Part shown: one piece after another, positions 1 through 64,000 of the stretch
Numbering within the stretch: position 1 is the stretch's first letter
Layout of the letters: each line of letters begins with the position of its first letter
Source: Naegleria gruberi
Taxonomy: Eukaryota
Length of the DNA stretch: 64,000 bases
Direction: 5' to 3' (one strand)
Assembly: GCA_000004985.1 (NCBI GenBank)
Contig: GG738921.1
Translations under genes and position numbers: made by a program
Notes under the pieces: model-generated
Told to the model about the DNA's origin: nothing
The model's input: only the letters and a program-made list of their open reading frames with translations
The model's database searches: none

Positions 1-315
1 GCTGAGGATGGAGAACTTTCAGATAGTGGAGATCGTAACATTATTATTTTTCCTACAACACTTTGTAATTATTGTAACAAACACAGACACAATTTCATTG
101 CCTGCGCCAAATGTGAAGAATATCAATTGTGTTCTGTTTGTTTCATAAATCTCGAATTGGATCAGCAAGTGAAAAAGAAAAATCTAAAGAATGGAAAGAC
201 AGCATTTGATTATTGTGGAGAAAACTCATTATTTACATGTAGACCTTGTTTTGAACGTGGAGATAGTGATTCATCTTCTGATTCTGGAAGCTTTAACCTA
301 GATGATGAAAGTTAG
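1..315 (+). CDS. 3' end of a gene whose start lies outside the window. It encodes a Cys-rich zinc-finger C-terminus, possibly ZZ/B-box-like (CNYCNKHRHNFIACAKCEEYQLCSVCF...CRPC), followed by a Ser/Asp-rich tail.
   Basis: Frame 1 is open from nt 1 to TAG at 313-315. The spacing C-x2-C-x9-C-x2-C-x4-C-x2-C is typical of ZZ-type zinc fingers. The supplied ORF (127-315) begins at TTG, not ATG. Confidence 0.4.
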   Translation, partial: AEDGELSDSGDRNIIIFPTTLCNYCNKHRHNFIACAKCEEYQLCSVCFINLELDQQVKKKNLKNGKTAFDYCGENSLFTCRPCFERGDSDSSSDSGSFNLDDES

Positions 316-494
316 ATTTGATTATCAATCAAATAATCAATGAAAACTAACAATACGGAAGGAAATATTCAATTTTAACAAGATTAAGAAGATTGAATAG
401 AGAAGTGACAATAGAAAAGAGTAAATAATTTTACCCTGCCATCAAACCAAACATTAACACGAAGCCAAAATTGATTGTTGTAAAACAAAAAAAA

Positions 495-1694
495 ATGTCA
501 AAACGAGATCGGTCATCTCGCGAGCAAGAGGATGAACAAGAAGGAACTTTGTCTTCGGAAGAAGAAATTTTTGATGATACACCAACATTGATGAAAAATG
601 ATTTTTCAATGGAAAGGAAGAAGAAAAAAGTAAAACAAGCACCACCCTTTAATCTTGTCAAAATTACGCAAGATTACGATCAATCACATTATAAATGTGT
701 TCAACTAGGAAATGATTATGATTCATATATGTTATTTTCGGCCAACAAAACGCCAACCAAAGAGATTAAAGAAGTGATATTCATGATGGAAACATTTCTA
801 CTTATTAGAACAGTTGAAAATAGAATATTTTACATGGATGAAATGATTGCACATGGAGAGGTGGATTGCAGCAAGATCATTGATAAGAGTTCAATTTTGA
901 AACTTGTGGCAACCTCTTCATCTGCCTATTTACTAACAAAGAGCGGAATTTATGTGTATGCTCGTGGTACTCATTCATTTGAACCTTCCTTTTCAATTGA
1001 AAATCATGATGAGGAGTTTGTTGATATTTCAGCATCTTTTGTTGATAACTTACTGATTCTAACAAGTGAGAATAGAATTTTAACAACTGGTTGGAATAAG
1101 TTTGGAATGTTGGGAGATGGCACAACCAAAAGCAAATATCACTCATTAGTTAATCCTGAAACAAGTCATACTCATCGTGTAAAGATTATAGTGAGTGGAT
1201 CATGCTTTAGTCTTTACACAAGTGGCAGCTCTTTATTTGCATGTGGAGAATTGTATAATATTGGAAGTTCTGCATGTGTCTCCAAGTTTGAAAGACAATC
1301 TCATTTCAAATTCGAAGCGTCAGATGTGGAACAGATCATTGCCAAACCTTTATTTACCTGTTTTTGGACGAAACAACATGATTTACATATTTACGGAAGG
1401 GGATTTTATACCAAACTCAATCTTAATCAAAATATTTACTCAATAGCTGTGCTTTACACCAACATATTCTGCTCATATAAGAATGGAAATGAAATAACAC
1501 AAACAAGACATGAACATGTTTCAAATGGAGAGTTTACAACAGAGGTTGTGACTGGAAAGTATAATGTCAAGTGGTTCAATTCTGTTTGTGTTGGTTCCAA
1601 CTCAATGTTGCTGTTTTTCACAAAACCACAGGAGGAGTCAATATTTAAAAAAGTAATTACCAATTTTTTTGACATCATAGTCGATTCTTCATGA
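495..1694 (+). CDS. RCC1-like repeat protein (regulator of chromosome condensation family); single exon.
   Basis: Continuous ORF; the first real ATG is at 495 in an A-rich context. Gly-rich beta-propeller repeat motifs are present (TGWNKFGMLGDGTTKSKYHSL, FACGELYNIGSS). Confidence 0.45.
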   Translation: MSKRDRSSREQEDEQEGTLSSEEEIFDDTPTLMKNDFSMERKKKKVKQAPPFNLVKITQDYDQSHYKCVQLGNDYDSYMLFSANKTPTKEIKEVIFMMETFLLIRTVENRIFYMDEMIAHGEVDCSKIIDKSSILKLVATSSSAYLLTKSGIYVYARGTHSFEPSFSIENHDEEFVDISASFVDNLLILTSENRILTTGWNKFGMLGDGTTKSKYHSLVNPETSHTHRVKIIVSGSCFSLYTSGSSLFACGELYNIGSSACVSKFERQSHFKFEASDVEQIIAKPLFTCFWTKQHDLHIYGRGFYTKLNLNQNIYSIAVLYTNIFCSYKNGNEITQTRHEHVSNGEFTTEVVTGKYNVKWFNSVCVGSNSMLLFFTKPQEESIFKKVITNFFDIIVDSS

Positions 1695-2279
1695 CCAGGT
1701 TTCAAATATTTTGCTTTGTCAAAGACGCCCTACTTGAAAATTCAAAATCAAAACGATGAGGCACTGACCATTCCATAATCAAAAGTGTAAAGCACTTGAG
1801 TTTTTAGATGTGTCCTCAATTTTAAATTTTAAGAAATATTCAAAGTTTAAGTAAAATGTACAGTAGTAAGAATGATATAAATTTCTATGCTTTTTTCATA
1901 AAACACATTAATACATGCGTTAAAGATGACATCTAGAGTTAGTCATTTACTAAGATCTGGATCGTAAATAGTTTGGAGATATATCTCCTCTGAGAAGAAA
2001 ATGAACCTCAAGCGTGCGTATTAAAAAACACGTATTGGTTGAAATGAATAACATTCATTCCTTCCTCACGAATGGAAACTTTCTAGAAAGCATAAAGATT
2101 GAAAAAGAGAAACTTCAAGGTTTAGGACTTACCGACAGCTCACTATTCAATGTTTCCATCGCAATAAGACCATTCTACAGTAAATACGCACGCTCCAACA
2201 AGCATCCATAACAATAATTTCCTATAAAAGGAACTTCCGTGTTGAAACAAACTTCCACAACAAAAAAACACAAAAAAAA

Positions 2280-3392
2280 ATGGTCATCCTCTCAAACAGA
2301 AGAATTTTACTTGTTGCTCGTCCGGAAAACACACCAAAATCTGCTCATTTCACACTGAGTGAACCAGTACAGGAAATCAATTCTGAAACTTGCCTAAACG
2401 AAGGTGAAATTCTTGTGAAAACCTTATTCCTCTCAGTGGATCCCTATTTACTCATGCCAATGGGAAGAAAGGGAGTGCATCCTGATGTGGTTCCTAATCA
2501 AACTCCATATCCATTGAAACAATTCAAGGATGCAGCAATTATTGCCAATGTTGGAGATGTGTTTGGAGGAAGAGGTGTTGGACACGTGGTTGCCACCAAA
2601 CATGATGATTACAAGGTTGGAGATTTGGTTGCTGCTGATTATAGATGGCAAGAATATGCAATTATTAGTGTAAAATCAGAGTTGACTTTTGAAAAATTGG
2701 AAAATGAAATATTTAGTCAAGTTTCTCCATCAACTGCTTTGGGTGTTTTGGGAGTGAGTGGTTCCCATGCATTGTGGGGTTTCAATTTCGTCCTTCCAAA
2801 AGATGAGAAACCAATCGAAGGAAAGACAATTGTTGTGAGTGCTGCAGCTGGTAGTATTGGACTAACTGTTGCTCAATTGGCCAAAAACAAGGGTTTCCGT
2901 GTGGTTGGTATTGCAGGAGGTGAAGAAAAGTGTGAGAAATTGATTTCTGAATTTAAATTGGATGCCGTAGTTGATTACAAAAAGGCAAATGGTGACTTGA
3001 CCTTACTTAGTCAATTATTGAAAGAAGCAGCTCCAAATGGAGTAGATGCATTCTTTGATAATGTAGGAGGATTGGTTGCTGATGCAGTTTATGAAAATCT
3101 CAATTTGAATGCAAGAGTTTATTTTTGTGGAGCTATTTCACAATATGGAGAAGGAAAATCAGTTTTAGCTCCAGAGAAATACACAAATAATCCAAATATT
3201 ACAAGTATTACATGTTTACAAGCTGATTATATTAATAATATTCCACAAGCAAGAAGAGAACTCTTTGAATTGATTCAAAAAGGTCAATTGAAACCAGTTG
3301 AGTGGATTACTAAGGGAATTGAACAAACTCCAAAAGTTTTTGAGGAGATGTATGCTGGAAGAAACTTTGGTAAAACACTTATTCAAATTTAA
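2280..3392 (+). CDS. NADP-dependent oxidoreductase of the MDR superfamily, prostaglandin reductase 1 / leukotriene-B4 12-hydroxydehydrogenase / alkenal reductase-like.
   Basis: Uninterrupted 370-aa ORF. It has the family motif LSVDPYLLMP and a Rossmann segment VVSAAAGSIGLTVAQLAKNKGFRVVGIAGG. An AATAAA follows the stop. Confidence 0.8.
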   Translation: MVILSNRRILLVARPENTPKSAHFTLSEPVQEINSETCLNEGEILVKTLFLSVDPYLLMPMGRKGVHPDVVPNQTPYPLKQFKDAAIIANVGDVFGGRGVGHVVATKHDDYKVGDLVAADYRWQEYAIISVKSELTFEKLENEIFSQVSPSTALGVLGVSGSHALWGFNFVLPKDEKPIEGKTIVVSAAAGSIGLTVAQLAKNKGFRVVGIAGGEEKCEKLISEFKLDAVVDYKKANGDLTLLSQLLKEAAPNGVDAFFDNVGGLVADAVYENLNLNARVYFCGAISQYGEGKSVLAPEKYTNNPNITSITCLQADYINNIPQARRELFELIQKGQLKPVEWITKGIEQTPKVFEEMYAGRNFGKTLIQI

Positions 3393-3636
3393 ACTCTTAT
3401 TTTCTATTTCAATAAATTACAAAATTTGTTTCACATTAGAAATTGTAATAATTTTACATAAAAAATAAGGAAATACTTTTAAATAATAGTAATTTTAGTG
3501 ATCTATACAATATATTTCCTATTACTAAATCAAATCTATCCACAATACTACCTTTCGAACAAACTTTACAATAAAAAATAATTTTTGGAAGAATCTCTTT
3601 ATTAAAGCAGACTAAAAAATAACAAATCAATAAATC

Positions 3637-4026
3637 TTAATAAGCTTCATCTTCATTAATATCCTCATCATCCTCACCAATATCTTCCATATTATCTTCA
3701 TCAATATTTTCAAAATTAGAACTTTCATCAGTTGGTAAAGAATCAAGTGTATCCAAAACTTCTCCTTCATCACTCAAAGTTTCTGCTTCAAGATTTTGTT
3801 CAAGAGCAGCTTCTTCTTCTTCCTCACCTTCGGAATTTTCAGTATTTGATTCAGTTGATGCCTCGGCAGTGTCAAGACTGTCAAGTGTCATTTCTTCTTC
3901 AGTTCCATCGAGGAGAGCAACTGATTCAGCGGAAACAACATTTGATGTAGAAGTTGTGGAGAAGAAACCGCTGATTAAGAAGAGGGTTAATAATAACAAG
4001 GAAAAGACAAGAAAACGTTTGTTCAT
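3637..4026 (-). CDS. Small secreted, highly acidic protein: signal peptide followed by a D/E/S/T-rich body.
   Basis: 129-aa ORF starting at an ATG. The N-terminus is hydrophobic (MNKRFLVFSLLLLTLFLISGFF) and the remainder is about 40% D+E. Confidence 0.4.
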   Translation of the reverse strand: MNKRFLVFSLLLLTLFLISGFFSTTSTSNVVSAESVALLDGTEEEMTLDSLDTAEASTESNTENSEGEEEEEAALEQNLEAETLSDEGEVLDTLDSLPTDESSNFENIDEDNMEDIGEDDEDINEDEAY

Positions 4027-4511
4027 TTTTTTTTGATAGTGAAATTTGATGTCTGACAGAAAATCGAGTCAACTTTCTGACCTAACAGAGCAGATTTATG
4101 TTTCATGATAATTATTAGAGAATGGACAAGGTGTTTTATTGGATTTTTAATTAAATTGTAAATTTTCTTTATTTAATAAAAAATCAAAAATTCAAAAATG
4201 GAAATTTTGAAATTGTAATTTTGATTTGGAATTGCTGATGACAAAGCAATGATGTAACAACATGATCAATCTCTTATCAATTACTACATCCAATTATTGA
4301 AAGTAAACTAATTTTATCTTTCGAATAATTTAGTTTACGTTTCGAATACATTTACCAGTTGAAACTTTATCTGTGAATTTTCCAACTGATGGCTTCCTTT
4401 TCCATACCAACCGTCTGTTCGAGTGTCAAATTGCACCTGTCATCAATTCAAAAAACATTAAAAAAAAATATTTCGTCGTCGTTCTTCTAACAAATAACAC
4501 AATCATCAAAA

Positions 4512-5492
4512 ATGGGTAATGTCATTCCTGTTAACACTCTCTTCTTGGGTATCGATGGAGCTGGTAAAGTAAGTAACATGAAATCTTTACATTTCGTCTA
4601 ATGTGTAAACTAATGTTTAAACTAATGTGTGTAAACTAAACTTTAGACCACCATCATCAACACTGGTATGAACAAATTCAAACAATTAAAACAAGAGCAA
4701 ATTGATGCTATACAACCAACTTTGGGACATGATTCAAAGAGATTTACAGTGGAAGGAGTTGAATTTATTTCATGGGATGTAAGTATTTGAAGAATTGAAC
4801 AAGTTTTCTAATAGTAGAAATTGTCATTGATTGAATGGTGTTGTTGTTTTGTTCATTGACTGCTCCAATAACAATAATAATAACAAATGTCATGTTGACG
4901 TGTAAAAAACTCGAAATCTTTGGATGATTTGAAAAAATATTAAAAAATTCGTGATGATATGAAAAATGGATTCGATTCTTGGCCATGACATGAATTTTTC
5001 TCACTATTTCTCACCACCATTGACAATACCACAACAACACATTGAACAATTCAATCACGACCACTTTGTTGCTTCCTATAGTTCCCTGGCAAGGAACAAC
5101 TTCGTTCCACATGGACTTCCTACTATAAACATGCTCAAGTCATTGTCTTTGTTGTTGACAGCTCTGATAGTGATGAACGTTTAGAAGAAGTTAAGGAAAT
5201 TCTCCACTCCATCATTCAAAATGTCCAATTACGTGAATGTTTGTTGTTGATTTTGGGTAACAAACAAGATTTGAATTCCACTAGAAATTTGGATAAATTG
5301 AAGGATACTCTCGGATTAGGAGGTAATTTAAGTGGATTACGTGATCGTACTTGGAAGATACTTACTTGTACTGCCAAAACTGGAGATGGTTTGGAAGATG
5401 CTTTCAAATGGTTGTCAACTGAAACAATGAAGGCCTATAAAAAGAGAGAAAGCAAGAAGAAGGAAGAAAAGAAGGAAGAAACTAAAAAATAA
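4512..5492 (+). CDS. ARF-like small GTPase (Arl family), three exons: 4512-4568, 4647-4778, 5082-5492.
   Basis: Exon 1 is MGNVIPVNTLFLGIDGAGK (P-loop GxDxAGKT), ending at a GTAAGT donor. Exon 2 ends ...FISWD, with a GTAAGT donor. Exon 3 reads FPGKEQLRSTW...LLILGNKQDL (G4 motif NKxD)...TAKTGDGLEDAFKWL. The phases are consistent and the protein is 199 aa. Confidence 0.8.
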
Positions 5493-5880
5493 TTGAACTA
5501 AGATGTTGTATTTCAATAAATCTAATTGTTAAATATCAAGACAGAGATCAATCGGTTTTAATTGAATATTGGGAGAAATATCCTATTGTTTCAAAGAAAA
5601 ACATGTTTAGGATAAATATTGAACTGAACTAAAATGTGATATCATAACAAGATGACACTTTGTTGAAAAATTTTAGTGCCATCTCACAGATTTGATCTCT
5701 CTTTCAACAATGCACCAATTGGATAACATTCTTTACAATTCAAATTCATCCCAATTTTTTGGTGCATTTTCCAATTTGAAATCCAAGTTCCAAACGAAAT
5801 TTAAAAATTCATCAAAAATTCCAAAAAATTCATAAAAAAAAATTCAAAACTTGAAATTTTCATCATTTCACTAATATAAA

Positions 5881-6988
5881 ATGTCTGCTCAATCCATTAG
5901 CTTTTCCAAGTATACAAAATTCGACAATCACTACAGAAAACAATACGTCGAATCGATCAAGACCCAAAATGAAGAGATGAGCAAGAAATTAAATCATCCA
6001 ATGGAATGGTATTGCTCCGAGAAGGTTCATGGTTGTAATTTGAGCTTTATTGTTGATAGAGTAAGGCAATCAGAGTATAAAGTAGAGGTTGCTAATCGTT
6101 CATGTGTTCTTTCACAATCATCAATGAGCTTTTATCCAAAAACAATTGAACAGTTGGAGAAAAAGTTTGAGTGGTGAATTGAATGAACAATTGAAATTGA
6201 AGAGTGTTCAAATTTATGGTGAATTATTTGGTGGATTATTCCCAAATAAGAAACCTTCAGATGCTAAGGCAATTCAAAGTGGAATTCACTATTGTCCACA
6301 TCATGATTTTTATGCTTTTGATGTTCTTCTCGGATTTGAGAATGGAAAACAATCTTGGGCTGTTTTTAACAATGTTGATCCATTGTTGGATGAGTGTGGA
6401 TTCAAAGTGAGAGCTCAACCATTGTTTAAGGGAACTTTGGACGAATGTTTGGAGTTTGATGTTAAATTTAACACTAAATTACCAGAAACTTTCTATCCAG
6501 AAATTGTAAAGGAAAGAAATGCTTCCTGGAAGGATTTGGATAATATTTGTGAAGGTGTTGTCATCAAACCAACCAAGTACAATATCTTTGTGGAAACTGA
6601 AAGAGCTGTAATCAAGAAGAAGAATGAAAAATTCTTGGAAACTGAAGCTAGTGATAAACCACAACAACCAGTGAAAAAGGAAAAGGGTGACTCTGAAGAG
6701 CTAGTTCAGGTATGGAATGAACTCTCACGATACATTACCTCCAATCGTTTGGATAATGTTCTCTCAAAGATTGGAAACCTCACCAAGAGTAACATGTTCC
6801 CAGTTATGAAGGAATTCTCAAATGATGCCCTCGAAGAATTTAAATTAGATTTGGAACGTGGTGCTTTGGAAAATTGTAAACCAGTTTCTTCACTTTCAAG
6901 TGAAGATCAGAAAAAGCTCACTAAAAAGATCAATGATGCTTGTATGGTTTTAATTAAGGAACAATTAAACAAACCATCATCAGAATAA
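5881..6988 (+). CDS. ATP-dependent RNA ligase of the Rnl2 family (phage T4 gp24.1 / kinetoplastid REL-like). The reading frame is broken once, at an A5 run at 6160-6164.
   Basis: The nucleotidyltransferase motifs are all present: motif I EKVHGCNLSF (KxHG), motif III HHDFYAFDV, motif IV EGVVIKP, motif V AVIKKKNEKF. The Rnl2-specific C-terminal domain is also present (SDKPQQPVKKEKGD...NRLDNVLSKIGNL). The N-terminus aligns with T4 Rnl2 (KYTKFDNHYRKQYVESI against KYSSLENHYNSKFIEKL; EWYCSEKVHGCNLSFIVDR against EWVAREKIHGTNFSLIIER). Supplied ORFs 5881-6177 and 6146-6988 are the two frames. Removing one A from the run restores a continuous 368-aa protein. Confidence 0.8.
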
Positions 6989-7098
6989 AGTGCAAGTTGA
7001 CTATTTCGAATAAAAGTGGTGTTACTGAAATAATTTACAATTTTTTGTTTTTTGAATACAAATTGCAATTTATTGATTATTTACCATACAATAACCAT

Positions 7099-7386
7099 TC
7101 AATAATTACGGTGTTTACCCTCATAGGTATGATAAACCTCTACTCTGTCTTGTTGTGGTACAGTATCGCTTCTTTTTTGATGGTCTGGAAAGTTTTGTAG
7201 GTGTTGTCTTAAATTGCCATGAATGTTACCAGTGGCAGCACACTTATGTCCTTGTGGGGTTTGACTACTAATGGGGTTATTTTGAGATTTAATTTGACTA
7301 CTTGTTTGGGAGTTATTTTGAGATTTAATTTGGCTACTTGTTTGGGAGTTATTTTGGCGACCAGTTTGGGATTTATGTTGAGTCAT
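7099..7386 (-). CDS. Possible small S/Q-rich protein (95 aa) encoded across a 36-bp tandem repeat. Low confidence.
   Basis: The ORF starts at an ATG, and the repeats encode NNSQTSSQIKSQ twice. It is divergent from the 7625 gene start. There is no homology support. Confidence 0.15.
   Translation of the reverse strand: MTQHKSQTGRQNNSQTSSQIKSQNNSQTSSQIKSQNNPISSQTPQGHKCAATGNIHGNLRQHLQNFPDHQKRSDTVPQQDRVEVYHTYEGKHRNY
7273..7382. repeat. About 36-bp tandem repeat with 2 full units plus a diverged third unit.
   Basis: The unit gggagttattttgagatttaatttg[a/g]ctacttgttt occurs back to back. The third copy has degenerated. Confidence 0.7.
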
Positions 7387-7624
7387 TTTGTTTCTGGCTT
7401 GTTTTATTTATTTTAACATACCACGTTTAACATCAAAACTTTTATTATAAAGAACTTTTGAGCCAAAAGGGAGACTTCATTTTTGGACAATTTCTTAATT
7501 TATGAAATTACTAGCTCAAGAGAAGCCCAAGACGAGTCAAGGATTTATTTGGTGTTGGTGAGCCTTTAAATTGAACCAATGACAATAAGGATATTGTTAA
7601 GAAATTTTAAAAAATCAGAAAAAA

Positions 7625-9562
7625 ATGCTCAACACTGAAACCAAGCTAACCTTCCATCATGCAATTTTCGAATTATCGGAAGGCTACTTTTTCATTGATC
7701 AAATTCTTCCATTCTTTTCTTTCAATGATTTGGAAAATTTATTTCTCACCTCCAAACATATTGCCGAGTTGGTGAGCAGACAACATCACATTGATTATTT
7801 AGCTGTTTTTAATGCTGGACTTGCACATTATTCATCATCGGGGAATCGGAATAGATGGATTGATTCAACTCCTCCGAATGAATTTCCATCACTGCTGCAA
7901 TTTGCAAATGGAATAAAAGTGATGATTGAAGCAGAGGGATCATGGCTGATTGAATATATTATTGGTTATTGTCGGAAGGTGAATAAGTTATTCAGTATTT
8001 CATATGATAAATATATTTATAATTGGTCACAAATGGATTTATCACTGATTAAGAATATTGAGGAGTTTGGACTTGTCAGGTTGGACATGTATAATTTTCC
8101 AAAATTTATGCCATTGTTTGAGGGAAAGAAAGTGAAACAGATTAAATTATCTATGGGATATATTTATCAAGATATCTTTGAACAGACTAGACCTGTTTTA
8201 GATAAGATCAATTTCAAGGAATTATATTATTCCATTTCATGGGTTTCTTCATTTAATATACTGAGTGAAGGTCTATCTAAGGAAGATTTAGATTTTAGAA
8301 ACAAGATAAAGATTTCAGTAGGTGATGTCGGGATAGATCAACACCATTATAGTTCGCTGAAAAACATTTCTAAATGTTTCGAGTTTAGTTCAATTACAAT
8401 TGAGAATGCTACAAAAAAAGAGGAGGATTATAGCGACCACAAATTTGACCTATTTTCAAAATCATACACCTTGAAAGCAGCTTTTTTAACCAAAGTACAG
8501 TCACTTGCATTGCCTAAATTCTCAAATACTGAGCCTTCAGCAATAGAAATGCATAATATTGAATTAGCTCTCAATAGTGCAAACATTGATACTTTTCATG
8601 TGCTACACACGACGAAATATTTAACAGAATTGAAATTGCAGGACTGTCACATTGATTTTTCAGATATTGATGCAATTGACTTGAAATTATTGAATAATAT
8701 GGTTTTGAATAGATGTAAATTTGTAAAGAATGGAAAACAATCAAATTTGGAATTTATTGAATGTATTAGTGCACCTAAACTCACAAATCTAACATGTGGT
8801 GACCTGTCGTTAAAATCAATTCCAATGATTTCAAAGAGTATCACCACTTTAAAATTAGGCAAGAATGAAATTGAAAATATCGAATTGGAAAGGTTAGATT
8901 CTATGAAAGGATTGACTAGTTTGGATTTATCAAATAACAAGTTAAATGATTTAAAAAACGTTCAGTCGATTATTGGAAAATTCAAGGACCTGAAATTGAA
9001 TGGAAATCCAATCTTTAAACGTATGATGATTAACAAAAACAAACTAGAATTTATTAACGATGACTGTAAACATGATGTTAAAAGATCGAGTAAGCTAAAC
9101 ACAAAACCAAAATTTTCTGGAACAGATGTGGAAATTATCAAACAATTCAGAATCATTATCTCTCAGAGAGATTATCCACACTGTGTTGAAAGGAAGGATT
9201 TTCTTAAACTAATTTCAAATCCAAAAAAACCAAACAGCTTGGACGAAACAAATGTGATTTTCTGGAACCATCACTACAGCAACAGTCAAACATCATTGTC
9301 AAAAGATGGAAATACCACATTTGTTGGAACTAATTTTACAAGCTTTTGTCAAGTTGCCATCTATCTAAACAATTATTTACAACACGAGTTTTGCTCTAAA
9401 TGGTATTTTTTCGGTATTAATGGAACAGATAATATTGAGCCACTGCATAATAGAGAATTGCTAAATGAGGTGTCCTATATTGTGCATGAATGGTCCTTTG
9501 TTTCCTCTCACATTGAATTTGTTAGAGAATTGAGAAGAAAATATCCTTCGAATTCTTTCTAA
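7625..9562 (+). CDS. F-box-like / leucine-rich-repeat protein (645 aa).
   Basis: The N-terminus has an F-box-like segment (FHHAIFELSEGYFFIDQILPFFSFNDLENLFLTSKHIAELV). C-terminal LRRs are present (LTSLDLSNNKLNDLKNVQSIIGKFKDLKLNGNPI). Single ORF from an ATG to TAA. Confidence 0.6.
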   Translation: MLNTETKLTFHHAIFELSEGYFFIDQILPFFSFNDLENLFLTSKHIAELVSRQHHIDYLAVFNAGLAHYSSSGNRNRWIDSTPPNEFPSLLQFANGIKVMIEAEGSWLIEYIIGYCRKVNKLFSISYDKYIYNWSQMDLSLIKNIEEFGLVRLDMYNFPKFMPLFEGKKVKQIKLSMGYIYQDIFEQTRPVLDKINFKELYYSISWVSSFNILSEGLSKEDLDFRNKIKISVGDVGIDQHHYSSLKNISKCFEFSSITIENATKKEEDYSDHKFDLFSKSYTLKAAFLTKVQSLALPKFSNTEPSAIEMHNIELALNSANIDTFHVLHTTKYLTELKLQDCHIDFSDIDAIDLKLLNNMVLNRCKFVKNGKQSNLEFIECISAPKLTNLTCGDLSLKSIPMISKSITTLKLGKNEIENIELERLDSMKGLTSLDLSNNKLNDLKNVQSIIGKFKDLKLNGNPIFKRMMINKNKLEFINDDCKHDVKRSSKLNTKPKFSGTDVEIIKQFRIIISQRDYPHCVERKDFLKLISNPKKPNSLDETNVIFWNHHYSNSQTSLSKDGNTTFVGTNFTSFCQVAIYLNNYLQHEFCSKWYFFGINGTDNIEPLHNRELLNEVSYIVHEWSFVSSHIEFVRELRRKYPSNSF

Positions 9563-9601
9563 TAAATTGGATTCTAATATTTTTCAGTTATTTCGAATAA
9601 A

Positions 9602-10484
9602 TTAAACTTTATTATCAGCTCCGTAAGGTTGATTTGGTTGGGCATAATAATTAGGTTGTGGATCCACAACTCCTGGTTGACCATATCCTTGATTAGCAGT
9701 AGGATATGGTTGACCATAACCACCTTGTGGTTGTCCATAGCTTTGATTAGGATTATAAGGTTGAGCTGTTTGATTTGGATTATACGGTTGACCATAACCT
9801 GGTTGACCATAAACCTCTGATGATGGATTGTAATAAGGTTGTTGTTGACCTACTACTGGTGGTTGTGTTTGATTTGAATAATAAGGAGTTGAAGTGTAAC
9901 CACCTGGTTGTTGAACTGCCAAATTTGGTTGCATTTGGCCAACTGTTGTCGTGGTTGATTGAACAGTTGTGGTTGCAACTGGGATTGGAGTGGTGACAGT
10001 TGTGGCAGCTGCCAAATCACTTCTTGACATACCATCTGCGATATTCTTCATGATAATGAACATTCGAATACCTGCAATGACGGACGAAATTCCAGCAATG
10101 ATCAATACAATGCCAATAACACCCAAAACAATTGGAGTGGTAATTCCAGAGCATGATGTGCTGGAATTGGTTGTCACAGCAAGACATGCTATAATGAATA
10201 CAAAGTTTAGTCAAGTTTCGAATAATTTCAAAAATTGATTATTAGAAACAAGATAATGAATTAGTTTTCAACAGATCAACAAGAAACCTACCTGCATACA
10301 ATGCACCAACGGCAATCGCAGCAATTCCTAGAGCAATACCAATCAAGATGGAAACAACTCCTGAGATAATTGTGGCAAGTGGTTTAGTTCTTCTGTTTCC
10401 AATAACTATTCCTCCTCCTACGTGATGATTTACATGATGATGGTGATGATGACCGTGTCGTCCATGGTGATGGTGGTGAGCCAT
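9602..10484 (-). CDS. Membrane protein with a His-rich N-terminus (MAHHHHHGRHGHHHHHH), two TM helices and a P/Q/G/Y-rich tail. Two exons: 10484-10292 and 10188-9602.
   Basis: Donor cag|GTAGGT at 10291 and acceptor cattatag at 10189. Splicing joins ORFs 10242-10484 and 9602-10177 in frame (259 aa). The tail carries GYGQP/QPGYGQPYNPNQ repeats. Confidence 0.6.
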
Positions 10485-10719
10485 GCGTTGTGTTTCGTTT
10501 CGTTTTTTTTGTTGGAATGTTTATTGGAAACTGGGTGATGTACTTGCCAGGTATGGGTTGAAAGGGAGTTCCAATGTTGTTTCTATTTGATGAGGATCTT
10601 ATTGTAATCATTGATTTGTAATTTCCTCATACTGATCCAGTGTGGATATTCGAAAGTTCAATACTAACTTGGAAAATTAACATAAATTTATAATTTTCTT
10701 AAATATTCCAATTTCATTT

Positions 10720-12267
10720 TCATCTAATGTTTTCCAATTTTAGTGTTTCTTCTTGTACATAAATGTCTTTCGTTTGCAATTTAGAAAAGGTAGGATTAGT
10801 TTTCAGTGCTTGTAAACATTCGCTTGTTACTTTCATTTTTCCTTTTCTGTTTCCTTCAAGTTTTGTTAAATTTATCAAATTGGTGCAATTTGATAAAATG
10901 GTTGCATCTATAGATGTTTCTTCAATATTTGTAAAACGTAATTCCTTTAAATTAGACAAGATTGGATTGGTGCAAATTATTTGCAATTCCTTGTTTCCAC
11001 CATCGATACTCAAATATTCCAAATTTGATAGACAAGTAGAATTCAAATAATTTGAAAGGACATTTTGTGATTCCTTGGTAGGTCTAAGACGTAGTTGTTT
11101 GAGCTCTGGACAATGATCAATAAGTGAGGGAAATGGTGCCAAGTTGGAGTCATCCAATTTTAGGTTGGTAATTGAACTTTGACTGTTGGGAGGAAATTTA
11201 GCAATTGTATTATCAAATACCATATTTCGATAAGATTGTACATTCGCATTTACCCATTTGACTGTTGTTAGATTTGGTAAGTTTGGAGAAATAAGCAAAT
11301 TTGCAAAATCCTGATTGTTAATGGAACATTCAGTAATCTTGAGATATGTAAGATTCTTACAATTTCCATTTGATAAAGAAATATCAGTAATTTGGTAGTT
11401 TCCAATGTCCAAATATTCCAAGTTGGGCTTATTTTTCAATACTTCATTCTGAAATTCGTTACCTCTGTAACCGTATGTATGAGATGTTAAATGAGTAATT
11501 TGTTTCAAATATTTGGTACCCAAGCATGACCCAATTCCATCAAAATTATATGATACATCTAACTTCTTAACGGTTGACATAAACGCACTTCCAAATAATG
11601 CATCTGCTTCCGTTTTTTTAAACTTTTGCAGTTGCCTTAAGCTCAGTTCAGTTAAGTTTGGCATTTGACATTTCGTTAAATGCTTTACGGATGATAGAAT
11701 CAAATTATTACCAGAAATATCTAATGTGTGCAATTTATCCCATCTGATACCTTTTCTTGAAAGTGATTGAAATGAGCTAACAAGAGCACCAGACAATTTC
11801 AAAGAAGTGACATTCTTAATTTGTGGACTTTTTACCAAAAACTCAACATTCTTGGAAGCATTCACTTGTATTTCAACCCTGTCCACAACATCTTTCCACA
11901 ATTTTGAAACATATCTACAATAAGCGAGATCATTAACATTCAAGAATTGGAAAATACTAAATAAATTGTCAGAATTCAAACGAGTGGACGAAACTTTTTT
12001 TCTATGAATATCCACTTGTTTTAAAAACTCGTAAATATTTCCAACAAATTCATCAATTATTTCGCTATTGTACACAAAATAACGACTATCAACAAGTTTC
12101 ACCTTATTTGCCAATGAAATTAATTGTGAATTAACAGTCGTCATTTCTTCAAATAACACCGATTCAATATTTTCATCATCAAACATTTTTCCATCATGAC
12201 CATCGTGATGATCAGCAGCCGAAGGCTGTGATGATTCGTGCTTTCTCTTCTTTGTGTTGTTGGTCAT
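10720..12267 (-). CDS. F-box / leucine-rich-repeat protein (515 aa).
   Basis: F-box motif FSIFQFLNVNDLAYCRYVSKLWKDVVD. LRRs such as LKITECSINNQDFANLLISPNLPNLTTVK. ATG at 12267 and a continuous ORF. Confidence 0.6.
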   Translation of the reverse strand: MTNNTKKRKHESSQPSAADHHDGHDGKMFDDENIESVLFEEMTTVNSQLISLANKVKLVDSRYFVYNSEIIDEFVGNIYEFLKQVDIHRKKVSSTRLNSDNLFSIFQFLNVNDLAYCRYVSKLWKDVVDRVEIQVNASKNVEFLVKSPQIKNVTSLKLSGALVSSFQSLSRKGIRWDKLHTLDISGNNLILSSVKHLTKCQMPNLTELSLRQLQKFKKTEADALFGSAFMSTVKKLDVSYNFDGIGSCLGTKYLKQITHLTSHTYGYRGNEFQNEVLKNKPNLEYLDIGNYQITDISLSNGNCKNLTYLKITECSINNQDFANLLISPNLPNLTTVKWVNANVQSYRNMVFDNTIAKFPPNSQSSITNLKLDDSNLAPFPSLIDHCPELKQLRLRPTKESQNVLSNYLNSTCLSNLEYLSIDGGNKELQIICTNPILSNLKELRFTNIEETSIDATILSNCTNLINLTKLEGNRKGKMKVTSECLQALKTNPTFSKLQTKDIYVQEETLKLENIR

Positions 12268-12373
12268 TTTTTTTTTTAAGTTTTTAATTAATAAAATTTT
12301 AAATATATTGCTTAATATTATTTAAATTGTGTAAATTAGTGAAATATTGAATGTTCAGTTTAGTAATTTGTAT

Positions 12374-13513
12374 TTAGTTGTATTGATGTTTTGCAGGTGA
12401 TGCCATTCGAATAGGAGCATCTGGATTCAATTGATAATCTGTTTGTAAGAGTGGATACAGTGTAATTGTCTTTCTGGTACACATTGAAATAATTGGGAAA
12501 TACATGACAGATTGTGAGACTAAATCCTGAGTTCCAGTAATTGCTGATGCAATGTGAATTCCATTCTTGAAAAAGTTGACCTGTTTGGCATCGTAATCTA
12601 TAATGACAGCAAATCGATCACCAACAGAGATCTTTCCAACAAATTCAGAACCTACAGTTCCATCAATAAAGTCGCCAAACATTTTGAATGATTTGTTTTC
12701 GAGAATGTAACCAACTCCAGAGTTTCTTTCAACGAATTGAGCTATGGATTTGTCATTATTGAAATCTTCATAATCAGTTCCAATACCAAATGCTATTGTT
12801 AATTGATGGAGGTCAATGTGTCAATATTTCAAATATAGTAAATTTCCAATATACTTACCAACATTCCATGCATTGCCACACAAGAAATATTCTTCAATAA
12901 CCATCTCATATCCTTTAAATCCAAAGTAAAATTGAGGAGATAGTTCTGATAAATCCTTAATCATTGGATATTTGGATGCTTTAAATGCATACCAAGTTGT
13001 AACGTTAATATTTCCAACAGTTCTCTCTCTATTAATGACCTTTTGTTCCTCAACATCAGATGCCTTGTCAAAACACAACTTTTTCATTTGCATCAACACT
13101 GAACTATACTTGATTGCATTTCCCTCTCTCAAAAAGAGCATTTCCCTCAAATATCGATCCAATTCCTTCTCATTCATTGAATTGACCAACGAAACATCCA
13201 AACCACTACTAATAATCTTTGAATTCACTTCATCAATAAATCCATTCATCATACCCAACAATCTATGTTTCCAAATAGTATTTCTATACGCAGCAACATC
13301 ATCCTCTTCATCATCACGATAATTGGAAGAATTCAAACAACCTCCCAAAACCAAATGATAATAAAATCGATTCAAACAAGCAACATTCATCAATGTATTC
13401 TCACAACAATACCACAGAACATTTACTTGATTATCGAGTGGGAGTTCCTGGAATGGAATTTTGTATAACCATTCACCATCAGCAATTTCCAATGTTGTTG
13501 TTGTTGTTGACAT
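12374..13513 (-). CDS. F-box-like + B30.2/SPRY domain protein. Two exons: 13513-12859 and 12792-12374.
   Basis: Donor g|GTAAGT and acceptor ttaacaatag bound a 66-nt intron. The phase-1 join gives ...CGNAWNVA|FGIGTDYEDF.... The SPRY-like core is FGDFIDGTVGSEFVGKISVGDRFAVIIDYDAKQVNFFKNGIHIAS. The N-terminus is F-box-like (ELPLDNQVNVLWYCCENTLMNVACLNRFYY). Confidence 0.55.
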
Positions 13514-14366
13514 TTTTGTATTTACAATTATTAAATAGTATTATTATGAGTATTAAATATTAAATTATATATTAAATTATATTTAAATAAATTATAGGAT
13601 GATGATGATCGGAATTAATGTATTACAGTATTAACTATTATTATTAATATTCAATATAATATAATACAAAATATGTACAAGAGCCTTTTTTAGCTATATT
13701 GTTGTTGTTGTCTTTTTTCAATAATTATGATATGAAAAATTAAAGATCATGTGATGATGGATAATAAATTGTGTTTCGTTATCTCTTTCGGATGACGATG
13801 ATTCAAAGTCTTGAAATTAATGATGATGAATTAATGAAATTGTAAAGTTATTGAAAAAAACGTTTTTTTCAATTTTTTTTTTGATTTTGGGATAAAAATA
13901 GAATTTTTGAATCGTTTTTAAATTTGAAGTGAGTTTCAAATAGTTGAAGGTGAAGTTGAGAAGATAGGAATCGAATAGTGGAATTAGAGAATTGTTGTTG
14001 ATCATCAGCACAAATGGAAGAGATTAAATAGTATATATGGAAAATTGGATAATTAAGAAACATTGGATTACTGACAACCATTGAAAAGATGAGGAAACAT
14101 TAGTTTACAATGGATTTTTTATTCGAATCCAAAGCTCAATAATCGAGAAATGATTATCCAGTGACTTTTATGAAACTTGATGAAAAAGGACTTTCGTTCG
14201 CTCGAGTTTCAGTAATTTTTATACATTCCATTAAATATTCGCTAAATTACATTCATTTAATATTCAATTTATTGTAAAGTGTTTGTATAATTCAATGAAC
14301 CTTGAAATCAAGTCAAGGAACTTGGAACCTGCATGAAAGAATGAAAAAAAACAAACTTTAAAAAAA

Positions 14367-15677
14367 ATGCTTTCTTCCAATCATCAACAAGTTCTCTTCC
14401 TCTCCAACCAATCCTCCTCGATGGAAATTGACGGAGTTTTTGAAAAATGTAATCTTGTCTCTCTCCATCAATTAACAAATTTGGAAATTAAGAAAATTTG
14501 TCCCTCCTCGAGAAATTCATTTATTTGGACAAGTGAGGAAGATCGAATTTTCAAAGTGGGTCGCTCGAATGTTCCAATAGAATCTGAAATTCAATACTGG
14601 AAGAATCCACTCAATTGTTTCGAATGGAAATGGAAAGAAAGAGTGAATAGATATTTGAGAATGAATAAGGAAATGGCATCTATTGTGGATGGTAGAGTTT
14701 TAAATTTGAAGAATATTTATGCATCGTGGTATGCTGTCTTTTTAGAGTTGGATGATGGAGTTTTCTTTGCTGTCAATGATCAAGATGAAAGAATGTGGAA
14801 ATTGGAAAAGGAAATTAAAATGTTTGTAACCTCGCCATGTAGTAATCATGCTTTGGTGGTATTGGAAGATGATGAGCTCATTAATATTGACAGTTTATTC
14901 TTTCAGATGCCTTCTTCTGAAACAGATCAAATTGATGGAACAATTGTAAAGGCAGCAACATCTGCCAAGTCAGATATCATTTTCACAGATAAGAATAAGA
15001 TGTTTTGTAGAGGGGATAATCGATTCAATGTTCAAAATGGTACTAGATCTAATGGATTTTATTCCTATGTGAGAACTCCTTTCGAAAATGAAAGTCTAGT
15101 TCAACAAGTCAAATGTGGACTTTTTCACACAGCTGTCATGTTGGAAAATAAGAGTATTTATGTGTGTGGACAAAACAAATTCAATCAATGTGGAGTTTCC
15201 TCAAAGGAAGATCAATCCTTTACAAAAATTCAATTCTCTTCAGATATAATTCCAGAGAGTTTGTATTGTGGAAGTGATTCGACTGGTTTCACCACCAAAT
15301 TCTCAACCTCCCTGTATGTGTTTGGTGGCATGTTGAAGAATTTAGATTTGAATGCAGTGGAACATGTCCAACAGATGCAAATTACTCAAAAGAAGGGAAA
15401 TAATCAACAACAACCAACAGAATCAGTTTCGTTTGAACAAGTTTCAAGATTTGAACCTTTCGAATTGATTTCAGGAGTGAAGGGTATTAAACTATCACTC
15501 AAATCCATTCCAAATGCTGATTTCAATTCGGTAGTGTTTGGAGATTCGTACATGTTGGTCTTTAAGAGAAATGAGCTAATTGGAAAAACATTGAATTATA
15601 TTCATTTGAATATGAAACGTCTTGGCTTGCAAATTGATAAGCACTATTCAGATCTTGTCTTTCACACTGAATGTTAA
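14367..15677 (+). CDS. RCC1-like repeat protein (436 aa); paralogous in type to the 495-1694 gene.
   Basis: Single ORF from an ATG. It has RCC1-type repeats (VKCGLFHTAVMLENKSIYVCGQNKFNQCGVSS; MFCRGDNRFNVQNG). Confidence 0.5.
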   Translation: MLSSNHQQVLFLSNQSSSMEIDGVFEKCNLVSLHQLTNLEIKKICPSSRNSFIWTSEEDRIFKVGRSNVPIESEIQYWKNPLNCFEWKWKERVNRYLRMNKEMASIVDGRVLNLKNIYASWYAVFLELDDGVFFAVNDQDERMWKLEKEIKMFVTSPCSNHALVVLEDDELINIDSLFFQMPSSETDQIDGTIVKAATSAKSDIIFTDKNKMFCRGDNRFNVQNGTRSNGFYSYVRTPFENESLVQQVKCGLFHTAVMLENKSIYVCGQNKFNQCGVSSKEDQSFTKIQFSSDIIPESLYCGSDSTGFTTKFSTSLYVFGGMLKNLDLNAVEHVQQMQITQKKGNNQQQPTESVSFEQVSRFEPFELISGVKGIKLSLKSIPNADFNSVVFGDSYMLVFKRNELIGKTLNYIHLNMKRLGLQIDKHYSDLVFHTEC

Positions 15678-15788
15678 TATATACTGTACAAAATTTATAT
15701 ATTTTATGTAAATAATTGATCAAATATAAAATCTTCTATAAATGGAAGAAATAAATAATTATTGAAATATTGCAATTGTGTAGTGTCA

Positions 15789-16543
15789 TTAATACAATTT
15801 ACATTCTGATAGAGTGGCATTGTATGATCCACATCTTGGAATTAAATTTTCATCCCATCCCATGCAACTGTTTGGAATATACAAACAAGATTGTGCAGGA
15901 ATACATCTCTCTGGCGAAAGTGTGTACAAATTACTTGCCTTTCCAACAATTGTTCTTCCATTAACAACTGTAGTTCCATAAAAACATTGTTGTCCAGGAT
16001 AACCAGTTCCAAAAACATAAAACAAAGCAACAGCACAACCAAAAACAAAGAGAATTGGAGTTAAAATCATCAAAATACGTAATTTAGGTTCCAGATAGGA
16101 TGTTCTTTGCCAATAAATCAAAATTCCAAGAGGAACCAATTGAATTATCAAGTAAACCATCATGGCCAAATTACCCCATAATTTCAAATCCGATTCTCTG
16201 TATGTAAATACACCCAACAAGATGAATGTTACCAAACCAATTAATATAACAATTGCTGATGAAGTATATGTAGCTATTTTAATCTATCCATATATATATA
16301 CATATAATAATTATGATCACATCATCATTATCATCCACATATAATAATAACAATAATAACAATAATATCAAACAAATATATCAAACATTAATAGCAATCA
16401 TCCGATCAATATTTAAATTATCATCATCATCAATAATAATATTAATAATACAACAATAATAAATGTAAATATGATCCAATCTATATAACAAAATAATAAC
16501 ATACAGCCTTGCTATTCTCATCACCATAAAGTGGATTCTCCAT
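15789..16543 (-). CDS. Small four-TM membrane protein. Two exons: 16543-16505 and 16283-15789; 177 aa.
   Basis: Exon 1 (ATGGAGAATCCACTTTATGGTGATGAGAATAGCAAGGCT) ends at a GTATGT donor. A 221-nt AT-rich intron ends at ...ggatag. Exon 2 continues in phase 0 as IKIATYTSSAIVILIGLVTF...; the supplied ORF 15789-16235 is its 3' part. Confidence 0.5.
16290..16500. repeat. ATA/ATAACA microsatellite-like low-complexity tract inside the intron of the 15789-16543 gene.
   Basis: Reiterated ataataataacaataataacaataat... Confidence 0.6.
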
Positions 16544-16773
16544 TTTTTTATATTTGTTTTTGGTTTCTTCGAATCTTTACAACTCCTCTCGGAGTTTGCA
16601 AAAAAGGCACCGGGTCTTTGAATTGGAATTAATTTGGACTCTAGAATTGAGTGTTATTTGAATATAAAACAATGATTCATGTTCATTTGTGTTGTATTAG
16701 TTGAAGCTTGTATTAAAGATGGTTTAAGGTATTTAAAGTTTACAAAAATATTTTTTGAGTTTACAAAAAAAAA

Positions 16774-17817
16774 ATGTATCAAGATGCATGGGTGGAGGTG
16801 ATGCAATTTTTAGAGCCGATTGATGTGTTGGCGTCTCTACTCACTCTCAATAGAAATTTGTATGAATGGATTAGAAAATCTTCGTGTTTAACCTTTGATG
16901 ATATTTGTAATTATTGTGCTGGAGATGAAAATTCATCCCGAGGCTTGAAAATTTCATTTCATCATCAAATTGATGATCATGATAATTCAATGATTGATAA
17001 TGTAATTGATGATTATTATGTAAAATTGGTTGGAAATACTAAATATATTATTCGGTTGTACTTGGCAAAATTGGCCAAACGATTGGGAAATCAAAATCCT
17101 GTGGAGAGATCTGAGAAAGAAATTTCAAAAATTCTGAATTCATACGAATTGAAATTATTGAATTTTTATAGATCTGTGTTTTTTCCTCAATTTAAATATC
17201 AGGAGAGTGGAACGATTAATTATTTTGTTTTGGGAGATACAGGAATAGGAAAGACAACTTTCAGATATTTTATATGTTATGGAAAGAAAAAAGATAGTTA
17301 TTATGGAGCTACTGGAATTGATTTTCTTATCAAACGGTTTCAAATTGCTGATGAGATGAAATGTGAACATAAGATTTTTGACACTGCTGGTCAAGAAAGG
17401 TTCTTTGCTCCAAACATGATGGTGAAAAGACATGCAAGAAACGATAGGATGGGATTTCTTCTTTGTTTTTCAATGGTTCATCTAGTGTCGTTTGAGAAAT
17501 TGGATGAATGGTTTTCTGCTGTTAAGGAACATGCCCATCCAGAAATTTCAAATTATGGATTAATTGTTGGATTACATCCCCAGAATATTCGTTGGGTCGA
17601 AACTCCTAGCGAACCTCAGATCTGTGTTAAAGATACTGTAAAGAAATCGTATGCTCTTGGTAAATCAGTGTTTTTTGAAGCGAATTGCAATGAGTCCAAA
17701 CAAGTATTTGCTCCTTTTTGGTTTATTCAATTACAATGCACTTATTTCAATAATTGTAAAGAGAAAGACAAGGATCTAACACAAGTTAATAATTCTTGGA
17801 ACTGCTCAATATATTAA
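16774..17817 (+). CDS. F-box-like N-terminus fused to a Ras/Rab-like small GTPase domain (347 aa).
   Basis: N-terminal WVEVMQFLEPIDVLASLLTLNRNLYEWI fits the F-box pattern. G1 is LGDTGIGKTT and G3 is DTAGQE. There is no canonical NKxD motif. Single ORF from an ATG. Confidence 0.55.
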   Translation: MYQDAWVEVMQFLEPIDVLASLLTLNRNLYEWIRKSSCLTFDDICNYCAGDENSSRGLKISFHHQIDDHDNSMIDNVIDDYYVKLVGNTKYIIRLYLAKLAKRLGNQNPVERSEKEISKILNSYELKLLNFYRSVFFPQFKYQESGTINYFVLGDTGIGKTTFRYFICYGKKKDSYYGATGIDFLIKRFQIADEMKCEHKIFDTAGQERFFAPNMMVKRHARNDRMGFLLCFSMVHLVSFEKLDEWFSAVKEHAHPEISNYGLIVGLHPQNIRWVETPSEPQICVKDTVKKSYALGKSVFFEANCNESKQVFAPFWFIQLQCTYFNNCKEKDKDLTQVNNSWNCSIY

Positions 17818-17888
17818 AATAACATGAAATTCGCAAAATTTACAATCCTCATGTAATGTACATTTGAAATAAATTAAGGTTTTAAGAT

Positions 17889-19670
17889 TTATTGGAATGG
17901 TTCCAATTCAATTTCGAAAACTGAAACTGGTGTCTTCAAACCAAAGTTAGAAGCAACTTCTGGATGAATAATACCGAAAATACCAATCTTCTTGCCCTTG
18001 TAGAAGATATCAGCTTGTCTACCTGGCAAGAAGCTAATATCGTTAGATGGGAAAATTGAGAAACAGTGCTTATCAACAGATTGGCTATGTTCAACTTCGA
18101 ATGGAACAGCTAAAACTTCCATAACTCTGTCAACCAAACCGTGAATCAGTTCCAAACCCGATGTAGCAGATGAGAAGAGAGCAGCAAGTCTTCTATTATT
18201 CTTAGCACCAACATCCTTAGAATCATCAACTAAAATAACATCACCACATTCGAACAATTTGATTGGCAATGGCAATGACTTGTTGCTTTGCAAGGTCTTT
18301 AACAAACCTGGAATCAAACTAATTCTAGCAGTCTTGAATTCGAATGGACATGGTTCAGCAACAGCAATAGCAGTCTTACCATCGTTGACTCTGTTCATGT
18401 ATTTAAAGTTTTCTTCATCGTTACAGAGAATCAAGGACAAAACTTCAGTATATCCTGACATGGCGAGTTCAAGACGCACCATTTCTGACAATTGGTTCAA
18501 TTCATTTTCCTTACCAACAGTTGAAGACTTTGGGAAAGTAATTGGGATATTGTTGTAACCATGAGCAATGGCAACATCTTCCATAATATCACAAGCATGT
18601 AAAACGTCTGAACGAGTTGGTGGAGCAAGAACTCTCAATTCATTATTTTGAGTGACAGTAGCATTCAATTGCATCTTTGTCAAAATTTCTGCAATTTGTT
18701 GAGCAGATAAATTCAAACCAATTCTACTATTAATATAGTCGCTATTTGTAGTGAATTCAACATTATCAAGAATTGGAGTAGGTTCATCCTTTGATTGAGT
18801 CTTATCTTCATATACAATTTCAACTTGTTCAACTGTGAATGGAACAGAGCAATGTTCAGAGAACATGGTAACAACAGTATTCAAGACAACCTTAGCCTTT
18901 GTCAAATCAGTTGCAGTACATTCAATGAAAACATTCTTTGTAGACATTTTGATCTTTGAGTGATCTCCGTTAATAATTGGTGGCAAAGACAAAACTCTTC
19001 TCTTAGCATCTAAAATAACTGGATAAACTGGACTATCCTTGATAATCTTAGTGTAAGGGGACAAGTGCTTCATTTCACTTCCCTTTTTTTCAATAAAAGC
19101 GAAAAGTTCGTCAGCATCCATTAATTCAGTTCTATCCAAAGGAATGAATTTGATTTCTTTTGGTGGAAGAGCTTCATATGTGAAAGGACCTTCAATAACA
19201 TCCAAATCGTGAGTACCAATAGCAACGAGGGTTCTCTTTCTACAAATATTTTGATGAAGCTTTTCTTGTAAATCAATGAAACTATTGTAGGCATCTTCGG
19301 TGAAGGTGATATTTCTCAAGACAGCACCAACAACAAATTTACGGATTGATCCAGTTTCCTTTTTCACGTTAATCTTTAACAATTGTTTGGTTTTGGAATT
19401 ATCAATTTTATAGGTTGGAGCATCTTGACGACCGAGGAAAATGTTCAAAGCTCTGCTCAAGCCTTCTTCACAGAGTAAATCGTATCTGTTGGCTGGGATT
19501 TCAATCTTGTAGATGACTTCATCGGAGAGTTTGCTTGTATCCTTTGCAGAACCCAATTCCTTTTCCTTCATCAATCTTTCAGAGGTAACATCATCCAATT
19601 CAATACCAAAATCAAAACAAAGTTGCTCAAAATCGGCATCGGCTATAGGAGATATTTTTTTAATTTTCAT
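17889..19670 (-). CDS. FARSB: Phenylalanine--tRNA ligase beta subunit, cytoplasmic/eukaryotic type (593 aa).
   Basis: Strong collinear similarity to eukaryotic PheRS beta (FEQLCFDFGIELDDVTSE, IPANRYDLLCEEGLSRAL). Continuous ORF from ATG 19670 to stop 17889. Confidence 0.85.
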   Translation of the reverse strand: MKIKKISPIADADFEQLCFDFGIELDDVTSERLMKEKELGSAKDTSKLSDEVIYKIEIPANRYDLLCEEGLSRALNIFLGRQDAPTYKIDNSKTKQLLKINVKKETGSIRKFVVGAVLRNITFTEDAYNSFIDLQEKLHQNICRKRTLVAIGTHDLDVIEGPFTYEALPPKEIKFIPLDRTELMDADELFAFIEKKGSEMKHLSPYTKIIKDSPVYPVILDAKRRVLSLPPIINGDHSKIKMSTKNVFIECTATDLTKAKVVLNTVVTMFSEHCSVPFTVEQVEIVYEDKTQSKDEPTPILDNVEFTTNSDYINSRIGLNLSAQQIAEILTKMQLNATVTQNNELRVLAPPTRSDVLHACDIMEDVAIAHGYNNIPITFPKSSTVGKENELNQLSEMVRLELAMSGYTEVLSLILCNDEENFKYMNRVNDGKTAIAVAEPCPFEFKTARISLIPGLLKTLQSNKSLPLPIKLFECGDVILVDDSKDVGAKNNRRLAALFSSATSGLELIHGLVDRVMEVLAVPFEVEHSQSVDKHCFSIFPSNDISFLPGRQADIFYKGKKIGIFGIIHPEVASNFGLKTPVSVFEIELEPFQ

Positions 19671-20342
19671 TTTAATAAAAAATTCATTTTTAAAAGGACA
19701 CTATCCTGTTGGCTTTAAGCAGGCTTGGTCATCAGAGAAGATAATAATAATTATGTATTATATTTCCAGCTAAATTGTTATCCAGCCAAGACTGTTTATC
19801 TTTGAACCTATCTATTTTCAAATGAATTCTCAATTTCAAAACACTGACTGCTCTTACGGAATTTACTTGTAAATATATTCATCATCAAACAACTACACCA
19901 AAACAACAACTCTCAAATGTTTTTAAATCATAAGGATAATTATCAAAATCCTCATCAAAACAACAGGCCTCAAGAATGATCATTCCGTTAAATGGTCTAC
20001 TCCACCTCCCGTACATCAGGAGTCGCTTAAATTTACCATGTTACCTCTCGCCAAATGATCCGAGCTTCTTCACAGGCTATCCAAAGAGCCAATAGTGGTG
20101 TTTGGATGGAACTTTTACTCTATTCATCACTCAGTGTCGAGTGACCTTCTTTCGCGATAATGTTTAATATCCAAACAAAAACAAAACCAACAACATTAAC
20201 AGCAACACTGCTTCTCTGTTCTCCTAATAATCGATACTGAACCTCGGAACAAGTTATTAGAAGTTTAACCTTAAGCCTCATTGGATCTCTTATTAGGGTT
20301 GACAATCTTTAACTGTCTGGATATTAACAAATTTAAAAAAAA

Positions 20343-21881
20343 ATGTTTAATCCATTCTTTACACAACCTTCTGGTGGCGCCAATGTCAATCCATCCAATG
20401 TGAATGGTTCAAATCAATTCAATAATAGTGTTGCTGGTACGTATAACAGTTGTAGTAATAGCAGTGGGAGTACAATGCCAAACTTATTTTCAGACATGAT
20501 TAATGTGAACAGAAGAATGATGATGGGAGGATTTAGCATGCCAAGTGTGAATTTTGGTATGACAGTGATGGGTCAATCGAGCACTACTAATATGACAAAT
20601 AGTGGGATGCTTGGTGGAGGAATGATTATGCCATCAAGTAAAACACATGAAATGTGTGACTTGTCTGGAAAGTGGCAAGACAAATCTGGTATGGTTTGGC
20701 ACATTACTCAAAATGGAAATACGTTCCAAATGATTGAGGAAAGGAGTAATTTCACAGGAAAGGGTTCAGTTATTTCGAGCAATATTAATGGAACCGAATG
20801 GGTAATTCATGTGTCATTAACTGCCAGAACATTACAAGTTAATAATCGTTTACAAGCATTCGACAATAACATGCTGGTTGGTCAAAGGGATTTTTTCAAA
20901 TTAATTGAGAAATTTAACACTAATGTGAAACCATCCCCAAACAACGTGATAGATCCAAATTTGAGTTTGAAATTGGTTGGATCATCTTTTAAATCAAAGA
21001 GTGGCGAATGGCAAGTGGTAATGAAACTAAATGAAGGATTATACGCAATTAAGAATGGAAGTGGAATTATGAAGCATTTGTGTATCACCCCAGACAATAA
21101 TGGTCAATTAATGGTTTTCATTTCACAAGAAAACAAATCAGGTAAGGGAGAAGAGGCCCTCTTCTGTTTAACAGCCGATATCTCACACTTGTCTCTTTCC
21201 AATGGAGAAGTTTGGACCTTAGAGGCTCCTCCAACTATCAATTCCCATGTCTACTCATCAATTTATCAACAACCTCAAACTTATAGTCAACCAGGCTATC
21301 CAATGTATCAACAACCACCAACTCAACCAAATTACTACCCTCCAAACAATTCATATCCACAACCTCCAAATCTTTACCAACAACAACCTTTTAATCCTTA
21401 CCCACCACAATACGGGCATCACCATCAACCACAACCAAATTATTATCCTCCAAATAATTCATATGTTCCACCTCCGCAAACTGTCTCACCTCCACCAAAA
21501 ACTATTGGTTGGGTGGAAAGCATTTTGGCTTGTAAAGACGAGAGTTCGAATAGAATTCTTGAAAAAATTGATCAATATTCAAAGAGCCAATATGAAAAAT
21601 GTGAATCTCATCATCTGAAACAAATTTTAAAACTTTTAACTCATGGACCACACCAACGTGATGCAATCTCCTTATTAAGCAAAAATTTAGCAATTGGATA
21701 TTTAACTTGTAGTTCAGTAGCTACAGATATTGTTCCTTGCTTTGACTTTTTCTCTCATACTTTTGAATCAATCACTACTTTAGCTCCACAAATAACAGAC
21801 AGACGTCAAAATGCAGAAGTAATTTGTAAATGTTTCAATGATATTGATGCCAAGAAAGTGAGAGAACTGTTAATGAAATAA
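20343..21881 (+). CDS. Hypothetical protein with an S/N/G/M-rich N-terminus and a Pro/Gln/Tyr-rich segment (512 aa).
   Basis: Single long ORF from an ATG in A-rich context. Low-complexity block YQQPPTQPNYYPPNNSYPQPP. No recognisable domain. Confidence 0.45.
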   Translation: MFNPFFTQPSGGANVNPSNVNGSNQFNNSVAGTYNSCSNSSGSTMPNLFSDMINVNRRMMMGGFSMPSVNFGMTVMGQSSTTNMTNSGMLGGGMIMPSSKTHEMCDLSGKWQDKSGMVWHITQNGNTFQMIEERSNFTGKGSVISSNINGTEWVIHVSLTARTLQVNNRLQAFDNNMLVGQRDFFKLIEKFNTNVKPSPNNVIDPNLSLKLVGSSFKSKSGEWQVVMKLNEGLYAIKNGSGIMKHLCITPDNNGQLMVFISQENKSGKGEEALFCLTADISHLSLSNGEVWTLEAPPTINSHVYSSIYQQPQTYSQPGYPMYQQPPTQPNYYPPNNSYPQPPNLYQQQPFNPYPPQYGHHHQPQPNYYPPNNSYVPPPQTVSPPPKTIGWVESILACKDESSNRILEKIDQYSKSQYEKCESHHLKQILKLLTHGPHQRDAISLLSKNLAIGYLTCSSVATDIVPCFDFFSHTFESITTLAPQITDRRQNAEVICKCFNDIDAKKVRELLMK

Positions 21882-22055
21882 TACAACCACTTTCAAACTT
21901 TATCTCCTCATATATTATCTCACTATTATTTTGATTATTAATGATTCAAAAGAAGAAATGAATCAAATTGTTAAAGTTTGTTTATCTTGTGGATAAATAC
22001 TTTATTTATATACATCTCACTAATATTTGAATTCAAAATTGGAATCTCTTTGCAT

Positions 22056-22802
22056 TTATCTGAAGATGACACCACCACCGCCGCCACCACCGACAACAGC
22101 ACCACCAACTGGACCTGGACCACCAACTGGACCAACTGGACCACCTGGAATTGGACCTGGGCCACCAATTGGACCAATAGGACCACCAACTGGAGGAGGA
22201 ACACCACCAGCAAATCCAATGCCACCATCAATTCCACCAACACCCCAACCACCATAATAAGGAGCTCCATATCCAACACCAACACCATAACCACCGCCAT
22301 AACCACCTCCATAACCATAACCACCACCATAACCACCATAAATTGGAGGAGGAGGAGGAGGAGGAACACCATAACCATAACCACCGCCATATCCACCATA
22401 TCCACCATAAACTGGAGGAGCAACAACAACTGGAGGTGGAGGAGGAGGAAGATATTGTTGGAATGAGCTACCATAGTTTGAACCATAATTGCTTGGACCA
22501 GTGTAAGAGCTTCCATAAGAACTGTATGGATTTGAGTTGACACTATCTACTTGATTGAGATAGGATTGAGTATTTTGAGCATACTTGTTATAGTTGCCAC
22601 CTGAGGTTCCATAATTAGAACCAGCACCGCCATAAGAACCATAATTATTGGCATTGTTGAAGGAACCAGTAGATCCACCAAAACCACCATAGTATGGAGG
22701 AGGAACACCATAGGATTTTGTTTCAGTGTCTCCTCCTGCCAAGACAATCGCAAGGGAGCAGAGTGATAGCAATAAGCCAATAAGAATCTTTTCAGATATC
22801 AT
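22056..22802 (-). CDS. Secreted glycine/tyrosine/proline-rich structural-type protein (248 aa).
   Basis: Signal peptide MISEKILIGLLLSLCSLAIVLAGG, then GYGGYGGGYGYG, PPPPPPP and GPIGPIGGPGP repeats. The several ORFs on the opposite strand are mirror artefacts of the repeat. Confidence 0.55.
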   Translation of the reverse strand: MISEKILIGLLLSLCSLAIVLAGGDTETKSYGVPPPYYGGFGGSTGSFNNANNYGSYGGAGSNYGTSGGNYNKYAQNTQSYLNQVDSVNSNPYSSYGSSYTGPSNYGSNYGSSFQQYLPPPPPPVVVAPPVYGGYGGYGGGYGYGVPPPPPPPIYGGYGGGYGYGGGYGGGYGVGVGYGAPYYGGWGVGGIDGGIGFAGGVPPPVGGPIGPIGGPGPIPGGPVGPVGGPGPVGGAVVGGGGGGGVIFR

Positions 22803-23077
22803 ATTTTGTTTTTTTGTTTTGATGAGTAATTAGGAAGGGAGAGAAGGGTGGAATTTATTGAATTTTTGGAGCTTGTCAACTTCATAACTAAATGTGCAAG
22901 TATCTAATAGAGGAAAATGAAATGATGGGAATGATGGACCTATAAAGTAAAATTGTGTATAAATGTTGAATTACTTAAATGGAAATGATCAGATTGTTTG
23001 GAAACAAAGTCTCATTTTGTAACAAAGCAGTTTTTAAATTCACTACAATTTAAGAAAATTTCATATCTGAATGTGAA

Positions 23078-23129
23078 GCGTCGATGGTTTAGTGGTAGAA
23101 TACGGCGGGTTCAATTCCCGGTCGACGCA
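23078..23129 (+). pseudogene. tRNA-Gly(GCC)-derived 52-nt element lacking the entire anticodon arm.
   Basis: GCGTCGATGGTTTAGTGGTAGAATACGGCG|GGTTCAATTCCCGGTCGACGCA has an intact acceptor stem, D arm and T arm. The 19-nt anticodon stem-loop, present in the related copy at 58042-58099, is deleted. It shares about 12 nt of 5' flank (gtgaagcg) with that copy. Confidence 0.6.
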
Positions 23130-23331
23130 GCAGAAAGCAATAATTTTGTTCAATTAAAGCTTTTAATGTGAATTGTTTTTACACTACAATCTAGACATAC
23201 CATACTACACGAATCTCAAATACCACATTTTCATTCTTTATATTAGAAAAGATATTAATCAAAGTTAAGACCTCATTTTTTTATTGTGTTTTGTTTTTTA
23301 AAAAATGCAAGTAATGAAAATTTAACAAACT

Positions 23332-24586
23332 TTAATTTTCCTTGTCAATCAAGGCTTGATTCACAGCCATTACCACTCTGTAACGAGCTTGATTCTTGAG
23401 AACCTTTTCAACGGCTTGAGTTACATTATCAAGAGTAGTTAATTCAATTTGTGGCTTAATATTGTGATCAGCAGCAAATTGCAACATTTCCTTCATCAAA
23501 TCGGGAGTGGCACTTGCTGAACCAACAATTGCACGATCTTTGAGGATGAGAGGAAAAGCTGATGCTTTATATATGCCAGAATCAGCTATTTAAATTGTTA
23601 TTTAATTAATTTAAATTAATAATTAATAATTAATAATAATATTAGGAAATTAAAAGTAATTAAAAGTAATTGGAATGCAAAACAAGTTAAATTACTTACG
23701 AAGTCCTAACATGACCATCTTTCCGAATGGTTTCAACATTTGGATAAACTTATCATTATCAATATCAGTGCTAACAGTATTGAGAATCATGTCAAATTTG
23801 CATGAAAGAGATTTTGCATCATTTTCTTCTGTGTGGACAAAGAATTCATCAGCTCCAAAGGATCTGCATTCCTTCTCCTTATTTGCATTTGTGGAAAGGG
23901 CTACAACATGGAATCCCATCTTTTTAGCAAATTGGAGAGCTAAATGACCTAATCCTCCCAATCCCAATACTGCTACTACAAATTCATTTCGTTTCGAATA
24001 AGGACTTTCACGATAGTAGTATAATGGTGAGTAAACTGTGGCTCCAGCACACAACAATGGACTGGCATCGACAGATTTCAACTTGTCTGGAATTGGAAAA
24101 ACAAATCTAGCATCCCAAACAACACCTGTTTGAAAACCTCCTCCAATTGGTGCCTTATCGAAAGGTAAGGTCTTGTCACACAAATTTTCGAAATGATTCT
24201 TACAAGTTGGACATTCGAAACATGAAGTGTAGTGCCATCCCATTCCAACACGATCTGATACCTTAATCTTTGTTTCCTTCTCGACTTGCTCACCAACATG
24301 ACGAACAATTCCAACAATTTCATGACCAGGAATGCAACCAACATTATGCAATGAGTGAATATCTGATTATTTAATAATATTTGATTTGGATAACTACTAT
24401 TACTATTGAAAAATACTAACCTGTATAACAAATACTACTGGCAATTACTTCGACAAAAACCTCCAAAGGACCCAAACTTTTCACTTGTTGCTTGATTGGG
24501 CGAAAGGAGAATTCCTTTCCTTCTTCCTTTTCTGCTACTGCATAACCAGAAACTTGGATTGGTGGATTGATTTCCTTGATAGACAT
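23332..24586 (-). CDS. Zinc-containing alcohol dehydrogenase (MDR; cinnamyl-alcohol / NADP-dependent ADH-like). Three exons: 24586-24421, 24362-23700, 23585-23332.
   Basis: The catalytic Zn motif GHEIVG and the structural-Zn Cys cluster (CFECPTCKNHFENLC) are both present. Rossmann segment VAVLGLGGLGHLALQFAKKMG. Donors GTTAGT and GTAAGT; introns of 58 and 114 nt. Phases are consistent and the protein is about 360 aa. Confidence 0.8.
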
Positions 24587-25091
24587 GGCGATAGATACTT
24601 TTCTTGTGGATTTCTTTTTTTAATTGTTGGATTTAAACTAATGCAGAAGAATTCTTGCTTTTAAATGTTACAAATTTGGAGATTGTACATTCTTGCGACT
24701 TTATACGTGCATTCATACATTCGCACGAGGATGTTATTTATTTAATATCCACCGTTGAAACTTGTTAAATTTCCATACGAAAGAAACACATTATCTGACA
24801 TGTCTTTGTTAAGATTCATCTCATTTATGAAAGTTAGAATGACCTGTGAAAGGAAGACGAGGAGAATGGATATTTTGTGTTGTAATAACACATTTACAGT
24901 TACAATCCAGAATTTAAGGTCCGCATTCGATATCCTTTAGGAGTCGATTAGATCAGCAGCGGTTATTTATCTTTTCAAATTGACCACATCAACAATATCC
25001 TGATTTTATCATACTCTTTCCAGAGTGGATACAAGATTTCGTTATTCGATTCCCTTATGTTTTACCCAGTTTTTTCATTTTCTGCTTTTAC

Positions 25092-26089
25092 ATGGTTGCA
25101 TTCGTGTTGGGTTGTTTGAAATTAGAGGAGGCCAATAAGAATACCTGGTATTATAGAAGGTTTATTGCTAAAGAGACAGTTGATAATATTGATAAGGAAA
25201 CTTCCAAAACCAAATTAATATCACCAAATAATGAATTAGAAGAAGAGCAAGTTCAAGAGCCAATTATTGTTAAGGAATCCATGTTACAGAAATTCAAGAA
25301 TAAGTTTAACAATTTCAAAAGTCATGAAATGTTATCATCTCCAATTCCATTGCTGACATGTTTCCTCTACTTGATGTTGGGATCGAAACAAATCTTATTT
25401 GACGAATGTTTACCTCTCTTTTCAGTTACACCAAAAGAGTTGGGAGGATTAGGATTATCTTCATATCATCTTGGTTGTAAGTTTACAATTTTTGTAATTC
25501 TATAGAAATTAACTTTTACTTTCACATTTCAATAATTAACATGCAAATAGTAACTGGTGGATTTTTAGGATTTATCATATTTATGAATCAGGCATTCATC
25601 ACACCACGTGTTATTGCCAAATTCAGTCCATTGATTTGCTATAGGGTGAGTCTTGTTGTGGATATTGCATTCAATGTAATCTTTCCTGAAGTTATTTGGT
25701 TAATGGTTAGTGAACATGATCCAATTTGGAGACATGTATTGTTCTGGTTTGTTTTCGTATTCATTCTCCTATTAAGACAAGTTTCTAATGGGTACAGTTT
25801 CTTGGGAACTTTACTCATTACAAATAACAGTGTAACCCGAAAGAATTCTGGAAAATTGAATGGAACTTCTCAATCATTGGTTTCACTTTCGAGAATGATT
25901 AGTCCGATTGTTGGTGGGGCTATCTTTGCTAGCTCAACAGCTGTCTCTAAATTTCCAATTGACCATCGCACGGTGTTTTATGTTGTTGGTATAATAAGTG
26001 TAATTATGTTTTTCCTTTCATTGATTTTGAAAAAGTCAATCAATAAGCCAAAGGAAGAAGTTAAAGTGAATGAGGTAGCAAAAAAGTAA
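25092..26089 (+). CDS. Half-size major-facilitator-superfamily-like protein: only the C-terminal 6-TM half. Two exons: 25092-25476 and 25551-26089.
   Basis: Donor t|GTAAGT and acceptor caaatag. Six predicted TM helices. MFS-type loop motif NGTSQSLVSLSRMISPIVGGAIF. The roughly 500 bp upstream, before the ADH gene, is non-coding. Confidence 0.45.
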
Positions 26090-26191
26090 AGTCTGTCAAT
26101 TTTGGAGAAACTCTTCTTTTAGCTAATTTCCAGAATGTTGTAATCGGTAGGGAATTTCGAATACATTATTCGAATTCCAACATTAAAAAAA

Positions 26192-27118
26192 ATGGTCAAT
26201 TCTCATTGTTATTCTTTTCGTTGCGAGAATGGAGAAGGTAAATTCATTGAATTGCAGTTATCATTCTCCGAACCTGAGCATCAAATCACTCTAGCTTGTA
26301 CCTACAATTATCATAAATATTTGTTTCGTGAAGAAACTTCATCCGTCATTCATTTCAAATATTACAAGACATGTTTGATGAATAATTCAATTAAATGCAA
26401 AGTTTCTGAGAATTGCATTACCCTGAATGTGAAGGAATGTTCTGATCTGGAAGAAACTGTAAAATTTATTCTTGAGAAACAAGAAAGAAACCCAGAAGAA
26501 AAATTGAATATCATGTTTGAAGTCATGATGCAAGATATTAGAGAATTGAAGGAAAAACTTTGGTTTACAGATAAGGATTTGAACAAATTCTCAGAAAAGT
26601 ATATTTCCAATTGGAATAGTTTAACAAATAACTATTCGAAAAACGTTGACAATCCTTCTATTAGAAAAAACCAAGATTCTAATTATGATGTAAAGAATTA
26701 TGCAGTTAATACTTCAGGTTTTAAGGCTAATGGATATACGAAAGGTTGTCGTGAAGAAAATTTGGAACCTATTGTCATTTACTTTAAACAAAAAGTGGAA
26801 TTCTCAAAGATTGAATTCATTGTGAATGCTCCAGGTAAGAAAGAAGACCCAATTGCAATTTATATCTATGGTGTGTTTAAACCTCAAGGATTTATTAGAA
26901 AAATGGAGGAATCAGGTTCAAGTTCTGGAACTTCTGAACCAAAAGAAGAATTCATCATCATGCCAAAATTGGAGCAACTTGTTAAGGAAGATTGTAAACA
27001 ATCAGATATTGTTTCGGTTAGTTTAAATCTCAGTAATTGCTACGATGGTATTGGAATTGCAGTTAGAAAGGATAAGACTGCCATCTCTTATAGCTTGACT
27101 GATGTCAGAATTTATTAA
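26192..27118 (+). CDS. Hypothetical protein (308 aa) with no recognised domain.
   Basis: Single ORF from an ATG in A-rich context. Confidence 0.35.
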   Translation: MVNSHCYSFRCENGEGKFIELQLSFSEPEHQITLACTYNYHKYLFREETSSVIHFKYYKTCLMNNSIKCKVSENCITLNVKECSDLEETVKFILEKQERNPEEKLNIMFEVMMQDIRELKEKLWFTDKDLNKFSEKYISNWNSLTNNYSKNVDNPSIRKNQDSNYDVKNYAVNTSGFKANGYTKGCREENLEPIVIYFKQKVEFSKIEFIVNAPGKKEDPIAIYIYGVFKPQGFIRKMEESGSSSGTSEPKEEFIIMPKLEQLVKEDCKQSDIVSVSLNLSNCYDGIGIAVRKDKTAISYSLTDVRIY

Positions 27119-27157
27119 ATATCCTTTCGAATAGATTTTATTAGCACCAAACTATTC

Positions 27158-27982
27158 TTACTTTTGCAAATTAGTGAATGATTTTCTAAATATTCTAATA
27201 AATTCGTTATGAACTTGTGCATCTCCCATTTCCATAACATATAAAACTGCATTACTTCCAGAAATATCCAAATTATTCTTCTCGACATACTCATTTGAGA
27301 ATTCGTATAATTGTTTGAAAATCTCAAGATATTGCTCTTCCATAACCGATCTATTAGCAATCTGAACAGCAATCTCCAACTCTTCCCTATTCAAATCATT
27401 ACAATACATTGGACCACCCATTTGTTGTTTCCATGAATCAGCCAAAGAACCAATATCAACCGCATCGAATCCTAAATCTTCAATTATATTCGAAACCAAT
27501 TGCTTACTTTTCAAACTATCACCAGAAACTGGAATTGCAACTCTGTTTGGAGCATTTTGAATGCCTCCTTTTGATTTTAAGCTGAAATCTGTAATATTGT
27601 TAAAGGCCTTAATCATTGGACGATTAAAGTAGTGAGAAATCCATTCGGTGTGGTTTAGTTTCCCATTTTGAATTTCCTCAATGGGGCCATCTCTAGATGG
27701 GTTATAATTACACGTATCGACAATTACGACATTTTCCAATGCGCTTTCGAATAATTGTCTATCCAATTGAAAAACTCCTTTCGTTGGAATGGTCAGAATG
27801 ATTAGTTGTGCATTTTTCACAACTTCTGCAACTGGGAGAGCAGTGGCGCCAGTTTCACTTTCGACTTGTTTCAAAGTTTCTGGACCTCTTGAGTTTGAAA
27901 TTCTAACAGAATGACCGAGTTGGGTGAAAGATTTCGCCAAGAAAGCACCAATTCTGCCAGCACCAATAATACCAATTTGCAT
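27158..27982 (-). CDS. NADP-binding Rossmann-fold oxidoreductase of the F420-dependent NADP reductase / pyrroline-5-carboxylate-reductase-like family.
   Basis: N-terminal MQIGIIGAGRIGAFLAKSFTQLGHSV dinucleotide-binding motif. 274 aa, single exon. Confidence 0.55.
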   Translation of the reverse strand: MQIGIIGAGRIGAFLAKSFTQLGHSVRISNSRGPETLKQVESETGATALPVAEVVKNAQLIILTIPTKGVFQLDRQLFESALENVVIVDTCNYNPSRDGPIEEIQNGKLNHTEWISHYFNRPMIKAFNNITDFSLKSKGGIQNAPNRVAIPVSGDSLKSKQLVSNIIEDLGFDAVDIGSLADSWKQQMGGPMYCNDLNREELEIAVQIANRSVMEEQYLEIFKQLYEFSNEYVEKNNLDISGSNAVLYVMEMGDAQVHNEFIRIFRKSFTNLQK

Positions 27983-28178
27983 TTTTTTTTTGACAGTTTA
28001 CTTGAGTGAATCTATTCGATCAGCATGAGATTTTTATTCGATTTAGAAGTAGATTATGGAGAGTAAAAGTGCTCACGCAATCAATTCGCAGTAGTAGCAG
28101 TAAGTAGTAAAAGTCAATAGAACGCACGCAATTACTTGCTTTAACAATAATAAAAACAAGTTGCTGAAATCAAAAGTA

Positions 28179-28265
28179 TCCGATGAGACGGAATCGAACC
28201 GCCGACCACAGGATGACAGTTTTTCTTGCTACAGTCCCATGCTCTACCAGCTGAGCTATCATCGG
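28179..28265 (-). tRNA. tRNA-Tyr (anticodon GTA) with a 14-nt intron 3' of the anticodon.
   Basis: CCGATGATAGCTCAGCTGGTAGAGCATGGGACTGTAG[caagaaaaactgtc]ATCCTGTGGTCGGCGGTTCGATTCCGTCTCATCGG. The acceptor stem pairs perfectly and the intron position is canonical for eukaryotic tRNA-Tyr. Confidence 0.85.
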
Positions 28266-28404
28266 TTGTATTTATTTATTAAAAATACCTTTTGTAAACT
28301 ATAAAAATATCTAAGGTATTAAGGTAGTTTGTTAAAGAGTGGCCGAGTTGTGTATTTGTGCAACCATGTATTGACGAACTTTATTAACGAACATTATAAA
28401 AAAA

Positions 28405-29375
28405 ATGCCACAACATGTCCATCATCACTCCCTCTCACCTTCAAGACCAGTCGTCGTTATTGATAATGGCTCGGGAATGATTAAGGTAGGATTTTCCTGT
28501 AGTGATTCTCCCAGAGCCATATTTCCAACAATAGTAGGGCATAAAAAAGAGTCATCAGATCAAAAGAAGGAAACAACCAACAATGATCTCAATAGTATCG
28601 GATCATCATTTGTTGGAGAGATGGCAATAGCTCATCGAGAATTATTGGACATAAAAAGTCCCATGGAAAATGGAATAATTTCAAATTTTGATGATATGGA
28701 AAAGATTTGTTATCATCTCTATCCGGAGTTCTTGTCACAGAACCAAGTTAGAATCCAAAGTTGGTGAGAGAAAAAACAACAGAAATATTTTTTGAAAAGT
28801 TTAAGGCCAATCAGTGATGGGACTTTGTTCGAGTGCCAGATCAGATGGTGTTGTTTTGGATGCTGGTTATACGAAATCATATGCTGTTCCAATTCTTGAA
28901 GGAATTGCATTGCCACATGCCATTCAGGTGATGNNNNNNNNNNNNNNNNNNNNNNNNNNNNNNNNNNNNNNNNNNNNNNNNNNTTCACAAAGAGGAGGTT
29001 TGAATTGTCAGATGGAAGCAAAGTGAATTTTGGAGAGGAATTAATGTCATGTCCAGAAGCTCTATTCAACCCACAGTTAATCAAAGAAGGAGAAGGAATT
29101 CACAAGATTCTCGTCAATTCCATTTTCAATTCAAATGCAGAAATCACAAGACAACTCTTTGCCAATATTGTCCTTGTCGGTGTCTCAACAATGTTTGAAG
29201 GTTTTCCCAATCATTGAATTGGCTCCTCTCTCTGTAAAAGTGAAAATCCTTTCATTCCCCGAAAGAAAACTCTTCCTGGTTTGGAGGTTCAATTACGAGC
29301 TCTCTTTCAGAATTCCACAATATGGCCATTCACAAAAAGGAATATGAAGAAGTTGGACCTAGAATTGTAATGTAG
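28405..29375 (+). pseudogene. Actin-related protein (Arp) gene whose reading frame is disrupted at least four times and carries an in-frame TAG. It is either a pseudogene or a low-quality assembly region abutting an N-gap.
   Basis: Actin-collinear segments lie in different frames: DNGSGMIKVGFSCSDSPRAIFPTIVG; (P)VLVTEPS*NPKLVREKTTEIFFEKF (TAG at 28749-28751 where actin has Leu); QSVMGLCSSARSDGVVLDAGY...ALPHAIQVM; CPEALFNPQL...VLVGVSTMFEGFP; [18 protein letters not shown]; [34 protein letters not shown]. Frame changes fall near 28722, 28805, 29207 and 29270. The N-gap is at 28934-28983. Confidence 0.5.
28934..28983. other. Assembly gap (50 N).
   Basis: Run of n inside the Arp locus. Confidence 1.
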
Positions 29376-29473
29376 AAATGTTTTTAATGCAAAATATGAG
29401 TGCAATGTATCAATATTTCCTGTTATCTATTTCAGACTTACCATTTTCGTTCAAGTTTTTACAAAATAAAAAA

Positions 29474-31277
29474 ATGGCGCAAGATAACACCACGGATGAA
29501 TTGAATGAATTTTTTAATGATTTATTGGAGAGCAATGTGGAAGGAGGAGATAATCCCCTCCTACAGCAACAAGAACAAGAACAACAAGATGATGAATTAT
29601 TGCATCCTATATCATGTTCCTATTGTCGGAAAAACCATCGGTACGTGTGTGGTTCTTTAGAATTATAATTAATAATATTAAATTAAATTAAATAGAAAGT
29701 GTGGTATGTAATTTATCAGCTGATGCCGATTGTGACCAGAATAATAATTACATCATAAATGATGAAATAGATAGAAAGAAGCCTTCATGTACTAATTGTG
29801 TGAGAAAGGGAGTTGTTTGTAACTATTCGGATCCATTAAAGAAGGGAAGAAAAAAGAAATCGGAAAAGGAAGTGGAGGAAATTCATGAAGAGAAGAAGAA
29901 AAATTCTTCAAAGAAAGCTGTTAGTAGTAGTAGTAGTGGAAGTAGTCATCATTCAACAACAACCTCTTCAGCAATTCCCTATAAAACAATTCATATCGAT
30001 TCCGATGATATTCTATTGAAAAGATCAACATTTGATTTATTTGGTCTATTGTACGTTGTTAGTAATTGTTTAAATAATTATTGACGATTGGAAATAGAGA
30101 TATACCAATTCAACAATCAGATTTTGAAAATTATTACAATATGGCTCAGAATGGAGTGTTAAAGGATGATGTTATTAATGCAATCTTATTTGGTTGTCAG
30201 GCTCTAATTGACCAAAGATTAGGAGATAAGGAAGCATCGAAATTATCATTTAATAAGGCAAGGAAACTCATACAACCATATTTTGATAATATTGATGATA
30301 TTAATGTAGGATGTGTCTACTTTTTATTTTGTTCGTTTGAAGCTTCAAATGCAAATTATAGAAAGGTAGCTCTATATTATAATATTTTGAAAACCTTTGT
30401 GGATGAAATTGTCAAAATGGAAAATTCCAACATCAAGTTGACAACACAAATGAAAAGGTTAAAAAGCAGGACTAGATTTATTGAAATGACTATGAGTACC
30501 TCTCAAGATATAGACTGTAATAATCCTCTAGCAATTGCCAAAATGTTTCCAAGACTGGTCTATGTTGCCACAGGAGTTGATGGATTTGCTGAACTATGTG
30601 CAAAATTAGAACATTTAGATAAGGACAGAATTGAAGAACATTTAGCTACTGTTGATTCTGTGTGCATATTCATGAACAATCATATGAGACAAATGGACGA
30701 AAGTGGTGATCGCAAAAATGTAATTGATTTAATGGGAAATATTGTTTCGAATGGAATGAAACTGGCTTCCTACCTCACAGTAGATAATGACAATTGGGAG
30801 AAGATAATGACTTACTCGACCAATATTACTACAGCAACAGAGAATCCACTCTTTGTATTTCTTCCAGCGGCTGTTGTGTCTCATGTTGCCATGGCAGCTA
30901 AACAACATTTGAGACTGTGGTCCTTAATCAGATTGGGAATGGTTTCAGATTTCTTCCAAGGAAAAAACACTCTCTCACAATTAATCTATCAAAGTTATAG
31001 AGCTCTCAGTATTCTCTCCACTCGATTCGATCGCGTCCAAAAATTCTACTCTGATCTCTATCAAGAATTGGAACACTTCATTAAGGAATACTTTACCCAA
31101 CAAAATCAACTTGATTCCACCCTTCTCAACAATACTACTATTGTTATTGATAACAACACTGCAACAACTACAAATGAACCTTTATTACCTGACCTACAAC
31201 CACCACCACCAGAAAGTTCATTCACAAGCATGCTTGATGATTCTTTCTTTTTCGATCCACCACAACATTTTGAATAA
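29474..31277 (+). CDS. Putative Zn(II)2Cys6 (GAL4-type) transcription-factor-like protein, at least 3 exons (29474-29640, 29700-about 30060, about 30081-31277). The exon 2/3 junction is unresolved.
   Basis: Exon 1 ends CSYCRKNHR with a GTACGT donor. Exon 2 continues (R)VVCNLSADADC...KKPSCTNCVRKGVVCNYS, a C-x2-C-x6-C cluster, followed by a basic stretch. The C-terminal 398-aa ORF has no clear domain. Confidence 0.4.
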
Positions 31278-31505
31278 CTTCAACTATCTCACATTCCGAA
31301 AACGATCTCATACGCTTTCTCCTATCTAATTCTGCTTTGGGAAACGAGACACAAATTTAAAAAATCAACCATCACAGAACTCAAGATTTGTTGCCAACAC
31401 AATCCTTTCAAACAACCAATTATCAAAAACAAAAGCTTCCTCTTCCTGCCACAGGTTTTTTAATTTTCTCCAATCTAACTTTGTTGTTTTGAGTTTGGGA
31501 AGATC

Positions 31506-34500
31506 ATGGAAAGTTATTGTTCATTGGATGAAGACAAGATGATGATGTATTCAAAGAAGCCGGATAATAGTAATGATAACGATAATAGTACTGGAACACA
31601 AACATCATCAAATTGTGGATGTATTGAAAATAATAACAATGATGAAGAAGTAGAACAACAACATGCTGACCAGCAACAACAACAACAGAAAATAGATAAT
31701 GATGAATTGTTAATGGAAATGATTCTAAATAACATACTGCCTATTAATGATAGCAGTGATGATAGTATTACAGCAATATCATCATCCTCAGCAAAATTAT
31801 TATCTAATAATTATTATAATACAGAAAGTAACAATAATTTATCTACCGAAGAAGAACCATCATCATCAACAATGGAAGAAGAGCAAGCTACACTATTGGC
31901 TGATGAAGAATCTGCCAATTATAACATTATCTCTGATTCTTGCTCTACTACATCATCTAACAACTCTAATAACACAACATGCTCAACAAGCACTAATTAT
32001 AATCATCACAAACAACAACATGATGATAAGGACGACAACATGCAATGTAAATACAATGAGAGACAAAGAAGAGCCCTTGCTCTACTGATGGCCATCAGAG
32101 ACAAATATGAGAAAAACCTTGAAAAGAGTAGTAAGATAACAACAACAAGTGGAGGATCTTTATATTCATCTAAAAGGATGAGTTCAACGAGAATAACAAC
32201 TAACACGAGCACAACAGCAGCATGTTCTTCATTCAAAACAATGCTCAAACTTGCACTCGTGTTGATAGTTGGAGTGTGGTGCGTCTTATCATTCATGAGT
32301 GACGTTATAATACTTGATGATTATGCAGCAAGTGGTTTTCATCATCGTTATGAATATTTGGAAGATGATTTCTATGAATTCAATCATAATAATATAATGT
32401 TTGTGATGGCGGAACCACCTGGCATTTCGCCCCAAGCCCTAAAGGAAATACTAAGCAGAGAATCGGAAATTATGAGGCAAGAACCGATATACAATGATTT
32501 TAGCTTCAGTTCCTTATTTTCAATGAATGGTTTACATAGTTTAGCAAGCAAGGCAACTGACTTTTTGCAGAGGGGTGGTTTTGAATCGAGTGCTGATGTG
32601 GCAACTCAATGCCTGATTAATAGTCCGAGAAAATGTGACAACTCTAGGAAATTACAATTGATTCAATTCAACTGGCTTGGACCAACTGTAAATGCTAATG
32701 TTGCCAAGATTGTCCTAGAGGAAATGTTGGGAATATGTGCAGAAATTGTAACAATGAATGTAACTCATGCTCTTGAAGAGATGGCAGAATATGGAACGAG
32801 AAGATCATATGCCATGCTTGAATTTTGGAGTGAATCTAGAAAATTTCAATACGACAAGTATGTTGTCAATGATAAGACTATAATGGGTAAGTTGATATCC
32901 ACCACAATATCAAAAACTAATTCAAATCAAAAATTCAAATTACTATTTTGACAGATGTTGGTGAGTTAGGTATCAATGCAAAGTTGGGTTGGTACATTTT
33001 AGGTTTCATGAAGGATGAGTATGACCTTATCGACGAATACAGAGAGTATAGAACTGAGAAGGCAGCTCACTACCTTGCAACTAACGATACCTATCCACTT
33101 GGTAGGTTTATAGGAGGAGCAAAGAGCTGGATCACTTTTGATCAACAAATTATAACAAATCTCAAGCTCAATCTCCAGATACAATATACACAGGAAGAAA
33201 ATGCAGAGGATTTTCTGATTTCAAAAATTCAAGAAGCAAACGATAGAAAAGAACCAGTATTGTTCTATCTTTGGTATCCTCATCAAATTTTCAAAAAGCT
33301 GTCTATTAAGAATGTTTACCTTCCTCCTAGTTCAGAAAGTTGTTGGACCTCTTACAATCAAGAGAATCAACTCATTGATTGTGACTATCCAACAGAGTTA
33401 TTGAGAAAATTGGTCTCCCCAAAACTCACAGAGGATATGGTTCTCAACTCCTTCTTTTCCAAATTTGCCTATGAAAGTACAGATCAAATAGATATTTTGG
33501 CAGATATTGTGTTTCAGGAAATGTCAGTAGTTGATGCATCTTGTAAGTGGCTGAGAAATAACACAAAAAGAGTAGCTTATTGGGTATCTGATCATAATGA
33601 TACCTCCAGTAGTGTGATTGGTATAGTGATTGCATCTCTGTTTGTCATTTCGCTCTTCTTCTGTACTATATTTATTACTGGTTTGGTGCTTTACTTTATG
33701 TATAGAAAGAATTTGAGAAAGAGATCTCTTAAATATGCCCCAAGAACAACACCATTCACTCTAGTTTTTACAGATATTCAAAACTCTACACTTTTGTGGG
33801 CTACTGCCTCTGAAACGATGAAATCAGTACTGTCTATTCACAACATTATTATGAGGTCAAACATTCAAAAGTACAAGGGTTATGAGGCCAAGACAGCAGG
33901 TGATAGTTTCACTGTGGCATTTGTTGATCCGTTGTGTGCACTGGCTTTTTGCATTAGTGTTCAGAAGGATTTATTGCTGGCCAATTGGCCTTCTGATTCT
34001 CTTCTACTTCCTGATATGAAGGAAGTTAGGTGGAATGAAAGCTTGATTTACAGAGGTCCTAGAATTAGAATGGGAATACATGCGGGATCTGATTGCAATA
34101 TTCAAATTGACAAAAAGACGCAACGTATGGAATATGTGGGCAATATGGTTCATATTGCTAACAAGATTGAGGCATCATCAGTTGGTGGCAGAATTTATGT
34201 TTCAGGTGCTTTTGTCCAAGCTATCAAGAGTAGATTAATGTTGTTTGATTCTGCTTCCAACTCTAGTAATCCAAAGACTTCCAAAGAAGATGTAACTACA
34301 TCTGCCAACACTCAATATTATGATGATTCCTCTGATAAAGGAATAAGCAAATACGTGCAGGAATTGAATAATAACTTGATTGAATTTGAAGATCTAGGAC
34401 CTAAGCAAGAAATTGAAATTGGAGGAACAAAGATACCCTTATTTATGGTAAAAGATTTTAGCTTTGCAAGAACATCTTGGATTCAGCAATTCGAAAGAGT

Positions 34501-34756
34501 TCTAGAAGAGTCACCAGTAGAAGAACAAAAAGTAATTGGCCAAAAATTGGACCTGATTGAAGAGGTGGAAAAGTTTATTACAGATCCGGGCTCATTCCCA
34601 GCTGAAAGAAAGTCAAAATTAATATATGACTTTATCAACCACACCTCCGATGCTGAGCTCAATCTTCCATCATGGAATAGCAAGTATTTTATTGATTTAT
34701 TCGACAATGTCTTCCGTTACATTACTACCCAACATGTAAACATTAAGGAAGAATAA
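31506..34756 (+). CDS. Receptor-type class III adenylyl cyclase (about 1060 aa). Two exons: 31506-32886 and 32955-34756.
   Basis: A 68-nt intron has donor g|GTAAGT and acceptor ttttgacag, joining phase 1. The N-terminal roughly 240 aa are N/Q/S/D-rich. TM1 is LALVLIVGVWCVLSF. A roughly 400-aa luminal/extracellular domain follows, then TM2 (VIGIVIASLFVISLFFCTIFITGLVLYFMY), then the cyclase domain. The cyclase domain has the first metal Asp in FTDIQNST, the second Asp in KTAGDSFTVAF, and the N/R pair in VGNMVHIANKIE and GPRIRMGIHAG. Confidence 0.75.
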
Positions 34757-35056
34757 TTGACTAGTTTTCGGTAGTGATTCAACCTCATTAGTGAAAATCT
34801 TGCCATAGGATGAAAAACTTTACAAAATCTCCAACCCAAAAATCTCACCAATTAAAAATTTCTGTTGACATTACAATGGAAATCCATTTTATTCCTTTAG
34901 CACCACCAATAAATCAAAACAAGTACCGAATAATTACCAATTTTTTGGTTCTCTTCTTGTTGTTGCTATTTAAGCAAACATTGAAAACACCAAAAATTTC
35001 CCAAACAAAAAAAACTCTAACAACAAACTTTGTACAAAAACAACAATCTAATAGAA

Positions 35057-35553
35057 ATGGCCAGAACCAAGCAAACTGCATATAGAGGAGTTGGGCAAAA
35101 GGCTCCAAGAAAGAGTATTGCCAATAAGATTGCCAAGTAAGTTTTTGTCTTCTGAACTAGTTTCATTAACATGGTTTTGTAATTTTTCTTTAATTGCAAT
35201 TGATTAACAGGAAATCTGCCAAGCAACCACATAGTGGCGGTCTTAAAAAGGTTCACAGATACAAACCAGGTACAGTTGCCTTGAGAGAAATCAGAAAGTA
35301 TCAAAAATCTACCGAGTTGCTCATCAGAAAATTACCATTCCAAAGATTAGTCAGAGAAATTGCACAAGACTACAAATCAGATTTGAGGTTCCAATCCAAT
35401 GCAGTCCTAGCCCTTCAAGAAGCTTCTGAAGCTTATCTTGTCTCTCTCTTTGAGGATACTAATTTGTGTGCAATTCACGCCAAGAGAGTTACCATCATGC
35501 ATAAGGATATGCAACTCGCTGCAAGAATTAGAGGTGAAAAGCTAAATAAATAA
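35057..35553 (+). CDS. Histone H3 variant with one intron (exons 35057-35136 and 35211-35553; 141 aa).
   Basis: [26 protein letters not shown]|[11 protein letters not shown]... and then a near-canonical histone fold ([39 protein letters not shown]...ARIRGEK). GTAAGT donor and ttaacag acceptor. The N-tail diverges from canonical H3: K9 and K27 contexts are altered. Confidence 0.8.
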
Positions 35554-35664
35554 ATGTATTGATTGTTATAATGCTCCATTGTTCTATTGTAGTTAATCCA
35601 CTGAACAGAATTATCTTGCATTAATTTTGTTATTCCACAATATTATTGTTATTAAAATTCAAAA

Positions 35665-36698
35665 TTATCTTAAAATCCACATTGAATCAACTCCTTGAAT
35701 GGATGACAAAATTGAGCCACCAATCCATGAAGAATACTTTCTCTCAGGTGGAGCCACAACCCTACACGGTGTCAGATTAAGTTCCCTCTTGAGTCTTTCT
35801 GTAAAATTAGGGAAGAGAGTATTTCCTCCAGAGAGAATAATGTTTTTCTGACATTCTTCCTTGAATTTCGAATCGAGATGTTGTAAAGATTTGAGAATTA
35901 GCTCATGAATGGAAGCTCTGGTTTTTCAATGAGAGAAGGTTGAAAGAGAGCTTCTGGACATTTGTATTGATCTAGACCAAGTGAAATGCCATTTTCTCCA
36001 ATTTCATAATATCGATCACAAATGTCAAATCTTTGAGTTTCCCAATGATAATCCATTGAAATCTGACACAATCTTTGCTTTATCTGAATTAAATGTTCGA
36101 CCCCTGTAGAGCTATCAAATTCTTCTCCAATTTTGTATCCACAATTTTCAATCAACTTTTCCAAAAATAGAGATAAATCCCTTCCACCAAATTCCACACC
36201 ACAACAATGTTGAGTTAACACTTGGCCCTCATCAATAGTAACTGAATTAGTGATACAATCTCCACTCTTCAATACCAATCCAGTTGTCCTGCCAGATGCC
36301 AAAAGTGATAACATGTTCCTGTCAGCCAAAGCAAAAACAGGAACTCCCAATTTCTCAAAAACAATCTCTGTAATTCCCACTCTCGTTCTTTTCACATTAT
36401 TCAATGAATTATATCCTATTAGAATCGGATATTCCTTCATTTCAATAATTTTCATTTCTTCCAAAATTAAATGTTCCAACATTAGTTCTAAATCGTCCAA
36501 TTGAGTGATAATTCCTTTATCGATTGGATATTTTAGATCAGGAAGTAAAGAATTTGATTTAATTTTGGAGTAAATTCTTCTGGATTGACCTGTCAGAGAT
36601 TTGTTGATGTCTGAAGTGGGCTCATCGTCCATTCCATAGCCTGTGGAAATGGTGCCAGAACCCAAGTCAATAACTACCTTTGTGTTGTGTTGATACAT
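35665..36698 (-). CDS. Actin-related protein (Arp) with one frame break at a T5/A5 run (plus-strand 35922-35926).
   Basis: Supplied ORF 35898-36698 ends ...CPEALFQPSLIEKPELPFMS*. The downstream frame continues actin-collinear: SIHELILKSLQHLDSKFKEECQKNIILSGGNTLFPNFTERLKRELNLTPCRVVAPPERKYSSWIGGSILSSIQGVDSMWIL. The N-terminus is VVIDLGSGTISTGYG. Confidence 0.65.
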
Positions 36699-37169
36699 TT
36701 TTTTTTGATTGATTTTGTAACAAGTTCAGTAAGAAATTGATAGTTGACAGGAAAGTTCAATAGAGATAACTCAAAATTTTGCCAATCTTTGTGAGAAAAC
36801 CTTCATAAAAGATTAATTCTCCATTCAAATTCTCACACCTCCAAAACTGTAGTTTGAATTTCAACACGTTCAACAAAAAGAAGGAAATTCCAAGAGAGAA
36901 AAATTGGTGCAAATTTGGGTCCAATAACGAAAATAATTGTCGCAAAAGAATGGTAACAATTGGCTCAATGAATACTTCACAATTGGTAAAAAACCAATAT
37001 TCCTCCCTATTCCGCACTCTATTTCTGCCAACCACCAAGTAAATTTAATAAAATTCAATATAATATCCCAAGATAATACAAAAATCTGCAAGAATTTTTT
37101 TTTTCAAACTCGAAAAAAAACAACCAACGAACCCGCGCGATTTTTTAGTTAGAAAAAAAACAAACAACA

Positions 37170-38630
37170 ATGGAATCGATAGAGTTGGAATCAACATCGG
37201 CTTCTAATTTATCTAAGAGTTCCGCTTCGTCTTTGAATACAACAACGAAGGAACACAAGCACAAACATCATCATCATGATCACGGAGATCACCATCATGA
37301 TCATGAACATCATCACGATGATGAAGATGACAATTCAACGGATCAAACTCAACTTTTAAAAACATCTTCGAGTGGATTGATGGAATATGAATTGGATCGT
37401 GTAAAATTGAATGGTGAAACGTTGAAGAAAATTTACCTCTCCAAGAGTAAACCACTGTGGAAGGAACCAGATTTTGTCAAGATGGTTATTATGATTACTA
37501 TGGTTTTACTCATGTTTTTAGCTGAACTTACTGTTGGTGTGATGGCCGAGTCTCTTACATTGTTGGCTGATTCGTTCCACATGCTTTCCGATGGTATTTC
37601 CTTGATGGTTGGAGCTGCATGCATTTGGTTAGCAAAGAAAGGACCAACTAATTTAATGACATTTGGTTTTGGAAGAGCTGAAACATTGGGAGGTTTGATT
37701 AATGCTGTCTTTTTGGTCAGTGTTGTGTTGTATGTGATTATGGAATCAATTCAAAGGTTTTTCATGCCGGAGAGGATTACTGATCCTTTATTAGTATTGT
37801 GTGTTGGAGGTGCTGGTCTTTTAATTAACTTGATTGGACTTGTCATGTTCTGTGGCCATCATCCTCATCCTGGACACGATCATGACCACGACCACGGACA
37901 TGGACATAGTCATAAACATTCACACGAAGAACACGACCACGATCATGAACACGAACATAATCATGACCATGACCATTCTCATCATGAACACGAACATACT
38001 GAAAAGAAGGAGCACAAGGAACACAAGCACAGATCTGAAAATATTTTCGGTGTCTTTTTACACATTTTGGGAGATTTCCTTGGTTCCATTGCTGTCATGA
38101 TTTCCTCTGGTCTTTTACTCATCTTTGATAAGAAGGATGAAAATGGTAATTATCCACACACTTGGGTTCTCTATGTTGATCCAGTTCTCAGTCTTATTAT
38201 GAGTGGTATTATTCTAGTTACTGCCATTCCTCTTTTGAAATCAACTTGTAGAACTTTGTTGCAATCTGTACCACATGATGTTGATATTCCTAAATTGAAA
38301 TCAAGTATTTTGGAAGTTGAGGGAGTTCTTTCTTGTCATGAATTGCATGTTTGGCAACTTGTTGGAAAGACCTCAATTGCCAGTGTTCACATTCTCACTA
38401 CTGAAAATAATAGAGGATTTATGAGAATTGCCAAACAACTTCAAAAGGTATTCCACAAGTTTAATATCCATGCCTCCACTATTCAACCAGAATTCATTTC
38501 AAGCACTTCAAATAATAAGGGAGAAGAAGCTCAGCCATGTCATCTTTTATGTACCGATACTTGCTATGAACATTTTTGTTGTGCTCCAAATCCAGCAAAG
38601 GAAGATATTGATCCAGCAGAAAATGTGTAA
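37170..38630 (+). CDS. Cation-diffusion-facilitator zinc transporter (ZnT/SLC30-like) with His-rich N-terminus and cytoplasmic loop.
   Basis: 486-aa single ORF. Six TM helices. The CDF signature includes HMLSDGISL. A long (HD/HE)n loop is present: HDHDHDHGHGHSHKHSHEEHDHDHEHEH. Confidence 0.8.
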   Translation: MESIELESTSASNLSKSSASSLNTTTKEHKHKHHHHDHGDHHHDHEHHHDDEDDNSTDQTQLLKTSSSGLMEYELDRVKLNGETLKKIYLSKSKPLWKEPDFVKMVIMITMVLLMFLAELTVGVMAESLTLLADSFHMLSDGISLMVGAACIWLAKKGPTNLMTFGFGRAETLGGLINAVFLVSVVLYVIMESIQRFFMPERITDPLLVLCVGGAGLLINLIGLVMFCGHHPHPGHDHDHDHGHGHSHKHSHEEHDHDHEHEHNHDHDHSHHEHEHTEKKEHKEHKHRSENIFGVFLHILGDFLGSIAVMISSGLLLIFDKKDENGNYPHTWVLYVDPVLSLIMSGIILVTAIPLLKSTCRTLLQSVPHDVDIPKLKSSILEVEGVLSCHELHVWQLVGKTSIASVHILTTENNRGFMRIAKQLQKVFHKFNIHASTIQPEFISSTSNNKGEEAQPCHLLCTDTCYEHFCCAPNPAKEDIDPAENV

Positions 38631-38905
38631 ATAAATTTAAACTATTACAACCTAAACAATGGAATTTGCATTTCAATTATTCTTAAAGATAATAAATATG
38701 GTATGTAGAAGTTTAATGAATAATAATCAATAGAACTATGTAACCCTTTATTCACAATCAAATATTGCACTTGTCAACCCGGTGTATTTTTGTAAAGATA
38801 CACAAGTGTCAGCTGTATTTACATGTAACCCCTTCCAGTGTAGAAAATCTCATACAATTAGCTAAGATTCGTATTTCCCAACTCAAAAAATATACTAAAC
38901 CAAAC

Positions 38906-40511
38906 ATGCGAGCAATTCTTTGTCATCTATTTATCATTTGCTGCATGTCAATAGTTGTTGCATGCCAACAACAGCAACCAACCAATGGTACTCTTGGTTT
39001 CATTTACTCACTCAACTCAACCAAATCTGTCAGCTATCTTCTCCCAAATATTGGTGGCACAATTAGTTGCATGGTCGAAGGTGATTCAGTTCTCTATGGA
39101 GAGTTCTCATTGAGTGAAAGTACAGTGAAACCAGGATATACATGGACAAATTCGAATTATAATAAGCCATTGTCTCCAGTTGCTTTCTTTACTTTGAATT
39201 TGAGTCAAGTTTTCATTCCGCCAAATGTCACTGAAGATCAAATTGATTTTGAAACATCATTTATGGTCAATTGGAAGAGTTTCATTCCAACAAGCTTTAA
39301 TCTTGATCCAACTTCATACGAAATTAGAAAATATTATGCATCTGCCAATAGTTTTTACCCATTTTCCACTTATGCACCAAAAGATTATGGAACTTTAGTC
39401 CAAATCGAAGATGCCTCAGAAATTGTTATCACATTTGGTATTTTCGTGTTCAATTCAATGCAAAAGGTTTCTTTTGATGAGTACGTAGCTATTAACTATC
39501 CAAGATCCTTGTGGTTGGACAATTATAGTTCAGACAATATCAAAAATGTTTCGTATAACTTTCCATTAGCAAGTTATACTCCACATGCATTAACAAATAA
39601 TGTAATCAAGGTGATAAGGGGCTCTACAGGTAGTAAGGGAGCCGTACCAAGTAATTATGCAATCCTGGGTCTGTTTTTATATAGAACTTATGAGGGTCAC
39701 ACCAGTAACATTACTCTAACTCAGTCATCTGTCTCTATTTCTTATGAGAAATCACAATATTATCTTGATTTTAGCTATAAAATGGTTGATATAGATATAG
39801 ATACATTGACATGCCAATTTATTGCTTATAATTCATTAACTTCACTTAAAAAGACTCTCACCAAGGATCAATTGATTTGTGACTTGGACAATTCATATTC
39901 ACAAAATCATGATTTGTATATTATTGCCAAATTGAAGCCTAAACCACCTACTCCACCTACTCCTCAACCATCCAATAATAATAATGGAAACAAAAAGACA
40001 ATATTGATGGTTACAGGATTTGAAGAAACTTTAACTTTGACGAAAGGTCAAGAACAAGTTTTTCATGTTTTTGCAAGTTCCAAAAAGAAAGTTGAGTTTA
40101 AAACCAGTTTTATTTTTGGTGGATTAACTACCAAACCAGAATTTAATTCATTTTGACGCCAAGCTCACCAATGGAAATGGAATCATTTCGAATATCTATT
40201 CGTATAATGTCTACTTGTTGGTTTCGAATACTGATCTCCTTGCCACGGATTGCAAATTCTCAATTACTCCAAATGTAACCTCCCTCCCAGGTTCAACAGA
40301 TCCAAACAACAATTCGAATCTATTCTCCATAGAACAAATTCTTGTCATTGTTCTACCAATAGTTGTTGGTGGTGGCGTGATGGTTTGTGCCATTGTTGCC
40401 TTTATTATTGTGGCACTTGTTGTTTACAGAAAGAGAAGGAATACAACAACATCAGATATGAATGTACAATTGATGCAAACAACTCCCTATTATGAAATTA
40501 GTAGACAATAA
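38906..40511 (+). CDS. Type I membrane glycoprotein-like protein: signal peptide, large extracellular domain, one C-terminal TM and a short tail. There is a frame break near 40125-40160.
   Basis: ATG at 38906 (MRAILCHLFIICCMSIVVAC). ORF 38765-40156 and ORF 40215-40511 overlap in different frames. The second ORF encodes the TM segment ILVIVLPIVVGGGVMVCAIVAFIIVALVVYRKRR. Many N-x-S/T sites are present. Confidence 0.5.
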
Positions 40512-40555
40512 ATTGAATCATAATAAGAAGTTGTTTAGTAAAAGTTAAAATGAAT

Positions 40556-40626
40556 TGCATTAGCCGGGAGTCGAACCCGGGTCACCAGCTTGGAAGGCTG
40601 GTATGATACCGTTACACTACTAATGC
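40556..40626 (-). tRNA. tRNA-Gly (anticodon TCC).
   Basis: GCATTAGTAGTGTAACGGTATCATACCAGCCTTCCAAGCTGGTGACCCGGGTTCGACTCCCGGCTAATGC+A. The acceptor stem pairs perfectly, the anticodon loop is CTTCCAA, and the T-loop is TTCGACT. Confidence 0.8.
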
Positions 40627-40710
40627 TTTACATTAAGGTTATTCAAAATCACACTCTTCTTTATTATCACAACTAAGGCTCAATACTTTTTTCGAGCATT
40701 CAAATTGAAT

Positions 40711-41049
40711 TTAGCAAGGTCTTGCATAGGCGTATGGGTAAGCATAAGGAGCAGCATATGAAACTGGAGCAACTGCATAAGTGGCAACTGGTGCAGCAAC
40801 TGCATAGGTTGCAGCCACAGGAGCAGCATAGGTAACTGGAGCAACTGCATAGGCATAAGTTGAAGCAACAGGTGGATAGCAATTGACACCTCCATATGCT
40901 CCATATCCTCCGTATGCTCCATATCCTCCATATGAATATGGATAAGCGTATGGATATGCATAAGATGAAGCAATATAAGAATCAGTTGAACAATGCACTG
41001 TGCAAGCAGCAACTAAGAGGACAACCAGAATGGCAATGATTTGTTTCAT
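40711..41049 (-). CDS. Small secreted Tyr/Ala/Gly/Pro-rich protein (112 aa).
   Basis: Signal peptide MKQIIAILVVLLVAACTVHC, then AYPYAYPY, GGYGAYGGYGAYGG and (A/V)TYAVAAPV repeats. Confidence 0.5.
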   Translation of the reverse strand: MKQIIAILVVLLVAACTVHCSTDSYIASSYAYPYAYPYSYGGYGAYGGYGAYGGVNCYPPVASTYAYAVAPVTYAAPVAATYAVAAPVATYAVAPVSYAAPYAYPYAYARPC

Positions 41050-41097
41050 TTTGTTTTTTAGTTTTGATTTGTTTTGGAGAATGTAAATCTCGTTTGA

Positions 41098-42725
41098 TTA
41101 ACTATGATTTTTACATACAATAAGATTAGNNNNNNNNNNNNNNNNNNNNNNNNNNNNNNNNNNNNNNNNNNNNNNNNNNCTGATAAGCTTACTGACAACC
41201 TCTTGAGTTTTCTTGATTCCTCTTGGTGCCAGAGGTTCCTCATACGTTCCATCATTTGAAATTATTCCTGGCTGAACAGTATCTGGAGTGTTAAGGAAAC
41301 TTGGAGGAGAAACTGCATGTTCATCAGTGGCTGGCCAATTTGACATGGGCGATATTGGAGGGGTTGAACTCACAGCAGTTGAAATGGTAGAGTTTGCCCT
41401 GTAATGAACTGAAGGTTGAGAAGGATGACTCTCTTCCATAATTTGATCCATTTCAATTACTGTATTGACAAAGGTATGAACAGAGTCAGCAACCAAGCCA
41501 CTAACTTTCTCAGTGTCTCTCCTTCTCAAGAATACTCTGATATTCTTCAATTTCTTTGTGAGAATCATCAATCTGATGGTTGTAATAACCCAATAAATAA
41601 TAAATACAATTACAAATACTAGGAAAATTCCAAAAACAAAGAAAATGACTGAATACCAAGGAAATCTGTAATAGTCAATTATACCATATGGCCACTTAGT
41701 TGCAGCTCCAGTTTCCAAAATAACTTGAACCCAAATGCAATAAATTGATGGATAGAGAAGCACCAGGAAAATGTGCCAAATTCTGAAAACCAAATTAGAC
41801 AGGAAAAACTCAATAATGTTAAATAGTAGATTCATGCCATGATACCCGAATGTAAAGTAGGACATTGGGTCGGGGTCGTTATTAGTTGGATTTCCATTTG
41901 CAAGGTCGGGTATAACCATGACCCAATATCCAATCACAACCACGACTGCCGATACATGATTCCACTCAGCAAGTAACCACAGTACCGTAGAAACGAAACT
42001 AAATAATTTTCGGACCAAAGGATGCAATTCATCTAAACTTTTAGTAGGTCCTTCAGTTTCAGATTCATTAAAGTACTTGTAGCATGATGTAATGTAAAAC
42101 AATCCAAATACTGATTGCAAAACATAGTAAATTGCCAGCACTAGAGCTGAAGTATTTGTAAAAAACGAAAAGTATGTCATGAAATCCTTTGGTCTGAAAA
42201 AGGTTGGATCAATAGACATTTGCACTGTTATCCACAATGCAACAATCACTCGGAAAATGTACAGTAATATGGTTAATGGTCTTTTAAAGCCAAATCCTTC
42301 AAAGACAAACTGTGAAGGATCACGCAATCTTTACAAATTAACATCATGATAATGCATGACAGAATTAGATTCATTATTAGGACACAATTTGAAAGAATCA
42401 ACACAATCCATATTCGAAACAATATTGCAACTACTTACCTATTATAAATGATTTTCTTGTCTTCCTTTTCCAATTCTTTCTGATCTGAAAAATTGGGTTT
42501 TGGCACAGAATTAGGATCCTTTCCCAGTCTAAATGTCATTTGCCTCTGTTTAATGTATTCATCAGTTCGTGTCTTTTTCTGTTGAAATCGAAAGCCTTTC
42601 GTTATCAGAACAGTAACTGCTCCAAATATGATAAAGAAGAAAGTCGTTACGTTGGTCGAAATGATCAGGGATGGAACCAAATTAAAGTATGGTCGATCAT
42701 CCCGAAGGAATGGTACAACAGGCAT
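41098..42725 (-). CDS. Multi-pass membrane protein of unknown family. Two exons: 42725-42439 and 42328-41098. The 3' region is interrupted by an N-gap.
   Basis: Donor ag|GTAAGT and acceptor tgtaaag bound a 110-nt intron, joining phase 2. About 8 hydrophobic helices. The C-terminal tail is S/P-rich. The gap at 41130-41179 leaves the 3' end uncertain. Confidence 0.5.
41130..41179. other. Assembly gap (50 N).
   Basis: Run of n. Confidence 1.
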
Positions 42726-43988
42726 GATGTTATATTATTATTGTTGATAGTTTGTGTATAATTTAAGTTGTTGTAGTGGGAAGACTCGAAGAAGGTTGTT
42801 GGCTATAAAAGAGTTGACTTGTTATTCTTCTGTGTTATTGTATTGATGATGATGAAAAAAGTTGAAACTCTTCGGAAGTAAAATTTGATTCTCTGTTATC
42901 TATAGATATTTACAAATAATAATTGATAATGCTGATTTGAATAGATTTGAATGAGGAATGTTTTAATGGTTTCTCTGTTGTTGTTGTTGTTGTTTACCTT
43001 CTAATACTTCTTGTCGATTTGAATGGTGAAGCAACATTTAACTTTAAAGAGGAGGAGGAGGAGGGTAATATTATTGAGGATGATTTGGAAATTGTGCTGT
43101 TACTGCTGATGCTTGTAACAAACACAGTGGTAGCACGTTGTTGTTAGCTTTTTTTTACTTTGTTTTCTTAAACACATGATGGCGCTCAATTTGCGATCAT
43201 TTTTGTAGTTGGAGTACCGTGTTTGGAATTGATACGACCATAAAGAAGGAAGAAACAGTCAATTAAGGTCCCGGTCACTATGATATTAAAGGATATCCAG
43301 AGTAGCAGAAACGTATGATATTGAGTGAAATTAAAGTTTAGTCTACTTTCTTCTAGTTTCTTCTTACAAATTTTAAAGTTTAATAAATTTTAATGAAAAA
43401 CACAATTGACAGAAATATTAGTTTTAACCTTTACTGATTTTTGGGTTTAATTTGGTGTGAACCTACTTCACGACCTGACAAAAAGGGTATAATCACTATT
43501 CTGGACAAACTTTTTAGCAAATTCTTTGCCAATTTAATGAAAATGAGCTCGTGGAGTTTTCCCTCACTTTTACAATAACTTTGTAATGTGAACAATGAGT
43601 CAGTATCTACAGTTTTTAAGCAAACTACAGAAAAATTCTTCAAACATCTGTGTGAAAACTGTAAAGGAAAGTAATTATTCGAAAGTTGAGTTGCATGTCG
43701 TGAATGGAAAGGTATCGCTGACATTAATGTCCTACACCTCAACCAATTTCAGTCAGTTTGGAGTTTTTTAAATACGAGCTTATGATCCTCACACATCTTC
43801 ATCAATCTTCAAGCAGCATGACAAGTTCTTGATCAACAAAAAAATAACAACATTCCACATCTGCGTCGCTCGATTTCTATTCGAGAGAGACTTCAAAAAC
43901 GCTCATCAACATCATTTATCAACTGTTGCAATCTCCAACAACAACAATAACAAATAGAAAAAGCTTACAAAACTTCTCCACTCTCTTC

Positions 43989-45740
43989 ATGATGGATTCA
44001 ACAACGCCGTTGTCTTCATCACCAACCCCAAAAACTACAACAAAACAGGAAAATGGCGGGAAGACGATACAAAAAACTGCCAGCAAGATAAACTGCCTGA
44101 GTCCTCTGAGTCCAACCTCACCAGCAGCAACAGCAAACGGTTCTTCATCCTTTATGAATGAGGGAGTGGATGGTGATTCGGTCTCATCGACTGGTTCTGG
44201 AGGTTCATCATCTAAGAGAAAAAAGCACAAATTTCAAGCGAGGGATTATTGTTTGGTTTTTGAAGAGGCTATCAAGGATGTAGAGTGCATGGATATATTT
44301 AAATCATTTCTGAAGAATTGTTCATCGGAGGAGATGCTTGAATTTATACAAGAATATGATAGATATGAAAAAGTGTACAAATTGAAAAAGTTGAGTTATT
44401 TTGTAAGCCCCTTGCGAAGAAGATCAATTACTTCTGGTGGGAGTGCTACTAGTGGAGAGAGTTATCATTCAAATGTGACGACAACAGCCAGTTGTGTGAG
44501 TAATGTGAGTGATTTGTCGGTTGACTGGAATCAACTCAAGCAAGGTGTGGTAGAATTGAAAGAGAGTGCTTTGAGTATTATTGATACGTTTGTTTCGAAA
44601 GGATCGAAAAAAGAGATTAACATTGGATCGTTACAGAAACAATCTTTGGAAAGGTTTGAAGAAATTAACAAGCAAATATTGACGGTAGATTTAAAATCAA
44701 CAACCAGCTCGTCACAAGGGTTAGAGACCTTGTTGAATGTATTGGATTTGTTGAATCCATCGATTTTGTTTGATGGAATGGCATTGGCTATTTCTACAGA
44801 TTTAAAGTTTGATCAATTCCCTAGATTTGTGAGAAGTGATGCTCTTTTCAAGTTTTTACAAAAGAAGGGAGAAAAGTATACGAGATCGATAGCCATCAAC
44901 ATTTCGCAAGGTTACGAGATTGATATTCGTTTCAAACCAAGCGATTTGGAGGATAGGATTATTGATGACAAGCTCATCTATTTCGGATTTACAGTAATGC
45001 AGGATACACCAGATTGGGAGTTTGTCAAAGTTACTGACCTCTATCAATTACAATTGTCAAAAACAACTTACTTCTTCGATAATGACAAGAAAGAAAGTGG
45101 TCTAAAATTGCACAAGACGGTTGCCATCTTCCCATTCCCATTACAAGATGTTTGGAATATGGTGTGTAATCCTGAAAATCACTTCAAGTTTGATCCAAAA
45201 GGAAATGAAGATTTCAAAGTTAGAGACTATTTTCCTCCAAATGATCCTATTATGAAGAATCCGTATGCATTGACAGAAATTGAAACAGAACCGAAATTTG
45301 GCCCATTCATGAAGAGAAGACACTTGCCATTCATTTTGTCTACATTCTATGATCATGGATTGCAAGGTTACATTGTTATCTGCAGAAGTTTTAACGATGA
45401 ACCAAATTATCCTGACAGAATTCACTATGAGGGATTTAATTATTCCATTTATTTACCTATTGATGACTACCACTGTAGAGCAATCTTCATTGACTATACA
45501 GATATCAAGTTACCCTTCTCAAATGGAACACTATTTGAAAAGGCTACTTACAAGATTTATTCTGGAGCTAAGATTAAGGGAATGCTAAAAGTAATGAAAG
45601 ATTTGTCTCAAGATGGAAAGAAGAGAATTGAAATGGTTGGAAATGATGAAAGAAATTGGAACAAATCTGTAGAATTACACAAAGAACTTTATCCAGAGAG
45701 ATCATGGTACAATGAATGGCAACGATTGAAAAAGTTCTAG
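43989..45740 (+). CDS. Protein with an N-terminal RGS-box-like helical motif, a Ser-rich linker and a C-terminal START-like lipid-binding domain (about 583 aa).
   Basis: First ATG at 43989. RGS-like segment ARDYCLVFEEAIKDVECMDIFKSFLKNCSSEEMLEFIQEYDRYEKV. START-like C-terminus ...GYIVICRSFNDEPNYPDRIHYEGF...IDYTDIKLPFSNGTLFEKATYKI. Confidence 0.5.
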   Translation: MMDSTTPLSSSPTPKTTTKQENGGKTIQKTASKINCLSPLSPTSPAATANGSSSFMNEGVDGDSVSSTGSGGSSSKRKKHKFQARDYCLVFEEAIKDVECMDIFKSFLKNCSSEEMLEFIQEYDRYEKVYKLKKLSYFVSPLRRRSITSGGSATSGESYHSNVTTTASCVSNVSDLSVDWNQLKQGVVELKESALSIIDTFVSKGSKKEINIGSLQKQSLERFEEINKQILTVDLKSTTSSSQGLETLLNVLDLLNPSILFDGMALAISTDLKFDQFPRFVRSDALFKFLQKKGEKYTRSIAINISQGYEIDIRFKPSDLEDRIIDDKLIYFGFTVMQDTPDWEFVKVTDLYQLQLSKTTYFFDNDKKESGLKLHKTVAIFPFPLQDVWNMVCNPENHFKFDPKGNEDFKVRDYFPPNDPIMKNPYALTEIETEPKFGPFMKRRHLPFILSTFYDHGLQGYIVICRSFNDEPNYPDRIHYEGFNYSIYLPIDDYHCRAIFIDYTDIKLPFSNGTLFEKATYKIYSGAKIKGMLKVMKDLSQDGKKRIEMVGNDERNWNKSVELHKELYPERSWYNEWQRLKKF

Positions 45741-46260
45741 TCTAGACTAGATAATGATCAACAACCTTGACCTAAATCCAATCACGGAAAAACTCAATGA
45801 GAATGGGCTATCCAAATCCAGATTTGGCCAAATGATTCGAAATGCATTATCTTATCCCTGCTATCCAGAGTTATATTCTACCCACTACCAAAACTAATTT
45901 CCCATTCTCCTACGCAACCAATAGACCTTAATAAATGTTAAAAACAATTTTGCACCTCCTCTTCCTTGTTGTACATTGGAAAGTATTCGAATATATTTTA
46001 CAAAATATCAATAGTACATTCTATTCGCTGTTTCGGCTGTTTCGTAATCTCTCATTTATTAAAAAAGGTGCGTCTTTCAATAATGGAGTTATTAATTTCA
46101 ACTAAATCAACCAGACGAAACAATAAGAAAGCAATTATGAATAATACCCAATGAAAGTCCAAGGCAGGATTTTAGATGGTACGCACTTCATTGGGAGTTT
46201 TCAAAAAACTATTAAAAGATCTTTGTGCATTCTCCAGATTTCCAATATTCAAAAAAAAGA

Positions 46261-48462
46261 ATGAAATTGAAAAGAAACAAGAAGGAAAGTGATTCTAATG
46301 AAATCAAGGACGAAAGGGAGCCAAATATTAGGTTCGCCATGTGGTTTATTGTGAGAATAATGGGATGGGAAATGATTTGGATTGTATTGGGAATGATTGG
46401 ATGGGCTGCGCTTGGTTCCATTCCGGTAAGTATTCGAATGTTGAATTTTATTCGAAAGCTTAACACCTATTATATAGCATGGTAAGTTTGCTAAATGTGA
46501 ATTGCAATTTTTCTAATTACAATGAAAATAGTATTCAATATTTTAATGGGTGAATTAATTAAGGCTGTTTTCTCATCGACAACTGCCAAAACAAGTTATA
46601 CGAATGAAATTAATAATTTAGCCATGTGGATGGCCATTATTGCAGTTATTGCAGCTATTGTCATGTGGATGGGTTTTTCAATGACAAGTTATGCATTTGT
46701 AAGTTTCTTTCGAATAAGCTCAATTCTAAACTTTCTAAATTAGGAAAGAATTGGTGTAAGATTCAAGACAGCTTATATTGAATCCCTTTTAAAACAAGAA
46801 ACTGGTTACTTTGATATGAAAAGAACTGGTGAACTCATGTCTTGGATGACCGAATCAATGGAACAAATTCAAGACAGTTTCAGTAACAAACTCGGAAGAA
46901 TCGTCCAGTTTAGTATCCAAATCATTTTGGGTGTCATCTTGGCCCTTGTCTTTGCCTGGAAAATGGCCATCGCCATGGTTGCCTTCTCTCCATTAATTGC
47001 AGTCTTAATGTTTGCCTCAGGATTCGCCTCACAACTCGTCACTAGAAGAACCATGAAAATTTCCAATGAAGGATCTGCAATGGCCAACGAAGTTATTGGA
47101 GCTATTCGTACTGTTCGTTCTATGGATGCTGAACAAAAGGAAATTGACAGATATAAGAGACAAATGAGATCAGGAAATGCCATGTATGTCATTAAGGGAA
47201 TTGTTTTGGGATCTCCAATTGGTTTTTCTGAAATTTGCATTTGGGGAATTTTAGCATTTGGAATGTAAGTTGAATTTTAATAGAATTTGAGAAATTTTAA
47301 CATGTATTAGGTGGTGGGGAGGTAAATTATTACAAGATGGTGAAATTGAATTCCAAAACATGTTCAGAGTTTTCACATTGCTCTTAATGTCAGTTTTGGG
47401 TAGCTCACAAATTATGAGTTTCCTTCCAGATTTGACACGTGCCATTGCTGCCAGTAAGAATCTCTTAAAGGTCATTCACAGAAAACCAGCCATGAGATTT
47501 GGAGGTGGAATTACCCCAGAAAAAATTGAAGGAAAGATTGAATTTAAGGATGTTTGTTTTTCATATCCAACTCGTCCAAATATTCAGGTTTTGAAGAACT
47601 TTACTTTCAATATCAAACCTGGTCAATCAATTGCTTTAGTTGGTAGTTCAGGATCTGGTAAATCAACCATTGTTAGTTTATTGGAAAGATTTTATGAACC
47701 ATCGAGCGGTAATATTATTTTGGATGGAAATGAATTGGCTGAAATTGATCCACATTGGCTTCGTAGTCATATTGGATTGGTTGGACAAGAACCTGTATTG
47801 GTAAGTTTTTTTATGAACTTTCGAATATTTATATTGTGAAATAGTTTGGTGGTACTATTAAGGAAAATATTTGTTATGCTATTAGAAAGACTTCTATTGA
47901 TCCGTTCCCAAGTGATGAAGAAATTATCAATGCTGCTAAAGCTGCCAACGCTCACGATTTCATTTCCTCTCTTCCAGATGGTTACAATACCAAATTAGGA
48001 GAACGTGGTGTTTCCTTATCCGGTGGCCAAAAACAACGTATAGCCATAGCCAGAGCTGTCATCCAAAATCCTGAAATTCTACTTTTGGACGAAGCCACCT
48101 CTGCCCTGGACACAAACTCTGAAGCTGTAGTCCAAGATGCCCTCAACAAACTCATGAAAGGAAGAACAACCATTGTCATTGCCCACAGATTGTCCACCAT
48201 TGTCGATTCAGACATGATTCTCGTTTTCCATAAGGGTGAATTGAAAGAAGTTGGTACTCATGATCAATTGATGGATTTAGAAGGAGGTCTCTATGCAGAA
48301 TTGGCCAGAAAACAAATGATGAGAAAGGAAGAAAGTTTGGATAAAATACCATCAGTTCCATCCGCCATTGATATGTATAAGGAAGATGAGATTGAGATGC
48401 AACCATTAGAAAAGATTCCAAGTACTGATTCGGCTGATTCGAATGAAGATTCTATGGTTTAA
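46261..48462 (+). CDS. ABC transporter, ABCB-type half-transporter (TMD+NBD), at least 5 exons: 46261-46425, 46564-46698 (or a 4-nt microexon plus 46532-46698), 46744-47264, 47311-47800, 47845-48462.
   Basis: All donors are GTAAGT and the phases are consistent. Walker A is GSSGSGKST. The ABC signature is [15 protein letters not shown]. Walker B is [12 protein letters not shown]. The H-loop is IAHRL. Confidence 0.8.
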
Positions 48463-48562
48463 TTTCGTAATTTATTAGAAATGTTGAAAGTTTTGTTATG
48501 AACCAATTTTGTAAAGTGTTGTGCTTAGTATTTGAAAATATTAACACAAGAGGGTAAAGAAC

Positions 48563-50629
48563 TTATTNNNNNNNNNNNNNNNNNNNNNNNNNNNNNNNNN
48601 NNNNNNNNNNNNNNNNNGTTTCTTTCACTCTTTCGAATATGTCAATCATATCATTCATGCAGTGAAGTTGAATTTTTCTGAAGAATGGCAAAAGATCAGC
48701 ATNTGAATCAATTAACCCTTGTAATTCATCATAAATTTCGTCCAATTTAGGATGATTCAACTCAAGAGGTGATCCTTTCGTTAAATAGGTTTTCTGAATG
48801 TGGATTGCAATCTTCTTTCTGTTTTTTGGTTTCGTCCTGGTGATCCTTTCCACATCCTTGTAGCAGAGAATCGGTTCTGGACAATAAGACCTTCTGGCAA
48901 AGTCCAATATTATCGTAAAGGTCTTCTTATTGGCCAAACATTGTTCCAATCCAGAATCTTGATTCCAATCCACATGTTTCTTATCCGATAACCAAGCATA
49001 CACTATTGGCAATGTTATACTAATCACCACATCCGAAATACTGTAAAACAGCAACACATTTCCATAAGGAATGAAAAAATCCAAAAATTTTGAAAATACT
49101 GGAATAAAACCAAACGCCACAAATATCACAATACTCAATAATTTCAATAACACCAAAACGAGTGTTTCCTTTCTCATATTCCACGTATCTCTATCTGCAA
49201 TTATACACAAAATAATGAGAATTACCTCAACAACAATGTAGAAAAATGTTTCAACTCCAACCAATATAAAAGTTGAATTGGTAATGCCACATCCTCTCTC
49301 CACAGTGAATAATCCACCATCATTAGTAAAGATGGTCGTTCCCTTTCTCAATTTCTGATCCCATTCAATTCCACCCATTATGAGAAATAGAATAACATGA
49401 AGTGAAAAGATAATGAAATAGCACAGTACAATAAAGAGGTTGCTCACGAAAAAGTTTAACACCTTTGCTCGTTTCATTTCCTTTTCAAAATCTTCCCTAG
49501 CTACAGAAAACCCATCACTGTATGTGTATGATTTGACATCGTCATCTGCCATTGAATATTCAGTAACATCAAAATCCACCATTTTGACAGACCGATCAAC
49601 GTCTTTTAAGGAGAAGTTACTAGCTGATTTCTTTTTAAGAAATGCCCTAGGGGAAGTGTTGCTACTTTCATTTCTTGTTAATGCTACTGAACTATCTATT
49701 GAAATATTCGAAACTGGACTAGTTGCTCCACTCGATTCATTCATAACTCCATTCGACTGCACATCTGCATTATTTTGAAACGCCTCCACAATGGTTGTAT
49801 TTGTCGATGTATTTGTTGTTGTATTATTACTAGACTTGCCATTTCCTTTTTTAGTTATCTTATGAGCTAAAGATTCCAAATTCGTTGTCGATTTTCCAAC
49901 CGTTCCACCAATCAACATTTTCATCTTTCTCAAATTCAACAAGTGTAGCAATACCAATCGATAACATCTAAAAATTGCTGGAAGAATCAACGAAGGAGGC
50001 AAGACGAAATAGGTCACCGAATAAATAAAACATGGATATTCTCTCCTACCAATTGCATATCTCAGGGAGGTCGAATAGATAATGAATGCACTTGCGAATA
50101 GTGTAAGAAACATGTAGACTAAACCTCTGGATTGAATGTGTCGAGAGTTTCGTTTCCAATACAAGCCGAAACATGTCAGAATGAAGAGAATGGAATAGAA
50201 AAACATGATTGCAATGGAAAACGAAACTGAAAGCCAAGTTTCTGGACAAATCCCATAAATTACTGTTGCATTAGGTCCGTATCGACTAAAATCGCCCAAA
50301 TTTAGAAGAATCGTATAACATCCATTGAGTGGATCTACAGTTGAATTAGTACTCGAGTTATTGAGTTGTTGTGAAGAGGATGATGAATTATCTAAATAGT
50401 TGTCAGCTTGATGTCGGGTATTATGTACTATAGAATAGTATTCTTTCGAATCGAATATACGAATCAATGAATTCATTTGAAAATTATCCTCTTCGATTGA
50501 CTGCGATGGAATTAATGTTTGATGACTGCAAATGCCGAATACTAGCAGTAGCACTGACAATTTTACAGCAATTTCCCTCAGCCGTTTGAAAGTCTGCTGC
50601 TGGCATTTGACAGGTTTAATTGCTGGCAT
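48563..50629 (-). CDS. Seven-TM receptor fused to a C-terminal RGS domain (7TM-RGS). The 3' end runs into an N-gap.
   Basis: Signal peptide and a roughly 130-aa ectodomain, then 7 predicted TM helices. An RGS box follows: FTIILDFARRSYCPEPILCYKDVERI...IHIQKTYLTKGSPLELNHPKLDEIYDELQ. Gap at 48568-48617 and a single n at 48703. Confidence 0.65.
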   Translation of the reverse strand: MPAIKPVKCQQQTFKRLREIAVKLSVLLLVFGICSHQTLIPSQSIEEDNFQMNSLIRIFDSKEYYSIVHNTRHQADNYLDNSSSSSQQLNNSSTNSTVDPLNGCYTILLNLGDFSRYGPNATVIYGICPETWLSVSFSIAIMFFYSILFILTCFGLYWKRNSRHIQSRGLVYMFLTLFASAFIIYSTSLRYAIGRREYPCFIYSVTYFVLPPSLILPAIFRCYRLVLLHLLNLRKMKMLIGGTVGKSTTNLESLAHKITKKGNGKSSNNTTTNTSTNTTIVEAFQNNADVQSNGVMNESSGATSPVSNISIDSSVALTRNESSNTSPRAFLKKKSASNFSLKDVDRSVKMVDFDVTEYSMADDDVKSYTYSDGFSVAREDFEKEMKRAKVLNFFVSNLFIVLCYFIIFSLHVILFLIMGGIEWDQKLRKGTTIFTNDGGLFTVERGCGITNSTFILVGVETFFYIVVEVILIILCIIADRDTWNMRKETLVLVLLKLLSIVIFVAFGFIPVFSKFLDFFIPYGNVLLFYSISDVVISITLPIVYAWLSDKKHVDWNQDSGLEQCLANKKTFTIILDFARRSYCPEPILCYKDVERITRTKPKNRKKIAIHIQKTYLTKGSPLELNHPKLDEIYDELQGLIDSXADLLPFFRKIQLHCMNDMIDIFERVKEXXXXXXXXXXXXXXXXXX
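48568..48617. other. Assembly gap (50 N).
   Basis: Run of n. Confidence 1.
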
Positions 50630-51038
50630 TTTTTTTAAGTGATCCTTTCATGCGTTTTTGTTTGTGTGCTTACAGCTGACATCAAACCTCGTTTGTCAGG
50701 TTTTTGGCCAATTTAGAAATTCAAATAGGCTCCCCAAAGGGAATGGTTCTTTATATTTCATCTTAATACTTTGCATCACCAATAATTCCACCTCCACAAG
50801 ACTATTCTCTACATGTGCATTAAACAATTTTAAAGAATGCCTCGTTGAAAAGGAAAATTATTGGAGGAGATAACTTCTACTACAGAGAAGATTTCTTATA
50901 GCGCAGTGTAAGGTTGAGAAGAAAGCCAGTTTGTTTAATGTACGTGGAGTTCGTTATTAACAAACTACACACATTAAGCAATGCACATCTGTTTCAATTT
51001 CTTTGTGGTTAAATTGATATCAATTAATTCGTATTTAT

Positions 51039-51815
51039 TTACATGTGAGAGTTGGATTTGATTCGTTTGATTTCAATGACTGGCTTTGGAACAATAGTTT
51101 GAATGGTGGCAGCTCTACCTCTTGTTGTTGTTGTTGAATTAAATTCGTATGAGAAGGCAGAAAATGAAAGTCTCTTCTTACTAGTAGTATGGAAAGAAGT
51201 GGATTTGAAATCTTGATTGGTGGCAGATTGTTGTGGAGGTGGAGTATTCAAAAGCTCGAATTGAGGAACTAACAGAGTTTGTGAATTGGAGCTCACAGCT
51301 GGGAATGTAAAGTTGCCAAGAGGAGAAATTGGTGGAGTAATTTGATGGAATCTTGTGTTGGTAGTGTGGACAATTGACTTGGAAGGACTCTTTTTGAGTT
51401 TTGGAATCGATGGCTCTACTTCTTGTTGTACCGAAATAATTGGAATGGTCAAGTGAAGATTGGAAGCTTGTTTCATCAGGATTGGTTGAAGTTTTGAAGA
51501 GGAAGCAACCTTTGATATTGGAGAGATGGAAATGGATTTGGTTCTGACGAGAATTGGTTTTGGTAAGGCAGCAACACCCTTAGAAGAAGCAACAGCAGGA
51601 ATGCCAACACTCTGATTGTCCCTCTCATATAAATTATGTAAATCAAGTATATTCTCATGCATTAAAAAGTATCCATTCAAATCCAGCACACAACCTTCAT
51701 ACGATTGTTCAGCCAACATCACAACACATGTCCACACGGAGACCAATAAACCTTTGAGTAATTGCCAGAGTGCGCTATAGCCGATTAAACTAGTTGAGTA
51801 AGAAGTGGAAGTCAT
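51039..51815 (-). CDS. Hypothetical Ser/Pro/Thr-rich protein with an N-terminal hydrophobic segment (258 aa).
   Basis: ORF from an ATG. Low complexity. No recognised domain. Confidence 0.35.
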   Translation of the reverse strand: MTSTSYSTSLIGYSALWQLLKGLLVSVWTCVVMLAEQSYEGCVLDLNGYFLMHENILDLHNLYERDNQSVGIPAVASSKGVAALPKPILVRTKSISISPISKVASSSKLQPILMKQASNLHLTIPIISVQQEVEPSIPKLKKSPSKSIVHTTNTRFHQITPPISPLGNFTFPAVSSNSQTLLVPQFELLNTPPPQQSATNQDFKSTSFHTTSKKRLSFSAFSYEFNSTTTTRGRAATIQTIVPKPVIEIKRIKSNSHM

Positions 51816-52463
51816 TCTTTATAGACAACAAAATAATTGTTCTTATTGTTTTTCTTGTTGTTGTTGATTTTTTTTTCTGTTATTGTCATCCAACTTGCGT
51901 TTGACTCTCTTTATGTTGGTTATGTGTTGGAGGAGGAGCTTGAGATGTGTAATGTCTTACTAGAGTTAAATCGTTATAAAAAAACAGAATAAGGACAAAA
52001 GAAAAATAAATTACATGCAAAGAATGATTCAGCAACTTATTTGGAATTTATTTTATGTTGTTATTGCTCAGCTTGATGTTGATAATTTCGGAATGGAAAT
52101 TTAATACTCAATAAGGATTTAAAAATGCATATATCTCCAAAGTAAATTGCACCAAGATAAAATCGACTAATTGAATACTGTATTATTGTGTCCATCTCGT
52201 TCCTTGAACAATTAATATTAATTTGTTCCACAAGAGGTGCTTTTTAGTTGAATCTTGAGAGATAATTTTAATCTCAAATTTCAAGAAGTTCTCCTGCTCC
52301 ATTGGAAGTGAATTAAGACACTCTCATAATTTTTACAAATGCTCCACAGATTCTCATTGTATTAAATGATTTCCCAATCATCATATTCTTCATCAAATAT
52401 CCCAATCACCCGATAATTAATTTATTTTGTTATTAAATTTAAGTATTTTTAATTTTATAAAAA

Positions 52464-53763
52464 ATGAACTCGCTTAGCCTTAATCTTACTTTGCATTGCG
52501 GAAGAGATCTTCCAAAGGTAAGAAGAAATTTCATCACAATTTGATTTTTTAATGTTTTAAAATTCTCTATTGATTTGTTTACCATATGATGATGTTGTTG
52601 TTATTAATTGCATTGAATTTATGATCATCATTTAGGCCGATTTGTTATCTTCGATTGATGCCTATGCTGTTGTTATTGTTCCGATTATTGGAGGACAAAC
52701 CAAAACATTTAAAACAAAATGTGTGCAAGATGACCCAAATCCTGATTGGGAATTTGATTTGTTCTGTACAGATGTGGATGGAACCAGAGATTGTCTTGTT
52801 GAAATTTGGGATGAAGATACTTTGAGAAATGAAAAGGTTTGCACTGCCATACTTTCTCTTGTTGAGTTGAAATCATCAGGCACATGGCTTGGAAAGCATA
52901 TAGTCTTGAAATGCTTATCTGGATTCAAACCATTCAAGGGAGCTAAAGAGTGCTGTATTATCGTATCAGCAAGTGCTCACATTTCTTTTGCTGACCTCAC
53001 TCGCAAAATCACATCTCCAAACAAGTATGTGGATCCATCAAAAAAGACTATTGTCTTCCCTTTCTCACCTCATGGTGACAATACTCAACTCTATATTAAA
53101 ATTTCAGCTGGAAAGAGATTCAAGATTTCGGTTTTGGACACTTCAGAATTTAGAACAAGACTTGTCATGTTTGAAGTTGCTGGAAAGAATATCACTTCTC
53201 AAATTATCAAACTCAAAGAACCAAAGAAAAAGTATGGAATTAGCTATTATAGAAAGATTAAGATGAAGAAGGCTGACATTAAATCATGGACAAGCGTCAA
53301 TCTTTTGGTTTCTAATTGTTCACTAGTTGCAACAAAGGGTGTGGAAGCTATTGTAAATGAACATGGCTGGTATGGATCCATGACCTTTGATCAAGCTAAA
53401 AAGACTTTGAAAAATATTATTGTGGATGAGGAATCTAAGAGTATTTTCATGCTGGAAAACAACTTTAGCTATATGGTGGACTTTGATTCAGACAACTTTG
53501 ACCAAAAGGTTTGTCTCTCTGATGAATACTCAGCTCAAGGATATCATGTCGAGTTTGTATATGCAAAGGGAAATAGATTGAGTATCACTTCACATGGAGA
53601 ACCAAGAGTTCAAACCAATACAAGAGTAGTATATAGATATTCTTCACAAGTGAAAGACTCTGAATACGGCACTCCATTCTTCCAATTCAGTGTTGAACTC
53701 TATCACAAGATACAACCACAACTTTACCAACTCAACAGCTATATTCCTTTAAGTTTGAATTAA
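52464..53763 (+). CDS. C2-domain protein (exons 52464-52517 and 52636-53763; 393 aa).
   Basis: Exon 1 (MNSLSLNLTLHCGRDLPK) ends at a GTAAGA donor. A 118-nt intron ends at atcatttag. Exon 2 (ADLLSSIDAYAVVIVPIIGGQTKTFKTKCVQDDPNPDWEFDLFC...) completes a C2 beta-sandwich signature. Confidence 0.65.
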
Positions 53764-56270
53764 ACTTTATTTTGTTGATCTATGAAAAACCTGCTCTTTA
53801 CACATGTATTGGAACATTCAAGCAAGATAGATTGTGTCGAAGGAGTAATCAAGGAAAGGAAATAATCATAATCACTCCTTAGTTCTTCAGATGCGAATGC
53901 AAAATTGAGAGCTGAGGATGAAACAGCCATTCTAACAATATCCTTATCATTTCTTAATCTATTAGATGCGAAAGCTAAAGATGTTGAATCTGAACTGACT
54001 GCCAATTTGACAATTTCTTCTGTATCTCTTATTCTATCAGATGCATACTTTAGCAGCGAACCACTATTCTTCAAAATGAGAAGCATAAACTTTGTGTCAT
54101 CATTTAAATTCAATAACAATTTCTCAATAATATGGCTATCAATACTTTCATGAAACCGTAAAATAGAGGCAATAATTGACTGTGATAGATTTTGTGGATC
54201 TACATGTGCAAAAATTCTACCATGACGTCCACAAGAGGTTAAAATTGTATCCAGTAAATCTTCATCCTCATAATTGAGCATTTCAAAAGAAAAATTGTCG
54301 TATGGGTAGAAAACACCAGAATATATCTTGATGATATTCACGTGACTTGAATTAAAGTAGGCAAGGGATGCTTCTTGTAGCCGTTTCACAAAGGGAAGGT
54401 AAATCTCTCCCATATTGCAAAAAAAGTAATTCGTACCCTTAACTGATTTGGAGCATGGATCCATGCAATAGAGAGCATATTCACCATAATAATCCAATAA
54501 TTTTTCATTGAAATGATCTCCATAGATGGAAATAAAGTATTCTCTATCAAAAAATAGCATTGGATGAGCATATTGCAATGAGGGTTTCTTTTGTGATGGT
54601 GGCCTGAGCTGTTGATGAAGTAAGACAAGCTCGGTCTTGAATTCATCCTTTCCAAAAGAACGACAAATAATCATCTCATAAACTTTTTCCTCTCTAAATC
54701 CTTGTTTCAATGCCATATTTACACATTCCTTAATTATTTCAATGTTTCCCCTTAATGATCTCGAAAAATTTGCAAATGAGAGAGCATTTCTGCTTGTGGC
54801 AAATCTCATAAATTCTGAATTGTTCTTTAAATTATCAGAAGCAAACTCTATTATTCTCCAATCAATATCATACATCTGTTTGACAAATTCAAAGTCATCT
54901 CTCAATTCCAAAGTAGCACACTTAAAAAATGTATAGCTCCTTCTCACCAACAGTTCAATAAGATGATGATTAGATCTTAATTCTTTAGGAAATTGCATTG
55001 CCGTTTTTAAATCAAATGCTGGTAGAATTGATTTGATGAATTCTGCATTCTTCCTTATTGAATCACCAAATAAATTCAATATACTTCCATTTTTAGATAA
55101 AAGTTCTTTAGCAACAGAAATGGAATTACGAATCTCTTTCGATACAAACTCAATCAATTCGTGTTCCCTCTTCAATATTGGTAGTATCAAATCTAAATTG
55201 CTCCTCAATCTCTCAGATGCATATTTGAGGGCTTTTGGGTAGAGTCTTGTGACAATTTGTAAAATCTCCTCGTCATCTACCTCAAAGGATCCATCAAAAA
55301 CATTTTTCAATACACCTAAATCATCTTTGGCATACCTGACTACTTCCTTGATGGTGAAAAATCGTTTTGGAATGAAAGAGGGTGGCAATAGCTCCTTCTC
55401 AACTACCATTCTCCAAAATTCTTCTCCTTGTGGTTGGTAGAGTTGTGAAAATTGCTTGTTGTTATCCTTGTTCATTACCAATTTGAGAGCTAGCTCTGAA
55501 TATATCTCCTTTTTAATCCATTTACATACGTTCAACTCTCCATTCTCCAGTGCAGTGCCTACTATCTCTGGGTCTGCTTTAAATTTTGAATTTGAATATC
55601 TGAGCACTGATCCGTAATATTTTACAGCTTGTAACACCAATTCCCTATTCGACTTGATTTCTTTTGCCTTCTTTTTCAATTCTGTATCATTTCTCAATTT
55701 TTCACACGTCACATATTTGAATATTCTTGTAGTAAACCTAAACAATCCAACAATTCCCAACTCATCCTCATCAGAAAAATCAATTTTTCTCCTCACTTTC
55801 TGCAAATCATTTCCACACTCAGATAAATCCAAAGCAGCTTCCAATAATTCTCTATCAGATCGTAACTCTTTACTGGCAGAACGAAAGCAAACCTGATGCT
55901 CCTTCACCACACTCATCATAAACTGCCTATCACTCGTCAATTGCTGTGATGCATATCTAATCAACCACCCTCTCAACATGATCAATTTCTTCATAAATCC
56001 AAAATCATTATTTTCAATCAATGGAAATCTTTTCACAAAACATCTCACCGAATAATTATCCTCACACTTTTTCAAACATTCAATATATTCCATCTTTTTT
56101 TTAAATAATGCTAATTGATCAATTAATCGGAATTTTCGTAATTTGTGGAAATTAATATTGTGTGAGTAGAGGTTGGAATTCTTGCATGGTTCCGAGAGGT
56201 CATCGAGTAGAATAATAACTGGTTCTCGCCATGATGATGATGGTACCATCATTGGCATGGTTGTGTCCAT
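53760..56270 (-). CDS. DUF4116-repeat protein (836 aa).
   Basis: It has at least 6 copies of the roughly 35-aa DUF4116-type motif, e.g. NRELVLQAVKYYGSVLRYSNSKFKADPEIVGTAL and TEEIVKLAVSSDSTSLAFASNRLRNDKDIVRMAV. Single ORF from an ATG. Confidence 0.55.
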   Translation of the reverse strand: MDTTMPMMVPSSSWREPVIILLDDLSEPCKNSNLYSHNINFHKLRKFRLIDQLALFKKKMEYIECLKKCEDNYSVRCFVKRFPLIENNDFGFMKKLIMLRGWLIRYASQQLTSDRQFMMSVVKEHQVCFRSASKELRSDRELLEAALDLSECGNDLQKVRRKIDFSDEDELGIVGLFRFTTRIFKYVTCEKLRNDTELKKKAKEIKSNRELVLQAVKYYGSVLRYSNSKFKADPEIVGTALENGELNVCKWIKKEIYSELALKLVMNKDNNKQFSQLYQPQGEEFWRMVVEKELLPPSFIPKRFFTIKEVVRYAKDDLGVLKNVFDGSFEVDDEEILQIVTRLYPKALKYASERLRSNLDLILPILKREHELIEFVSKEIRNSISVAKELLSKNGSILNLFGDSIRKNAEFIKSILPAFDLKTAMQFPKELRSNHHLIELLVRRSYTFFKCATLELRDDFEFVKQMYDIDWRIIEFASDNLKNNSEFMRFATSRNALSFANFSRSLRGNIEIIKECVNMALKQGFREEKVYEMIICRSFGKDEFKTELVLLHQQLRPPSQKKPSLQYAHPMLFFDREYFISIYGDHFNEKLLDYYGEYALYCMDPCSKSVKGTNYFFCNMGEIYLPFVKRLQEASLAYFNSSHVNIIKIYSGVFYPYDNFSFEMLNYEDEDLLDTILTSCGRHGRIFAHVDPQNLSQSIIASILRFHESIDSHIIEKLLLNLNDDTKFMLLILKNSGSLLKYASDRIRDTEEIVKLAVSSDSTSLAFASNRLRNDKDIVRMAVSSSALNFAFASEELRSDYDYFLSLITPSTQSILLECSNTCVKSRFFIDQQNKV

Positions 56271-56321
56271 CTCTTGCTTTATTTTTTTTAAAATTCTGTT
56301 TACAAAGAATTATTTAATGAA

Positions 56322-56438
56322 ATAATCCACTTCCAAGTACCCAAATGTTCATGACATATATAATAATGATGATGACAGGTTTAAAGTTCCCCAAAATTAT
56401 TTCCATGAACATTTGAGTACTTGGAAGTGGATTCTCAT
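56322..56438. repeat. Imperfect inverted repeat: about 32-bp arms with about 30/32 matching, separated by a 50-bp spacer.
   Basis: Arm 1 is ataatccacttccaagtacccaaatgttcatg. Arm 2 is catgaacatttgagtacttggaagtggattctcat. It lies between the DUF4116 gene start and the stop of the 56435-57522 gene. Confidence 0.6.
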
Positions 56439-57522
56439 CTTTGCATTTCAGTACTGTGTGAAATACAAGTATAGCCAGTGAGTATCATTATTTTAATTGG
56501 ATCGATAGTTCTATTCCATTCCAATAAGATACTCTCCTGAAAAACTTTAGTTTCATTTAGTCTCTTTAGGGCGCTTGTTTTAACAATGGATGCATTTTGT
56601 AATCGATGTAAAATGATTAGATTTTCAATGGATTTCTGTGCATTTTCAATGGAAATCTCAATTTCACCTCTTTTTAAATCAATCTTGTTGATTACGAAAA
56701 CTATCGAAAAAGAGTTTCGTTTTTTAAAACGAATTATATCACAAAGAATCTTGTTTAAACTTTGGACTGAATCCTTTTGATCCAAGCTACAAACAAGCAC
56801 GAAACACGACTGTTCCGTACACATTTTCCTAACTTCTTCTTCTCTTTTTTCCTTTTCGTCTTGCACTTCATAATAATCTTTTTCCATTATTAGAATGTTA
56901 AAATTACATTCAAATTATATTTTCGTACCTAGTTCTTTAACTCTAATAGTCAATTCTACACCATCAATCTCTAATTTTATCCTCCTTGAAGACAATATCT
57001 TCCTATTAGGCGATCTATCAAATAATCCATCAGCAACTCGCCTCACAATACACCTCTTTCCAACATTGTCAATTCCCAAAAGAAGAGCAAACATTTCCTT
57101 TTCTGGTTTGGATTTCATCCTTAATTTTCTCTTCATGCACGAAATTAAAACTTTTCTTCGCATTGAAACCTTTGGATTGGAAAGAATTTTGTAAATTGCT
57201 TCAAACTCATGATGGTGTTGTCTGAAATAGAGTGTATCCTTCATTTCCTTTTTCTGTTTCAAATTCTGTACATCTTTCCAGGTTTCCATGTCCAATTCCT
57301 TGTCCACATCACATTCATATCTAAACAATTTAAATTTCATCATGAAATAATTCCACCAAAACTCATCAAAATAATCATCAAGATCCTGCATATGCATTGC
57401 ATATTAAACATATCCCAATGATACCCAAGAATATCCAAATCATCATCTTGATCATTCCTAATAAACTTCATTATCAAGAGAAGAATTTCTGGAGGTAAGG
57501 AAGTAAAAAGTTCTCGTTTCAT
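56435..57522 (-). CDS. F-box-like N-terminus fused to a divergent Ras-like GTPase. There is a 51-nt intron (56878-56928) and a frame break near 57400.
   Basis: ORF 57340-57522 begins MKRELFTSLPPEILLLIMKFIRND (F-box pattern). ORF 56915-57397 carries the G1-like LLGIDNVGKR. Donor cta g|GTACGA and acceptor aaaaag|at restore the frame across an in-frame TAA. The 3' exon has NKID (G4) and TSAL (G5). The F-box and GTPase ORFs overlap in different frames. Confidence 0.45.
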
Positions 57523-57712
57523 TTTTTTTTAGAAAAGTTCATCGGGTTTGAGGCATTTAAAAAAAATGAGGTACAAACTTTGATTTATATATAGCTCAAT
57601 ATAAATTATTAAAATTCAAAAATTGAGAATATTGTATAATGGTATGCCTAGGTTACAATTTGAAACAATGAGTGACTCAATTGTTATGATGATTAAAAAT
57701 TAATGTTATGAC

Positions 57713-58099
57713 TGCGTCGACCGGGAATTGAAATTCCTTTTTAGGAATATTATATTTAATATTTAAATAGTTTACAATATTGAATAATGAACAACGTGTA
57801 AATGTGTTGAAGTAGGGTACCCGTGAGTCGATTCACCATATTTGGAAAGGTACCATTCAAGAACAACAACAATAAATGTATTTAATATTAATTATTTGAT
57901 ACCGGGAGTCGCTTTTCCTTTTTGGGAATGTTGTATGTGTGTTATAAACTGGTCGACGCATTTAAAATTTTTTAATTTTTTTAAAAAAATGAAATTGGGT
58001 AACGGGAGACGGTTTACTATATATGGAACATTCAAACATACAATTGAACCCGGGTCACGGCGATGGCAACGCCGTATTCTACCACTAAACCATCGACGC
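57713..58099 (-). pseudogene. tRNA-Gly(GCC) gene split by a 309-bp insertion in the T-loop.
   Basis: The 5' part (58099-58042) is gcgtcgatggtttagtggtagaatacggcgttgccatcgccgtgacccgggttcaatt, which includes the anticodon GCC. The 3' part (57732-57713) is ttcaattcccggtcgacgca. The 7-bp ttcaatt is duplicated at both junctions. Confidence 0.65.
57733..58041. mobile_element. 309-bp insertion within the tRNA-Gly(GCC) gene, flanked by a 7-bp target-site duplication (aattgaa on the plus strand). It is AT-rich, non-coding, and contains short tRNA-like and palindromic motifs.
   Basis: Direct repeats at 57726-57732 and 58042-58048 lie exactly at the break in tRNA continuity. Internal ttcctttttaggaa and ttcctttttgggaa palindromes each sit next to a ccgggagNcg motif. 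Confidence 0.45.
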
Positions 58100-58325
58100 T
58101 TCACGTTCATTTGGAATGAAATGAACATCTCAAGAACAATAATTGCTTATATTTTAATACTGGATTTTTGTGAAACAATTAATCCATGAATGTGCAAAGT
58201 TTAACCGACCAATGCTACTTTGTGCCTCGAATGTACTTCCAAATTCAAATGGTCCTGCCTCAAAAGATGCTTCCAAATTAAGCAACGGGACACAGTAGTA
58301 ACTTTTGATTACGTAACAAAACAAA

Positions 58326-59059
58326 ATGCCTCACGATCCTACTCGTCTTCAACATTTAATCAAAAACTATTACAAGTCAGACTTGGAAAAGATTCACAAG
58401 AATTATGAAAGAATTTGTGATAGATACAATTTGGAAAAGAAGGATTTTCTGAATGATGTCTCTCTGTACAATCATTGTGATTTACTGAGCGTTTCCAATA
58501 TTTATTCAACCATCAGGAACGAATCATTAAAGATTATTCCAGTAGACTATGTGGAAACCTTCAAGAAGAGAAAGAGAAATCAAAACACCACCACTTTAGG
58601 TGAAGACTCTGACGAAACAGAAGCAAAATCTGCCAAAACATCATCCGACAAGACCTGTGCTCACTGTGGTGGCTCCGAATTCATCTTTGTTTGTAATGGT
58701 AACAGTGATGGCATGTATTTGGAGTTTCCAAATGGTAGAACAGTCTCTGGACAAACTCCACAGCTGACAGCATTAACAGATGGTGATGGAGTTTCTCTCC
58801 ATGTTTGTGTTGGTAAGTTTTCTTCTTCATCACTGGAATGTAATATTGTTATTATTATTTGATGAAAATTCGTGATGATATCTTATGATGATGATTAAAA
58901 GGATGTGGAATGGTTCATGGATTCAACTCTACCCAACTCAAGAGAGATTTGGAAAGGTACGAATTTGCTCTGGAAGATATGAACGAAGCTGATCAAGATG
59001 AATTACTCTTCGAAGAGGATGACAACAACAACAGCAAGAATAAACTTTCACCATGTTGA
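58326..59059 (+). CDS. Zinc-ribbon protein with a Yippee/Mis18-like (Mss4-like fold) C-terminal domain. Two exons: 58326-58812 and 58902-59059.
   Basis: The exon join is g|GTAAGT to ttaaaag, in phase 1. The first CxxC is TCAHCGGSEFIFVC. The second CxxC is HVCVGCGMVHGF, spanning the intron. Acidic tail. Confidence 0.4.
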
Positions 59060-59268
59060 AGGAAAACAGACTTTACATAATTCACACTTGTTCATTGTAT
59101 CATTCCCCACTTCAACACCTTGAAGATAAATCTGTTGAATGTACCTGAAGGAAAATATCAACGTGTAATTCGTTAAAGAATATTTTATTTTTTTTCTAAA
59201 TTTTTAAAAAAAATCATCAACATTCGTAACGGTAACTTTTGTGGTTCCTGAAAGATTGGTCTTCAATT

Positions 59269-61159
59269 TTATTTACTATTCACCAAGACAGGACTAAAGT
59301 TACCCTTGAAAGAAACAATGAGTACAAAGGCAATAATCAAAAATACAAAATCTGTCCACAAAATAATTGATGGAGCTAGAGGAGTACACAATTGCAACAC
59401 ATTAATATAAACCATGAAGAGAATACTCCACAAAGTAGTCAATGTACTTGAAATGGTCATGGTCGTAGATGGATGAACTGGATAGGTCGTATAGACAATC
59501 ATTTGATTCAACAATGGCATTGTAGGTACTGAAAACATTCCGATCAATACAAAGGACATTCCAGACAAGACTAACAAGACATCATTCTTCTGCCACAACA
59601 TTAATATACAGAACCATAGGAAGGCTAAACAAGCAGAGGCACTGGTAATGATTGTGATGAGTTTGAATTGTTTGGTCTTATCAAAGAGGATACTCAACAC
59701 GATGGAGGAAATTGTAGCAAAGACAATCAAGATAATATTCAAATTACCAGAATCAATGGCTGTATACTTGTTACCCTTGATGATTTGTTCCAAAATATAG
59801 ATGGATTGGAAGAAGGAATTGATGAGTGTGGAAGCAGCTAATAACATGAAGAAGGATGGTAATCGGATCAACTTTTTCAAACCAAAGACAAATGTTTGAG
59901 GAGGATAAACATCTTTTGGTTCTTCTTGTTTTGTCTTGGATTGTTTGGTTTCAGCTGCTGATGTTTCAAGGTCTTGATTGGATAATGGTTCTTCAGCAGT
60001 GTTGGAACCTTCAGTTAGAGATTGTGTGAGGTCACCATTAAAGCCAGGATTGGATTCTTCTTTGGTTGGTTCTGGAGCTATAGCAGGTGGTGTAGGTGGC
60101 TTACTCTTAAAGAAGAGCAAAACAAGAAAAACACACAAGGTTGCCATTACTCCTTGAATTCCCAAAAAGATGCCAAGGCCCAAATCTGAAATCTTTAAAT
60201 CCTCTTCACTTTCACTTCCAATGGTCATGAGACGAGGTCCAACAAGATAGGACAAGAGACTTCCGAATACACCTGAGAACAAGACAACAACCTGCACAAC
60301 TGTTCTCTCCTTATTTCCAAACCAAAAGACTCCAAACAAGTCACCACATTGAGTAATGAATGGTTGTCCACATGCAATGAAGATTTGTCCAATTAATGAA
60401 AGCCAAAATGAAGTTTCATTTCCCTATTATCATTCAAATTGTGGAGGTTGAATATGTGTAAAAAGGATATGTGAAATGTATGAAAACTTACTTGAATACC
60501 AATTAATCTAATCCATGCACCAATACATGTCAGTATAGAATATATAGAAACACTCCATTTTAAACCAAATCGTTTCAGAACGAATGAAACTAGAAAAGTA
60601 ATTGGAATAGTTGCAATTAAAAAGACCAAAGAAGTCATATTAATCTTCCAATTAGCATCAAGGCGGTAAAACTTCATCAATAGAGTTCTAATAGCATGGA
60701 CAATTTCATTAGGACACCACAAATTACTTTTGTTACTAGTACTCACCCTGAAGTTGTATAGGTCGACATGCAAATAATAGAAGTGACCATACATAATGCA
60801 AATATTGCTAATTGAAACCATCTTCTAATGTATAATTTAGGTTCTTGAGTTTGTTCTTGTTGTTGATGTTGACTCGGAAGAGGGGAGGACAAAATCTCTT
60901 CCTGTTGTTGTTCATCTTGTGCCTGCAAGCTACCATTATTAAGGGATGGATAGGAACCATCAAGCTCCTCTTTATATTGCAGAGTTTGATGAGGTTGCCT
61001 TCTCTCATCAAGGAGTTGTTCCCCGACATCTACTTCATATTGGTGATCTTTCATCATGCGACACTGCTGAATGGTGTAGTGAACTCTTTTTTTAAATAGT
61101 GAAATCATTTGTTGCTGGATCATCATTCTATCTCTCTTTGGATGTTTGTGCGCAGTCAT
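59269..61159 (-). CDS. MFS transporter, FLVCR/MFS-7-like. Exons are 61159-about 60745, about 60744-60492, and 60423-59269. The frame break near 60745-60760 is more likely an indel than an intron.
   Basis: There is a 68-nt intron (donor caa|GTAAGT, acceptor gataatag) in phase 0. Collinear with FLVCR-type proteins (RRWFQLAIFAL...; GAWIRLIGIQ|GNETSFWLSLIGQIFIACGQPFITQCGDLFGVFWFGNKER). About 12 TM helices. Confidence 0.65.
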
Positions 61160-61395
61160 GATGATGTTGAGTTCTTCTTTGGGTGTGTGAATTGTTTATT
61201 AAGGAAGATTAAGGGGTTAGATTCTGCTTGAGGAGGAAGAGGATGAGGGTTTATTCAACTTTCCAATTATCATGGTTGGATGGGGGTGGTAGCGAGAAGG
61301 AAAAGGAATTATGATAGATCAAACAAAGCAGATATGTCCCATGTATGTTATCATGTTAAGATAAAGATGCATAATGGTGATGAAGATAACATTGT

Positions 61396-63188
61396 TCATC
61401 TCAGATAAATATCACCATTCTTTTTGAATAGCTGATAGAGGTAGGCATCTCTTTGAGGAATTGGAAAACCATTCCTTTCATTCTCCTTCAAGTATTTGAG
61501 TCCAAGCTTGTAGAATTTACTGGCTCGGTTGGTAATGACCTTGTCCATCATTAATTTTGGAATGGATCCTTTCATGTCAATATAGTAAATCTCATGGAAT
61601 TTAGTTTCATTTTCCGAGAGGGATTCAAAGAACCAACCGCCCACTACACATGCCTTAATGATTTTCTTTTTGGATTTCTCTTGTTTTTCATTGTGTAATT
61701 GGTGCTCTGGATTTTCTTCCAAACACAACGAGTCACAACTCTTGAATCCTATAATGTACAGATTGCTCACTCGATCGTGTACTGAGCTGGTGCAGACAAT
61801 GATTTCTCGATCCTTGATTGGCCAAATGAGTTTGTACTTTTCATGATTTATGACTGATGTGAAGAGTTTGTCCTTTGTTTGAATGTGAGGCTCTTCAACA
61901 TATTTCACCGTTTGAATATCATAAATGTACTCATCTATCTTTTGTCTATATTCTTGATTGGTAAAAGTTTTCAAAACTTGTTTTACATTGTAAGGAAAGA
62001 GAATTTCAAATTTGAAAAATTTCAATCCAACACTATTTCCAAAATCATACTTGTCTTTTGTAAAGTAGCACTTGTATTGTTTCTGATTGACTGCCAAAAT
62101 CCATTCTCTATTGTTGATAGTTTCTCCACAAAACACTTTTCTTTTAAGGAAGGCAAAATCACCAAGTGAAAAGTTTTGATTTTTCAAATCGGCCATTGAT
62201 TCAACAGCCATATACTCTATACCTTCTTTGAGGGTCCCAATTTCATGTAGAATATCAATGGTCTTGCCACTTTTTATCAAGTAATTATGAAACAAGTCAC
62301 TTTTCAAAAAACCATGGAAATAATTCAACTTGAGTGATTCGTGAATAAACATTTCAACCTTTCTAAACAAGTTTTCTGGATTATCGGCATGCTCTTGGAA
62401 ACACTTTTTGAATGAATTGATGGTTTTCTCTTTCAAAGTGTGTGGTAAATTGATTCTTTAGGTGAAATATTGCAAATGAAAGTTTCAATAATGCTATTGG
62501 CAATTTTCTCAACCTTTTCGAATTTTTCCATTGTTACAAAAGAGCTAGACATCCGATCGTAATTTTTGTCTGAAATGTTGTGTGGAATCATTACACCGTT
62601 GTGAGCTATTTCATCACTGTCAATGACATCTAGAAATGTCATTGAAATTCCATCATGTGACAGCTCATCCTCATGGGATTCAACAGATGAAAGAGAAACA
62701 TTGGAAATTACAGAAGAGGAAGTATTCTTTCCTTCAATCAGTGAAGGGGGATTGAAACTAGAGGGAGTGGACGAAACCAAATACTGTTTACATATAAATC
62801 TGTAATGTTTGGCGCTTTCCAAGAATTCTACAGCTTCTTCCATCTTTTTAGTTAGTAGAAACTGCTTAAATATCGAATAGATTTGTTTGTGAGTGATAAC
62901 TGCTTCGTAGCTGTAATGGAAATTCGAAAGATCTTGTTCATCAATCACTTTACTATTCGAATGTTGTTTTGATGAGGAAGATGCTGAAGATATATCATCT
63001 CTGGAATGCTCAATCTCATATCCCTCGTCTATATCAAGTAAATGTTGAGTGGAAAAGAATTTTCCTGGTAAATGTGAAGTTTGGCTGATAGTTGTGGACA
63101 TTGAAGACATGGGTAAAAGATCAAGGTGTGATGGTTCACTGTTGCTCTTGAAGGCAGAAGTGTGATGCATGGTTTGACTTGATGGCAT
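61396..63188 (-). CDS. Paralog of the 43989-45740 gene: RGS-box-like N-terminal motif, Ser-rich linker and START-like domain. There is a frame break at a T-run near 62437.
   Basis: RGS-like segment HKQIYSIFKQFLLTKKMEEAVEFLESAKHY. START-like C-terminus REIIVCTSSVHDRVSNLYIIGF...ACVVGGWFFESLSENETKFHEIYYIDMKGSIPKLMMDKVI. ORFs 62433-63188 and 61396-62436 abut; one extra T would fuse them as ...ESIYHTLLKEKTINSF. Confidence 0.5.
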
Positions 63189-63323
63189 TTTGTTTTTTCA
63201 AAGAAAAGTCATTTCAGTAAGTTTCGCCGTAAAGCAGGTTCTAATTGGTTAAATTTTGAAATCCTATTTAAGGCAAAAGACCGCCATTAGGTTATATCAG
63301 TGATTTTGAGATCTCAATCGTAA

Positions 63324-63395
63324 GCCGCTATAGCTCAGAGGAAGAGCTTCGATCTCCTAAGTCGAAGGTCGCCGGTTCGAGCCCGGCTAGTGGTA
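63324..63395 (+). tRNA. tRNA-Arg (anticodon CCT).
   Basis: GCCGCTATAGCTCAGAGGAAGAGCTTCGATCTCCTAAGTCGAAGGTCGCCGGTTCGAGCCCGGCTAGTGGT+A. The cloverleaf is good, with acceptor G-U pairs and a T-loop of TTCGAGC. Confidence 0.8.
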
Positions 63396-64000
63396 TAATT
63401 TTTTATTTTTGTCCATTTTCCATCGACCTTTTCACGAGTCTTTGATGTATTTTTCATCCTTCAAGTTTGCTCCTTAATTATTAGTACATTTATGAGAAAT
63501 GAATATTTAAATTGATTTTAAATTGTAAAAAAATATTTCTAATAATTTCTTCTTGATTGTTCTCGTCTAATAATCCTTGACCAAGAATTCTTTCCATCTA
63601 TTTGCAAACCTAAATTCATTCTATCATGTAATATTGCTCTATTTCATTGTACTTATTCAAGAAGTTTCACTCATTTCAGGCATTAGGAAGATTTCTAATA
63701 TCAATGGCAATATTATATTGTTTCGAACCCTTTTTGGCTAATTCATCAACATGTCCTTTTACCTTTTCCAATTTAATTTCCAAATATTGTTCTATCAAAT
63801 TCATCTTTAAAAATTGAAAATTTCCCATCATATCTTGGATTTAGAAATAACATAATGAAGGAGAAAGCAAAAAGAAAAAACTTGTGGCAGAGAAACGATA
63901 ACTATGGACTTGGAACATTGCAATCACGATTTGGTTGTAAATCTATTCATTCAAACATCCTGCTTCCTCTTATTCCTCTTCTGCTTCCTCTTCTCTATTG

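Follow-up and report, generated by a model that had tools for sequence, protein, structure and literature searches.

The gene at positions 5881-6988 (+) of the 64,000-nt stretch of Naegleria gruberi nuclear DNA analyzed here (hereafter the window) is best explained as a resident N. gruberi paralog of the Rnl2 RNA ligase family that a 68-bp deletion has broken and probably turned into a recent pseudogene or a null allele, a reading to which we assign a probability of roughly 70%. In the assembly the frame is broken and the deletion is present, relatives carry independent lesions of their own and the gene falls within a heterolobosean clade; an earlier ligase activity and its subsequent loss are what we infer from these observations. 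The best database match of the locus is a 342 aa protein (P0001) named "RNA ligase [Naegleria gruberi]" (EFC37142.1 / XP_002669886.1 / D2W189). That this gene belongs to the Rnl2 family is already published and not new. Unciuleac and Shuman (RNA 2015, PMC4408790), the only literature that we found to cite XP_002669886.1, described 13 classic ATP-dependent RNA ligases and two RtcB enzymes in N. gruberi (15 in total) and listed XP_002669886.1 and XP_002679286.1 among five Rnl2 members. The value of the present finding is mainly corrective, with no new kind of biology: one of the five counted Rnl2 ligases, XP_002669886.1 / D2W189, appears to be a patch over a frameshifted locus and to lack motif Ia. 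The locus also hints at turnover within the large RNA-repair gene set of Naegleria.

Four further sequences were central to the analysis. L001, an ENA metagenome contig and the source of protein P0002, is ~98-99% identical to the window outside indels. L002 and L003, which come from one shared sample, are the contigs of P0003 (~84% amino-acid identity) and P0004, respectively. The intact N. gruberi paralog is XP_002679286.1 (P0238, 402 aa).

The outer coordinates of the gene proposed in the initial annotation were correct, with an ATG at 5881 and a TAA at 6986-6988, and Pfam and Foldseek searches upheld its identification as an Rnl2-family ligase with both domains. The 5' coding part (5881-6165 (+), frame 1, residues 1-95) is supported by the ORF list, by the N-terminal PF09414 (RNA_ligase) match and by alignment with T4 Rnl2. 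It contains the N-terminal segment FSKYTKFDNHY, motif I (EKVHGCN, 6019-6039; pattern KxHGxN), in which the putative adenylylated lysine nucleophile K48 (codon 6022-6024) aligns with T4 K35, and motif Ia (ANRS), in which R73 (codon 6097-6099) aligns with T4 R55. The remainder of the nucleotidyltransferase (NTase) domain and the linker to the C-terminal domain lie in the +1 frame (6170-6685 (+); PF09414, 9e-12). This part carries motif III (YGELFGG, 6215-6235; Glu 6221-6223, equivalent to T4 E99), motif IIIa (FYAFDV, 6308-6325; T4 F119 and D120), motif IV (EGVVIKP, 6551-6571; T4 E204 and K209) and motif V (IKKKN, 6611-6625; T4 K225 and K227). The all-helical Rnl2 C-terminal domain, a short tail and the TAA follow at 6686-6988 (+), and this domain matches PF18043 (T4_Rnl2_C) at ~6686-6946 (7.1e-28, profile positions 2-81/82). 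In a multiple alignment, equivalents of T4 E34, K35, H37, N40, R55, E99, F119, D120, E204, K209, K225, K227, R266 and D292 (the last two in the C-terminal domain) were all present, divided over the two reading frames of the window copy. Arg55 apart, we take these to be the residues that matter according to the mutational literature on T4 Rnl2.

When the joined translation was compared with the sequences of solved structures, the best match was T4 Rnl2 2hvq (1.3e-17, residues 8-321); phmmer also matched it to 1s68, which comprises T4 Rnl2 residues 1-249 (1e-11), and to TbREL1 1xdn (1.3e-7). P0002, which is 99% identical to the window gene, was used as a stand-in for the window product in structural comparisons. 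Its AlphaFold model (pLDDT 91.8) had T4 Rnl2 (2hvr, 1s68 and 2hvq) and TbREL1 (1xdn) as its top five Foldseek matches in the PDB (4e-18 to 9e-16), followed by NgrRnl (Rnl5) and other ligases at ~1e-5. Judged from its sequence, the locus is a genuine Rnl2-family RNA ligase gene, with homology far beyond chance. Motif I, motifs Ia-V and the helical C-terminal domain are present at the locus and the Rnl2 fold is present in the P0002 model, while one continuous coding sequence is missing, given the 68-nt deletion and a TGA at 6175-6177. The locus is thus most likely a disrupted member of the Rnl2 family, either a pseudogene or a null allele.

T4 RNA ligase 2 (RnlB, gp24.1; 2HVQ, 2HVR and 1S68) has the same architecture of NTase motifs I-V followed by a helical C-terminal domain and is the top match of the locus by both sequence and fold, yet the identity is only ~27%. 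The heterolobosean proteins differ from it between motifs Ia and III, where they have a longer helix and an insert, and are nearer to bacterial-type Rnl2 ("GTLDECL", "GELFGG") than to T4. The window copy differs from it further in being frameshifted. Full-length collinearity with T4 Rnl2, as initially described, therefore stands only in part: both domains and all motifs align, but they do so in two frames and across a 68-nt deletion. The gene had been read as one ORF because the two frames were joined and the break between them was overlooked.

In the ORF list, frame 1 is open over 5881-6177 and the +1 frame over 6146-6988. Pairwise and four-way DNA alignments with L001, L002 and L003 show a gap of 68 nt in the window at 6165/6166, a length that is not a multiple of 3. 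The missing codons comprise GPMSIQLFESIERVLPKWAELD and a part of L. A 4-nt direct repeat, TTTG, flanks the deleted unit, and one copy of it is left at the deletion junction (6166-6169 (+)); a loss flanked in this way bears the signature of slippage or of a microhomology deletion. The premature frame 1 TGA at 6175-6177 (+), which ends ORF 5881-6177, is a product of the frameshift. Because the protein sequence that the missing codons encode is conserved in L002, L003 and N. lovaniensis, the difference is a deletion in the window and not an insertion or intron in the relatives. A relative-specific intron was rejected on the further grounds that the 68 nt are in frame and do not have GT..AG ends. 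A tiny intron or homopolymer sequencing error at ~6150-6175 was likewise ruled out, as the alignment with L001-L003 reveals a 68-nt coding deletion. In the AlphaFold model of P0002, the deleted residues (97-119) are located within a confidently predicted helix of the NTase domain (86-117). Besides shifting the frame, the deletion is therefore predicted to take out approximately two-thirds of a core NTase helix.

The RefSeq protein arrives at 342 aa by a different route. We enumerated all frame-restoring GT..AG removals at the locus, and the sole removal that gave the length of P0001 was a 79-nt segment at 6075-6153 (+); joining 6074 to 6154 reproduces the RVRQS-DWRKSLSGE of P0001. If this or another short segment is indeed spliced out, the gene could be functional as annotated and encode a shortened but active ligase. 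The GT..AG boundaries are present, the frame is restored, and RefSeq and UniProt currently carry this model. Nevertheless, we consider such an enzyme improbable for several reasons. First, 6075-6153 encodes EYKVEVANRSCVLSQSSMSFYPKTIEQLE, including the motif Ia arginine; its T4 Rnl2 counterpart, Arg55, contacts the substrate 5'-PO4 (PMC6379707), and the spliced product would lack this arginine. Second, together with the 68-nt deletion, the removal would cost the NTase core ~50 residues, among them most of helix 86-117. Third, the same bases are conserved in-frame coding sequence in the relatives (most differences in L001 and L002 being synonymous), and their removal from L001-L003 would break the frames of these genes. 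Fourth, the donor GTATAAAG is unlike the GTAAGT donor of the neighboring ARL gene. A few shorter GT..AG removals of 31-52 nt (for example, 6153-6204) would restore the frame and keep motifs Ia and III and may be used, although their donor sites are poor. We judge the 79-nt "intron" to be an artefact, probably a detour taken by the gene predictor around the frameshift. XP_002669886.1 is unsafe to clone or to count as a working enzyme unless it is checked; for study, the L002-type ortholog and XP_002679286.1 offer intact forms.

The relatives of the window gene have lesions of their own. L001 carries an AAG to TAG nonsense codon in the C-terminal domain (~1397-1399), and L003 carries a 10-nt deletion just before motif V (~1520) and a 1-nt deletion in the C-terminal domain (~1810), all of these being read from metagenome assemblies whose coverage at the lesions is not established. 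L002 has an intact ORF of 400 codons. Three sequences (the window, L001 and L003) are hence disabled in different ways. Apart from its deletion, the window ORF is flawless, and dN/dS values calculated by the Nei-Gojobori method are low: 0.087 for the window and L001 (8 synonymous and 3 nonsynonymous changes), about 0.12-0.16 for either of these and L002 or L003, and 0.26 for L002 and L003. Such low values suggest that constraint was lost only recently, and they indicate purifying selection through most of the history of the gene, with the lesions being recent.

These same values bear on whether the deletion exists in the organism at all. It could be an artefact of assembly or of the clone library, or the state of one haplotype, with N. 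gruberi keeping a functional Rnl2 at this site. One clean deletion between 4-nt repeats is the kind of event that cloning can also produce; the closest relative, L001, carries the 68 nt; and outside the deletion the ORF is intact, with every catalytic residue kept and little nonsynonymous divergence from L001. On the other hand, the size of the deletion is untypical of a base-calling error, the RefSeq model likewise rests on the deleted sequence and no data conflict with the assembly. Furthermore, inactivation of this paralog is evidently tolerated, given that two relatives carry other, independent disabling mutations. We therefore regard an artefact or haplotype state as unlikely. A scan of JGI metagenomes with a conserved 26-mer recovered no independent copy of the deleted allele, and look-ups of the RefSeq protein, of the 98-aa ORF1 product and of XP_002679286.1 gave no further record of it.

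The proposed history of a ligase gene broken by deletion can be set out as follows, with the chemistry of the intact ancestral protein predicted by homology. ATP would adenylylate Lys48, the AMP would pass to the 5'-phosphate at a nick, this phosphate being held by the motif Ia arginine, and attack by the RNA 3'-OH would seal nicks in duplex RNA or RNA:DNA; the helical C-terminal domain would be needed for the full sealing reaction. The 68-bp deletion between the two TTTG repeats would shift the frame after residue 95 and remove most of the core helix, so that the assembled gene could yield nothing but an N-terminal fragment of 98 residues or, after splicing, a crippled protein. With its frame broken and a core helix deleted, this copy is doubtful as a working RNA-repair enzyme of the kind proposed initially. 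The loss would be tolerated because N. gruberi has, in XP_002679286.1, a sister paralog that is still intact, as well as many other RNA ligases described in the literature.

A broader reading, which we offer tentatively as less likely than not, is that at least three independent knockouts have hit this paralog lineage in the N. gruberi species complex and that the RNA ligases of Naegleria as a set undergo rapid birth-and-death turnover. The 68-bp deletion, the nonsense codon and the two frameshifts, together with an old, multi-paralog heterolobosean Rnl2 clade, are the observations behind this suggestion. If it is true, the unusually large set of RNA ligases in Naegleria would not be a stable housekeeping set, and a possible driver of its turnover would be conflict with RNA-cleaving toxins or viruses.

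To place the gene, neighbor-joining trees (Kimura-corrected distances, ~330 columns, 200 bootstraps) were built from heterolobosean, kinetoplastid, phage, named bacterial and metagenomic Rnl2 proteins; these are distance trees and not maximum likelihood trees, and TbREL1 was entered as a fragment transcribed from the structure-sequence alignment. A Heterolobosea-only clade comprising Naegleria, Willaertia, Acrasis and one Logan contig was recovered with 81-85% bootstrap support. The kinetoplastid RELs formed their own clade (98.5%), which joined cyanobacterial-type Rnl2 at ~72%, and the T4-like phage proteins formed another (97-99%). No supported sister group of the heterolobosean clade was found in these trees. 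The Rnl2 genes of Heterolobosea thus form a clade of their own, apart from both the kinetoplastid editing ligases and the T4-like phages. The window gene, in agreement with the initial annotation, was placed outside the editing-ligase clade.

Within Heterolobosea, the window gene and L002 lie on a long branch that is sister (100%) to a group supported at 96% and made up of N. fowleri, N. lovaniensis and Willaertia proteins and the intact N. gruberi XP_002679286.1. XP_002679286.1 and its N. fowleri and N. lovaniensis orthologs have the same motifs and C-terminal domain as the window gene at 40-46% identity, and they represent sister paralogs within a Naegleria/Willaertia Rnl2 clade (joint clade 100% bootstrap). 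These genes are intact (402-437 aa), whereas the window lineage is long-branched and repeatedly disrupted. The groups also differ in context, as the N. lovaniensis ortholog directly precedes an Rnl1-type ligase gene and the window has no such gene. In the N. lovaniensis contig (L004, PYSW02000017.1), the Rnl2 gene (5001-6242) and the same-strand Rnl1-type ligase gene (PF09511, 6334-7731) form a head-to-tail pair separated by 92 nt, and a PiggyBac-like DDE_Tnp_1_7 gene is located upstream of Rnl2 at 1591-3524. The Logan contig in the heterolobosean clade (L011, SRR3715733) has a GC content of 25%, and its protein, P0010, groups with Willaertia paralog b at 66% bootstrap; this contig is probably from another, unsampled protist.

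Two known ligase types were compared with the gene in addition to T4 Rnl2. The kinetoplastid editing ligases REL1/REL2 (1XDN) share the Rnl2-family NTase fold with it (Foldseek 9e-16; phmmer 1.3e-7), but they form a separate clade in which the window gene was never placed in the neighbor-joining trees (200 bootstraps), and the window protein begins at the conserved N-terminus, without a presequence-like extension. NgrRnl (Rnl5; 5COT and 5COU) is a classic ATP-dependent nick-sealing ligase from the same organism (PMC4408790). It has an N-terminal domain in addition to the NTase domain and no C-terminal domain, while the window gene has PF18043 and its fold match to NgrRnl (1e-5) covers the NTase core only. 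Two candidate discriminating features were tried and discarded. "GTLDECLxFDV" is not a Discoba-specific signature, since it is found in TbREL1 but is widespread in bacterial Rnl2, and PF18043 does not separate T4-like from REL-like proteins, since some RELs also score. The editing ligases P0122 (Angomonas deanei) and P0129 (Bodo saltans) have precomputed PF18043 matches.

It had been proposed that the gene was phage-like rather than editing-ligase-like and that it was horizontally acquired to serve in RNA repair or tRNA-restriction repair. The first part of this comparison is sound only insofar as the gene lies outside the REL clade; phage proteins (1406 records) are just 26-30% identical to it and the T4-like ones belong to a separate clade. 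Recent acquisition of a phage- or virus-derived Rnl2 by the amoeba would be in keeping with a domain architecture identical to that of T4 Rnl2, with the reported scarcity of Rnl2 enzymes in eukaryotes (PMC4599027) and with closest relatives outside Heterolobosea that include a protein from a phage-like contig with numerous small, unannotated ORFs. However, the nearest non-heterolobosean proteins show 33-35% identity (none is above 35%), the gene groups with Naegleria, Willaertia and Acrasis paralogs without a supported phage sister, and the copy is frameshifted. Its base composition is also not foreign: gene GC is 0.347 and GC3 is 0.313, in comparison with neighbor means of 0.346 and 0.304. 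Neither closeness to T4-like phages nor nesting among them was found. We consider a recent viral origin very improbable, and the claim of recent acquisition could not be sustained against a multi-paralog clade that spans Heterolobosea. The gene is neither REL-like nor specifically T4-phage-like. Given the low identity outside the clade (≤35%), the Heterolobosea-wide paralogs and the host-like composition, any horizontal transfer would be ancient.

The surroundings of the gene are those of an ordinary nuclear locus, as first described. Among its neighbors are an Arf/ARL gene whose intron has a GTAAGT donor, RCC1-like, F-box/LRR, Ras, PheRS-beta and actin genes, a cyclase gene, and RGS, C2 and START genes. 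The flanks recur in L001, an independent assembly, with the ARL gene ending upstream of the ligase gene and the LRR gene downstream of it. These eukaryotic neighbors and shared flanks exclude contamination or chimerism, including the chimeric contig that had been raised as an alternative. No synteny with the window was detectable for L002 and L003 outside the coding region, and neither a second Rnl2 gene nor any Rnl1 gene was found in the 64-kb window.

Between the Rnl2 stop codon and the LRR gene (7625-9562) is a segment of ~600 nt (7008-7606) that is missing from L001. Within it are a tandem repeat of 36 nt (7272-7356) and, on the minus strand, a repeat-rich ORF of 95 aa (7099-7386); the window has no second copy of the segment. 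Further downstream, the ORF at 9602-10177 (-) resembles an unannotated 217-aa gene (L004 4171-4824) directly upstream of the N. lovaniensis Rnl2 gene (tblastx 4e-11). This likeness may be a remnant of microsynteny, although the two Rnl2 genes are assigned to different paralog lineages in the tree. Elsewhere in the window, a 602-aa ORF at 32948-34756 (+) combines an OpuAC-like domain, a bacterial periplasmic glycine-betaine-binding type, with an adenylate/guanylate cyclase catalytic domain, and an 836-aa ORF at 53760-56270 (-) contains seven DUF4116 repeats (8e-60).

Follow-up and report, generated by a model that had tools for sequence, protein, structure and literature searches.

Seven reading-frame breaks in a Naegleria gruberi NEG-M draft scaffold: probably a mixture of ordinary causes

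The window and its interrupted genes

The analysed window is a 64-kb portion of a 207,235-bp scaffold of Naegleria gruberi NEG-M, with exact matches to XP_002669888, XP_002669890 and XP_002669897. The GC content of its DNA is 33%. The assembly, GCA_000004985, was obtained on the Sanger platform (PMC9928731 Table 1; PMC8040595). On the account proposed here, all breaks considered below lie in a Sanger whole-genome-shotgun draft scaffold. The three 50-N gaps noted in a preliminary description of the window are present (28934-28983, 41130-41179 and 48568-48617), besides a lone N at 48703. The standard code gives long open reading frames (ORFs) across about 70% of the window, and a non-standard genetic code was therefore rejected.

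Seven genes are interrupted: an Rnl2-type RNA ligase, two actin-related genes (first and second Arp), a type I membrane protein, an F-box-like/GTPase protein, an MFS transporter and an RGS/START protein (Table 1). The ORF map confirms a frame change between adjacent same-strand ORFs at all seven loci, with Pfam domains divided across the pieces. The preliminary description had regarded the genes as well conserved, a term unfit for three of them: relatives of the membrane, RGS/START and F-box genes are few or undetectable. It also assumed a single frame change per gene. This does not hold for the first Arp, with at least four, or for the F-box-GTPase gene, in which an in-frame TAA occurs as well.

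Table 1. Positions of interrupted genes, break sites and introns in the window
Feature	Position	Strand	Basis or remark
Rnl2-type RNA ligase gene, disrupted	5881..6988	+	Pfam RNA_ligase and T4_Rnl2_C across two frames
68-nt deletion junction, RNA ligase	6165..6169	+	Lost segment flanked by the 4-nt repeat TTTG
Other predicted introns	12793-12858, 23586-23699, 24363-24420	-	Donor/acceptor and frame joining
Other predicted introns	25477-25550, 30051-30097, 32887-32954	+	Donor/acceptor and frame joining
First Arp, putative actin-like pseudogene	28453..29387	+	tblastn with actin, three-frame reading, Pfam Actin on pieces
Second, divergent Arp gene (NAEGRDRAFT_60995)	35665..36725	-	Pfam Actin profile 3-291 on one ORF, 303-393 on the next
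One-base-loss interval, second Arp	35898..35926	-	Bounded by stops of both frames; T5 (coding-strand A5) at 35922-35926
Frame-change interval, membrane gene (38906-40511)	40128..40156	+	One extra base or 3n+2 loss
ABC transporter gene, three canonical predicted introns	46699-46743, 47265-47310, 47801-47844	+	Within 46699..47844
51-nt segment GTACGA...AAAAG, GTPase part	56878..56928	-	Holds in-frame TAA 56915-56917
Frame-change interval, F-box-like/GTPase gene (56435-57522)	57340..57403	-	3n+1 loss; site somewhere within the interval
Second MFS intron, predicted	60424..60491	-	Canonical, 68 nt, GTAAGTTT...GATAATAG
MFS intron, predicted; break previously placed at about 60750	60688..60746	-	59 nt, GT-AG, GTGAGTAC...CTATTAG; donor GTGAGT, acceptor TTAG
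One-base-loss interval, RGS/START gene (61396-63197)	62433..62460	-	Frame comparison

Ordinary introns

Judged by its sequence, the MFS break is a 59-nt spliceosomal intron of the usual GT-AG type. A single GT-AG pair with a strong donor is able to join both frames. After removal of this intron and a second one, the protein gives one MFS_1 match (profile 1-346 of 347, 81.8 bits). At least 10 further introns of 44-114 nt occur in the window, each switching the frame between ORFs. The clear introns (n=11) share GTAAGT-type donors and YAG acceptors, and their removal joins the frames without a stop. The spliced ABC transporter, for example, matches ABC_membrane (profile 8-272) and ABC_tran (profile 1-137), each without interruption. 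Exact look-ups and homologue searches brought up no sequence derived from transcripts. In an intron-bearing eukaryote, a frame switch between ORFs is not to be called an indel before GT-AG introns have been excluded.

RNA ligase

The ligase sequence and the N. gruberi model P0001 share 99% identity. In a DNA alignment, a contig of about 98% identity (L001) carries 68 extra bases at the ligase junction. The missing nucleotides encode FGPMSIQLFESIERVLPKWAELD, a stretch found in all homologues; 23 conserved codons are lost, and the frame is shifted in addition. The A5 run at 6160-6164, formerly named as the lesion, merely adjoins the deletion junction. A deletion between the two TTTG repeats would inactivate the NEG-M copy, and it may be fixed in the strain or confined to one haplotype. 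The gene has lost conserved sequence, a mark of a pseudogene. Related copies from metagenomes differ in their state: L001 has a premature TAG, L002 two frameshifts, while L003 is intact with 400 amino acids.

Actin-related genes

The first Arp is, as far as its sequence tells, a decayed and multiply disabled actin-like pseudogene. A tblastn search recovered actin in six pieces, which are spread over three frames; stops interrupt two of the pieces. The frame changes are located near 28722-28728, 28805-28812, 29205-29215 and 29262-29275. In-frame TAG codons occur at 28749-28751 and 29373-29375, and several codons are gone at three junctions. Several independent lesions of this kind are characteristic of a pseudogene. 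The first of the N gaps divides the gene, which is the only broken gene next to a gap. It lies within about 500 nt of the gap on both sides, and low-quality read ends could explain some of the lesions.

In the second Arp, the loss of one base must sit within the interval given in Table 1, because the stops of both frames bound it. The donor/acceptor check left no possible intron at this break. Addition of one A yields the reading IEKTRASIHE and a single Actin match (profile 3-393, 205.5 bits), as the preliminary description had anticipated. The public model P0125 reaches 184.3 bits in two pieces. It bridges the break by a 44-nt intron that is invented and removes CPEALFQPSLIEKTRA. Neither the repaired protein nor the truncated ORFs had an exact match in the database.

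RGS/START, membrane and F-box-GTPase genes

A one-base repair also works in the RGS/START gene. The site previously suggested, the run at 62435-62437, is replaced by the AA at 62454-62455 as the best position. The repaired reading (SPKEINLPHTLKEK) gives a continuous RGS match (profile 37-117, 56.3 bits); a 2-nt repair in a CA repeat scores lower (45.8 bits). No intron is possible at this break according to the donor/acceptor check.

The break in the membrane gene is compatible with a single-base indel somewhere within its interval. This interval comprises the runs A3, T3 and T4, and TTT TGA C closes the upstream frame. The donor/acceptor check revealed no possible intron. A representative search with the upstream ORF found two homologues only, at about 30% identity. 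The distant homologue P0128 is collinear through the break and indicates no large loss. The public model P0126 drops VEFKTSFIFGGLTTKPNQ by means of an invented 49-nt intron.

For the F-box-GTPase gene, a single-base indel somewhere within the interval is likewise compatible with the frame change. An intron with a strong donor was not found at the break, and a homologue search detected none that places the lesion. A 104-nt intron was rejected, as it removes a Trp at a consensus F-box position. In the GTPase part, the 51-nt segment probably represents an intron, albeit with the unusual acceptor AAG; if it is not an intron, its TAA is a nonsense codon. Removal of the segment leads to one Ras match (profile 3-155, 39.4 bits), while reading through limits the best Ras stretch to profile 67-155 (37.6 bits). 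The AAG acceptor differs from those of all 11 clear introns.

The restoration of one base, claimed to give a continuous protein in each gene, thus succeeds for the second Arp and RGS/START. It is compatible with the membrane and F-box genes, somewhere within their intervals, and fails for the first Arp, for the RNA ligase, where 68 nt are gone, and for the MFS gene with its 59-nt intron. Very short introns were also considered for the four single-base sites and rejected: only weak donors fit, and conserved residues would be lost.

Proximity to homopolymer runs

The location of the breaks at short A/T runs had been taken as typical of pyrosequencing or semiconductor errors. Random intervals, matched in length to the permissible break intervals, were scored for A/T runs. 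Runs of at least three bases occurred in 77-97% of them and runs of at least four in 34-66%, so that the proximity is at chance level. Among the breaks, only the second Arp stands out to some degree, as a T5 run like its own is found in 14% of random intervals. A short A/T run is uninformative in AT-rich DNA, since almost every interval has one. Flow-chemistry errors are expected first at the longest runs. In 31.4 kb of in-frame exons, 146 homopolymers of at least 5 bases, 33 of at least 6 and 10 of at least 7 are unbroken.

Causes of the frame breaks

The seven breaks probably have mixed and ordinary causes: an intron in the MFS gene, a 68-nt deletion in the RNA ligase, the decay of an actin pseudogene, and an isolated single-base shift in each of four genes. 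That all seven arose as pyrosequencing or semiconductor homopolymer indels, with all seven genes intact in the organism, is very improbable. This explanation can draw on the successful one-base repair of the second Arp, with its T5 run, and of RGS/START, and on the draft state of the gapped assembly. A flow-chemistry signature cannot apply to a Sanger assembly, however. Three of the seven breaks have other causes: the ligase lacks 68 nt, the MFS break is read as an intron, and the first Arp has nonsense codons and missing codons. The chance-level run proximity and the 33 unbroken runs of at least 6 bases in intact exons add to this. As the sole cause of all seven breaks, homopolymer error is refuted; a part of the explanation survives for four sites. 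Programmed ribosomal frameshifting at one or more breaks is hardly credible and was rejected as a general cause. A candidate would be a +1 shift in the membrane gene, where TTT TGA C is similar to CUU UGA C, the RF2 site of bacteria. A +1 slip of Phe-tRNA on the T4 run there leads precisely into the downstream frame. None of the three sites requiring a -1 shift shows an X XXY YYZ heptamer on direct reading of the sequence, the shift directions differ, and a common motif is absent. A database search gave no orthologue spanning the sites for comparison of the slip motif. The upstream frame of the RNA ligase ends similarly, in TGG TGA A, and this break proved to be a deletion.

For the four isolated shifts (second Arp, RGS/START, membrane and F-box genes), the earlier caution against calling pseudogenes on frame evidence alone is sound. 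Each is one isolated 3n+1 or 3n+2 shift between long, intact flanking ORFs, at which no intron is possible. With one lesion each, these genes lack the several lesions of a pseudogene. We infer, with a slight leaning only, that most of the four are Sanger draft consensus errors. The consensus accuracy of an 8x Sanger draft is roughly one error per 10 kb, a rate in keeping with some four isolated errors of one base over the 64 kb. The alternative for the same sites, recent frameshift alleles of the strain, comes somewhat short of an even chance. Real alleles are not far-fetched, since the window holds at least one recent real inactivation (RNA ligase) and an old pseudogene (first Arp). A wider version, in which all non-intron breaks are real mutations, covers the RNA ligase, both Arps and the membrane, RGS/START and F-box genes. 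The assembled haplotype of a clonal, probably polyploid laboratory strain would then carry many recent null alleles and pseudogenes. In its favour, a base-calling error cannot make a 68-nt deletion, the ligase gene of relatives bears lesions of independent origin, and the first Arp carries several disabling changes. In addition, the affected genes are restricted to the lineage, and runs of 2-5 bases are counted reliably in Sanger reads. On the other side, six of about 35 genes disabled in 64 kb is a very high load, and about as many single-base errors are expected from a draft error rate of about one per 10 kb. The ORFs past the four shifts are open for 86-353 codons, so that all four lesions, if real, would be very recent. 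This wider version is unlikely. Slightly less likely again is its combination of an unusual recent null-allele load in NEG-M, or in the assembled haplotype, with a repeated independent loss of the Rnl2-type ligase across the N. gruberi species complex.

A homologue query with four segments of the broken genes returned only the models of N. gruberi itself and one distant Arp, which implies a database without close-strain sequence at those sites. A scan of JGI metagenomes with patterns from all four genes yielded no relatives. Literature on frameshifts and pseudogenes in N. gruberi contained nothing on these loci. From such sequence comparisons, the four affected genes appear lineage-restricted and are perhaps dispensable, a point against consensus error at their sites.

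Consequences for annotation

Public gene models mask three breaks (RNA ligase, second Arp and membrane gene) by inventing short introns, at the cost of conserved residues. The donors of these introns are poor: GTCCAG, GTTGAG and GTATAA. The RefSeq/UniProt proteins are wrong at the three genes, namely P0001 (ligase), P0125 (NAEGRDRAFT_60995) and P0126 (membrane protein), and comparative studies using them carry over the model errors. The main value of the analysis lies in annotation. No open biological question is touched, with one mild exception, the apparently repeated decay of the Rnl2-type RNA ligase in Naegleria.

Comparison with known systems

Errors of 454 and Ion Torrent sequencing at homopolymers resemble the isolated one-base shifts of the second Arp and RGS/START, which coincide with or adjoin short A/T runs (T5 in the former, AA or AAA in the latter). 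In contrast to such errors, the breaks lie in a Sanger assembly, all the homopolymers of 6-8 bases within intact exons are free of breaks, three of seven breaks are not one-base events, and the run proximity equals chance at 33% GC. Consensus indels of low-coverage Sanger drafts share the scattered isolated shifts, the scaffold with gaps and an N, and gene models bent round the breaks, although a gap adjoins the first Arp alone among the broken genes.

The short GT-AG introns of Naegleria match the MFS break and 10 other switches in their GTAAGT-like donors, YAG acceptors and the continuous domains after removal, whereas no usable donor-acceptor pair exists at the RNA ligase, second Arp, membrane, RGS and F-box sites. 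The four genes with single-base shifts differ from established pseudogenes in having one lesion each in otherwise long intact ORFs. The first Arp resembles unitary or duplicated pseudogenes in its several frameshifts, its nonsense codons and the loss of conserved residues, as does the ligase gene, in which related strains bear their own disabling lesions. The 68-nt loss in the ligase gene, between 4-nt direct repeats, corresponds to microhomology-mediated deletions.

Frame breaks and introns

The seven frame breaks of the window are not one recurring feature: they comprise an intron, a real deletion, a pseudogene and four single-base shifts in a Sanger draft. The frame changes themselves exist at all seven loci, as the preliminary description had reported; at each, two same-strand ORFs read in differing frames meet or overlap, with Pfam domains divided over the pair (RNA_ligase, profile 2-33 and 40-170; Actin, 3-291 and 303-393; RGS, 1-40 and 67-117). 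The window (33% GC, standard genetic code) is gene-dense, with about 44 kb of 64 kb covered by stop-to-stop ORFs of at least 150 codons. Three of its single-exon proteins have exact matches in N. gruberi NEG-M (XP_002669888, XP_002669890, XP_002669897). The three 50-N gaps are real (28934-28983, 41130-41179, 48568-48617), and one lone N occurs at 48703.

Short spliceosomal introns are clear in the window; their donors resemble GTAAGT and their acceptors are YAG. Exons joined across those listed give products without stops.

Introns in the window, with strand and host gene
Feature	Position	Strand	Gene
Intron	12793-12858	-	SPRY-domain gene
Intron	23586-23699	-	alcohol dehydrogenase
Intron	24363-24420	-	alcohol dehydrogenase
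Intron	25477-25550	+	second MFS-like gene
Intron	30051-30097	+	Zn-cluster gene
Intron	32887-32954	+	cyclase
Intron	46699-46743	+	ABC transporter
Intron	47265-47310	+	ABC transporter
Intron	47801-47844	+	ABC transporter
Intron	60424-60491	-	MFS
Intron	60688-60746	-	MFS

The MFS break near 60750 is the intron 60688-60746 and involves no one-base indel; this intron is open in the downstream frame and therefore looked like a one-base shift. Splicing restores the MFS_1 match as a single stretch (profile 1-346 of 347, 81.8 bits). ABC_membrane and ABC_tran matches are continuous in the spliced ABC transporter. The fungal-type Zn(2)-Cys(6) binuclear cluster domain is weakly matched (29692-30084, E = 3e-4) by the Naegleria Zn-cluster gene, whose 47-nt intron has the donor GTACGT. 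In the cyclase gene (31479-34756), two ORFs joined via a 68-nt intron yield a 1,070-aa protein with an OpuAC-like substrate-binding domain and an adenylate/guanylate cyclase catalytic domain.

RNA ligase gene

A homologue search with the RNA ligase retrieved P0001, an N. gruberi model that bypasses the break, together with several metagenome relatives. All homologues, the 98%-identical P0002 among them, have a segment of about 23 residues (FGPMSIQLFESIERVLPKWAELD) that links EQLEKK to LSGELNEQ and is missing from the window. The break is best read as a 68-nt deletion that happens to adjoin the A5 run, because the DNA behind P0002 (metagenome contig L001) aligns base for base with the window apart from 68 extra bases, bounded on both sides by TTTG. 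As 68 is 2 modulo 3, the frame shifts as observed.

In L001 a premature TAG interrupts the ligase gene (ATGAAG to ATGTAG, about 1397-1399), in L002 two frameshifts do so (about 1523 and about 1810-1876), and L003 encodes an intact 400-aa enzyme (2681-3883); L002 and L003 share one sample of origin. These differing states suggest repeated decay within the N. gruberi group. Constraint until recently is indicated by eight synonymous against three replacement changes and one nonsense change, counted from the DNA alignment of the window with L001. In the window, about 600 nt (7008-7606) separate the RNA ligase from the gene that follows. They contain a small ORF (7099-7407, minus strand) with a tandem SQNNSQTSSQIK-type repeat and are missing in the 98%-identical L001, where the two genes lie only about 11 nt apart; this is a between-strain insertion/deletion polymorphism.

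Actin-related, RGS/START, membrane protein and F-box-GTPase genes

With actin as query, tblastn divides the first Arp into six pieces in three frames (28453-29384), two of the six containing stops. The three-frame reading places frame changes near 28722-28728, 28805-28812, 29205-29215 and 29262-29275, with several codons absent at three of these four junctions. TAG codons occur at 28749-28751 and 29373-29375, LSGG has decayed to LVGV, and an N gap stands in for approximately actin residues 176-236. By these sequence features the locus is classed as a pseudogene; low-quality read ends beside the gap may account for part of the damage.

One-base repair, proposed for every locus, holds for the second Arp and RGS/START. 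It fails for the RNA ligase (68 nt gone relative to L001), the MFS gene (intron) and the first Arp (at least four frame changes, two TAG codons, lost codons). One A added to the coding-strand A5 of the second Arp (T5 at 35922-35926) gives IEKTRASIHE and one Actin match (profile 3-393, 205.5 bits); the public model scores 184.3 bits, in two stretches. In RGS/START, one base added near 62454-62455 produces SPKEINLPHTLKEK and an RGS match continuous through the break (56.3 bits); an alternative 2-nt repair in the CA repeat reaches 45.8 bits. The second Arp ends in MWILR and a stop (35665-35690, minus strand), about 15 residues short of actin's C-terminus, and no actin-like continuation was seen beyond this stop in any frame.

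Searched exhaustively against 1.84 billion representatives, the membrane protein yielded the public model, two homologues of about 30% identity and nothing else. The distant homologue P0128 is collinear across the break, without a large loss. Within 40128-40156, either one base has been added or 3n+2 bases have been lost, and the upstream frame ends TTT TGA C. In the F-box-GTPase gene a 3n+1-base loss lies within 57340-57403; a four-segment search found no homologue by which to place it. An in-frame TAA (56915-56917) sits inside a 51-nt GTACGA...AAAAG segment, probably an intron whose acceptor is unusual; its removal leaves one continuous Ras match (profile 3-155). The GTPase domain (56435-57200, minus strand) has GIDNVGKR for GxxxxGK[ST] and KELG for DxxG, retains NKID, and may be a pseudo-GTPase. 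Pfam detects no F-box even at E <=1, which leaves LPPEILLLIMKFI and a consensus-spaced Trp as the basis of the F-box call.

The public models P0001 (RNA ligase), P0125 (second Arp) and P0126 (membrane protein) step over the breaks via invented introns at 6075-6153, 35916-35959 and 40091-40139. Their donors are poor (GTATAA, GTCCAG and GTTGAG, respectively), and conserved residues, e.g. CPEALFQPSLIEKTRA, are removed from the RefSeq/UniProt proteins. Introns at the second Arp, RGS/START, membrane protein and F-box breaks were ruled out, no acceptable donor-acceptor pair being found at these four sites.

Draft errors or alleles

At a draft consensus accuracy near 1 error per 10 kb, about four events in 64 kb would be expected. 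The lesions are single and isolated, and the ORFs downstream of the shifts are fully open (86-353 codons). On balance, most of the four single-base shifts are probably draft errors. That they are real recent alleles is a serious possibility, if short of an even one: the window also holds a deletion impossible as a base-calling error (RNA ligase) and an old pseudogene (first Arp), and the affected genes are lineage-restricted. Recoding is highly improbable. The truncated ORFs and the repaired second Arp had no exact match in a 15-billion-protein collection, the four-segment search returned no close-strain proteins for the four sites, and a JGI metagenome scan found no relatives of the four genes. 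With single isolated lesions at these four loci, the earlier caution against pseudogene calls from frame alone is reasonable.

Sequencing platform and homopolymers

The breaks had been attributed to pyrosequencing or semiconductor errors at A/T runs. This rationale is wrong, since the platform listed for the NEG-M assembly GCA_000004985 is Sanger (PMC9928731 Table 1; PMC8040595). The association with A/T runs is uninformative: random intervals, matched in length to the stretches that must hold each frame change, contain such runs about as often (at least 3 bases in 77-97%, at least 4 in 34-66%). Only the T5 of the second Arp is somewhat unusual (14%). Within 31.4 kb of in-frame exons, 146 homopolymers of at least 5 bases, 33 of at least 6 and 10 of at least 7 are unbroken, the opposite of the error profile of flow chemistry.

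Follow-up and report, generated by a model that had tools for sequence, protein, structure and literature searches.

Gene content of the window

The window, a stretch of 64,000 nucleotides of Naegleria gruberi nuclear DNA (contig GG738921.1), was searched throughout by tblastn and contained two GTPase loci only. They are members of two unrelated Naegleria-specific expansions of Ras-superfamily genes with an F-box-like N-terminus and are referred to as locus 1 and locus 2 (Table 1).

Table 1. Features of the two GTPase loci (positions in the window)
Feature	Position	Strand	Description and basis
Locus 1, complete intron-less CDS	16774..17817	+	347 aa + stop; 100% identity and 100% coverage to XP_002669889.1
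Locus 1, divergent F-box-like segment	16774..16893	+	aa 1-40, MYQDAWVEVMQFLEPIDVLASLLTLNRNLYEWIRKSSCLT; PF00646 aa 4-38 = profile positions 7-40 of 43
Locus 1, family-specific linker	16894..17208	+	aa 41-145; helices GN.KYFIRLYLLKL..KLGN.NP and ELKLLNFYRSVF, both conserved
Locus 1, Rab-like GTPase domain	17209..17748	+	aa 146-325; Pfam Ras 1.4e-16; Ypt6 1.6e-14 over aa 152-339
Locus 1, G1 P-loop	17233..17256	+	GDTGIGKT, intact; sequence check, family alignment
Locus 1, G3/switch II	17380..17397	+	DTAGQE, intact; full motif in no other family member (alignment)
Locus 1, G4 position	17569..17586	+	GLHPQN in place of NKxD; family alignment, Ypt6 comparison
Locus 1, G5 position	17677..17691	+	EANCN in place of SAK; family alignment, Ypt6 comparison
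Locus 1, CaaX box	17803..17814	+	CSIY, C-terminal, predicted prenylation site; sequence, family alignment
Locus 2, disrupted, unannotated Ras-like gene with F-box-like start	56435..57522	-	three pieces, not a single ORF
Locus 2, first coding piece	57388..57522	-	frame A, MKRELFTSLPPEILLLIMKFIRNDQDDDLDILGYHWDMFNMQCIC; aligns with paralogues' LPxEIL..ILsF ... NFQSIxKK region
Locus 2, F-box helix-1 motif	57463..57498	-	LPPEILLLIMKF; PF12937 E = 0.039, aa 7-26 only
Locus 2, frameshift site	57385..57387	-	1 base fewer than in the family reading (...CIC[R/S] DLDDYFDEFWW...); homology follows frame A to CIC and frame B from DLDDYF onwards
Locus 2, second coding piece	56929..57385	-	frame B; DDYFDEFWW, linker with 25-aa insert, P-loop, beta strands 2-3
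Locus 2, degenerate P-loop	57053..57076	-	GIDNVGKR; Arg where Ser/Thr coordinates Mg2+; GKR, not GK[S/T]
Locus 2, predicted intron	56878..56928	-	51 nt, GT..AG, phase 1, 20% GC; holds the sole in-frame stop separating pieces two and three
Locus 2, third coding piece and stop	56435..56877	-	G3 lost (KELDYYE); alignment to paralogues
Locus 2, G4	56678-56689	-	NKID, kept; alignment
Locus 2, G5	56564-56578	-	TSALK, kept; alignment
Locus 2, CaaX motif	56456-56467	-	CISH, then 6 extra codons, so non-terminal; alignment

The database name of the locus 1 protein is 'rab family small GTPase [Naegleria gruberi]', and Herman et al. 2021 (BMC Biol 19:142, Table S8) file it among the Rab-like genes. Its Ras fold was recognized by Pfam (PF00071, 60.9 bits, aa 151-259), and its best solved relatives were all Rabs, namely Ypt6/Rab6, Rab27, Rab33 and Rab8 (E = 1.6e-14). 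The series of G motifs was incomplete, G1 and G3 being present while G4 and G5 were replaced. The NKxD and SAK elements found at the latter two positions serve guanine recognition. Their loss was common to the entire family of locus 1, and several paralogues had lost the P-loop or switch II as well.

The linker between the N-terminal segment and the GTPase domain matched neither a known domain nor a known fold, and its AF2 model reached pLDDT values of 70-78. The tail displayed a CaaX box and neither of the geranylgeranylation motifs CC and CXC. All eight aligned N. gruberi sequences of the family carried a C-terminal cysteine motif, which was a four-residue CaaX in seven of them (P0003 ended with CFI). 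Locus 1 is an intact member of a CaaX-bearing, divergent Rab-like subgroup. The further genome members that the earlier note suggested looking for do exist: this subgroup comprises at least nine genes in N. gruberi and has further relatives in N. lovaniensis and on environmental contigs.

The F-box-like N-termini

The earlier note had described an F-box-like start followed by a small GTPase at both loci and advised a check by HMM. Neither protein of the window reached the Pfam threshold. The isolated N-terminus of locus 1 scored 15.7-16.5 bits against PF00646 (E about 0.01), for which the curated cut-off is 20.5 bits, and a full-length Pfam scan of the protein gave no F-box match at E <= 1. 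The start of locus 2 scored 13-14 bits against PF12937, the cut-off being 24.3 bits. The description held at the family level. PF00646 matched seven of the 11 members of the locus 1 family in a single register (best E = 5.1e-6), and the corrected model of XP_002681067 exceeded the cut-off with its N-terminus (21.7 bits). In hhalign comparisons with a reference alignment of 15 F-box members, all of which pass Pfam, the locus 1 family aligned over 34 columns with a probability of 78.5 % (E = 1.7e-5). None of 150 column shuffles reached the observed score of 25.6, the null distribution being 8.0 +/- 1.7 (highest value 13.2). The N. lovaniensis relative is labeled F-box domain-containing protein in UniRef. 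Family-level profile comparison thereby supports a putative F-box at locus 1.

The family of locus 2 aligned to the same reference with a probability of 88 % (E = 3.1e-6) over only 18 columns, which correspond to helix 1; again, none of 150 shuffles reached the observed score. PF12937 matched four of nine relatives, all below threshold. Helix 1 (LPxEIL..IL.F) was the sole part contributing to the F-box profile score in this subgroup. It was followed by an insertion of 10-30 aa, and the region of helices 2 and 3 added nothing to the score; removing the loop extended the alignment to 34 columns and did not raise the score.

A Leu-Pro dipeptide is near-universal in F-boxes. Locus 2 retained it (L9-P10, in LPPEIL), while it was absent from the whole locus 1 family, where Met1 was followed by Tyr, His or Asn. 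In locus 1 the corresponding position was occupied by Met1-Tyr2, the protein start falling exactly there.

Some of these results are what would be expected if the N-terminal segments were family-specific helical extensions (serving, for instance, in dimerisation, effector binding or the formation of coiled coils), F-box-like by descent or by chance and no longer binding Skp1, in which case the proteins would be atypical GTPases or pseudoGTPases with no SCF connection. The sub-threshold scores of both window proteins, the missing Leu-Pro of the locus 1 family, and the insertion and scoreless helix 2/3 region of the locus 2 family all point in this direction, as does the AF2 model of locus 1, in which aa 2-36 formed one continuous helix with weak, coiled-coil-like matches only. 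That model, however, was based on just nine sequences and an isolated fragment. The profile-profile scores of both families lay far outside the shuffle null, and the PF00646 matches of the locus 1 relatives shared one register, one of them lying above the curated cut-off. Moreover, Naegleria Rab-like subgroups other than that of locus 1 displayed clear F-boxes at the same position in six out of six members (best E = 2.4e-9). The extension of the locus 1 family gave no significant profile match to that of the F-box-positive Rab-like subgroup (hhalign E = 0.19). We consider the absence of a functional F-box doubtful, though it is the strongest of the alternatives. The extension in each expansion would be either F-box-derived or F-box-resembling.

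Structure and status of locus 2

Locus 2 aligned with Ras-subgroup sequences that Herman et al. 2021 list in their Table S8 (BLASTP E between 1e-18 and 1e-5), collinearly from the N-terminus to G5. The common plan of this subgroup was LPxEIL..ILsF ... NFQS[IL].K ... F[ND]EFWW ... Ras domain ... CaaX. At locus 2 the first piece (57522-57388) encoded MKRELFTSLPPEILLLIMKF... and was separated by the frameshift from the remainder; no GT-AG intron was found that restored the frame and kept the conserved motifs. Since helix 1 and the GTPase part lie in different reading frames, the fusion is not encoded by locus 2 as assembled; locus 1 is a single open reading frame of 347 aa. The frameshift may also stem from misassembly of a run of G rather than from a mutation.

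Once repaired and spliced, the product was of paralogue-like length and gave one PF00071 Ras match (aa 147-313, 39.6 bits). G4 and G5 were present, while G1 ended with GKR and G3 was absent, in agreement with the loss of canonical G3 reported in the earlier note: KELDYYE was encountered where DxxG is expected.

Locus 2 is most likely a divergent, recently inactivated or decaying copy of the Ras-like subgroup. Its open pieces of 160 and 150 codons have chance probabilities of ~2e-6 and ~4e-6 in DNA of ~30% GC, far beyond chance, so that any decay must be recent. Such lengths, interrupted by a single base in AT-rich DNA, would also be displayed by a live gene, either with a frameshift due to misassembly or with a start at Met 57397 yielding a Ras-like protein devoid of helix 1. 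The well-formed 51-nt intron, the retention of NKID and TSALK and the position of the missing base next to a GG run agree with this alternative. However, no protein model was found in the database searched, the ORFs had no record in the assembly collection, and a number of degenerate features occurred independently of one another (GKR, loss of DxxG, the 25-aa linker insert and six codons beyond CaaX). The sequence strings of locus 2 were absent from Table S8, which marks similar N-terminally truncated members as putative pseudogenes. A live locus 2 is accordingly judged unlikely. As would be expected, a decaying copy fits the birth-and-death evolution that Herman et al. 2021 reported for these families.

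Relationship between the two loci

The earlier note had read the two loci as one recurring fusion with a shared P-loop context. The P-loop sequences were given correctly (LGDTGIGKT and LGIDNVGKR), but their resemblance extends no further than the generic Walker A motif. When aligned, the two proteins showed no significant mutual similarity (best BLASTP E = 2.7), their N-termini had no specific relationship (hhalign 2.6%), and one is Rab-like while the other is Ras-like. Judged by these sequence comparisons, the loci are not paralogues and a single recurring fusion is not retained. Taken as a whole, the window is quite probably best explained by an intact, divergent Rab-like gene at locus 1 and a decaying Ras-like copy at locus 2, with N-termini derived from or resembling an F-box.

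Proposed function of locus 1

In the likeliest working model, locus 1 would encode a prenylated protein anchored to a membrane and acting as receptor subunit in an SCF ubiquitin ligase (Skp1-Cul1-F-box); its degenerate GTPase fold may serve as a partner-binding or switch module. Rab40 and RhoBTB, which work with Cul5 and Cul3 respectively, would be the analogues of such a receptor.

F-box proteins are often auto-ubiquitinated, a common behaviour which would also accommodate an F-box acting in cis, SCF ubiquitinating the GTPase itself for rapid regulated turnover instead of using it as substrate receptor. The authors of the work on TbFRP tie its F-box to rapid proteolysis and turnover (PMC3593210), but many locus 1 paralogues lack nucleotide-binding motifs and yet have the F-box-like region and linker as their most conserved parts, which fits a scaffold or receptor better than the timed destruction of an active switch and makes the cis reading improbable.

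Comparison with known systems

F-box–GTPase fusions in Naegleria were already described by Herman et al. 2021 (supplement; Additional files 4 and 10), who covered the F-box extension, the CaaX-bearing subgroup and disrupted members of these families, and who proposed GTPase-dependent ubiquitination for them. The earlier note did not count such fusions as a standard family; this statement is out of date for N. gruberi, the class having been published and locus 1 catalogued, and the note's suggestion that they might deliver a GTPase module to SCF ligases is the same inference as that of Herman et al. 2021. Locus 1 belongs to their CaaX Rab-like subgroup and shares its conserved N-terminal extension, Rab-like domain and C-terminal CaaX; the family also displays the birth-and-death pattern. 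The additional-domain column of Table S8 is blank for XP_002669889.1 and its closest paralogues, and the F-box call made here for this subgroup is based on profile comparisons at the level of the family. That G4 and G5 are lost throughout the family finds no mention in the available part of that report.

Locus 2 is collinear with the Naegleria Ras subgroup bearing an N-terminal extension (among others XP_002673059.1, XP_002681395.1 and XP_002669178.1 in Table S8), which carries no F-box label in Herman et al. 2021. They have in common LPxEIL..ILsF, NFQSI.K, F[ND]EFWW, a linker rich in R and K, a Ras domain containing NKxD/SAK and, close to the C-terminus, a Cys motif. Identity was only 22-28%, and locus 2 differs by its frameshift, GKR, missing DxxG, linker insertion and non-terminal CaaX.

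TbFRP, a FYVE-F-box-Rab-like GTPase of the discoban protist Trypanosoma brucei, likewise has an F-box N-terminal to a Rab-like GTPase domain, and a link to ubiquitination and turnover was proposed for it (PMC3593210). It differs by its N-terminal PI3P-binding FYVE domain and its restriction to Euglenozoa, and the searches of its authors did not find an N. gruberi orthologue (PMC3593210). Unlike TbFRP, the window proteins displayed CaaX-type tails and gave no Pfam match to a FYVE domain at either locus.

Rab40-Cullin5 (a SOCS-box Rab) and RhoBTB-Cullin3 (PMC8129794, PMC3812982) also have a Ras-superfamily domain fused to a cullin-adaptor-binding module, a fusion by which the GTPase takes on the part of substrate receptor in a cullin-RING ligase. 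The atypical RhoBTB3, a 'Rho-related ATPase' (PMC8129794, PMC3812982), offers a parallel to the locus 1 family, whose guanine-specificity motifs are lost. In these systems the module is a SOCS box or BTB domain instead of an F-box and lies C-terminal to the GTPase domain; neither locus gave a Pfam match to BTB or SOCS. They are supported experimentally, whereas the Naegleria fusion is known here from sequence, and they are functional analogies only. Prenylated F-box proteins of the FBXL2 type combine an F-box with a C-terminal CaaX into a membrane-anchored SCF receptor, as modelled for locus 1, their substrate-binding domain consisting of leucine-rich repeats instead of a GTPase fold.

Locus 1 and its family

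The open reading frame at 16774-17817 (+), locus 1, encodes 347 aa without an intron and displayed 100% identity to XP_002669889.1 / EFC37145.1, which is named 'rab family small GTPase [Naegleria gruberi]' and lies on a scaffold of 207 kb. Pfam Ras matched aa 151-259 with 60.9 bits. The GTPase domain was considered Rab-like because the best matches of the C-terminal 202 aa were Ypt6/Rab6 (E = 1.6e-14), followed by Rab27, Rab33, Sec4, Rab10 and Rab8. At its C-terminus the protein carries CSIY, a CaaX box. The status of its nucleotide-binding motifs (G1 or P-loop; G3 or switch II; G4; G5) is given in the table.

Exhaustive searching by HMMER with a profile of the N-terminal 145 aa retrieved XP_002673455, XP_002670133, XP_002672932, XP_002672868 and XP_002670760 from N. 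gruberi, one N. lovaniensis protein (UniRef title 'F-box domain-containing protein') and two proteins from metagenomes. Further members, the corrected XP_002681067.1 and a new model on ACER01000495, are contained in Table S8, the GTPase catalogue of Herman et al. (2021, BMC Biol 19:142). G4 and G5 were missing from every member, a family-wide loss which is a minor addition to published work, and the P-loop or DxxG was gone in several. A C-terminal Cys motif was present in each of the eight sequences from N. gruberi, as a four-residue CaaX in seven of them and as CFI in the exception, P0003. Among the three closest paralogues, conservation was higher in the N-terminal extension than in the nucleotide-binding motifs.

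The linker (aa 41-145; 16894-17208, +) displayed a conserved GN.KYFIRLYLLKL..KLGN.NP stretch. Its likeness to human ZCCHC8 (residues 119-160, E = 0.15 among PDB sequences) was not significant and probably due to chance.

The GC content of the window was about 33%. Neighbouring genes encode a PheRS beta subunit of the eukaryotic type, an RCC1-like protein, a protein with DUF4116 repeats and an F-box/LRR protein, a set consistent with nuclear DNA of a eukaryote. Nothing indicated that locus 1 is functionally clustered with its RCC1-repeat, PheRS beta and DUF4476 neighbours.

Features of the two GTPase loci and neighbours of locus 1
Feature	Coordinates	Strand	Basis
Locus 1 G1, GDTGIGKT, intact	17233-17256	+	sequence and family alignment
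Locus 1 G3, DTAGQE, intact	17380-17397	+	sequence and family alignment
Locus 1 G4 position, GLHPQN in place of NKxD	17569-17586	+	
Locus 1 G5 position, EAN in place of SAK	17677-17691	+	
Locus 2 piece 1, encoding MKRELFTSLPPEILLLIMKFIRNDQDDDLDILGYHWDMFNMQCIC	57522-57388	-	
Locus 2 predicted intron, 51 nt, GT..AG, 20% GC, holding the sole stop	56878-56928	-	
Locus 2 CISH, then six further codons (STEMQR)	56456-56467	-	aligns with terminal CaaX of paralogues (CTLH, CSLM)
RCC1-repeat protein, neighbour of locus 1	14367-15677	+	
Cytosolic phenylalanyl-tRNA synthetase beta subunit, neighbour of locus 1	17889-19670	-	
DUF4476 protein, neighbour of locus 1	20343-21881	+	

The N-terminus of locus 1

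The full-length locus 1 protein gave no Pfam F-box match at E <= 1. Its isolated N-terminus matched PF00646 (aa 4-38 against profile positions 7-40) with E about 0.01 and 15.7-16.5 bits, under the curated cut-off of 20.5 bits, and the F-box call is thus below threshold for this protein taken alone. At the family level, seven of the 11 N-termini matched PF00646 in one register (best E = 5.1e-6), and that of the corrected XP_002681067 exceeded the cut-off with 21.7 bits. The profile of these 11 members was compared by hhalign with a reference alignment of 15 F-box sequences, all 15 of which pass Pfam. The match extended over 34 columns (78.5% probability, E = 1.7e-5), the Leu-Pro position of the reference being taken by Met1-Tyr2, and its score of 25.6 compared with a mean of 8.0 +/- 1.7 and a maximum of 13.2 for 150 column shuffles. 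A smaller profile of five members gave no significant match.

When PDB sequences were searched by hmmsearch with the N-terminal profiles of both loci, no F-box scored better than E about 1; FBXO42 was found at E = 1.5 through helix 1 alone. An AF2 prediction for aa 1-145 of locus 1, built from a three-sequence alignment, was unusable (pLDDT 40). Structure modelling lent no support to an F-box at the N-terminus. Family-level profiles support the reading of the N-terminus as a divergent, putatively F-box-derived segment without Leu-Pro, and the statistics for such a candidate F-box in this CaaX Rab-like subgroup are a minor addition to the literature.

The idea that a linker motif common to both ties this extension to the clearly F-box-positive subgroup of Rab-like proteins was rejected (hhalign E = 0.19, not significant). 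A threshold-passing Naegleria F-box does occur in the window, in a 515-aa ORF at 10720-12267 (-) with PF00646 at aa 96-133 (29.7 bits); it also carries leucine-rich repeats and represents a canonical FBXL-type gene.

Locus 2, a probably decaying Ras-like gene

Locus 2 (56435-57522, -) consists of three coding pieces. Beyond piece 1, homology to paralogues resumed in another frame at DLDDYFDEFWW, and the frame switch falls within 57385-57387, which lacks one base (tgc ag|gat ctt). An intron was rejected as its cause, and a 1-nt deletion preferred, because every GT/GC-AG combination keeping the frame open removes conserved family motifs. Pieces 2 and 3 are parted by the 51-nt GT..AG segment; the length of this predicted intron is divisible by three and the flanking ORFs therefore share one frame. 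To a purely ORF-based reading this intron looks like a nonsense codon. Once it was removed, locus 2 displayed a paralogue-like length and a continuous Pfam Ras match (aa 147-313, 39.6 bits).

The P-loop reads GIDNVGKR, and NKID and TSALK are kept. KELDYYE stands in place of DxxG, confirming the loss of canonical G3 stated in the earlier note. The six codons following CISH suggest that the stop codon was lost, which would disable the prenylation signal. Locus 2 most likely represents a copy that lost its function recently; the one-base frameshift may instead stem from an assembly error.

Locus 2 was collinear with Ras-family entries of Table S8 (BLASTP E 1e-18 to 1e-5, 22-28% identity), several of which are flagged there as putative pseudogenes. 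Common to these relatives were LPxEIL..ILsF, a variable insert, NFQS[IL].K, F[ND]EFWW, an RK-rich linker, the Ras domain and a CaaX box. In N. gruberi the subgroup comprises twelve genes or more. Sequence strings of locus 2 were not found in Table S8, and exact-protein look-ups of the ORFs of both loci in the assembly collection returned nothing. Since the repaired protein had no match, itself included, in a word-indexed search of 5.8 billion proteins, locus 2 has no deposited protein model. This uncatalogued, probably decaying family member is a minor addition to the literature.

Pfam matches to F-box profiles were all sub-threshold among nine family members: PF12937 in four (best E = 0.013), PF00646 in two and PF13013 in one (E = 0.0053). 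In hhalign the family matched the F-box reference (88%, E = 3.1e-6; score 30.3 versus a shuffle null of 8.1 +/- 1.7) over 18 columns only, corresponding to helix 1. With the insert deleted, the alignment reached 34 columns but scored no higher, which is why only helix 1 is demonstrably F-box-like. These profiles hint at a Ras-like subgroup with an F-box-type helix 1 as a further minor addition to the literature.

Downstream of locus 2, after 165 bp and in the same orientation, begins the coding region of a protein of 836 aa that contains seven repeats of DUF4116 (53760-56270, -). Table S8 includes a fusion of an N. gruberi Rab5 with DUF4116 and with a kinase domain.

Relation between the two loci

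The earlier note had described an F-box start, a GTPase fusion and a shared G1 context at both loci. The F-box start gained family-level profile support, with both window proteins remaining under Pfam thresholds. The fusion held for locus 1, a single ORF; at locus 2, the assembled sequence places helix 1 and the GTPase part in different frames. The shared G1 context, LGxxxxGK, is a generic Walker A motif. The two proteins matched at best with a BLASTP E of 2.7, and their N-terminal profiles did not match (hhalign 2.6%). The F-box-like plus GTPase architecture does recur, since two different families have it, not one gene duplicated. Both families proved larger, by exhaustive HMMER and by BLASTP against Table S8, respectively; no third GTPase locus was found within the window.

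The same note had regarded such fusions as not a standard family, which is contradicted by the F-box-GTPase class published for this organism (Herman et al. 2021). The central claim has thus been published before for N. gruberi, and the catalogue includes locus 1: XP_002669889.1 appears there as 'Rab' beside its paralogues, its additional-domain column left blank. The supplement also reports a CaaX motif in one Naegleria Rab-like subgroup, reads disrupting mutations in some members as birth-and-death evolution, and proposes 'GTPase-dependent ubiquitination'. For GTPase-SCF (Skp1-Cul1-F-box ubiquitin ligase) coupling, Herman et al. do not list the Ras family.

Possible function and comparison with known systems

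For both loci, the order of domains, the state of every motif and the family to which they belong were established, and our descriptive account of them is probably correct. As for mechanism, the locus 1 product would be prenylated and attached to a membrane. Docking on Skp1-Cul1 may occur through its putatively F-box-derived N-terminus, and its Rab-like fold, with phosphate-binding elements kept and guanine-specificity elements gone, could act as a binding or switch module. This SCF-receptor mechanism is a tentative proposal, with the balance leaning against it.

More widely, the Ras-like subgroup may possess a split F-box, with helix 1 followed by an insertion of 10-30 aa and NFQS[IL].K / FxEFWW forming helices 2 and 3; if so, GTPase-SCF coupling reaches the Ras family. 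The CaaX Rab-like subgroup may likewise constitute SCF receptors with a membrane anchor, whose core is a pseudoGTPase or, by analogy with RhoBTB3, a fold of altered nucleotide specificity, because NKxD and SAK are lost throughout. The two readings taken jointly appear rather unlikely.

Trypanosomes have TbFRP, a GTPase of FYVE-F-box-Rab-like architecture, for which the searches of its authors found no N. gruberi orthologue (PMC3593210). Experimental support for a GTPase as cullin-RING ligase receptor exists for Rab40-Cul5 and RhoBTB-Cul3 (PMC8129794, PMC3812982). If assembly with Skp1 and Cul1 holds true, Naegleria would possess dozens of GTPase-fold cullin-RING ligase receptors and would offer a natural system for nucleotide switches, or their dead descendants, gating ubiquitination at membranes; beside Rab40-Cul5 and RhoBTB-Cul3, this would add a third case, one that evolved independently and is much larger.

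Follow-up and report, generated by a model that had tools for sequence, protein, structure and literature searches.

The 52-nt element at positions 23078 to 23129 (+) is best explained as an ordinary, young tRNA-Gly(GCC) pseudogene, generated by a 19-bp deletion in one of two paralogous gene copies whose sister was disabled independently, a reading to which we assign a probability of about 80%. The element lies in a 64-kb stretch of Naegleria gruberi nuclear DNA, referred to here as the window, which was the part of the genome covered by our searches. The window has a G+C content of about 33% and is gene-dense, and its genes contain short introns. As a check on the organism, we compared the PheRS-beta ORF of the window (17889 to 19670, minus strand) with known proteins and found it to be 100% identical to a predicted N. 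gruberi protein, the next relatives being an ENA metagenome protein (76%) and the proteins of N. fowleri (72%) and Willaertia magna (67%). This ranking of relatives identifies the window as nuclear DNA of the heterolobosean amoeba N. gruberi.

The initial annotation of the window, made from its sequence, had described a tRNA-like element of 52 nt at this site, and our searches confirmed its existence. The element, GCGTCGATGGTTTAGTGGTAGAATACGGCGGGTTCAATTCCCGGTCGACGCA, is a remnant of a tRNA-Gly(GCC) gene in which the acceptor stem, D arm and T arm survive together with the 5' strand of the anticodon stem, but no anticodon is left. It is made of two segments, GCGTCGATGGTTTAGTGGTAGAATACGGCG and GGTTCAATTCCCGGTCGACGCA. 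The 5' segment (23078 to 23107, +) corresponds to gene positions 1 to 30 and runs from the 5' strand of the acceptor stem through the D arm and A26 to CGGCG, the 5' strand of the anticodon stem. The 3' segment (23108 to 23129, +) corresponds to gene positions 50 to 71; it opens with the final 2 nt of the T-stem 5' strand, continues with the T loop and with the 3' strands of the T and acceptor stems, and closes with the discriminator A. Used as an exact 25-mer, the first 25 nt of the element match two sites in the window, 23078 (+) and 58099 (-), and the last 22 nt match 23108 (+) exactly and 57734 to 57713 (-) with 2 mismatches. The number of matches expected from shuffled sequences was 0 for both probes. 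Furthermore, the element scored 31.5 bits against Rfam RF00005 in a local search, for which the gathering score is 29, and was absent from the gathering run over the whole window. The Rfam alignment shrinks the anticodon arm from 17 positions to 0 and contains one non-standard T-stem pair. ARAGORN, run on the window, made no tRNA call at 23078 to 23129, and the four-arm cloverleaf with an anticodon that a functional tRNA gene requires is lacking from the element.

An intact reference gene was found by scanning metagenomes for D-arm and T-arm motifs located 11 to 30 nt apart. With this gap, the scan returned one relevant intact gene, on contig L008 (JGI Ga0247722_10058881), and six unrelated tandem tRNA-Gly arrays. 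The L008 gene, GCGTCGATGGTTTAGTGGTAGAATACGGCGTTGCCATCGCCGTGACCCGGGTTCAATTCCCGGTCGACGCA, is an intact 71-nt tRNA-Gly(GCC) that adjoins a tRNA-Ile(AAT) and scores 66.9 bits with Rfam, versus 31.5 bits for the remnant. Because the nearest named relatives of the neighbouring BTB-domain ORF on L008 are proteins of N. fowleri and N. lovaniensis (43% identity), this contig derives from a Naegleria-clade organism. The six arrays (ENA/MGnify metagenome contigs L003 to L007 and L009) belong to an unrelated organism; they consist of tandem 73-nt tRNA-Gly genes spaced by about 220 to 790 bp, mostly near 400 bp, with conserved spacers and interspersed CCC, GCC and ACC anticodons. An ACC anticodon on a tRNA-Gly seems unusual.

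Alignment with the L008 gene showed that 52 of the 52 bases of the element are identical, with a single 19-nt gap. Homology to an intact gene is thus combined with a disabling lesion, as is the case for a pseudogene formed by internal deletion. The alignment agrees with the initial annotation in that the element is 19 nt shorter than the full gene and in that the acceptor stem, D arm and T arm are kept, the T stem with four of its five pairs. It also corrects the proposal that exactly the 19-nt anticodon stem-loop was lost. Both lengths, 52 and 19 nt, are right, but the true anticodon stem-loop measures 17 nt (CGGCG-TTGCCAT-CGCCG), and its 5' strand, CGGCG, is still present in the element. The lost block, TTGCCATCGCCGTGACCCG, spans gene positions 31 to 49 (Sprinzl 32 to 51) and takes in the anticodon loop with the 3' strand of its stem, the variable loop (4 nt) and the first three T-stem bases. 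In the element, the last three bases of the retained CGGCG (GCG) replace the missing CCG, so that four of the five T-stem pairs can still form. The deleted 19-mer has a single site in the window, at 58051 to 58069, within the other copy.

The deletion junction, GAATACGGCGGGTTCAAT, lies at 23106 to 23107 (+), where CG constitutes a 2-nt microhomology. Since CG stands before both end points, the gap can slide by two bases (CG/CG). Such a microhomology would be typical of end-joining or slippage. An excision footprint left by a transposon was considered as the cause of the deletion and ruled out, as the TTCAATT site at which the sister copy was interrupted has remained unaltered in the copy at 23078.

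The deletion could also be an artefact of assembly, cloning or consensus calling, or a single allele of a heterozygous locus, that masks a normal 71-nt gene. The only near-identical contig, L010 from ENA (99.4% identity), stops at window position 23667, at a distance of 538 bp from the element, and the DNA fold of the deleted block contains a G+C-rich hairpin, a structure of a kind that can be unstable in clones. However, a clean loss of 19 bp flanked by perfect sequence on either side is atypical of a base-calling error, and the window agrees at 99.4% with this independent metagenome assembly over their overlap. Furthermore, the paralogue described below shows that real structural lesions of tRNA genes occur in the N. 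gruberi genome. We consider an artefact or a masked allele unlikely.

The second copy extends on the minus strand from 58099 to 57713. It is not merely truncated, as its 3' end was found at 57713 to 57732, past a 309-bp insertion in the T loop. The 5' part (58042 to 58099, -) covers gene positions 1 to 58, contains an intact anticodon arm (GCC) and ends in the T loop at TTCAATT. This copy is identical to L008 over 61 nt, and the 5' part reaches only 18.8 bits with Rfam. The 3' part (57713 to 57732, -), TTCAATTCCCGGTCGACGCA, covers gene positions 52 to 71 and begins with TTCAATT, a repeat of the 7 nt with which the 5' part closes. Once the insert is removed, the paralogous copy is identical to the L008 gene at 71 of 71 positions. 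The claim that the window contains no intact GCC copy therefore stands, the copy at 23078 being deleted and the copy at 58099 interrupted.

The insertion (57733 to 58041, -) is bordered by the perfect 7-bp duplication TTCAATT. It contains two diverged sub-repeats of about 181 bp (63% identity), the register of which begins in the T arm. In addition, the final 10 nt of the tRNA recur in it without mismatch and in inverted orientation (57951 to 57960), and a 16-nt palindrome, ATTCCTAAAAAGGAAT, abuts the TTCAATT duplication. Inspection of the insert revealed no terminal inverted repeats and no A tail, and the window holds no second copy of it. The insert could be an uncharacterised mobile or rearranging sequence of Naegleria. 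Two other explanations of the insert were rejected. A diverged tandem copy of the tRNA locus is not supported, as the overall similarity was no better than that of shuffled sequences, although short tRNA-like pieces remain. A non-canonical tRNA intron would be recognized by bulge-helix-bulge borders and by exons that join without duplicated bases, a pattern that the 58099 copy does not display; the 7-bp TTCAATT duplication and the fold both rule it out. In the predicted MFE fold of this copy, the two exons do not pair with each other, and the true 3' end pairs with the inverted 10-mer inside the insert.

The sequences located downstream of both copies establish their relationship. The 3' flank of the element (23130 to 23282, +) is paralogous to the 3' flank of the other copy (57712 to 57560, -): the flanks alone share 69% identity over about 146 nt (z 8.1, with 0 of 500 shuffles reaching the score), and blastn aligned 23110 to 23282 with 57732 to 57560 at 70% identity (E 6e-20). 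Given the significance of this alignment, the two loci are true paralogues produced by a dispersed, inverted duplication of the gene and about 150 to 190 bp of its 3' flank. Descent from a duplicated locus, one of the hallmarks of a pseudogene, is thus established by the 3' flanks. The initial annotation had derived common descent from a shared 5' flank and had missed the similarity downstream; common descent holds, but the 5' flank does not prove it. Directly upstream, the two loci have TGAAYGTGAA in common (9 of 10 positions), for which we estimate an anchored chance probability of about 7e-5, and an unanchored local alignment of the 5' flanks did not rise above shuffles (z 0.8).

Sharing of a downstream block also brings to mind a tRNA-derived SINE or a dicistronic gene of the tRNA-snoRNA type, in which the tRNA part and the following 150 to 190 bp or so would form one unit and the 52-nt head would be a variant promoter module. 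Two dispersed copies in opposite orientation do share a tRNA head and about 150 nt of downstream sequence, with islands of similarity (CTAGRCATACCAT and AATCAAAGTT...ACCTCATTTTTTT), and both downstream blocks are closed by a T7-8 run. However, the 64-kb window contains just two copies, the copy at 58099 has a complete and ordinary tRNA sequence as its head, and the T4-T5 run located 15 nt past the tRNA part would be expected to stop Pol III. On reading the blocks, we saw no A-rich or simple-repeat tail and no C/D box motif. Moreover, the shared 3' block has no Rfam match and no conserved RNA structure (-1.55 kcal/mol), and it is not present beside the intact gene on L008. Many copies, a tail, target-site duplications and the lack of an internal terminator, which characterize tRNA-derived SINEs, do not describe these loci. 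The reading as a SINE or a tRNA-snoRNA gene was ruled out by the Rfam and structure results, by the T run after the tRNA and by the absence of the block on L008, and we regard it as highly improbable.

The comparison of flanks and tRNA parts gives an indication of timing. The flanks differ at about 31% of aligned sites (Jukes-Cantor distance 0.40), whereas the tRNA parts exhibit 0 differences. At the rate of the flanks, the probability of observing no difference would be 5e-9 for 52 nt and 5e-12 for 71 nt. These values indicate that, during most of the period after the duplication, selection on working genes or homogenisation kept the tRNA parts unchanged. Because the flanks are about 31% apart and the tRNA parts are unchanged, both lesions are recent relative to the duplication. 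By our own estimate (exp(-52·d) ≥ 0.05), the deletion dates from approximately the most recent 30% of the per-lineage divergence. Intact sequence in the remnant is expected of a young pseudogene and is not in itself a sign of function.

Both internal promoter elements of the former gene are intact in the element. The A-box-like element, TGGTTTAGTGG (23085 to 23095, +), was assigned by the consensus of type 2 Pol III promoters, and the B box, GGTTCAATTCC (23108 to 23118, +), matches its consensus, as expected of an ETC site. The motif GGTTCRANTCC occurs three times in the window (0.22 expected), the other two matches being within intact tRNA genes. A T4 run at 23144 to 23147 (+), 15 nt downstream of the element, may act as a Pol III terminator; in the paralogue, a T5 run occupies the corresponding position. 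By direct count, the spacing between A and B boxes dropped from 31 bp in the intact gene to 12 bp in the element. Natural spacings in yeast range from 31 to 93 bp, 32 bp being the commonest (PMC11724288). The 12 bp of the element lie well below this range, which is that of yeast and from which the tolerance of Naegleria TFIIIC may differ. The B box is the main determinant of TFIIIC residence, the A box being important for the recruitment of TFIIIB and Pol III (PMC11724288). ETC sites occur in several eukaryotes (PMC11724288). Binding of TFIIIC to the B box of the element is plausible, productive transcription is doubtful, and some transcription of an RNA composed of the acceptor, D-arm and T-arm parts is conceivable. 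Such an RNA could not decode, since it has no anticodon.

These features bear on whether the 52-nt form could have been retained as a functional tRNA-like element, that is, as a Pol III RNA processed by RNase P, RNase Z and the CCA-adding enzyme, or as an ETC-type landmark that holds TFIIIC through its B box. The intact A box, B box and T4 run would suit such a role, as would the predominance of the B box in TFIIIC residence and the occurrence of ETC sites in several eukaryotes (PMC11724288), but the 12-bp spacing is far under the natural minimum of 31 bp in yeast (PMC11724288). Conservation of 52 of 52 bases next to flanks that are about 31% off the paralogue is compatible with function, but a recent deletion accounts for it equally well. 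Likewise, the deletion happens to rebuild four of the five T-stem pairs, but its ends are set by a 2-nt microhomology and not by a structural boundary. The fold of the predicted RNA (MFE -18.6 kcal/mol, z -2.2) contains an acceptor helix of 8 bp and a T hairpin, but this z-score is weak and comes mostly from the acceptor stem. Furthermore, the element is a single instance, no other copy devoid of the anticodon arm being found in the window, in the JGI metagenome contigs or in viral contigs: the scan of JGI contigs for this form with a gap of 0 to 10 gave 0 matches, as did the viral scan (IMG/VR). With a single instance, a 12-bp spacing and a recency that explains the conservation equally well, the suggestion that a minihelix or a Pol III landmark was retained found no positive support, and we judge a functional element to be quite unlikely, no function being required to explain the locus. 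The more specific conjecture that N. gruberi keeps and expresses a tRNA-Gly derivative of about 52 nt, transcribed by Pol III without an anticodon arm, for a non-decoding role (decoy or substrate for tRNA-binding enzymes, primer) or as a TFIIIC-bound chromatin mark, appears very unlikely.

The genomic context is one of high redundancy. The 41-Mb genome of N. gruberi yielded 924 tRNAscan-SE detections, corresponding to 883 tRNA genes and 41 pseudogenes (Bermudez-Santana et al., PMC2888827, supplementary file 2). Single tRNA copies are probably dispensable in a genome with 883 tRNA genes, to which the identical intact gene on the Naegleria-clade contig L008 adds indirect support, and since there are on average about 19 genes per anticodon, the loss of single copies should be nearly neutral. 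In the window, ARAGORN called a tRNA-Gly(TCC) at 40556 to 40626, a tRNA-Arg(CCT) at 63324 to 63395, and no others. We also observed a tRNA gene at 28179 to 28265 (-) whose anticodon position reads GTA and whose anticodon loop is interrupted by an intron of about 14 to 17 nt. It scores 54.8 bits with Rfam and is missed by ARAGORN in default mode; by our own reading of GTA, it would be a tRNA-Tyr. The 64-kb window contains three intact and two broken tRNA loci.

Comparison with N. fowleri revealed zero tRNA genes in L002 and L013, 43 kb in all, versus five loci in the window, which fits an expansion of tRNA genes specific to N. gruberi. The N. fowleri region around PheRS-beta (L002) does not keep the gene order of the window and has no tRNA. 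L013, which carries the homologue of the neighbouring ORF of L008, has no tRNA nearby and no gene order in common with the window. ENA contig L001 extends for just 1.6 kb on the relevant side. Exact look-ups of the neighbouring ORFs and of the small ORFs across the element gave no match.

Two other genes of the window drew our attention. A three-exon zinc-type alcohol dehydrogenase gene is located at 23332 to 24586 (-). The only protein that its 219-aa exon matches at 100% comes from an ENA metagenome (P0121). Among the annotated proteins of N. gruberi, the best match is a 74% paralogue (P0122), so that the gene may be missing from the published annotation. The element is located in the intergenic region that separates this gene from that of a Gly/Pro-rich protein. 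An ORF at 32948 to 34756 (+) joins an OpuAC-type substrate-binding domain (glycine betaine ABC transporter family) to an adenylate/guanylate cyclase catalytic domain.

The proposal that the element is a decayed duplicate is supported by the paralogous 3' flanks, the one 19-bp deletion, the unrelated lesion of the sister copy and the 883 tRNA genes of the genome, with the qualifier that the element has undergone no decay besides the deletion, 52 of its 52 bases being identical, and that the lesion is recent. We propose the following sequence of events. A segment of about 250 to 300 bp was duplicated to two places 35 kb apart in opposite orientation, as is evident from the 3' flanks. The segment included the tRNA gene, about 150 to 190 bp of downstream sequence, and perhaps a short 5' flank, the similarity of which is not significant alone. 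The tRNA parts would have stayed identical while the flanks diverged by about 31%, through selection on working genes or homogenisation with members of the family. Later, a recent and single 19-bp deletion at 23078, visible in the alignment with its CG/CG microhomology, may have occurred by end-joining or by replication slippage beside the anticodon hairpin. The sister copy was put out of action independently by the 309-bp insertion in its T loop.

Some observations weigh against the pseudogene reading. Zero substitutions would also be expected under selection on the 52-nt form. Furthermore, the promoter boxes, T run, acceptor stem, D arm and four of the five T-stem pairs are kept, so that, judged from its sequence, the locus looks transcribable and processable. 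It is also a mild coincidence that both GCC copies of the 64-kb window are broken and yet perfect apart from their lesions. As such, the finding matters little, adding one more disabled copy to a very large tRNA gene family. Its main use is as a caution to annotators, since two Gly(GCC)-like loci in this region are not genes. In addition, a flank divergence of about 31% versus zero change in the tRNA parts offers, on a small scale, a natural means of dating the death of genes in a redundant family. The element would gain wider interest only if the 52-nt form were expressed or bound by TFIIIC.

The element shares features with several known systems. Like tRNA-derived SINEs, it combines a tRNA-related head, equipped with A and B boxes, with downstream non-tRNA sequence that two dispersed copies share; unlike them, it has a terminator-like T run right after the head and no tail, exists as two copies only, and has a downstream block that is absent from the L008 gene. 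Acceptor-TψC minihelices are substrates in vitro of RNase P, RNase Z, the CCA-adding enzyme and some aminoacyl-tRNA synthetases, and the predicted RNA of the element would keep the same coaxial domain formed by the acceptor and T arm. In contrast to these engineered molecules, the element is a genomic locus that retains, in addition, the D arm together with 5 nt of the anticodon stem. Armless mitochondrial tRNAs, which occur in nematodes, mites and similar groups, measure about 42 to 55 nt and are devoid of the D arm, the T arm or both. The element resembles them as a shortened tRNA-like form, but it is nuclear and lacks the decoding part, whereas armless mitochondrial tRNAs, to our knowledge, always retain the anticodon arm and decode.

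ETC sites are regions bound by TFIIIC without TFIIIB and Pol III (PMC11724288, introduction). As in these sites, the intact B box of the element could hold TFIIIC without productive transcription by Pol III; unlike them, the element is the remnant of a whole tRNA gene that comprises an A box and a terminator-like T run. The tRNA pseudogenes flagged by tRNAscan-SE, of which there are 41 in N. gruberi (PMC2888827), resemble the element in being nuclear loci of a redundant family with a disabling lesion, as reflected here by 31.5 versus 66.9 bits. The element differs from them in that it displays no decay by point mutation and has lost the anticodon region while both promoter boxes were spared. 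A feature of this kind is ordinary.

Follow-up and report, generated by a model that had tools for sequence, protein, structure and literature searches.

A putative betaine-responsive receptor adenylyl cyclase of Naegleria gruberi joins a bacterial-type OpuAC/ProX binding domain to a trypanosome-type class III cyclase domain

Introduction

Receptor-type cyclases of protozoa, and those of trypanosomes above all, have been known for decades, and still await the identification of their natural ligands (PMC6027212). The trypanosome enzymes carry a pair of type-I Venus-flytrap domains and, after a signal peptide, only one transmembrane (TM) segment (PMC6027212), and adenylyl cyclase G of Dictyostelium has been cited as structurally homologous to them (PMC9928731). 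Our search of the literature returned no paper that pairs the OpuAC with the Guanylate_cyc domain, nor one that pairs Naegleria cyclases with glycine betaine.

Here we describe a single Naegleria gruberi gene that occupies exactly positions 31506-34756 on the plus strand of the analysed window, i.e., the whole 64,000-nucleotide stretch of contig GG738921.1 (assembly GCA_000004985.1). Its product adds an uncharacterised protein to a kind of receptor that is already known. We posit, with moderate confidence, that it is a receptor cyclase of the plasma membrane in which the binding of a betaine-like compound is coupled to the synthesis of cAMP.

Results

Gene model and database identity

The locus comprises two open reading frames (31506-32951 and 32948-34756) that lie in different frames. 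Excision of a 68-nt intron joins them into a 3183-nt coding sequence of 1060 codons plus stop, encoding 1060 amino acids, and homologues align without a gap over the spliced junction (Table 1). Residues 241-1060 (820 queried) are 100% identical to a 1060-aa NCBI entry, 'adenylate cyclase [Naegleria gruberi]' (P0001). The gene is the already annotated membrane adenylyl cyclase of N. gruberi, and the combination of OpuAC and cyclase domains is likewise already visible in automatic database annotation. The intron does not appear in the description given by the first-pass annotation, which had been made from the DNA alone.

Table 1. Features of the N. gruberi receptor cyclase gene and protein (positions in the window).
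Feature	Residues	Position	Strand	Remarks
Exon 1	1-460 and first base of codon 461	31506..32886	+	donor GTAAGT at 32887
Intron		32887..32954	+	GTAAGT...TGACAG; removal restores the frame
Exon 2		32955..34756	+	includes stop codon 34754-34756
N-terminal region	1-245	31506..32240	+	low-complexity, N/S/T/Q-rich, non-conserved, predicted cytoplasmic
TM1, predicted signal anchor	246-270	32241..32315	+	Kyte-Doolittle mean >1.6, 19-aa windows
Tether	271-374	32316..32627	+	acidic, mostly disordered; one conserved helix ~309-323 ('EPPxxSP...')
OpuAC/ProX-type solute-binding domain	375-678	32628..33607	+	interrupted by the intron; Pfam, PDB sequence matches, AF2, Foldseek
Four-Trp box	W390	32673-32675	+	alignment to TmoX
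Four-Trp box	W441	32826-32828	+	alignment to TmoX
Pocket position	R445	32838-32840	+	Y565 also in pocket
Four-Trp box	W519	33128-33130	+	alignment to TmoX
Four-Trp box	W567	33272-33274	+	alignment to TmoX
TM2, predicted	681-710	33614..33703	+	hydropathy; followed by basic YRKNLRKRSLK, predicted cytoplasmic side
Class III nucleotidyl cyclase domain	716-961	33719..34456	+	disordered insert ~897-917
Metal-binding Asp	D734	33773-33775	+	
Substrate Lys	K773	33890-33892	+	first specificity residue
Metal-binding Asp	D777	33902-33904	+	
Adenine-specifying Asp position	E853	34130-34132	+	Glu
Transition-state Asn position	H860	34151-34153	+	His
Transition-state Arg position	K864	34163-34165	+	Lys
C-terminal helical tail	962-1060	34457..34753	+	kept only among closest Naegleria homologues

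The ectodomain is an OpuAC-type binding domain

The region ahead of TM2 matches Pfam PF04069 over profile positions 3-256 of 257 (E=3e-12; score 47.1 bits, cut-off 21.2). It also matches 4XZ6, 3TMG and 7YLE among PDB sequences and is 28-33% identical to free-standing bacterial glycine betaine/proline binding proteins. Its AF2 model has a pLDDT >90 over residues 369-677 and superimposes on TmoX (4XZ6) with a Foldseek E-value of 4e-21, a TM-score of 0.89 and an rmsd of 2.7 A. The top Foldseek matches (TmoX, DmpX, ProX, OpuAC and ChoX) are all ligand-bound betaine-type binding proteins. The ectodomain is a bacterial-type binding domain of the glycine-betaine kind (cluster F), not a new sensor.

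The first-pass annotation had seen neither a CHASE nor a periplasmic binding protein signature here and had suggested a novel sensor module. The absence of CHASE was confirmed, as the whole protein gave no Pfam match to CHASE, Cache or type-I PBP at E<=1 and OpuAC was the only sensor family detected, but the domain clearly is a periplasmic binding protein of the OpuAC family. By the criterion set in the first-pass annotation itself, the matches to PF04069 in Pfam and to the TmoX fold in Foldseek refute the novelty of the sensor. Homologues in Naegleria, Willaertia and Euglenozoa place the protein in a conserved group that is already annotated. A match to the XH domain (E=0.03-0.09, below cut-off) was dismissed as noise.

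In a sequence alignment, the TmoX pocket residues W55, W102, W177, W222 and F220, whose roles are taken from PMC8918994, correspond to W390, W441, W519, W567 and Y565. These aromatic residues are conserved across 32 relatives, and the alignment shows all four Trp of the quaternary-ammonium box to be in place. Arg445 occurs only in the cyclase-fused (heterolobosean) clade, and free bacterial binding proteins have His there. Glu131 of TmoX, which binds the oxygen of trimethylamine N-oxide (TMAO), aligns to Leu471, at a position that varies among family members. The choice of TMAO in particular, which the top match 4XZ6 might suggest, is therefore unsupported, and the exact ligand is not readable from TmoX, the closest structure. 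Cys590 and Cys603 are invariant, periplasmic bacterial relatives included. Among the four N-x-S/T sequons of the ectodomain, N662-N-T is invariant in seven aligned Naegleria-type homologues.

Membrane topology and flanking regions

Kyte-Doolittle analysis revealed only two hydrophobic segments of TM grade (~246-270 and ~681-710), separated by ~410 residues. Hydropathy and translation bear out the layout of the first-pass annotation, i.e., an N-in protein with two TM segments, a low-complexity N-terminus of ~240 aa and a large ectodomain of ~400 aa, with the N-in orientation itself being predicted. TM1 is preceded directly by basic and followed by acidic residues, and the position of TM2 as well as its R/K-rich exit are conserved in all homologues aligned. 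An extracellular ectodomain would agree with the hydropathy, the charge distribution, the cysteine pair and the N662-N-T sequon. The N-in topology hinges on the annotated start codon: with a start at M246, TM1 would act as a cleavable signal peptide, leaving a single-pass mature protein.

A third TM segment at 778-797 was rejected, being a buried element inside the confidently modelled cyclase fold. We also rejected the reading of the N. lovaniensis homologues as single-TM proteins, since their models are truncated and begin after TM1; the DNA upstream encodes an in-frame hydrophobic segment equivalent to TM1.

Residues 1-245 have no counterpart in the homologue alignment, and in the homologues, too, the sequence upstream of TM1 is non-conserved. 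The tether shows AF2 pLDDT values <50 save for a helix at model residues 45-59, and its 'EPPxMSP' motif is kept in Naegleria homologues. The C-terminal tail has no Pfam match and is predicted by AF2 to form four helices (pLDDT 40-80); its phmmer matches are restricted to Naegleria proteins of clade 1 (see below), plus Willaertia weakly. A C-terminal extension of 170 aa starting at 890 was considered and rejected, as residues 918-961 finish the cyclase fold after the disordered insert, which leaves a tail of ~100 aa.

The cyclase domain carries a non-canonical catalytic set

One copy of Pfam PF00211 (Guanylate_cyc) was detected (E=2.7e-16; score 60.1 bits, cut-off 21.9), in agreement with the single class III catalytic domain described before. 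Among solved structures, the best sequence matches are GRESAG4.1/4.3 of T. brucei (1FX2/1FX4, E ~1e-21). The AF2 model (pLDDT >90) also matches 1FX2/1FX4 best in Foldseek, besides many other cyclases, and the proposed likeness to kinetoplastid receptor cyclases is thereby upheld.

Aligned to 1FX2 and 213 cyclase domains, the canonical D-K-D-D-N-R set reads D734-K773-D777-E853-H860-K864. Of the catalytic residues listed by the first-pass annotation, the two metal-binding aspartates and the substrate lysine are present, but the transition-state Asn/Arg pair is replaced by His860 and Lys864. The conserved 'LKG' lysine is missing as well. The first-pass annotation had thus based its canonical homodimeric cyclase on Asn/Arg residues that are not present.

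Both metal aspartates, Ser738, Lys773 and the core of the fold show strict conservation. Glu853 is a conservative replacement, yet unique among OpuAC-fused cyclase domains. The transition-state pair reads N + K in the closest Naegleria homologues and N + R in most other relatives, and in a comparison of 29 OpuAC-fused cyclase domains, that of N. gruberi was the most degenerate. Activity in spite of such exchanges has precedents: a His aligns at the H860 position in Rv1900c (1YBT), and Ma1120 is active despite an Ala at the Asn position (PMC4215837).

As Lys773 is kept and the Glu/Cys pair that specifies guanine is absent, the substrate should be ATP. The non-canonical set (Glu853, His860, Lys864 and no LKG lysine) suggests that a homodimer may be a weak enzyme, or that a partner chain may be needed. 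Homodimeric activity is possible, but is not predicted by the residues found.

Distribution of the architecture and Naegleria paralogues

The OpuAC + cyclase architecture is also found in N. lovaniensis, N. fowleri and Willaertia, and in Entosiphon, Eutreptiella and Papus (euglenids and one prokinetoplastid). Its conservation argues that it is functional. In a crude NJ tree, the ectodomains of six named Naegleria/Willaertia/Entosiphon proteins group together with those of five metagenome/transcriptome sequences.

The Naegleria proteins fall into two clades. Clade 1 consists of the N. gruberi gene, the N. lovaniensis/N. fowleri proteins P0002-4 and P0006, and the metagenome sequence P0007; it keeps the motifs FTDIQNST and GDSF, has Lys in place of the transition-state Arg and lacks the LKG lysine. 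Clade 2 is formed by P0019, P0162 and P0168 of N. lovaniensis and P0169 and P0164 of N. fowleri, with P0023 clustering with P0164. Here, the first metal Asp is lost (FT[S/H]IQNA) and KTxGD has become KTH[L/A]D, with D, N, R and LKG being kept. All six catalytic positions are fully canonical in the Willaertia, euglenid and prokinetoplastid proteins (P0018, P0039, P0076, P0120).

Discussion

Proposed mechanism

According to our favoured reading, a disordered cytoplasmic N-terminus would lead into TM1, from which a flexible acidic tether of ~100 aa would hold an outward-facing, two-lobed OpuAC/ProX domain. The last helix of this domain passes almost straight into TM2, and the trypanosome-type cyclase starts only ~17 residues beyond TM2, followed by the helical tail of ~100 aa. 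By homology, a head group of the trimethylammonium or dimethylsulfonium type would be held by cation-pi contacts within the four-Trp box. Candidate ligands are glycine betaine, proline betaine, carnitine, choline derivatives, TMAO, DMSP and ergothioneine. Arg445 probably contacts an anionic tail, as its place in the alignment suggests, and such a contact would favour a carboxylate betaine. Closure of the Venus flytrap may then be relayed via TM2 to alter the pairing of two cyclase domains, and changed pairing would result in changed synthesis of cAMP.

The Naegleria protein joins the same kind of catalytic domain as that of the trypanosome receptors to a sensor family of well-understood chemistry, in which an aromatic box accommodates quaternary ammonium compounds. 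A short and testable list of candidate ligands results, and the protein may serve as a tractable model for the control of a class III cyclase by a binding-protein ectodomain. We see its value in being an experimental lead and not a new principle.

Alternative readings

The altered catalytic residues could also point to an asymmetric heterodimer of the kind seen in mammalian membrane adenylyl cyclases and soluble guanylyl cyclase, where a competent site is paired with a degenerate one. The N. gruberi chain would be 'C1-like' and provide the two metal aspartates, and a partner would supply Lys/Asp/Asn/Arg together with the LKG lysine. The catalytic losses of clades 1 and 2 are indeed complementary and co-occur in N. 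lovaniensis and N. fowleri, and the extra drift of the N. gruberi gene is confined to the 'C2-side' positions E853 and H860. However, the exchange of Arg for Lys is conservative and Lys773 is retained. Moreover, no clade-2 protein of N. gruberi was found in a word-indexed search with P0162, nor did an exhaustive profile search return a separate representative, although a gene model may have been missed. We therefore consider this arrangement unlikely. In its broadest form, which we hold to be just as doubtful, the Naegleria OpuAC-cyclases would be obligate heterodimers of two receptor chains, i.e., a single-site, two-sensor betaine receptor with an evolutionary origin independent of animal C1/C2. 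The N. gruberi partner would then be a cyclase other than those found, and the group would be the first among the receptor cyclase families of protozoa to have a ligand class readable from sequence. The complementary loss resembles that of mammalian C1/C2 and of the alpha and beta chains of soluble guanylyl cyclase; in contrast to both, the halves of the Naegleria enzyme would lie on different receptor chains that each carry their own sensor.

Alternatively, the protein may be a catalytically dead pseudo-cyclase, a betaine-binding receptor at the cell surface, or a scaffold, that would make no cAMP itself but would signal via contacts to proteins or modulate the activity of further cyclases. 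This would fit the alteration of four of the seven usual catalytic residues, in a pattern that is unique among the OpuAC-fused domains compared. Strict conservation of the metal Asp pair, Ser738, Lys773 and the fold core would be unexpected if catalytic constraint were gone, and the example of Ma1120 demonstrates that active cyclases without the Asn exist. We judge this reading to be improbable.

A canonical homodimeric adenylyl cyclase under a novel, unclassified ectodomain, as described in the first-pass annotation, is slightly less probable still. Its topology, its single cyclase domain and its metal and lysine residues were confirmed, and the related trypanosome enzymes work as homodimers (PMC6027212), but the ectodomain is clearly OpuAC by sequence and fold and the Asn/Arg pair reads His/Lys. 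That the enzyme is a guanylyl cyclase is highly improbable: the Pfam family includes both enzyme types and Glu853 stands in place of the adenine-specifying Asp, but Lys773 is typical of adenylyl cyclases, the Glu + Cys/Ser/Gly pair is absent and the nearest relatives are adenylyl cyclases.

Comparison with known systems

The putative betaine receptor cyclase proposed here shares with the osmosensing adenylyl cyclase G of Dictyostelium the general plan of a receptor-like class III cyclase of protists whose sensor lies outside the cell. The ectodomain of the Dictyostelium enzyme is CHASE-type, unlike that of the Naegleria protein, for which Pfam returned neither CHASE nor Cache.

Among solved structures, the catalytic domain of the trypanosomatid ESAG4/GRESAG4 enzymes (1FX2, 1FX4) comes nearest in both sequence and fold, and both lineages belong to the Discoba. 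Common to both are a large extracellular sensor with a binding-protein fold, a membrane span, a class III domain and a C-terminal tail of ~100 aa (PMC6027212). In contrast to the trypanosome enzymes, the Naegleria protein has one OpuAC-type (cluster F) domain placed between two hydrophobic segments and a readable quaternary-ammonium box. It also has Glu/His/Lys where the trypanosome enzymes keep Asp/Asn/Arg.

The sensor itself finds its counterparts among bacteria, in TmoX (4XZ6), DmpX (7YLE), ProX (1R9L/3TMG), OpuAC (3L6H) and ChoX (2REG), with which it shares the Pfam family, the fold and the Cys pair. The four-Trp box of TmoX is kept, whereas the position of its Phe106 is taken by Arg445 and that of its Glu131 by Leu471. 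While the bacterial betaine-type proteins work with ABC importers, either in free form or anchored to lipid, the Naegleria domain is fused into a signalling enzyme.

Gene model and genomic context

The window DNA is AT-rich and eukaryotic, with a GC content of 0.29-0.37. The cyclase gene at 31506-34756 (+) comprises two long open reading frames (ORFs) and a short intron, and its spliced coding sequence of 3183 nt specifies 1060 codons and a stop. Over residues 241-1060, the 820 used as the query, the product matches the NCBI/UniRef entry 'adenylate cyclase [Naegleria gruberi]' (1060 aa) with 100% identity, and the splice junction between …DKTIM and DVGELG… aligns with homologues without gaps. 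We therefore consider the gene, its coordinates and its coding reading, as proposed in the first-pass annotation, to be real. The gene is already annotated, and the pairing of OpuAC (PF04069) with Guanylate_cyc (PF00211) is already on record through the precomputed Pfam assignments of that entry. No paper describing or testing OpuAC-coupled cyclases was found in the literature searched; in Naegleria papers, cyclases are counted in bulk only (PMC9928731).

Features of the cyclase locus (nucleotide positions in the window) and of its product (residues)
Feature	Position	Strand	Remarks
Two abutting ORFs just upstream of cyclase gene	29701-31277	+	
ORF, 5' half of cyclase gene	31506-32951	+	long ORF
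Intron	32887-32954	+	canonical, short; 68 nt, GTAAGT...TGACAG
ORF, 3' half of cyclase gene	32948-34756	+	long ORF; different frame, abuts 5' ORF
Histone H3-family ORF	35194-35553	+	PF00125, E=1e-43; divergent N-terminal tail, no ATG at listed start
Actin-family ORF, partial	35898-36698	-	E=4e-35
Cation-efflux (CDF) transporter ORF	37170-38630	+	
TM1 candidate	residues ~246-270		hydropathy
TM2 candidate	residues ~681-710		hydropathy

The first upstream ORF encodes a Zn(2)-Cys(6) binuclear cluster of fungal type (PF00172, with E=3e-4 just at the cut-off) and the second (398 aa) had no Pfam match; the two are probably pieces of a single transcription-factor gene, divided by an intron or a change of frame. 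The H3-family ORF could encode a variant or centromeric form of the histone, or may be preceded by a further exon. Neither the actin nor the CDF ORF is functionally linked to the cyclase, and genes for an ABC betaine importer were not found near the locus.

Ectodomain and ligand pocket

The ectodomain had been suspected to be a novel sensor module, a view that its placement in a known family by both Pfam and Foldseek overturns. OpuAC, described in Pfam as the 'substrate binding domain of ABC-type glycine betaine transport system', matches residues 383-661 over nearly the full profile (E=3e-12; 47 bits, cut-off 21.2), while CHASE, Cache and other sensor families gave no Pfam match in the product. 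Free-standing proteins are 28-33% identical to the ectodomain; two of them carry annotations as binding proteins of glycine betaine/proline transport systems, and P0010 has a lipoprotein-like N-terminus. The closest solved structures by sequence are 4XZ6, 3TMG and 7YLE. An AlphaFold2 model built on a 32-sequence alignment reached pLDDT >90 for residues 369-677, with 265-368 mostly disordered, and its top Foldseek matches in the PDB were exclusively betaine-type binding proteins, led by TmoX with TMAO (4XZ6; E=4e-21, TM 0.89, rmsd 2.7 A) and including DmpX with DMSP, ProX, OpuAC, ChoX and the ergothioneine binder EgtU.

The TMAO box of TmoX consists of W55, W102, W177 and W222, plus F106, F220 and E131 (PMC8918994). 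In a residue-level sequence alignment to 4XZ6, the four tryptophans correspond to W390, W441, W519 and W567 of the window protein and are kept in nearly all of 32 relatives, while F106, F220 and E131 correspond to R445, Y565 and L471, respectively. Position 445 is Arg in 9 of the 13 cyclase-fused proteins aligned there (six of the nine being named Naegleria or Willaertia proteins); of the remaining 18 sequences in the pocket table, 12 have His there. In E. coli ProX, the betaine carboxylate is contacted by His69, which lies four positions past the box tryptophan. The ligand inferred for the window protein has a head group of the quaternary ammonium (or sulfonium) type and probably a tail that is anionic; its class is readable from sequence, the exact compound is not.

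Membrane topology

The N-in, two-TM, large-ectodomain layout of the first-pass annotation agrees with the two predicted hydropathy spans and with the charges around them, which are basic before TM1 and acidic after it, with YRKNLRKRSLK following TM2. Such charges are consistent with an N-in/C-in protein that has residues 271-680 outside. An outside location is also supported by Cys590 and Cys603, invariant in 32/32 aligned relatives including periplasmic bacterial proteins, and by an N662-N-T sequon invariant in 7/7 aligned Naegleria-type homologues. A third hydrophobic stretch (778-797) was rejected as a TM, as it sits within the confidently modelled cyclase fold. Residues 1-245 are of low complexity and without counterpart among aligned homologues; were M246 rather than M1 the start of translation, TM1 would become a cleavable signal peptide.

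The N. lovaniensis record PYSW02000002.1 carries a tandem OpuAC-cyclase gene pair (3031-5400 and 6001-8147), and both public models begin at an internal Met ('MSP...') after TM1. Just upstream (~2800-3030 and ~5800-6000), the DNA encodes an in-frame hydrophobic segment followed by a conserved 'RAEPPxMSP' motif; TM1 is thus conserved, and these models look N-terminally truncated.

Catalytic domain

Guanylate_cyc is matched at E=2.7e-16, and the window protein is a bona fide member of both Pfam families. Its closest solved cyclases, by sequence (E ~1e-21) and by fold, are T. brucei GRESAG4.1 and 4.3. The model is confident (pLDDT >90) at 717-897 and 918-961, with a disordered insert in between, and a C-terminal four-helix tail (966-1057; pLDDT 40-80) is kept solely in the closest Naegleria homologues.

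Most class III cyclases have two metal-binding Asp, a Lys/Asp pair for specificity and an Asn/Arg pair for the transition state (PMC4215837). Aligned to 1FX2 and 213 related cyclase domains, the window protein has D734, K773, D777, E853, H860 and K864 at these six positions. Both metal Asp (D734, D777) and Lys773 of the catalytic set in the first-pass annotation thus stand; its transition-state Asn/Arg was wrong, the aligned positions being H860 and K864. Also absent is the conserved 'LKG' lysine, located close to where the fold ends; in mammalian C2 this lysine is a phosphate ligand. With Lys773 present and a Glu/Cys pair absent, ATP is favoured as the likely substrate. Loss of the Asn would not necessarily be fatal to activity. 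Rv1900c (1YBT), which is reportedly active, has His at exactly the position aligned with H860, and Ma1120 is active with Ala at the Asn position (PMC4215837).

OpuAC-fused cyclases are mostly fully canonical (DSKDDNRE at the eight scored positions), and the losses in two Naegleria clades are complementary. Clade 1 (the window gene, P0002-4 and P0006 of N. lovaniensis/N. fowleri, and the metagenome protein P0007) keeps both metal Asp, has Lys for Arg and lacks the LKG lysine. Clade 2 (P0019, P0162 and P0168 of N. lovaniensis, P0169 and P0164 of N. fowleri, and P0023, which clusters with P0164) no longer has the first metal Asp (the motif reads FTSIQNA or FTHIQNA) and has a changed KTxGD motif, with Asp, Asn, Arg and LKG kept. 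The split is of the same kind as that between mammalian C1 and C2 and suggests heterodimers of a clade-1 and a clade-2 chain in which a single site is competent; the further drift of the N. gruberi protein, confined to the 'C2 side' (E853, H860), is in line with this. For the window gene this is a minority hypothesis, however, because neither the word-indexed search nor the exhaustive-search representatives contained a clade-2 protein of N. gruberi.

Proposed mechanism

Beyond domain identification, we infer every step of the mechanism. The aromatic box would take up a betaine-type compound, upon which the two OpuAC lobes may close. The last binding-domain helix leads almost straight into TM2, the cyclase core begins ~17 residues past TM2, and no HAMP or coiled-coil was detected between the two, so closure would be expected to alter how two catalytic domains pair, and hence cAMP output. 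The activity of trypanosome receptor cyclases is governed by dimer proximity and orientation (PMC6027212).

Distribution and comparison with known receptors

The exhaustive profile search recovered many proteins with both domains, and 31 of the fetched sequences have OpuAC followed by the cyclase, as in the window protein. OpuAC-cyclase proteins occur in N. lovaniensis (including the tandem pair), N. fowleri, Willaertia magna, the euglenids Entosiphon sulcatum and Eutreptiella gymnastica, the prokinetoplastid Papus ankaliazontas, one MMETSP transcript and many metagenome contigs. In a crude neighbour-joining tree without support values, eleven cyclase-fused ectodomains (six from named Naegleria, Willaertia or Entosiphon proteins) cluster apart from phosphodiesterase-fused and bacterial ones.

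In the Archamoebae Pelomyxa schiedti (P0124) and Mastigella eilhardi (P0152), the same ectodomain is joined to a 3'5'-cyclic nucleotide phosphodiesterase (PDEase_I), which would make a receptor-type phosphodiesterase whose sensor is of the betaine type; at position 445 they have His, as do most aligned free-standing binding proteins. The C-terminal Lactamase_B part (PF00753, ~230 aa) of P0006 (N. fowleri FDP41_001103), missing from all homologues, and the N-terminal F-box-like domain of P0162 (N. lovaniensis C9374_005017) are probably gene-model fusions with adjoining genes. P0117 of the ichthyosporean Chromosphaera perkinsii combines OpuAC, a protein-kinase-like domain and a guanylate cyclase domain, mirroring the layout of animal receptor guanylyl cyclases with OpuAC in place of their ANF-receptor domain.

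In the window protein and in trypanosome receptor cyclases alike, a sensor with a binding-protein fold is combined with a membrane span, a catalytic domain of the GRESAG4 type and a tail at the C-terminus. The former has one OpuAC (cluster F) domain and two hydrophobic segments, whereas the trypanosome enzymes have two type-I flytrap domains and one hydrophobic segment; the window protein also lacks the canonical Asn/Arg pair. By analogy it would work like a trypanosome receptor cyclase, but strictly speaking it falls outside that family, and the class of its ligand can be read, in contrast to other receptors of this kind.

Follow-up and report, generated by a model that had tools for sequence, protein, structure and literature searches.

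A tRNA-Gly(GCC) gene of Naegleria gruberi interrupted in the T-loop by a 309-nt head-to-tail dimer between two copies of a 7-nt sequence

The window analyzed here, a 64-kb stretch of DNA from Naegleria gruberi, is densely occupied by eukaryotic genes, including RGS, F-box/LRR, actin, RCC1 and adenylate cyclase genes, and its GC content ranges from 29% to 37%. The open reading frame for the beta subunit of phenylalanyl-tRNA synthetase (PheRS; 593 aa, positions 17889-19670 on the minus strand) is 100% identical to a N. gruberi protein; the next best matches are a Naegleria contig in ENA (76%), N. fowleri (72%), and Willaertia magna (67%). Around the PheRS genes of the 76%-identical ENA contig and of N. 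fowleri, neither a tRNA-Gly gene nor any neighboring gene in common with the window was found. The tRNA-Tyr gene of the window contains a 14-nt intron at position 37/38.

On the minus strand, positions 58099-58042 and 57732-57713 are the two parts of one tRNA-Gly(GCC) gene. They are separated by 309 nt (58041-57733), with the heptamer TTCAATT on either side. The 5′ part (58042..58099; GCGTCGATGGTTTAGTGGTAGAATACGGCGTTGCCATCGCCGTGACCCGGGTTCAATT) covers tRNA positions 1-60, that is, the 5′ strand of the acceptor stem, the D arm, the anticodon arm, the variable loop, the 5′ strand of the T-stem and, at its end, the whole T-loop, which is identical with the 5′ heptamer (58042..58048). The 3′ part, TTCAATTCCCGGTCGACGCA, reads TTCAATT-CCCGGTCGACGCA; it begins with the second heptamer (57726..57732) and continues with the remainder of the tRNA (57713..57725), comprising the 3′ strand of the T-stem, the 3′ strand of the acceptor stem, and the discriminator A. 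The gene's own Pol III terminator, a T5 run at 57695..57699, lies 14 nt beyond the tRNA 3′ end. The duplicated heptamer corresponds exactly to the seven T-loop nucleotides between the T-stem strands CCGGG and CCCGG. On the interrupted locus as it stands, neither ARAGORN nor Rfam called a tRNA, and in E-value mode Rfam detected the 5′ part alone (18.8 bits). When the insert and one heptamer were deleted, ARAGORN returned a perfect 71-nt tRNA-Gly(GCC) cloverleaf.

An uninterrupted copy of the same gene was found when the JGI metagenomes were scanned with a Naegleria-specific 22-mer of tRNA-Gly(GCC). The scan yielded one contig (L004), which at positions 207-277 carries the same 71 nt with a single TTCAATT, followed by a T5 terminator 8 nt downstream; the 5′ part of the split gene is identical to its positions 207-264. 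By its sequence, this copy serves as an empty-site reference for the split gene. The same 22-mer had no match in IMG/VR, a collection without Naegleria. Because the two halves are exactly complementary, with nothing missing and the heptamer as the sole extra, the split cannot be attributed to chance. The original prediction, which had been made from the DNA letters, thus proved correct in describing a single tRNA-Gly(GCC) gene split on the minus strand by 309 bp, with the break in the T-loop and TTCAATT at both junctions.

The insert (57733..58041, minus strand) has a GC content of 29%, compared with 34% for the whole 64-kb window, and is non-coding. Its concatenated stop-free frames had no protein relatives among 5.8 billion sequences, the sole match being a weak one to a 20-aa read-through of the tRNA-Gly gene of another organism. 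Terminal inverted repeats were absent from the whole insert and from each of the two units described below, as the first 30-50 nt aligned with the reverse complement of the last 30-50 nt at scores equal to the shuffle mean. A repeat search of the insert likewise yielded no terminal inverted pair and no sub-terminal inverted repeats, and TRF found no tandem array. Rfam gave no match inside the insert, and there was no match to the tRNA covariance model at E values up to 10. Further copies of the insert or of its unit were found neither in the 64-kb window nor in the loci L001-L006, where BLASTN, nhmmer, and a profile of the two units returned self matches only. The exact 24-nt junction had no match in the JGI metagenomes, and a pattern combining the hairpin of the units with CCCGG gave two bacterial chance matches in GTDB genomes and none in IMG/VR, both collections without Naegleria. 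No transposase, reverse transcriptase, or integrase gene is located within the 64-kb window, and no hallmarks of a transposon, SINE, or LTR are recognizable in the insert.

A new finding of the present analysis is that the insert is a head-to-tail dimer of a unit of about 130 nt. The original prediction had overlooked this dimer, as well as the Pol III terminator-like run within the insert and a second, partly deleted tRNA-Gly(GCC) relic in the window, both described below. The 5′-proximal copy, E2, comprises 127 nt (57915..58041), and the 3′-proximal copy, E1, comprises 138 nt (57733..57870). In a global alignment, the two units match from end to end, with 80% identity over the aligned pairs and many indels; the score exceeds that of 1,000 dinucleotide shuffles by z = 5.4 and is higher than the scores of all 3,162 background windows from the same genome segment. 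Each unit closes with a hairpin, ATTCCYAAAAAGGAA(T). In E2 it is ATTCCCAAAAAGGAA (57915..57929), and in E1 it is ATTCCTAAAAAGGAAT (57733..57748), which directly abuts the 3′ heptamer. The two palindromic cores noticed originally (57734-57748 and 57915-57929) are therefore real and are parts of this larger internal duplication, and the description of them as lying next to T-arm-like motifs in a non-coding, AT-rich insert was also borne out: in each unit, ATTCCYAAAAAGGAA is followed by a T-loop-like stretch and CCCGGT.

After the hairpin of E2, the latter motif takes the form of a fossil junction, AAGCGACT-CCCGGT (57901..57914), whose register relative to the hairpin equals that of the real junction, TTTCAATT-CCCGGT, after the hairpin of E1 (repeat alignment, z = 4.9). 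It is followed by an AT-rich linker of 30 nt (57871..57900), which shows no significant similarity to the gene's real 3′ flank (z = 0.9) and which ends, right before E1, with TTTATT, a degenerate form of TTCAATT. Upstream of E2 stands the intact TTCAATT. Because of the heptamers, the TTTATT, and the fossil junction, both units can be described as bracketed by loop-like sequence, with the 3′ strand of a T-stem behind each of them. The inner bracket, represented by the fossil junction, is decayed; the outer tRNA parts are flawless.

Two further resemblances were noted within the insert. The sequence TGCGTCGACC (57951..57960) repeats the tRNA 3′ end, GGTCGACGCA, exactly and in inverted orientation; it is located 81-90 nt inside the insert, occurs in E2 only, and is of marginal significance (z = 3.0). 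In addition, E1 is weakly similar to the downstream flank of the locus itself (z = 4.0), a level that 1.4% of real AT-rich background windows also reach. Several identities of the insert were considered and rejected. Its derivation as a copy of the downstream flank was dismissed because this similarity is unexceptional against the AT-rich background, and an LTR with a primer-binding site because the complement of CCA is missing from the 10-mer that is complementary to the 3′ end of the tRNA, and because E1 does not contain this 10-mer. Helitron-like ends are contradicted by the lack of TC..CTRR termini and of an A|T insertion site, and a spliceosomal intron, for which the start GTATGT might be taken, by the fact that GT..AG excision would not restore the tRNA. 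A tandem array of degenerate tRNA pseudogenes was discarded in view of the missing tRNA signal in the units and the negative TRF result.

The insert also affects the signals on which expression of the gene would depend. The B box of the tRNA-Gly gene is split by it, and on the tRNA strand E2 contains a T7 run resembling a Pol III terminator (57983..57989) as well as a T4 run (57964..57967), whereas E1 lacks T runs of four or more. All bona fide tRNA genes of the window and of L004 have a run of T4 to T6 within 4-15 nt downstream. Because genuine genes end at such runs, Pol III is expected to stop about 55 nt into the insert. Most likely, judging by these sequence signals, the split copy makes no tRNA.

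The best explanation, to which we assign about even confidence, is that this is an inactivated tRNA-Gly(GCC) copy whose T-loop was recently entered by a non-autonomous element, pre-formed as a composite, with duplication of 7 bp of target sequence. An insertion with target-site duplication is favored because removal of the insert and one heptamer restores a tRNA that is identical to the uninterrupted gene of L004. According to this proposal, a 309-bp non-coding piece would have entered the T-loop, and TTCAATT would have become the target-site duplication, presumably through staggered cuts at both stem-loop borders of the inverted repeat CCGGG-N7-CCCGG. The piece would already have been composite on arrival, consisting of two diverged head-to-tail units of about 130 nt; it would have been mobile, set in motion in trans by an enzyme encoded elsewhere, and its arrival would have been recent. 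Pol III transcripts would end at the T7 run, and no tRNA would be produced from this copy. The relic junction with CCCGGT between the units suggests that such units had been located in a tRNA T-loop at an earlier time, and a decayed T-loop/T-stem relic at this position would in turn mean that the family prefers this site. On present evidence, a tRNA gene copy killed by an insertion is an ordinary class of event that leaves one broken copy of a multicopy gene. Several observations stand against a mobile element. No second copy of the insert or unit is present in the 64-kb window or in L001-L006, and the junction does not occur in the JGI metagenomes. The insert lacks terminal and sub-terminal inverted repeats and the hallmarks of transposons, SINEs, and LTR elements, the window lacks genes for a transposase, a reverse transcriptase, or an integrase, and the proposal does not account for the linker that joins the units.

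The notion of a pre-formed dimer arises from a discrepancy in apparent age. The two units differ by about 20% and by many indels, whereas the 85 nt of tRNA and heptamers are unchanged compared with the intact gene. With a common age for all parts and about 10% per lineage, the probability of such a pattern would be, by our own estimate, roughly 0.9^85, or about 1e-4. Therefore, either the dimer predates its arrival at this site or the tRNA parts have been maintained. In the former case, the dimer with its inner relic formed elsewhere and arrived recently in one piece, as a mobile element, by templated insertion, or by gene conversion from an interrupted donor; in the latter, the outer tRNA parts were maintained by gene conversion or by function. 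All versions with a recent arrival predict at least one further copy of the dimer in the genome, and the in-situ version alone predicts none.

Among known systems, the insert is mechanistically closest to the Dada DNA transposons, and by analogy it may work like a Dada-type insertion. Dada elements insert at one fixed site inside tRNA (including tRNA-Gly), snRNA, or 5S genes, generate duplications of 6-7 bp, and have no terminal inverted repeats (PMC3706591, Kojima and Jurka, 2013; PMC8869645, Kojima, 2022). The insert resembles them in its 7-bp duplication inside a multicopy small RNA gene and in having no inverted repeats at its termini; the fossil junction is a hint that sites of this kind were used more than once. 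However, Dada elements are 4.7-11 kb long, and the DDE transposase encoded by them has a DxxH motif and zinc fingers (PMC3706591), whereas the insert, with 309 bp and no gene, is 15-35 times smaller. Dada's sub-terminal inverted repeats mimic the target motif at a fixed distance from the duplication, and within tRNA genes, insertion has been reported at the A box or in the anticodon region rather than in the T-loop (PMC3706591); the insert has no target-mimicking sub-terminal pair and is located in the T-loop. The hosts of Dada include protists such as Perkinsus in addition to animals (PMC3706591; PMC8869645), but the table of hosts in PMC3706591 does not list N. gruberi.

Other classes of elements share fewer features with the insert. 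The suggestion that it is a transposable element of the MITE type holds in part: an insertion with target-site duplication is the simplest reading, and a small, non-coding, AT-rich piece with a short duplication is MITE-like, but because neither the insert, which is a direct dimer, nor its units have terminal inverted repeats, it is, strictly speaking, no MITE. The idea of a tRNA-derived element finds no support, as neither E1 nor E2 has a tRNA-like head, a tRNA match in Rfam, or a significant alignment to any tRNA of the window; since a head with A and B boxes is absent, the insert is not a tRNA-derived SINE. The amoebozoan context in which the locus had been placed does not apply either, the host being N. 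gruberi, a member of the Heterolobosea within Discoba. The TRE5/TRE3 and DGLT-A retroelements of Dictyostelium share the association with tRNA genes, but they are kilobase-sized and integrate at a distance up- or downstream of these genes, whereas the insert is located inside the gene, in a heterolobosean, and in a window devoid of reverse transcriptase. In prokaryotes, integrative elements with tyrosine integrases recombine in the T-loop of tRNA genes, carry the 3′ part of the tRNA, and restore the gene. The junction repeat in N. gruberi, a 7-nt loop flanked by inverted stems, has the geometry of their core sites; in contrast to them, the insert leaves the gene unrestored and is found in a window with no integrase and in a eukaryotic host. 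The catalogue of transposable elements in Discoba is poor, and a search of the literature on tRNA introns of Naegleria and on transposons in tRNA genes retrieved nothing relevant. If the unit of about 130 nt recurs in the T-loops of other Naegleria tRNA genes, it would represent a new site-specific non-autonomous element in Discoba and would add a member to the small class of elements residing inside multicopy RNA genes.

Histories without a recently arrived mobile element also have to be weighed. On both sides, the borders of the units fall at the heptamer and the T-stem, as they would if an old unit in the T-loop had been duplicated locally as a tandem of heptamer, unit, heptamer, and CCCGGT, while the outer tRNA was kept identical by ectopic gene conversion from intact tRNA-Gly(GCC) genes; in a variant of this history, the interrupted structure as a whole would have come, through gene conversion, from a different copy that was interrupted as well. 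Homogenization of this kind would fit a second tRNA-Gly(GCC) relic in the window (23078-23129, plus strand), from which 19 nt have been deleted, namely positions 32-51 with the anticodon loop, the 3′ strand of the anticodon stem, the variable loop, and the start of the T-stem, with a CG microhomology at the deletion junction. Its remaining 52 nt are identical to the intact gene, and its flanks are about 70% identical to those of the split locus. The weak similarity of E1 to the downstream flank of the locus points in the same direction, but the background windows show it to be unexceptional, and no relation of the linker to the real 3′ flank can be detected. Moreover, the conversion tracts would have to stop repeatedly within arms of 58 nt and 20 nt without ever erasing the insert, and we regard the local history, with its variant, as rather unlikely. 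A double-strand break or a fork collapse at the GC-rich T-arm hairpin, repaired by the copying or capture of unrelated DNA via template switching, filler DNA, or an organelle fragment, with TTCAATT as a junctional microhomology instead of a footprint left by a transposase, would account for the missing transposon hallmarks, for the single-copy state of the insert in the window and in L001-L006, and for the short inverted patches that resemble the 3′ end of the tRNA itself. Such a repair event appears distinctly unlikely to us, as an exact 7-nt duplication matching the whole loop is the outcome of staggered cleavage, whereas filler insertions are usually accompanied by deletions or by microhomologies of 1-4 nt, and as the dimer, together with its fossil T-stem junction, would already have to be present in the donor. 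An origin from mitochondrial coding sequence is improbable because no frame of the insert matches a protein, those encoded by the gene-dense mitochondrial genome of Naegleria included. Assemblers can be misled by repeats of tRNA sequence, and one assembly was examined; an artefact or a chimeric join in the draft genome is nevertheless scarcely credible, since a mis-join would not give exactly complementary halves, a clean 7-nt duplication, and a unique insert with an internal duplication.

The remaining alternative concerns the activity of the gene rather than the origin of the insert. The gene might still be functional, either with the 309 nt as an ectopic T-loop intron cut by the tRNA splicing endonuclease at a bulge-helix-bulge (BHB) motif, or with the halves transcribed separately and then joined. 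Because AATT is self-complementary, the junctions can be drawn as a 5-bp T-stem, a bulge UUC, a helix AAUU:AAUU, and a second bulge UUC, and symmetric cleavage in both bulges is predicted to restore the exact T-loop. Among the approximately 65 possible 7-nt duplications in this tRNA, one gives a BHB motif. Function would also explain why the outer exonic parts are flawless and the inner relics decayed, and E1 together with the 3′ part is free of runs of four or more T until the gene's own terminator. A precedent is the T-loop intron (53/54) with a BHB motif in the tRNA-Ile(UAU) gene of Cyanidioschyzon merolae (PMC3728597). As in the ectopic introns that interrupt nuclear tRNA genes of this alga and in the non-canonical tRNA introns of archaea described in the same study (PMC3728597), the T-loop is interrupted and the junctions can be drawn as a helix, a 3-nt bulge, a 4-bp helix, and a 3-nt bulge. 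However, the T-loop intron of C. merolae has 22 nt, according to the study there is no terminator between exons, and known ectopic introns of eukaryotic tRNAs are tens of nucleotides long, not 309 (PMC3728597). In N. gruberi, the T7 and T4 runs should halt Pol III, the B box is split, and the inner helix h′ is essentially absent because the 3′ end of the would-be intron is locked in its own hairpin. Forcing the cloverleaf with the BHB motif results in a fold of −74.7 kcal/mol, compared with −81.0 for the free fold, and is thus 6.3 kcal/mol worse; in the minimum-energy fold of the whole locus, the 3′ acceptor strand is paired with the inverted 10-mer (57960-57951) of E2. Furthermore, uninterrupted copies of tRNA-Gly(GCC) are present in Naegleria-like DNA, and the other tRNA genes of the window look conventional. 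We therefore consider a functional gene very unlikely, and the BHB geometry of the duplicated loop, as far as it can be read from the sequence, is probably a coincidence. If the disrupted gene were functional, it would be the first such case beyond red algae, nucleomorphs, and archaea, and it would mean that a target-site duplication in a palindromic loop could create a splice motif at the moment of insertion. The underlying geometry, namely that duplication of a 7-nt loop with four self-complementary bases at its end automatically builds a BHB arrangement, offers an idea of how ectopic tRNA introns could originate from insertions.

The similarity between the split gene and the second relic extends beyond the tRNA sequence. 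A conserved block of 96 nt, ending in CCTCATTTTTTT, is located 57-58 nt downstream of both tRNA-Gly(GCC) loci (23188-23282 on the plus strand and 57654-57560 on the minus strand), with a local alignment score of 63 compared with 20.7 ± 3.2 for shuffled sequences. No other copy of the block was found in the window, and it yielded neither a consensus structure nor an Rfam match. As the genes adjoining the two loci are unrelated, the shared unit is approximately the tRNA plus 150 nt of 3′ flank. Damaged copies of tRNA-Gly(GCC) account for two of the five tRNA-type loci in the window, each with flawless tRNA parts, and the sequences of these two copies would fit either fast gene turnover or homogenization by gene conversion.

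The window contains five tRNA-type loci, spread over a stretch of 40 kb (23078-63395). Besides the split tRNA-Gly(GCC) gene (57713-58099, minus strand), whose T-loop is interrupted by the insert, these are a tRNA-Gly(GCC) relic (23078-23129, plus strand), tRNA-Tyr(GTA) (28179-28265, minus strand), tRNA-Gly(TCC) (40556-40626, minus strand), and tRNA-Arg(CCT) (63324-63395, plus strand). The tRNA-Tyr(GTA) gene was detected with Rfam, and by ARAGORN only with the intron mode on. It contains a conventional intron of 14 nt at position 37/38, showing that ordinary anticodon-loop tRNA introns are in use in Naegleria. The T-stem CCGGG/CCCGG is common to tRNA-Gly(TCC) and tRNA-Gly(GCC), whereas the T-loops differ (TTCGACT and TTCAATT, respectively).

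The relic at 23078-23129, the second for tRNA-Gly(GCC), has the sequence of the split gene minus 19 nt, and was called by neither ARAGORN nor Rfam. The deletion corresponds to tRNA positions 32-51, that is, the anticodon loop, the 3' strand of the anticodon stem, the variable loop, and the beginning of the T-stem; its junction bears a CG microhomology. Over the 52 nt that are left, the relic matches the intact, uninterrupted tRNA-Gly(GCC) gene without a single difference.

Both tRNA-Gly(GCC) loci are followed on their 3' sides by a conserved block of 96 nt (23188-23282, plus strand, and 57560-57654, minus strand; about 73% identity), which begins 57-58 nt downstream of each locus and has CCTCATTTTTTT at its end. 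Aligned with each other, the two copies scored 63, compared with 20.7 ± 3.2 for shuffled sequences. Within the window, no further copy of the block was found, and neither a consensus structure nor an Rfam match was obtained for it. The block may be part of a duplicated tRNA unit of about 220 bp or, alternatively, a separate element at a fixed distance.

The insert consists of two head-to-tail units, E2 and E1. In unit E2, the sequence TGCGTCGACC (57951-57960, minus strand) exactly matches the 3' end of the tRNA in inverted orientation, albeit with marginal significance (z = 3.0); unit E1 is devoid of it. In the predicted minimum-energy fold of the whole split locus, the 3' acceptor strand pairs with this inverted copy rather than with the 5' acceptor strand. 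The 3' part of E1 (57746-57789) resembles a portion of the downstream block of its own locus (57598-57641), with 70% identity across 44 nt and z = 4.0 relative to shuffled sequences. This likeness is nevertheless probably compositional, since equally high scores occur in 1.4% of AT-rich background windows.

The split tRNA is located in a divergent region of about 800 bp between an F-box-like ORF on the minus strand and an ORF on the plus strand (58326-58862). The F-box-like ORF, which starts with MKRELFTSLPPEILLLIMKF and runs downwards from 57530, begins about 180 nt beyond the 3' end of the split tRNA and is followed by two small-GTPase-like ORFs (56915-57397 and 56435-56887).

Farther away, a T4 Rnl2-type RNA ligase ORF (6146-6988, plus strand) is present about 11 kb from the gene for the phenylalanyl-tRNA synthetase beta subunit (PheRS-beta; 17889-19670, minus strand). 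In N. fowleri, RNA ligase genes (PF09414/PF18043 and PF09511; locus L002, 1948-4733) lie a few kb from that species' own PheRS-beta gene. This proximity is the sole sign of a gene neighborhood kept between N. gruberi and N. fowleri in this region.
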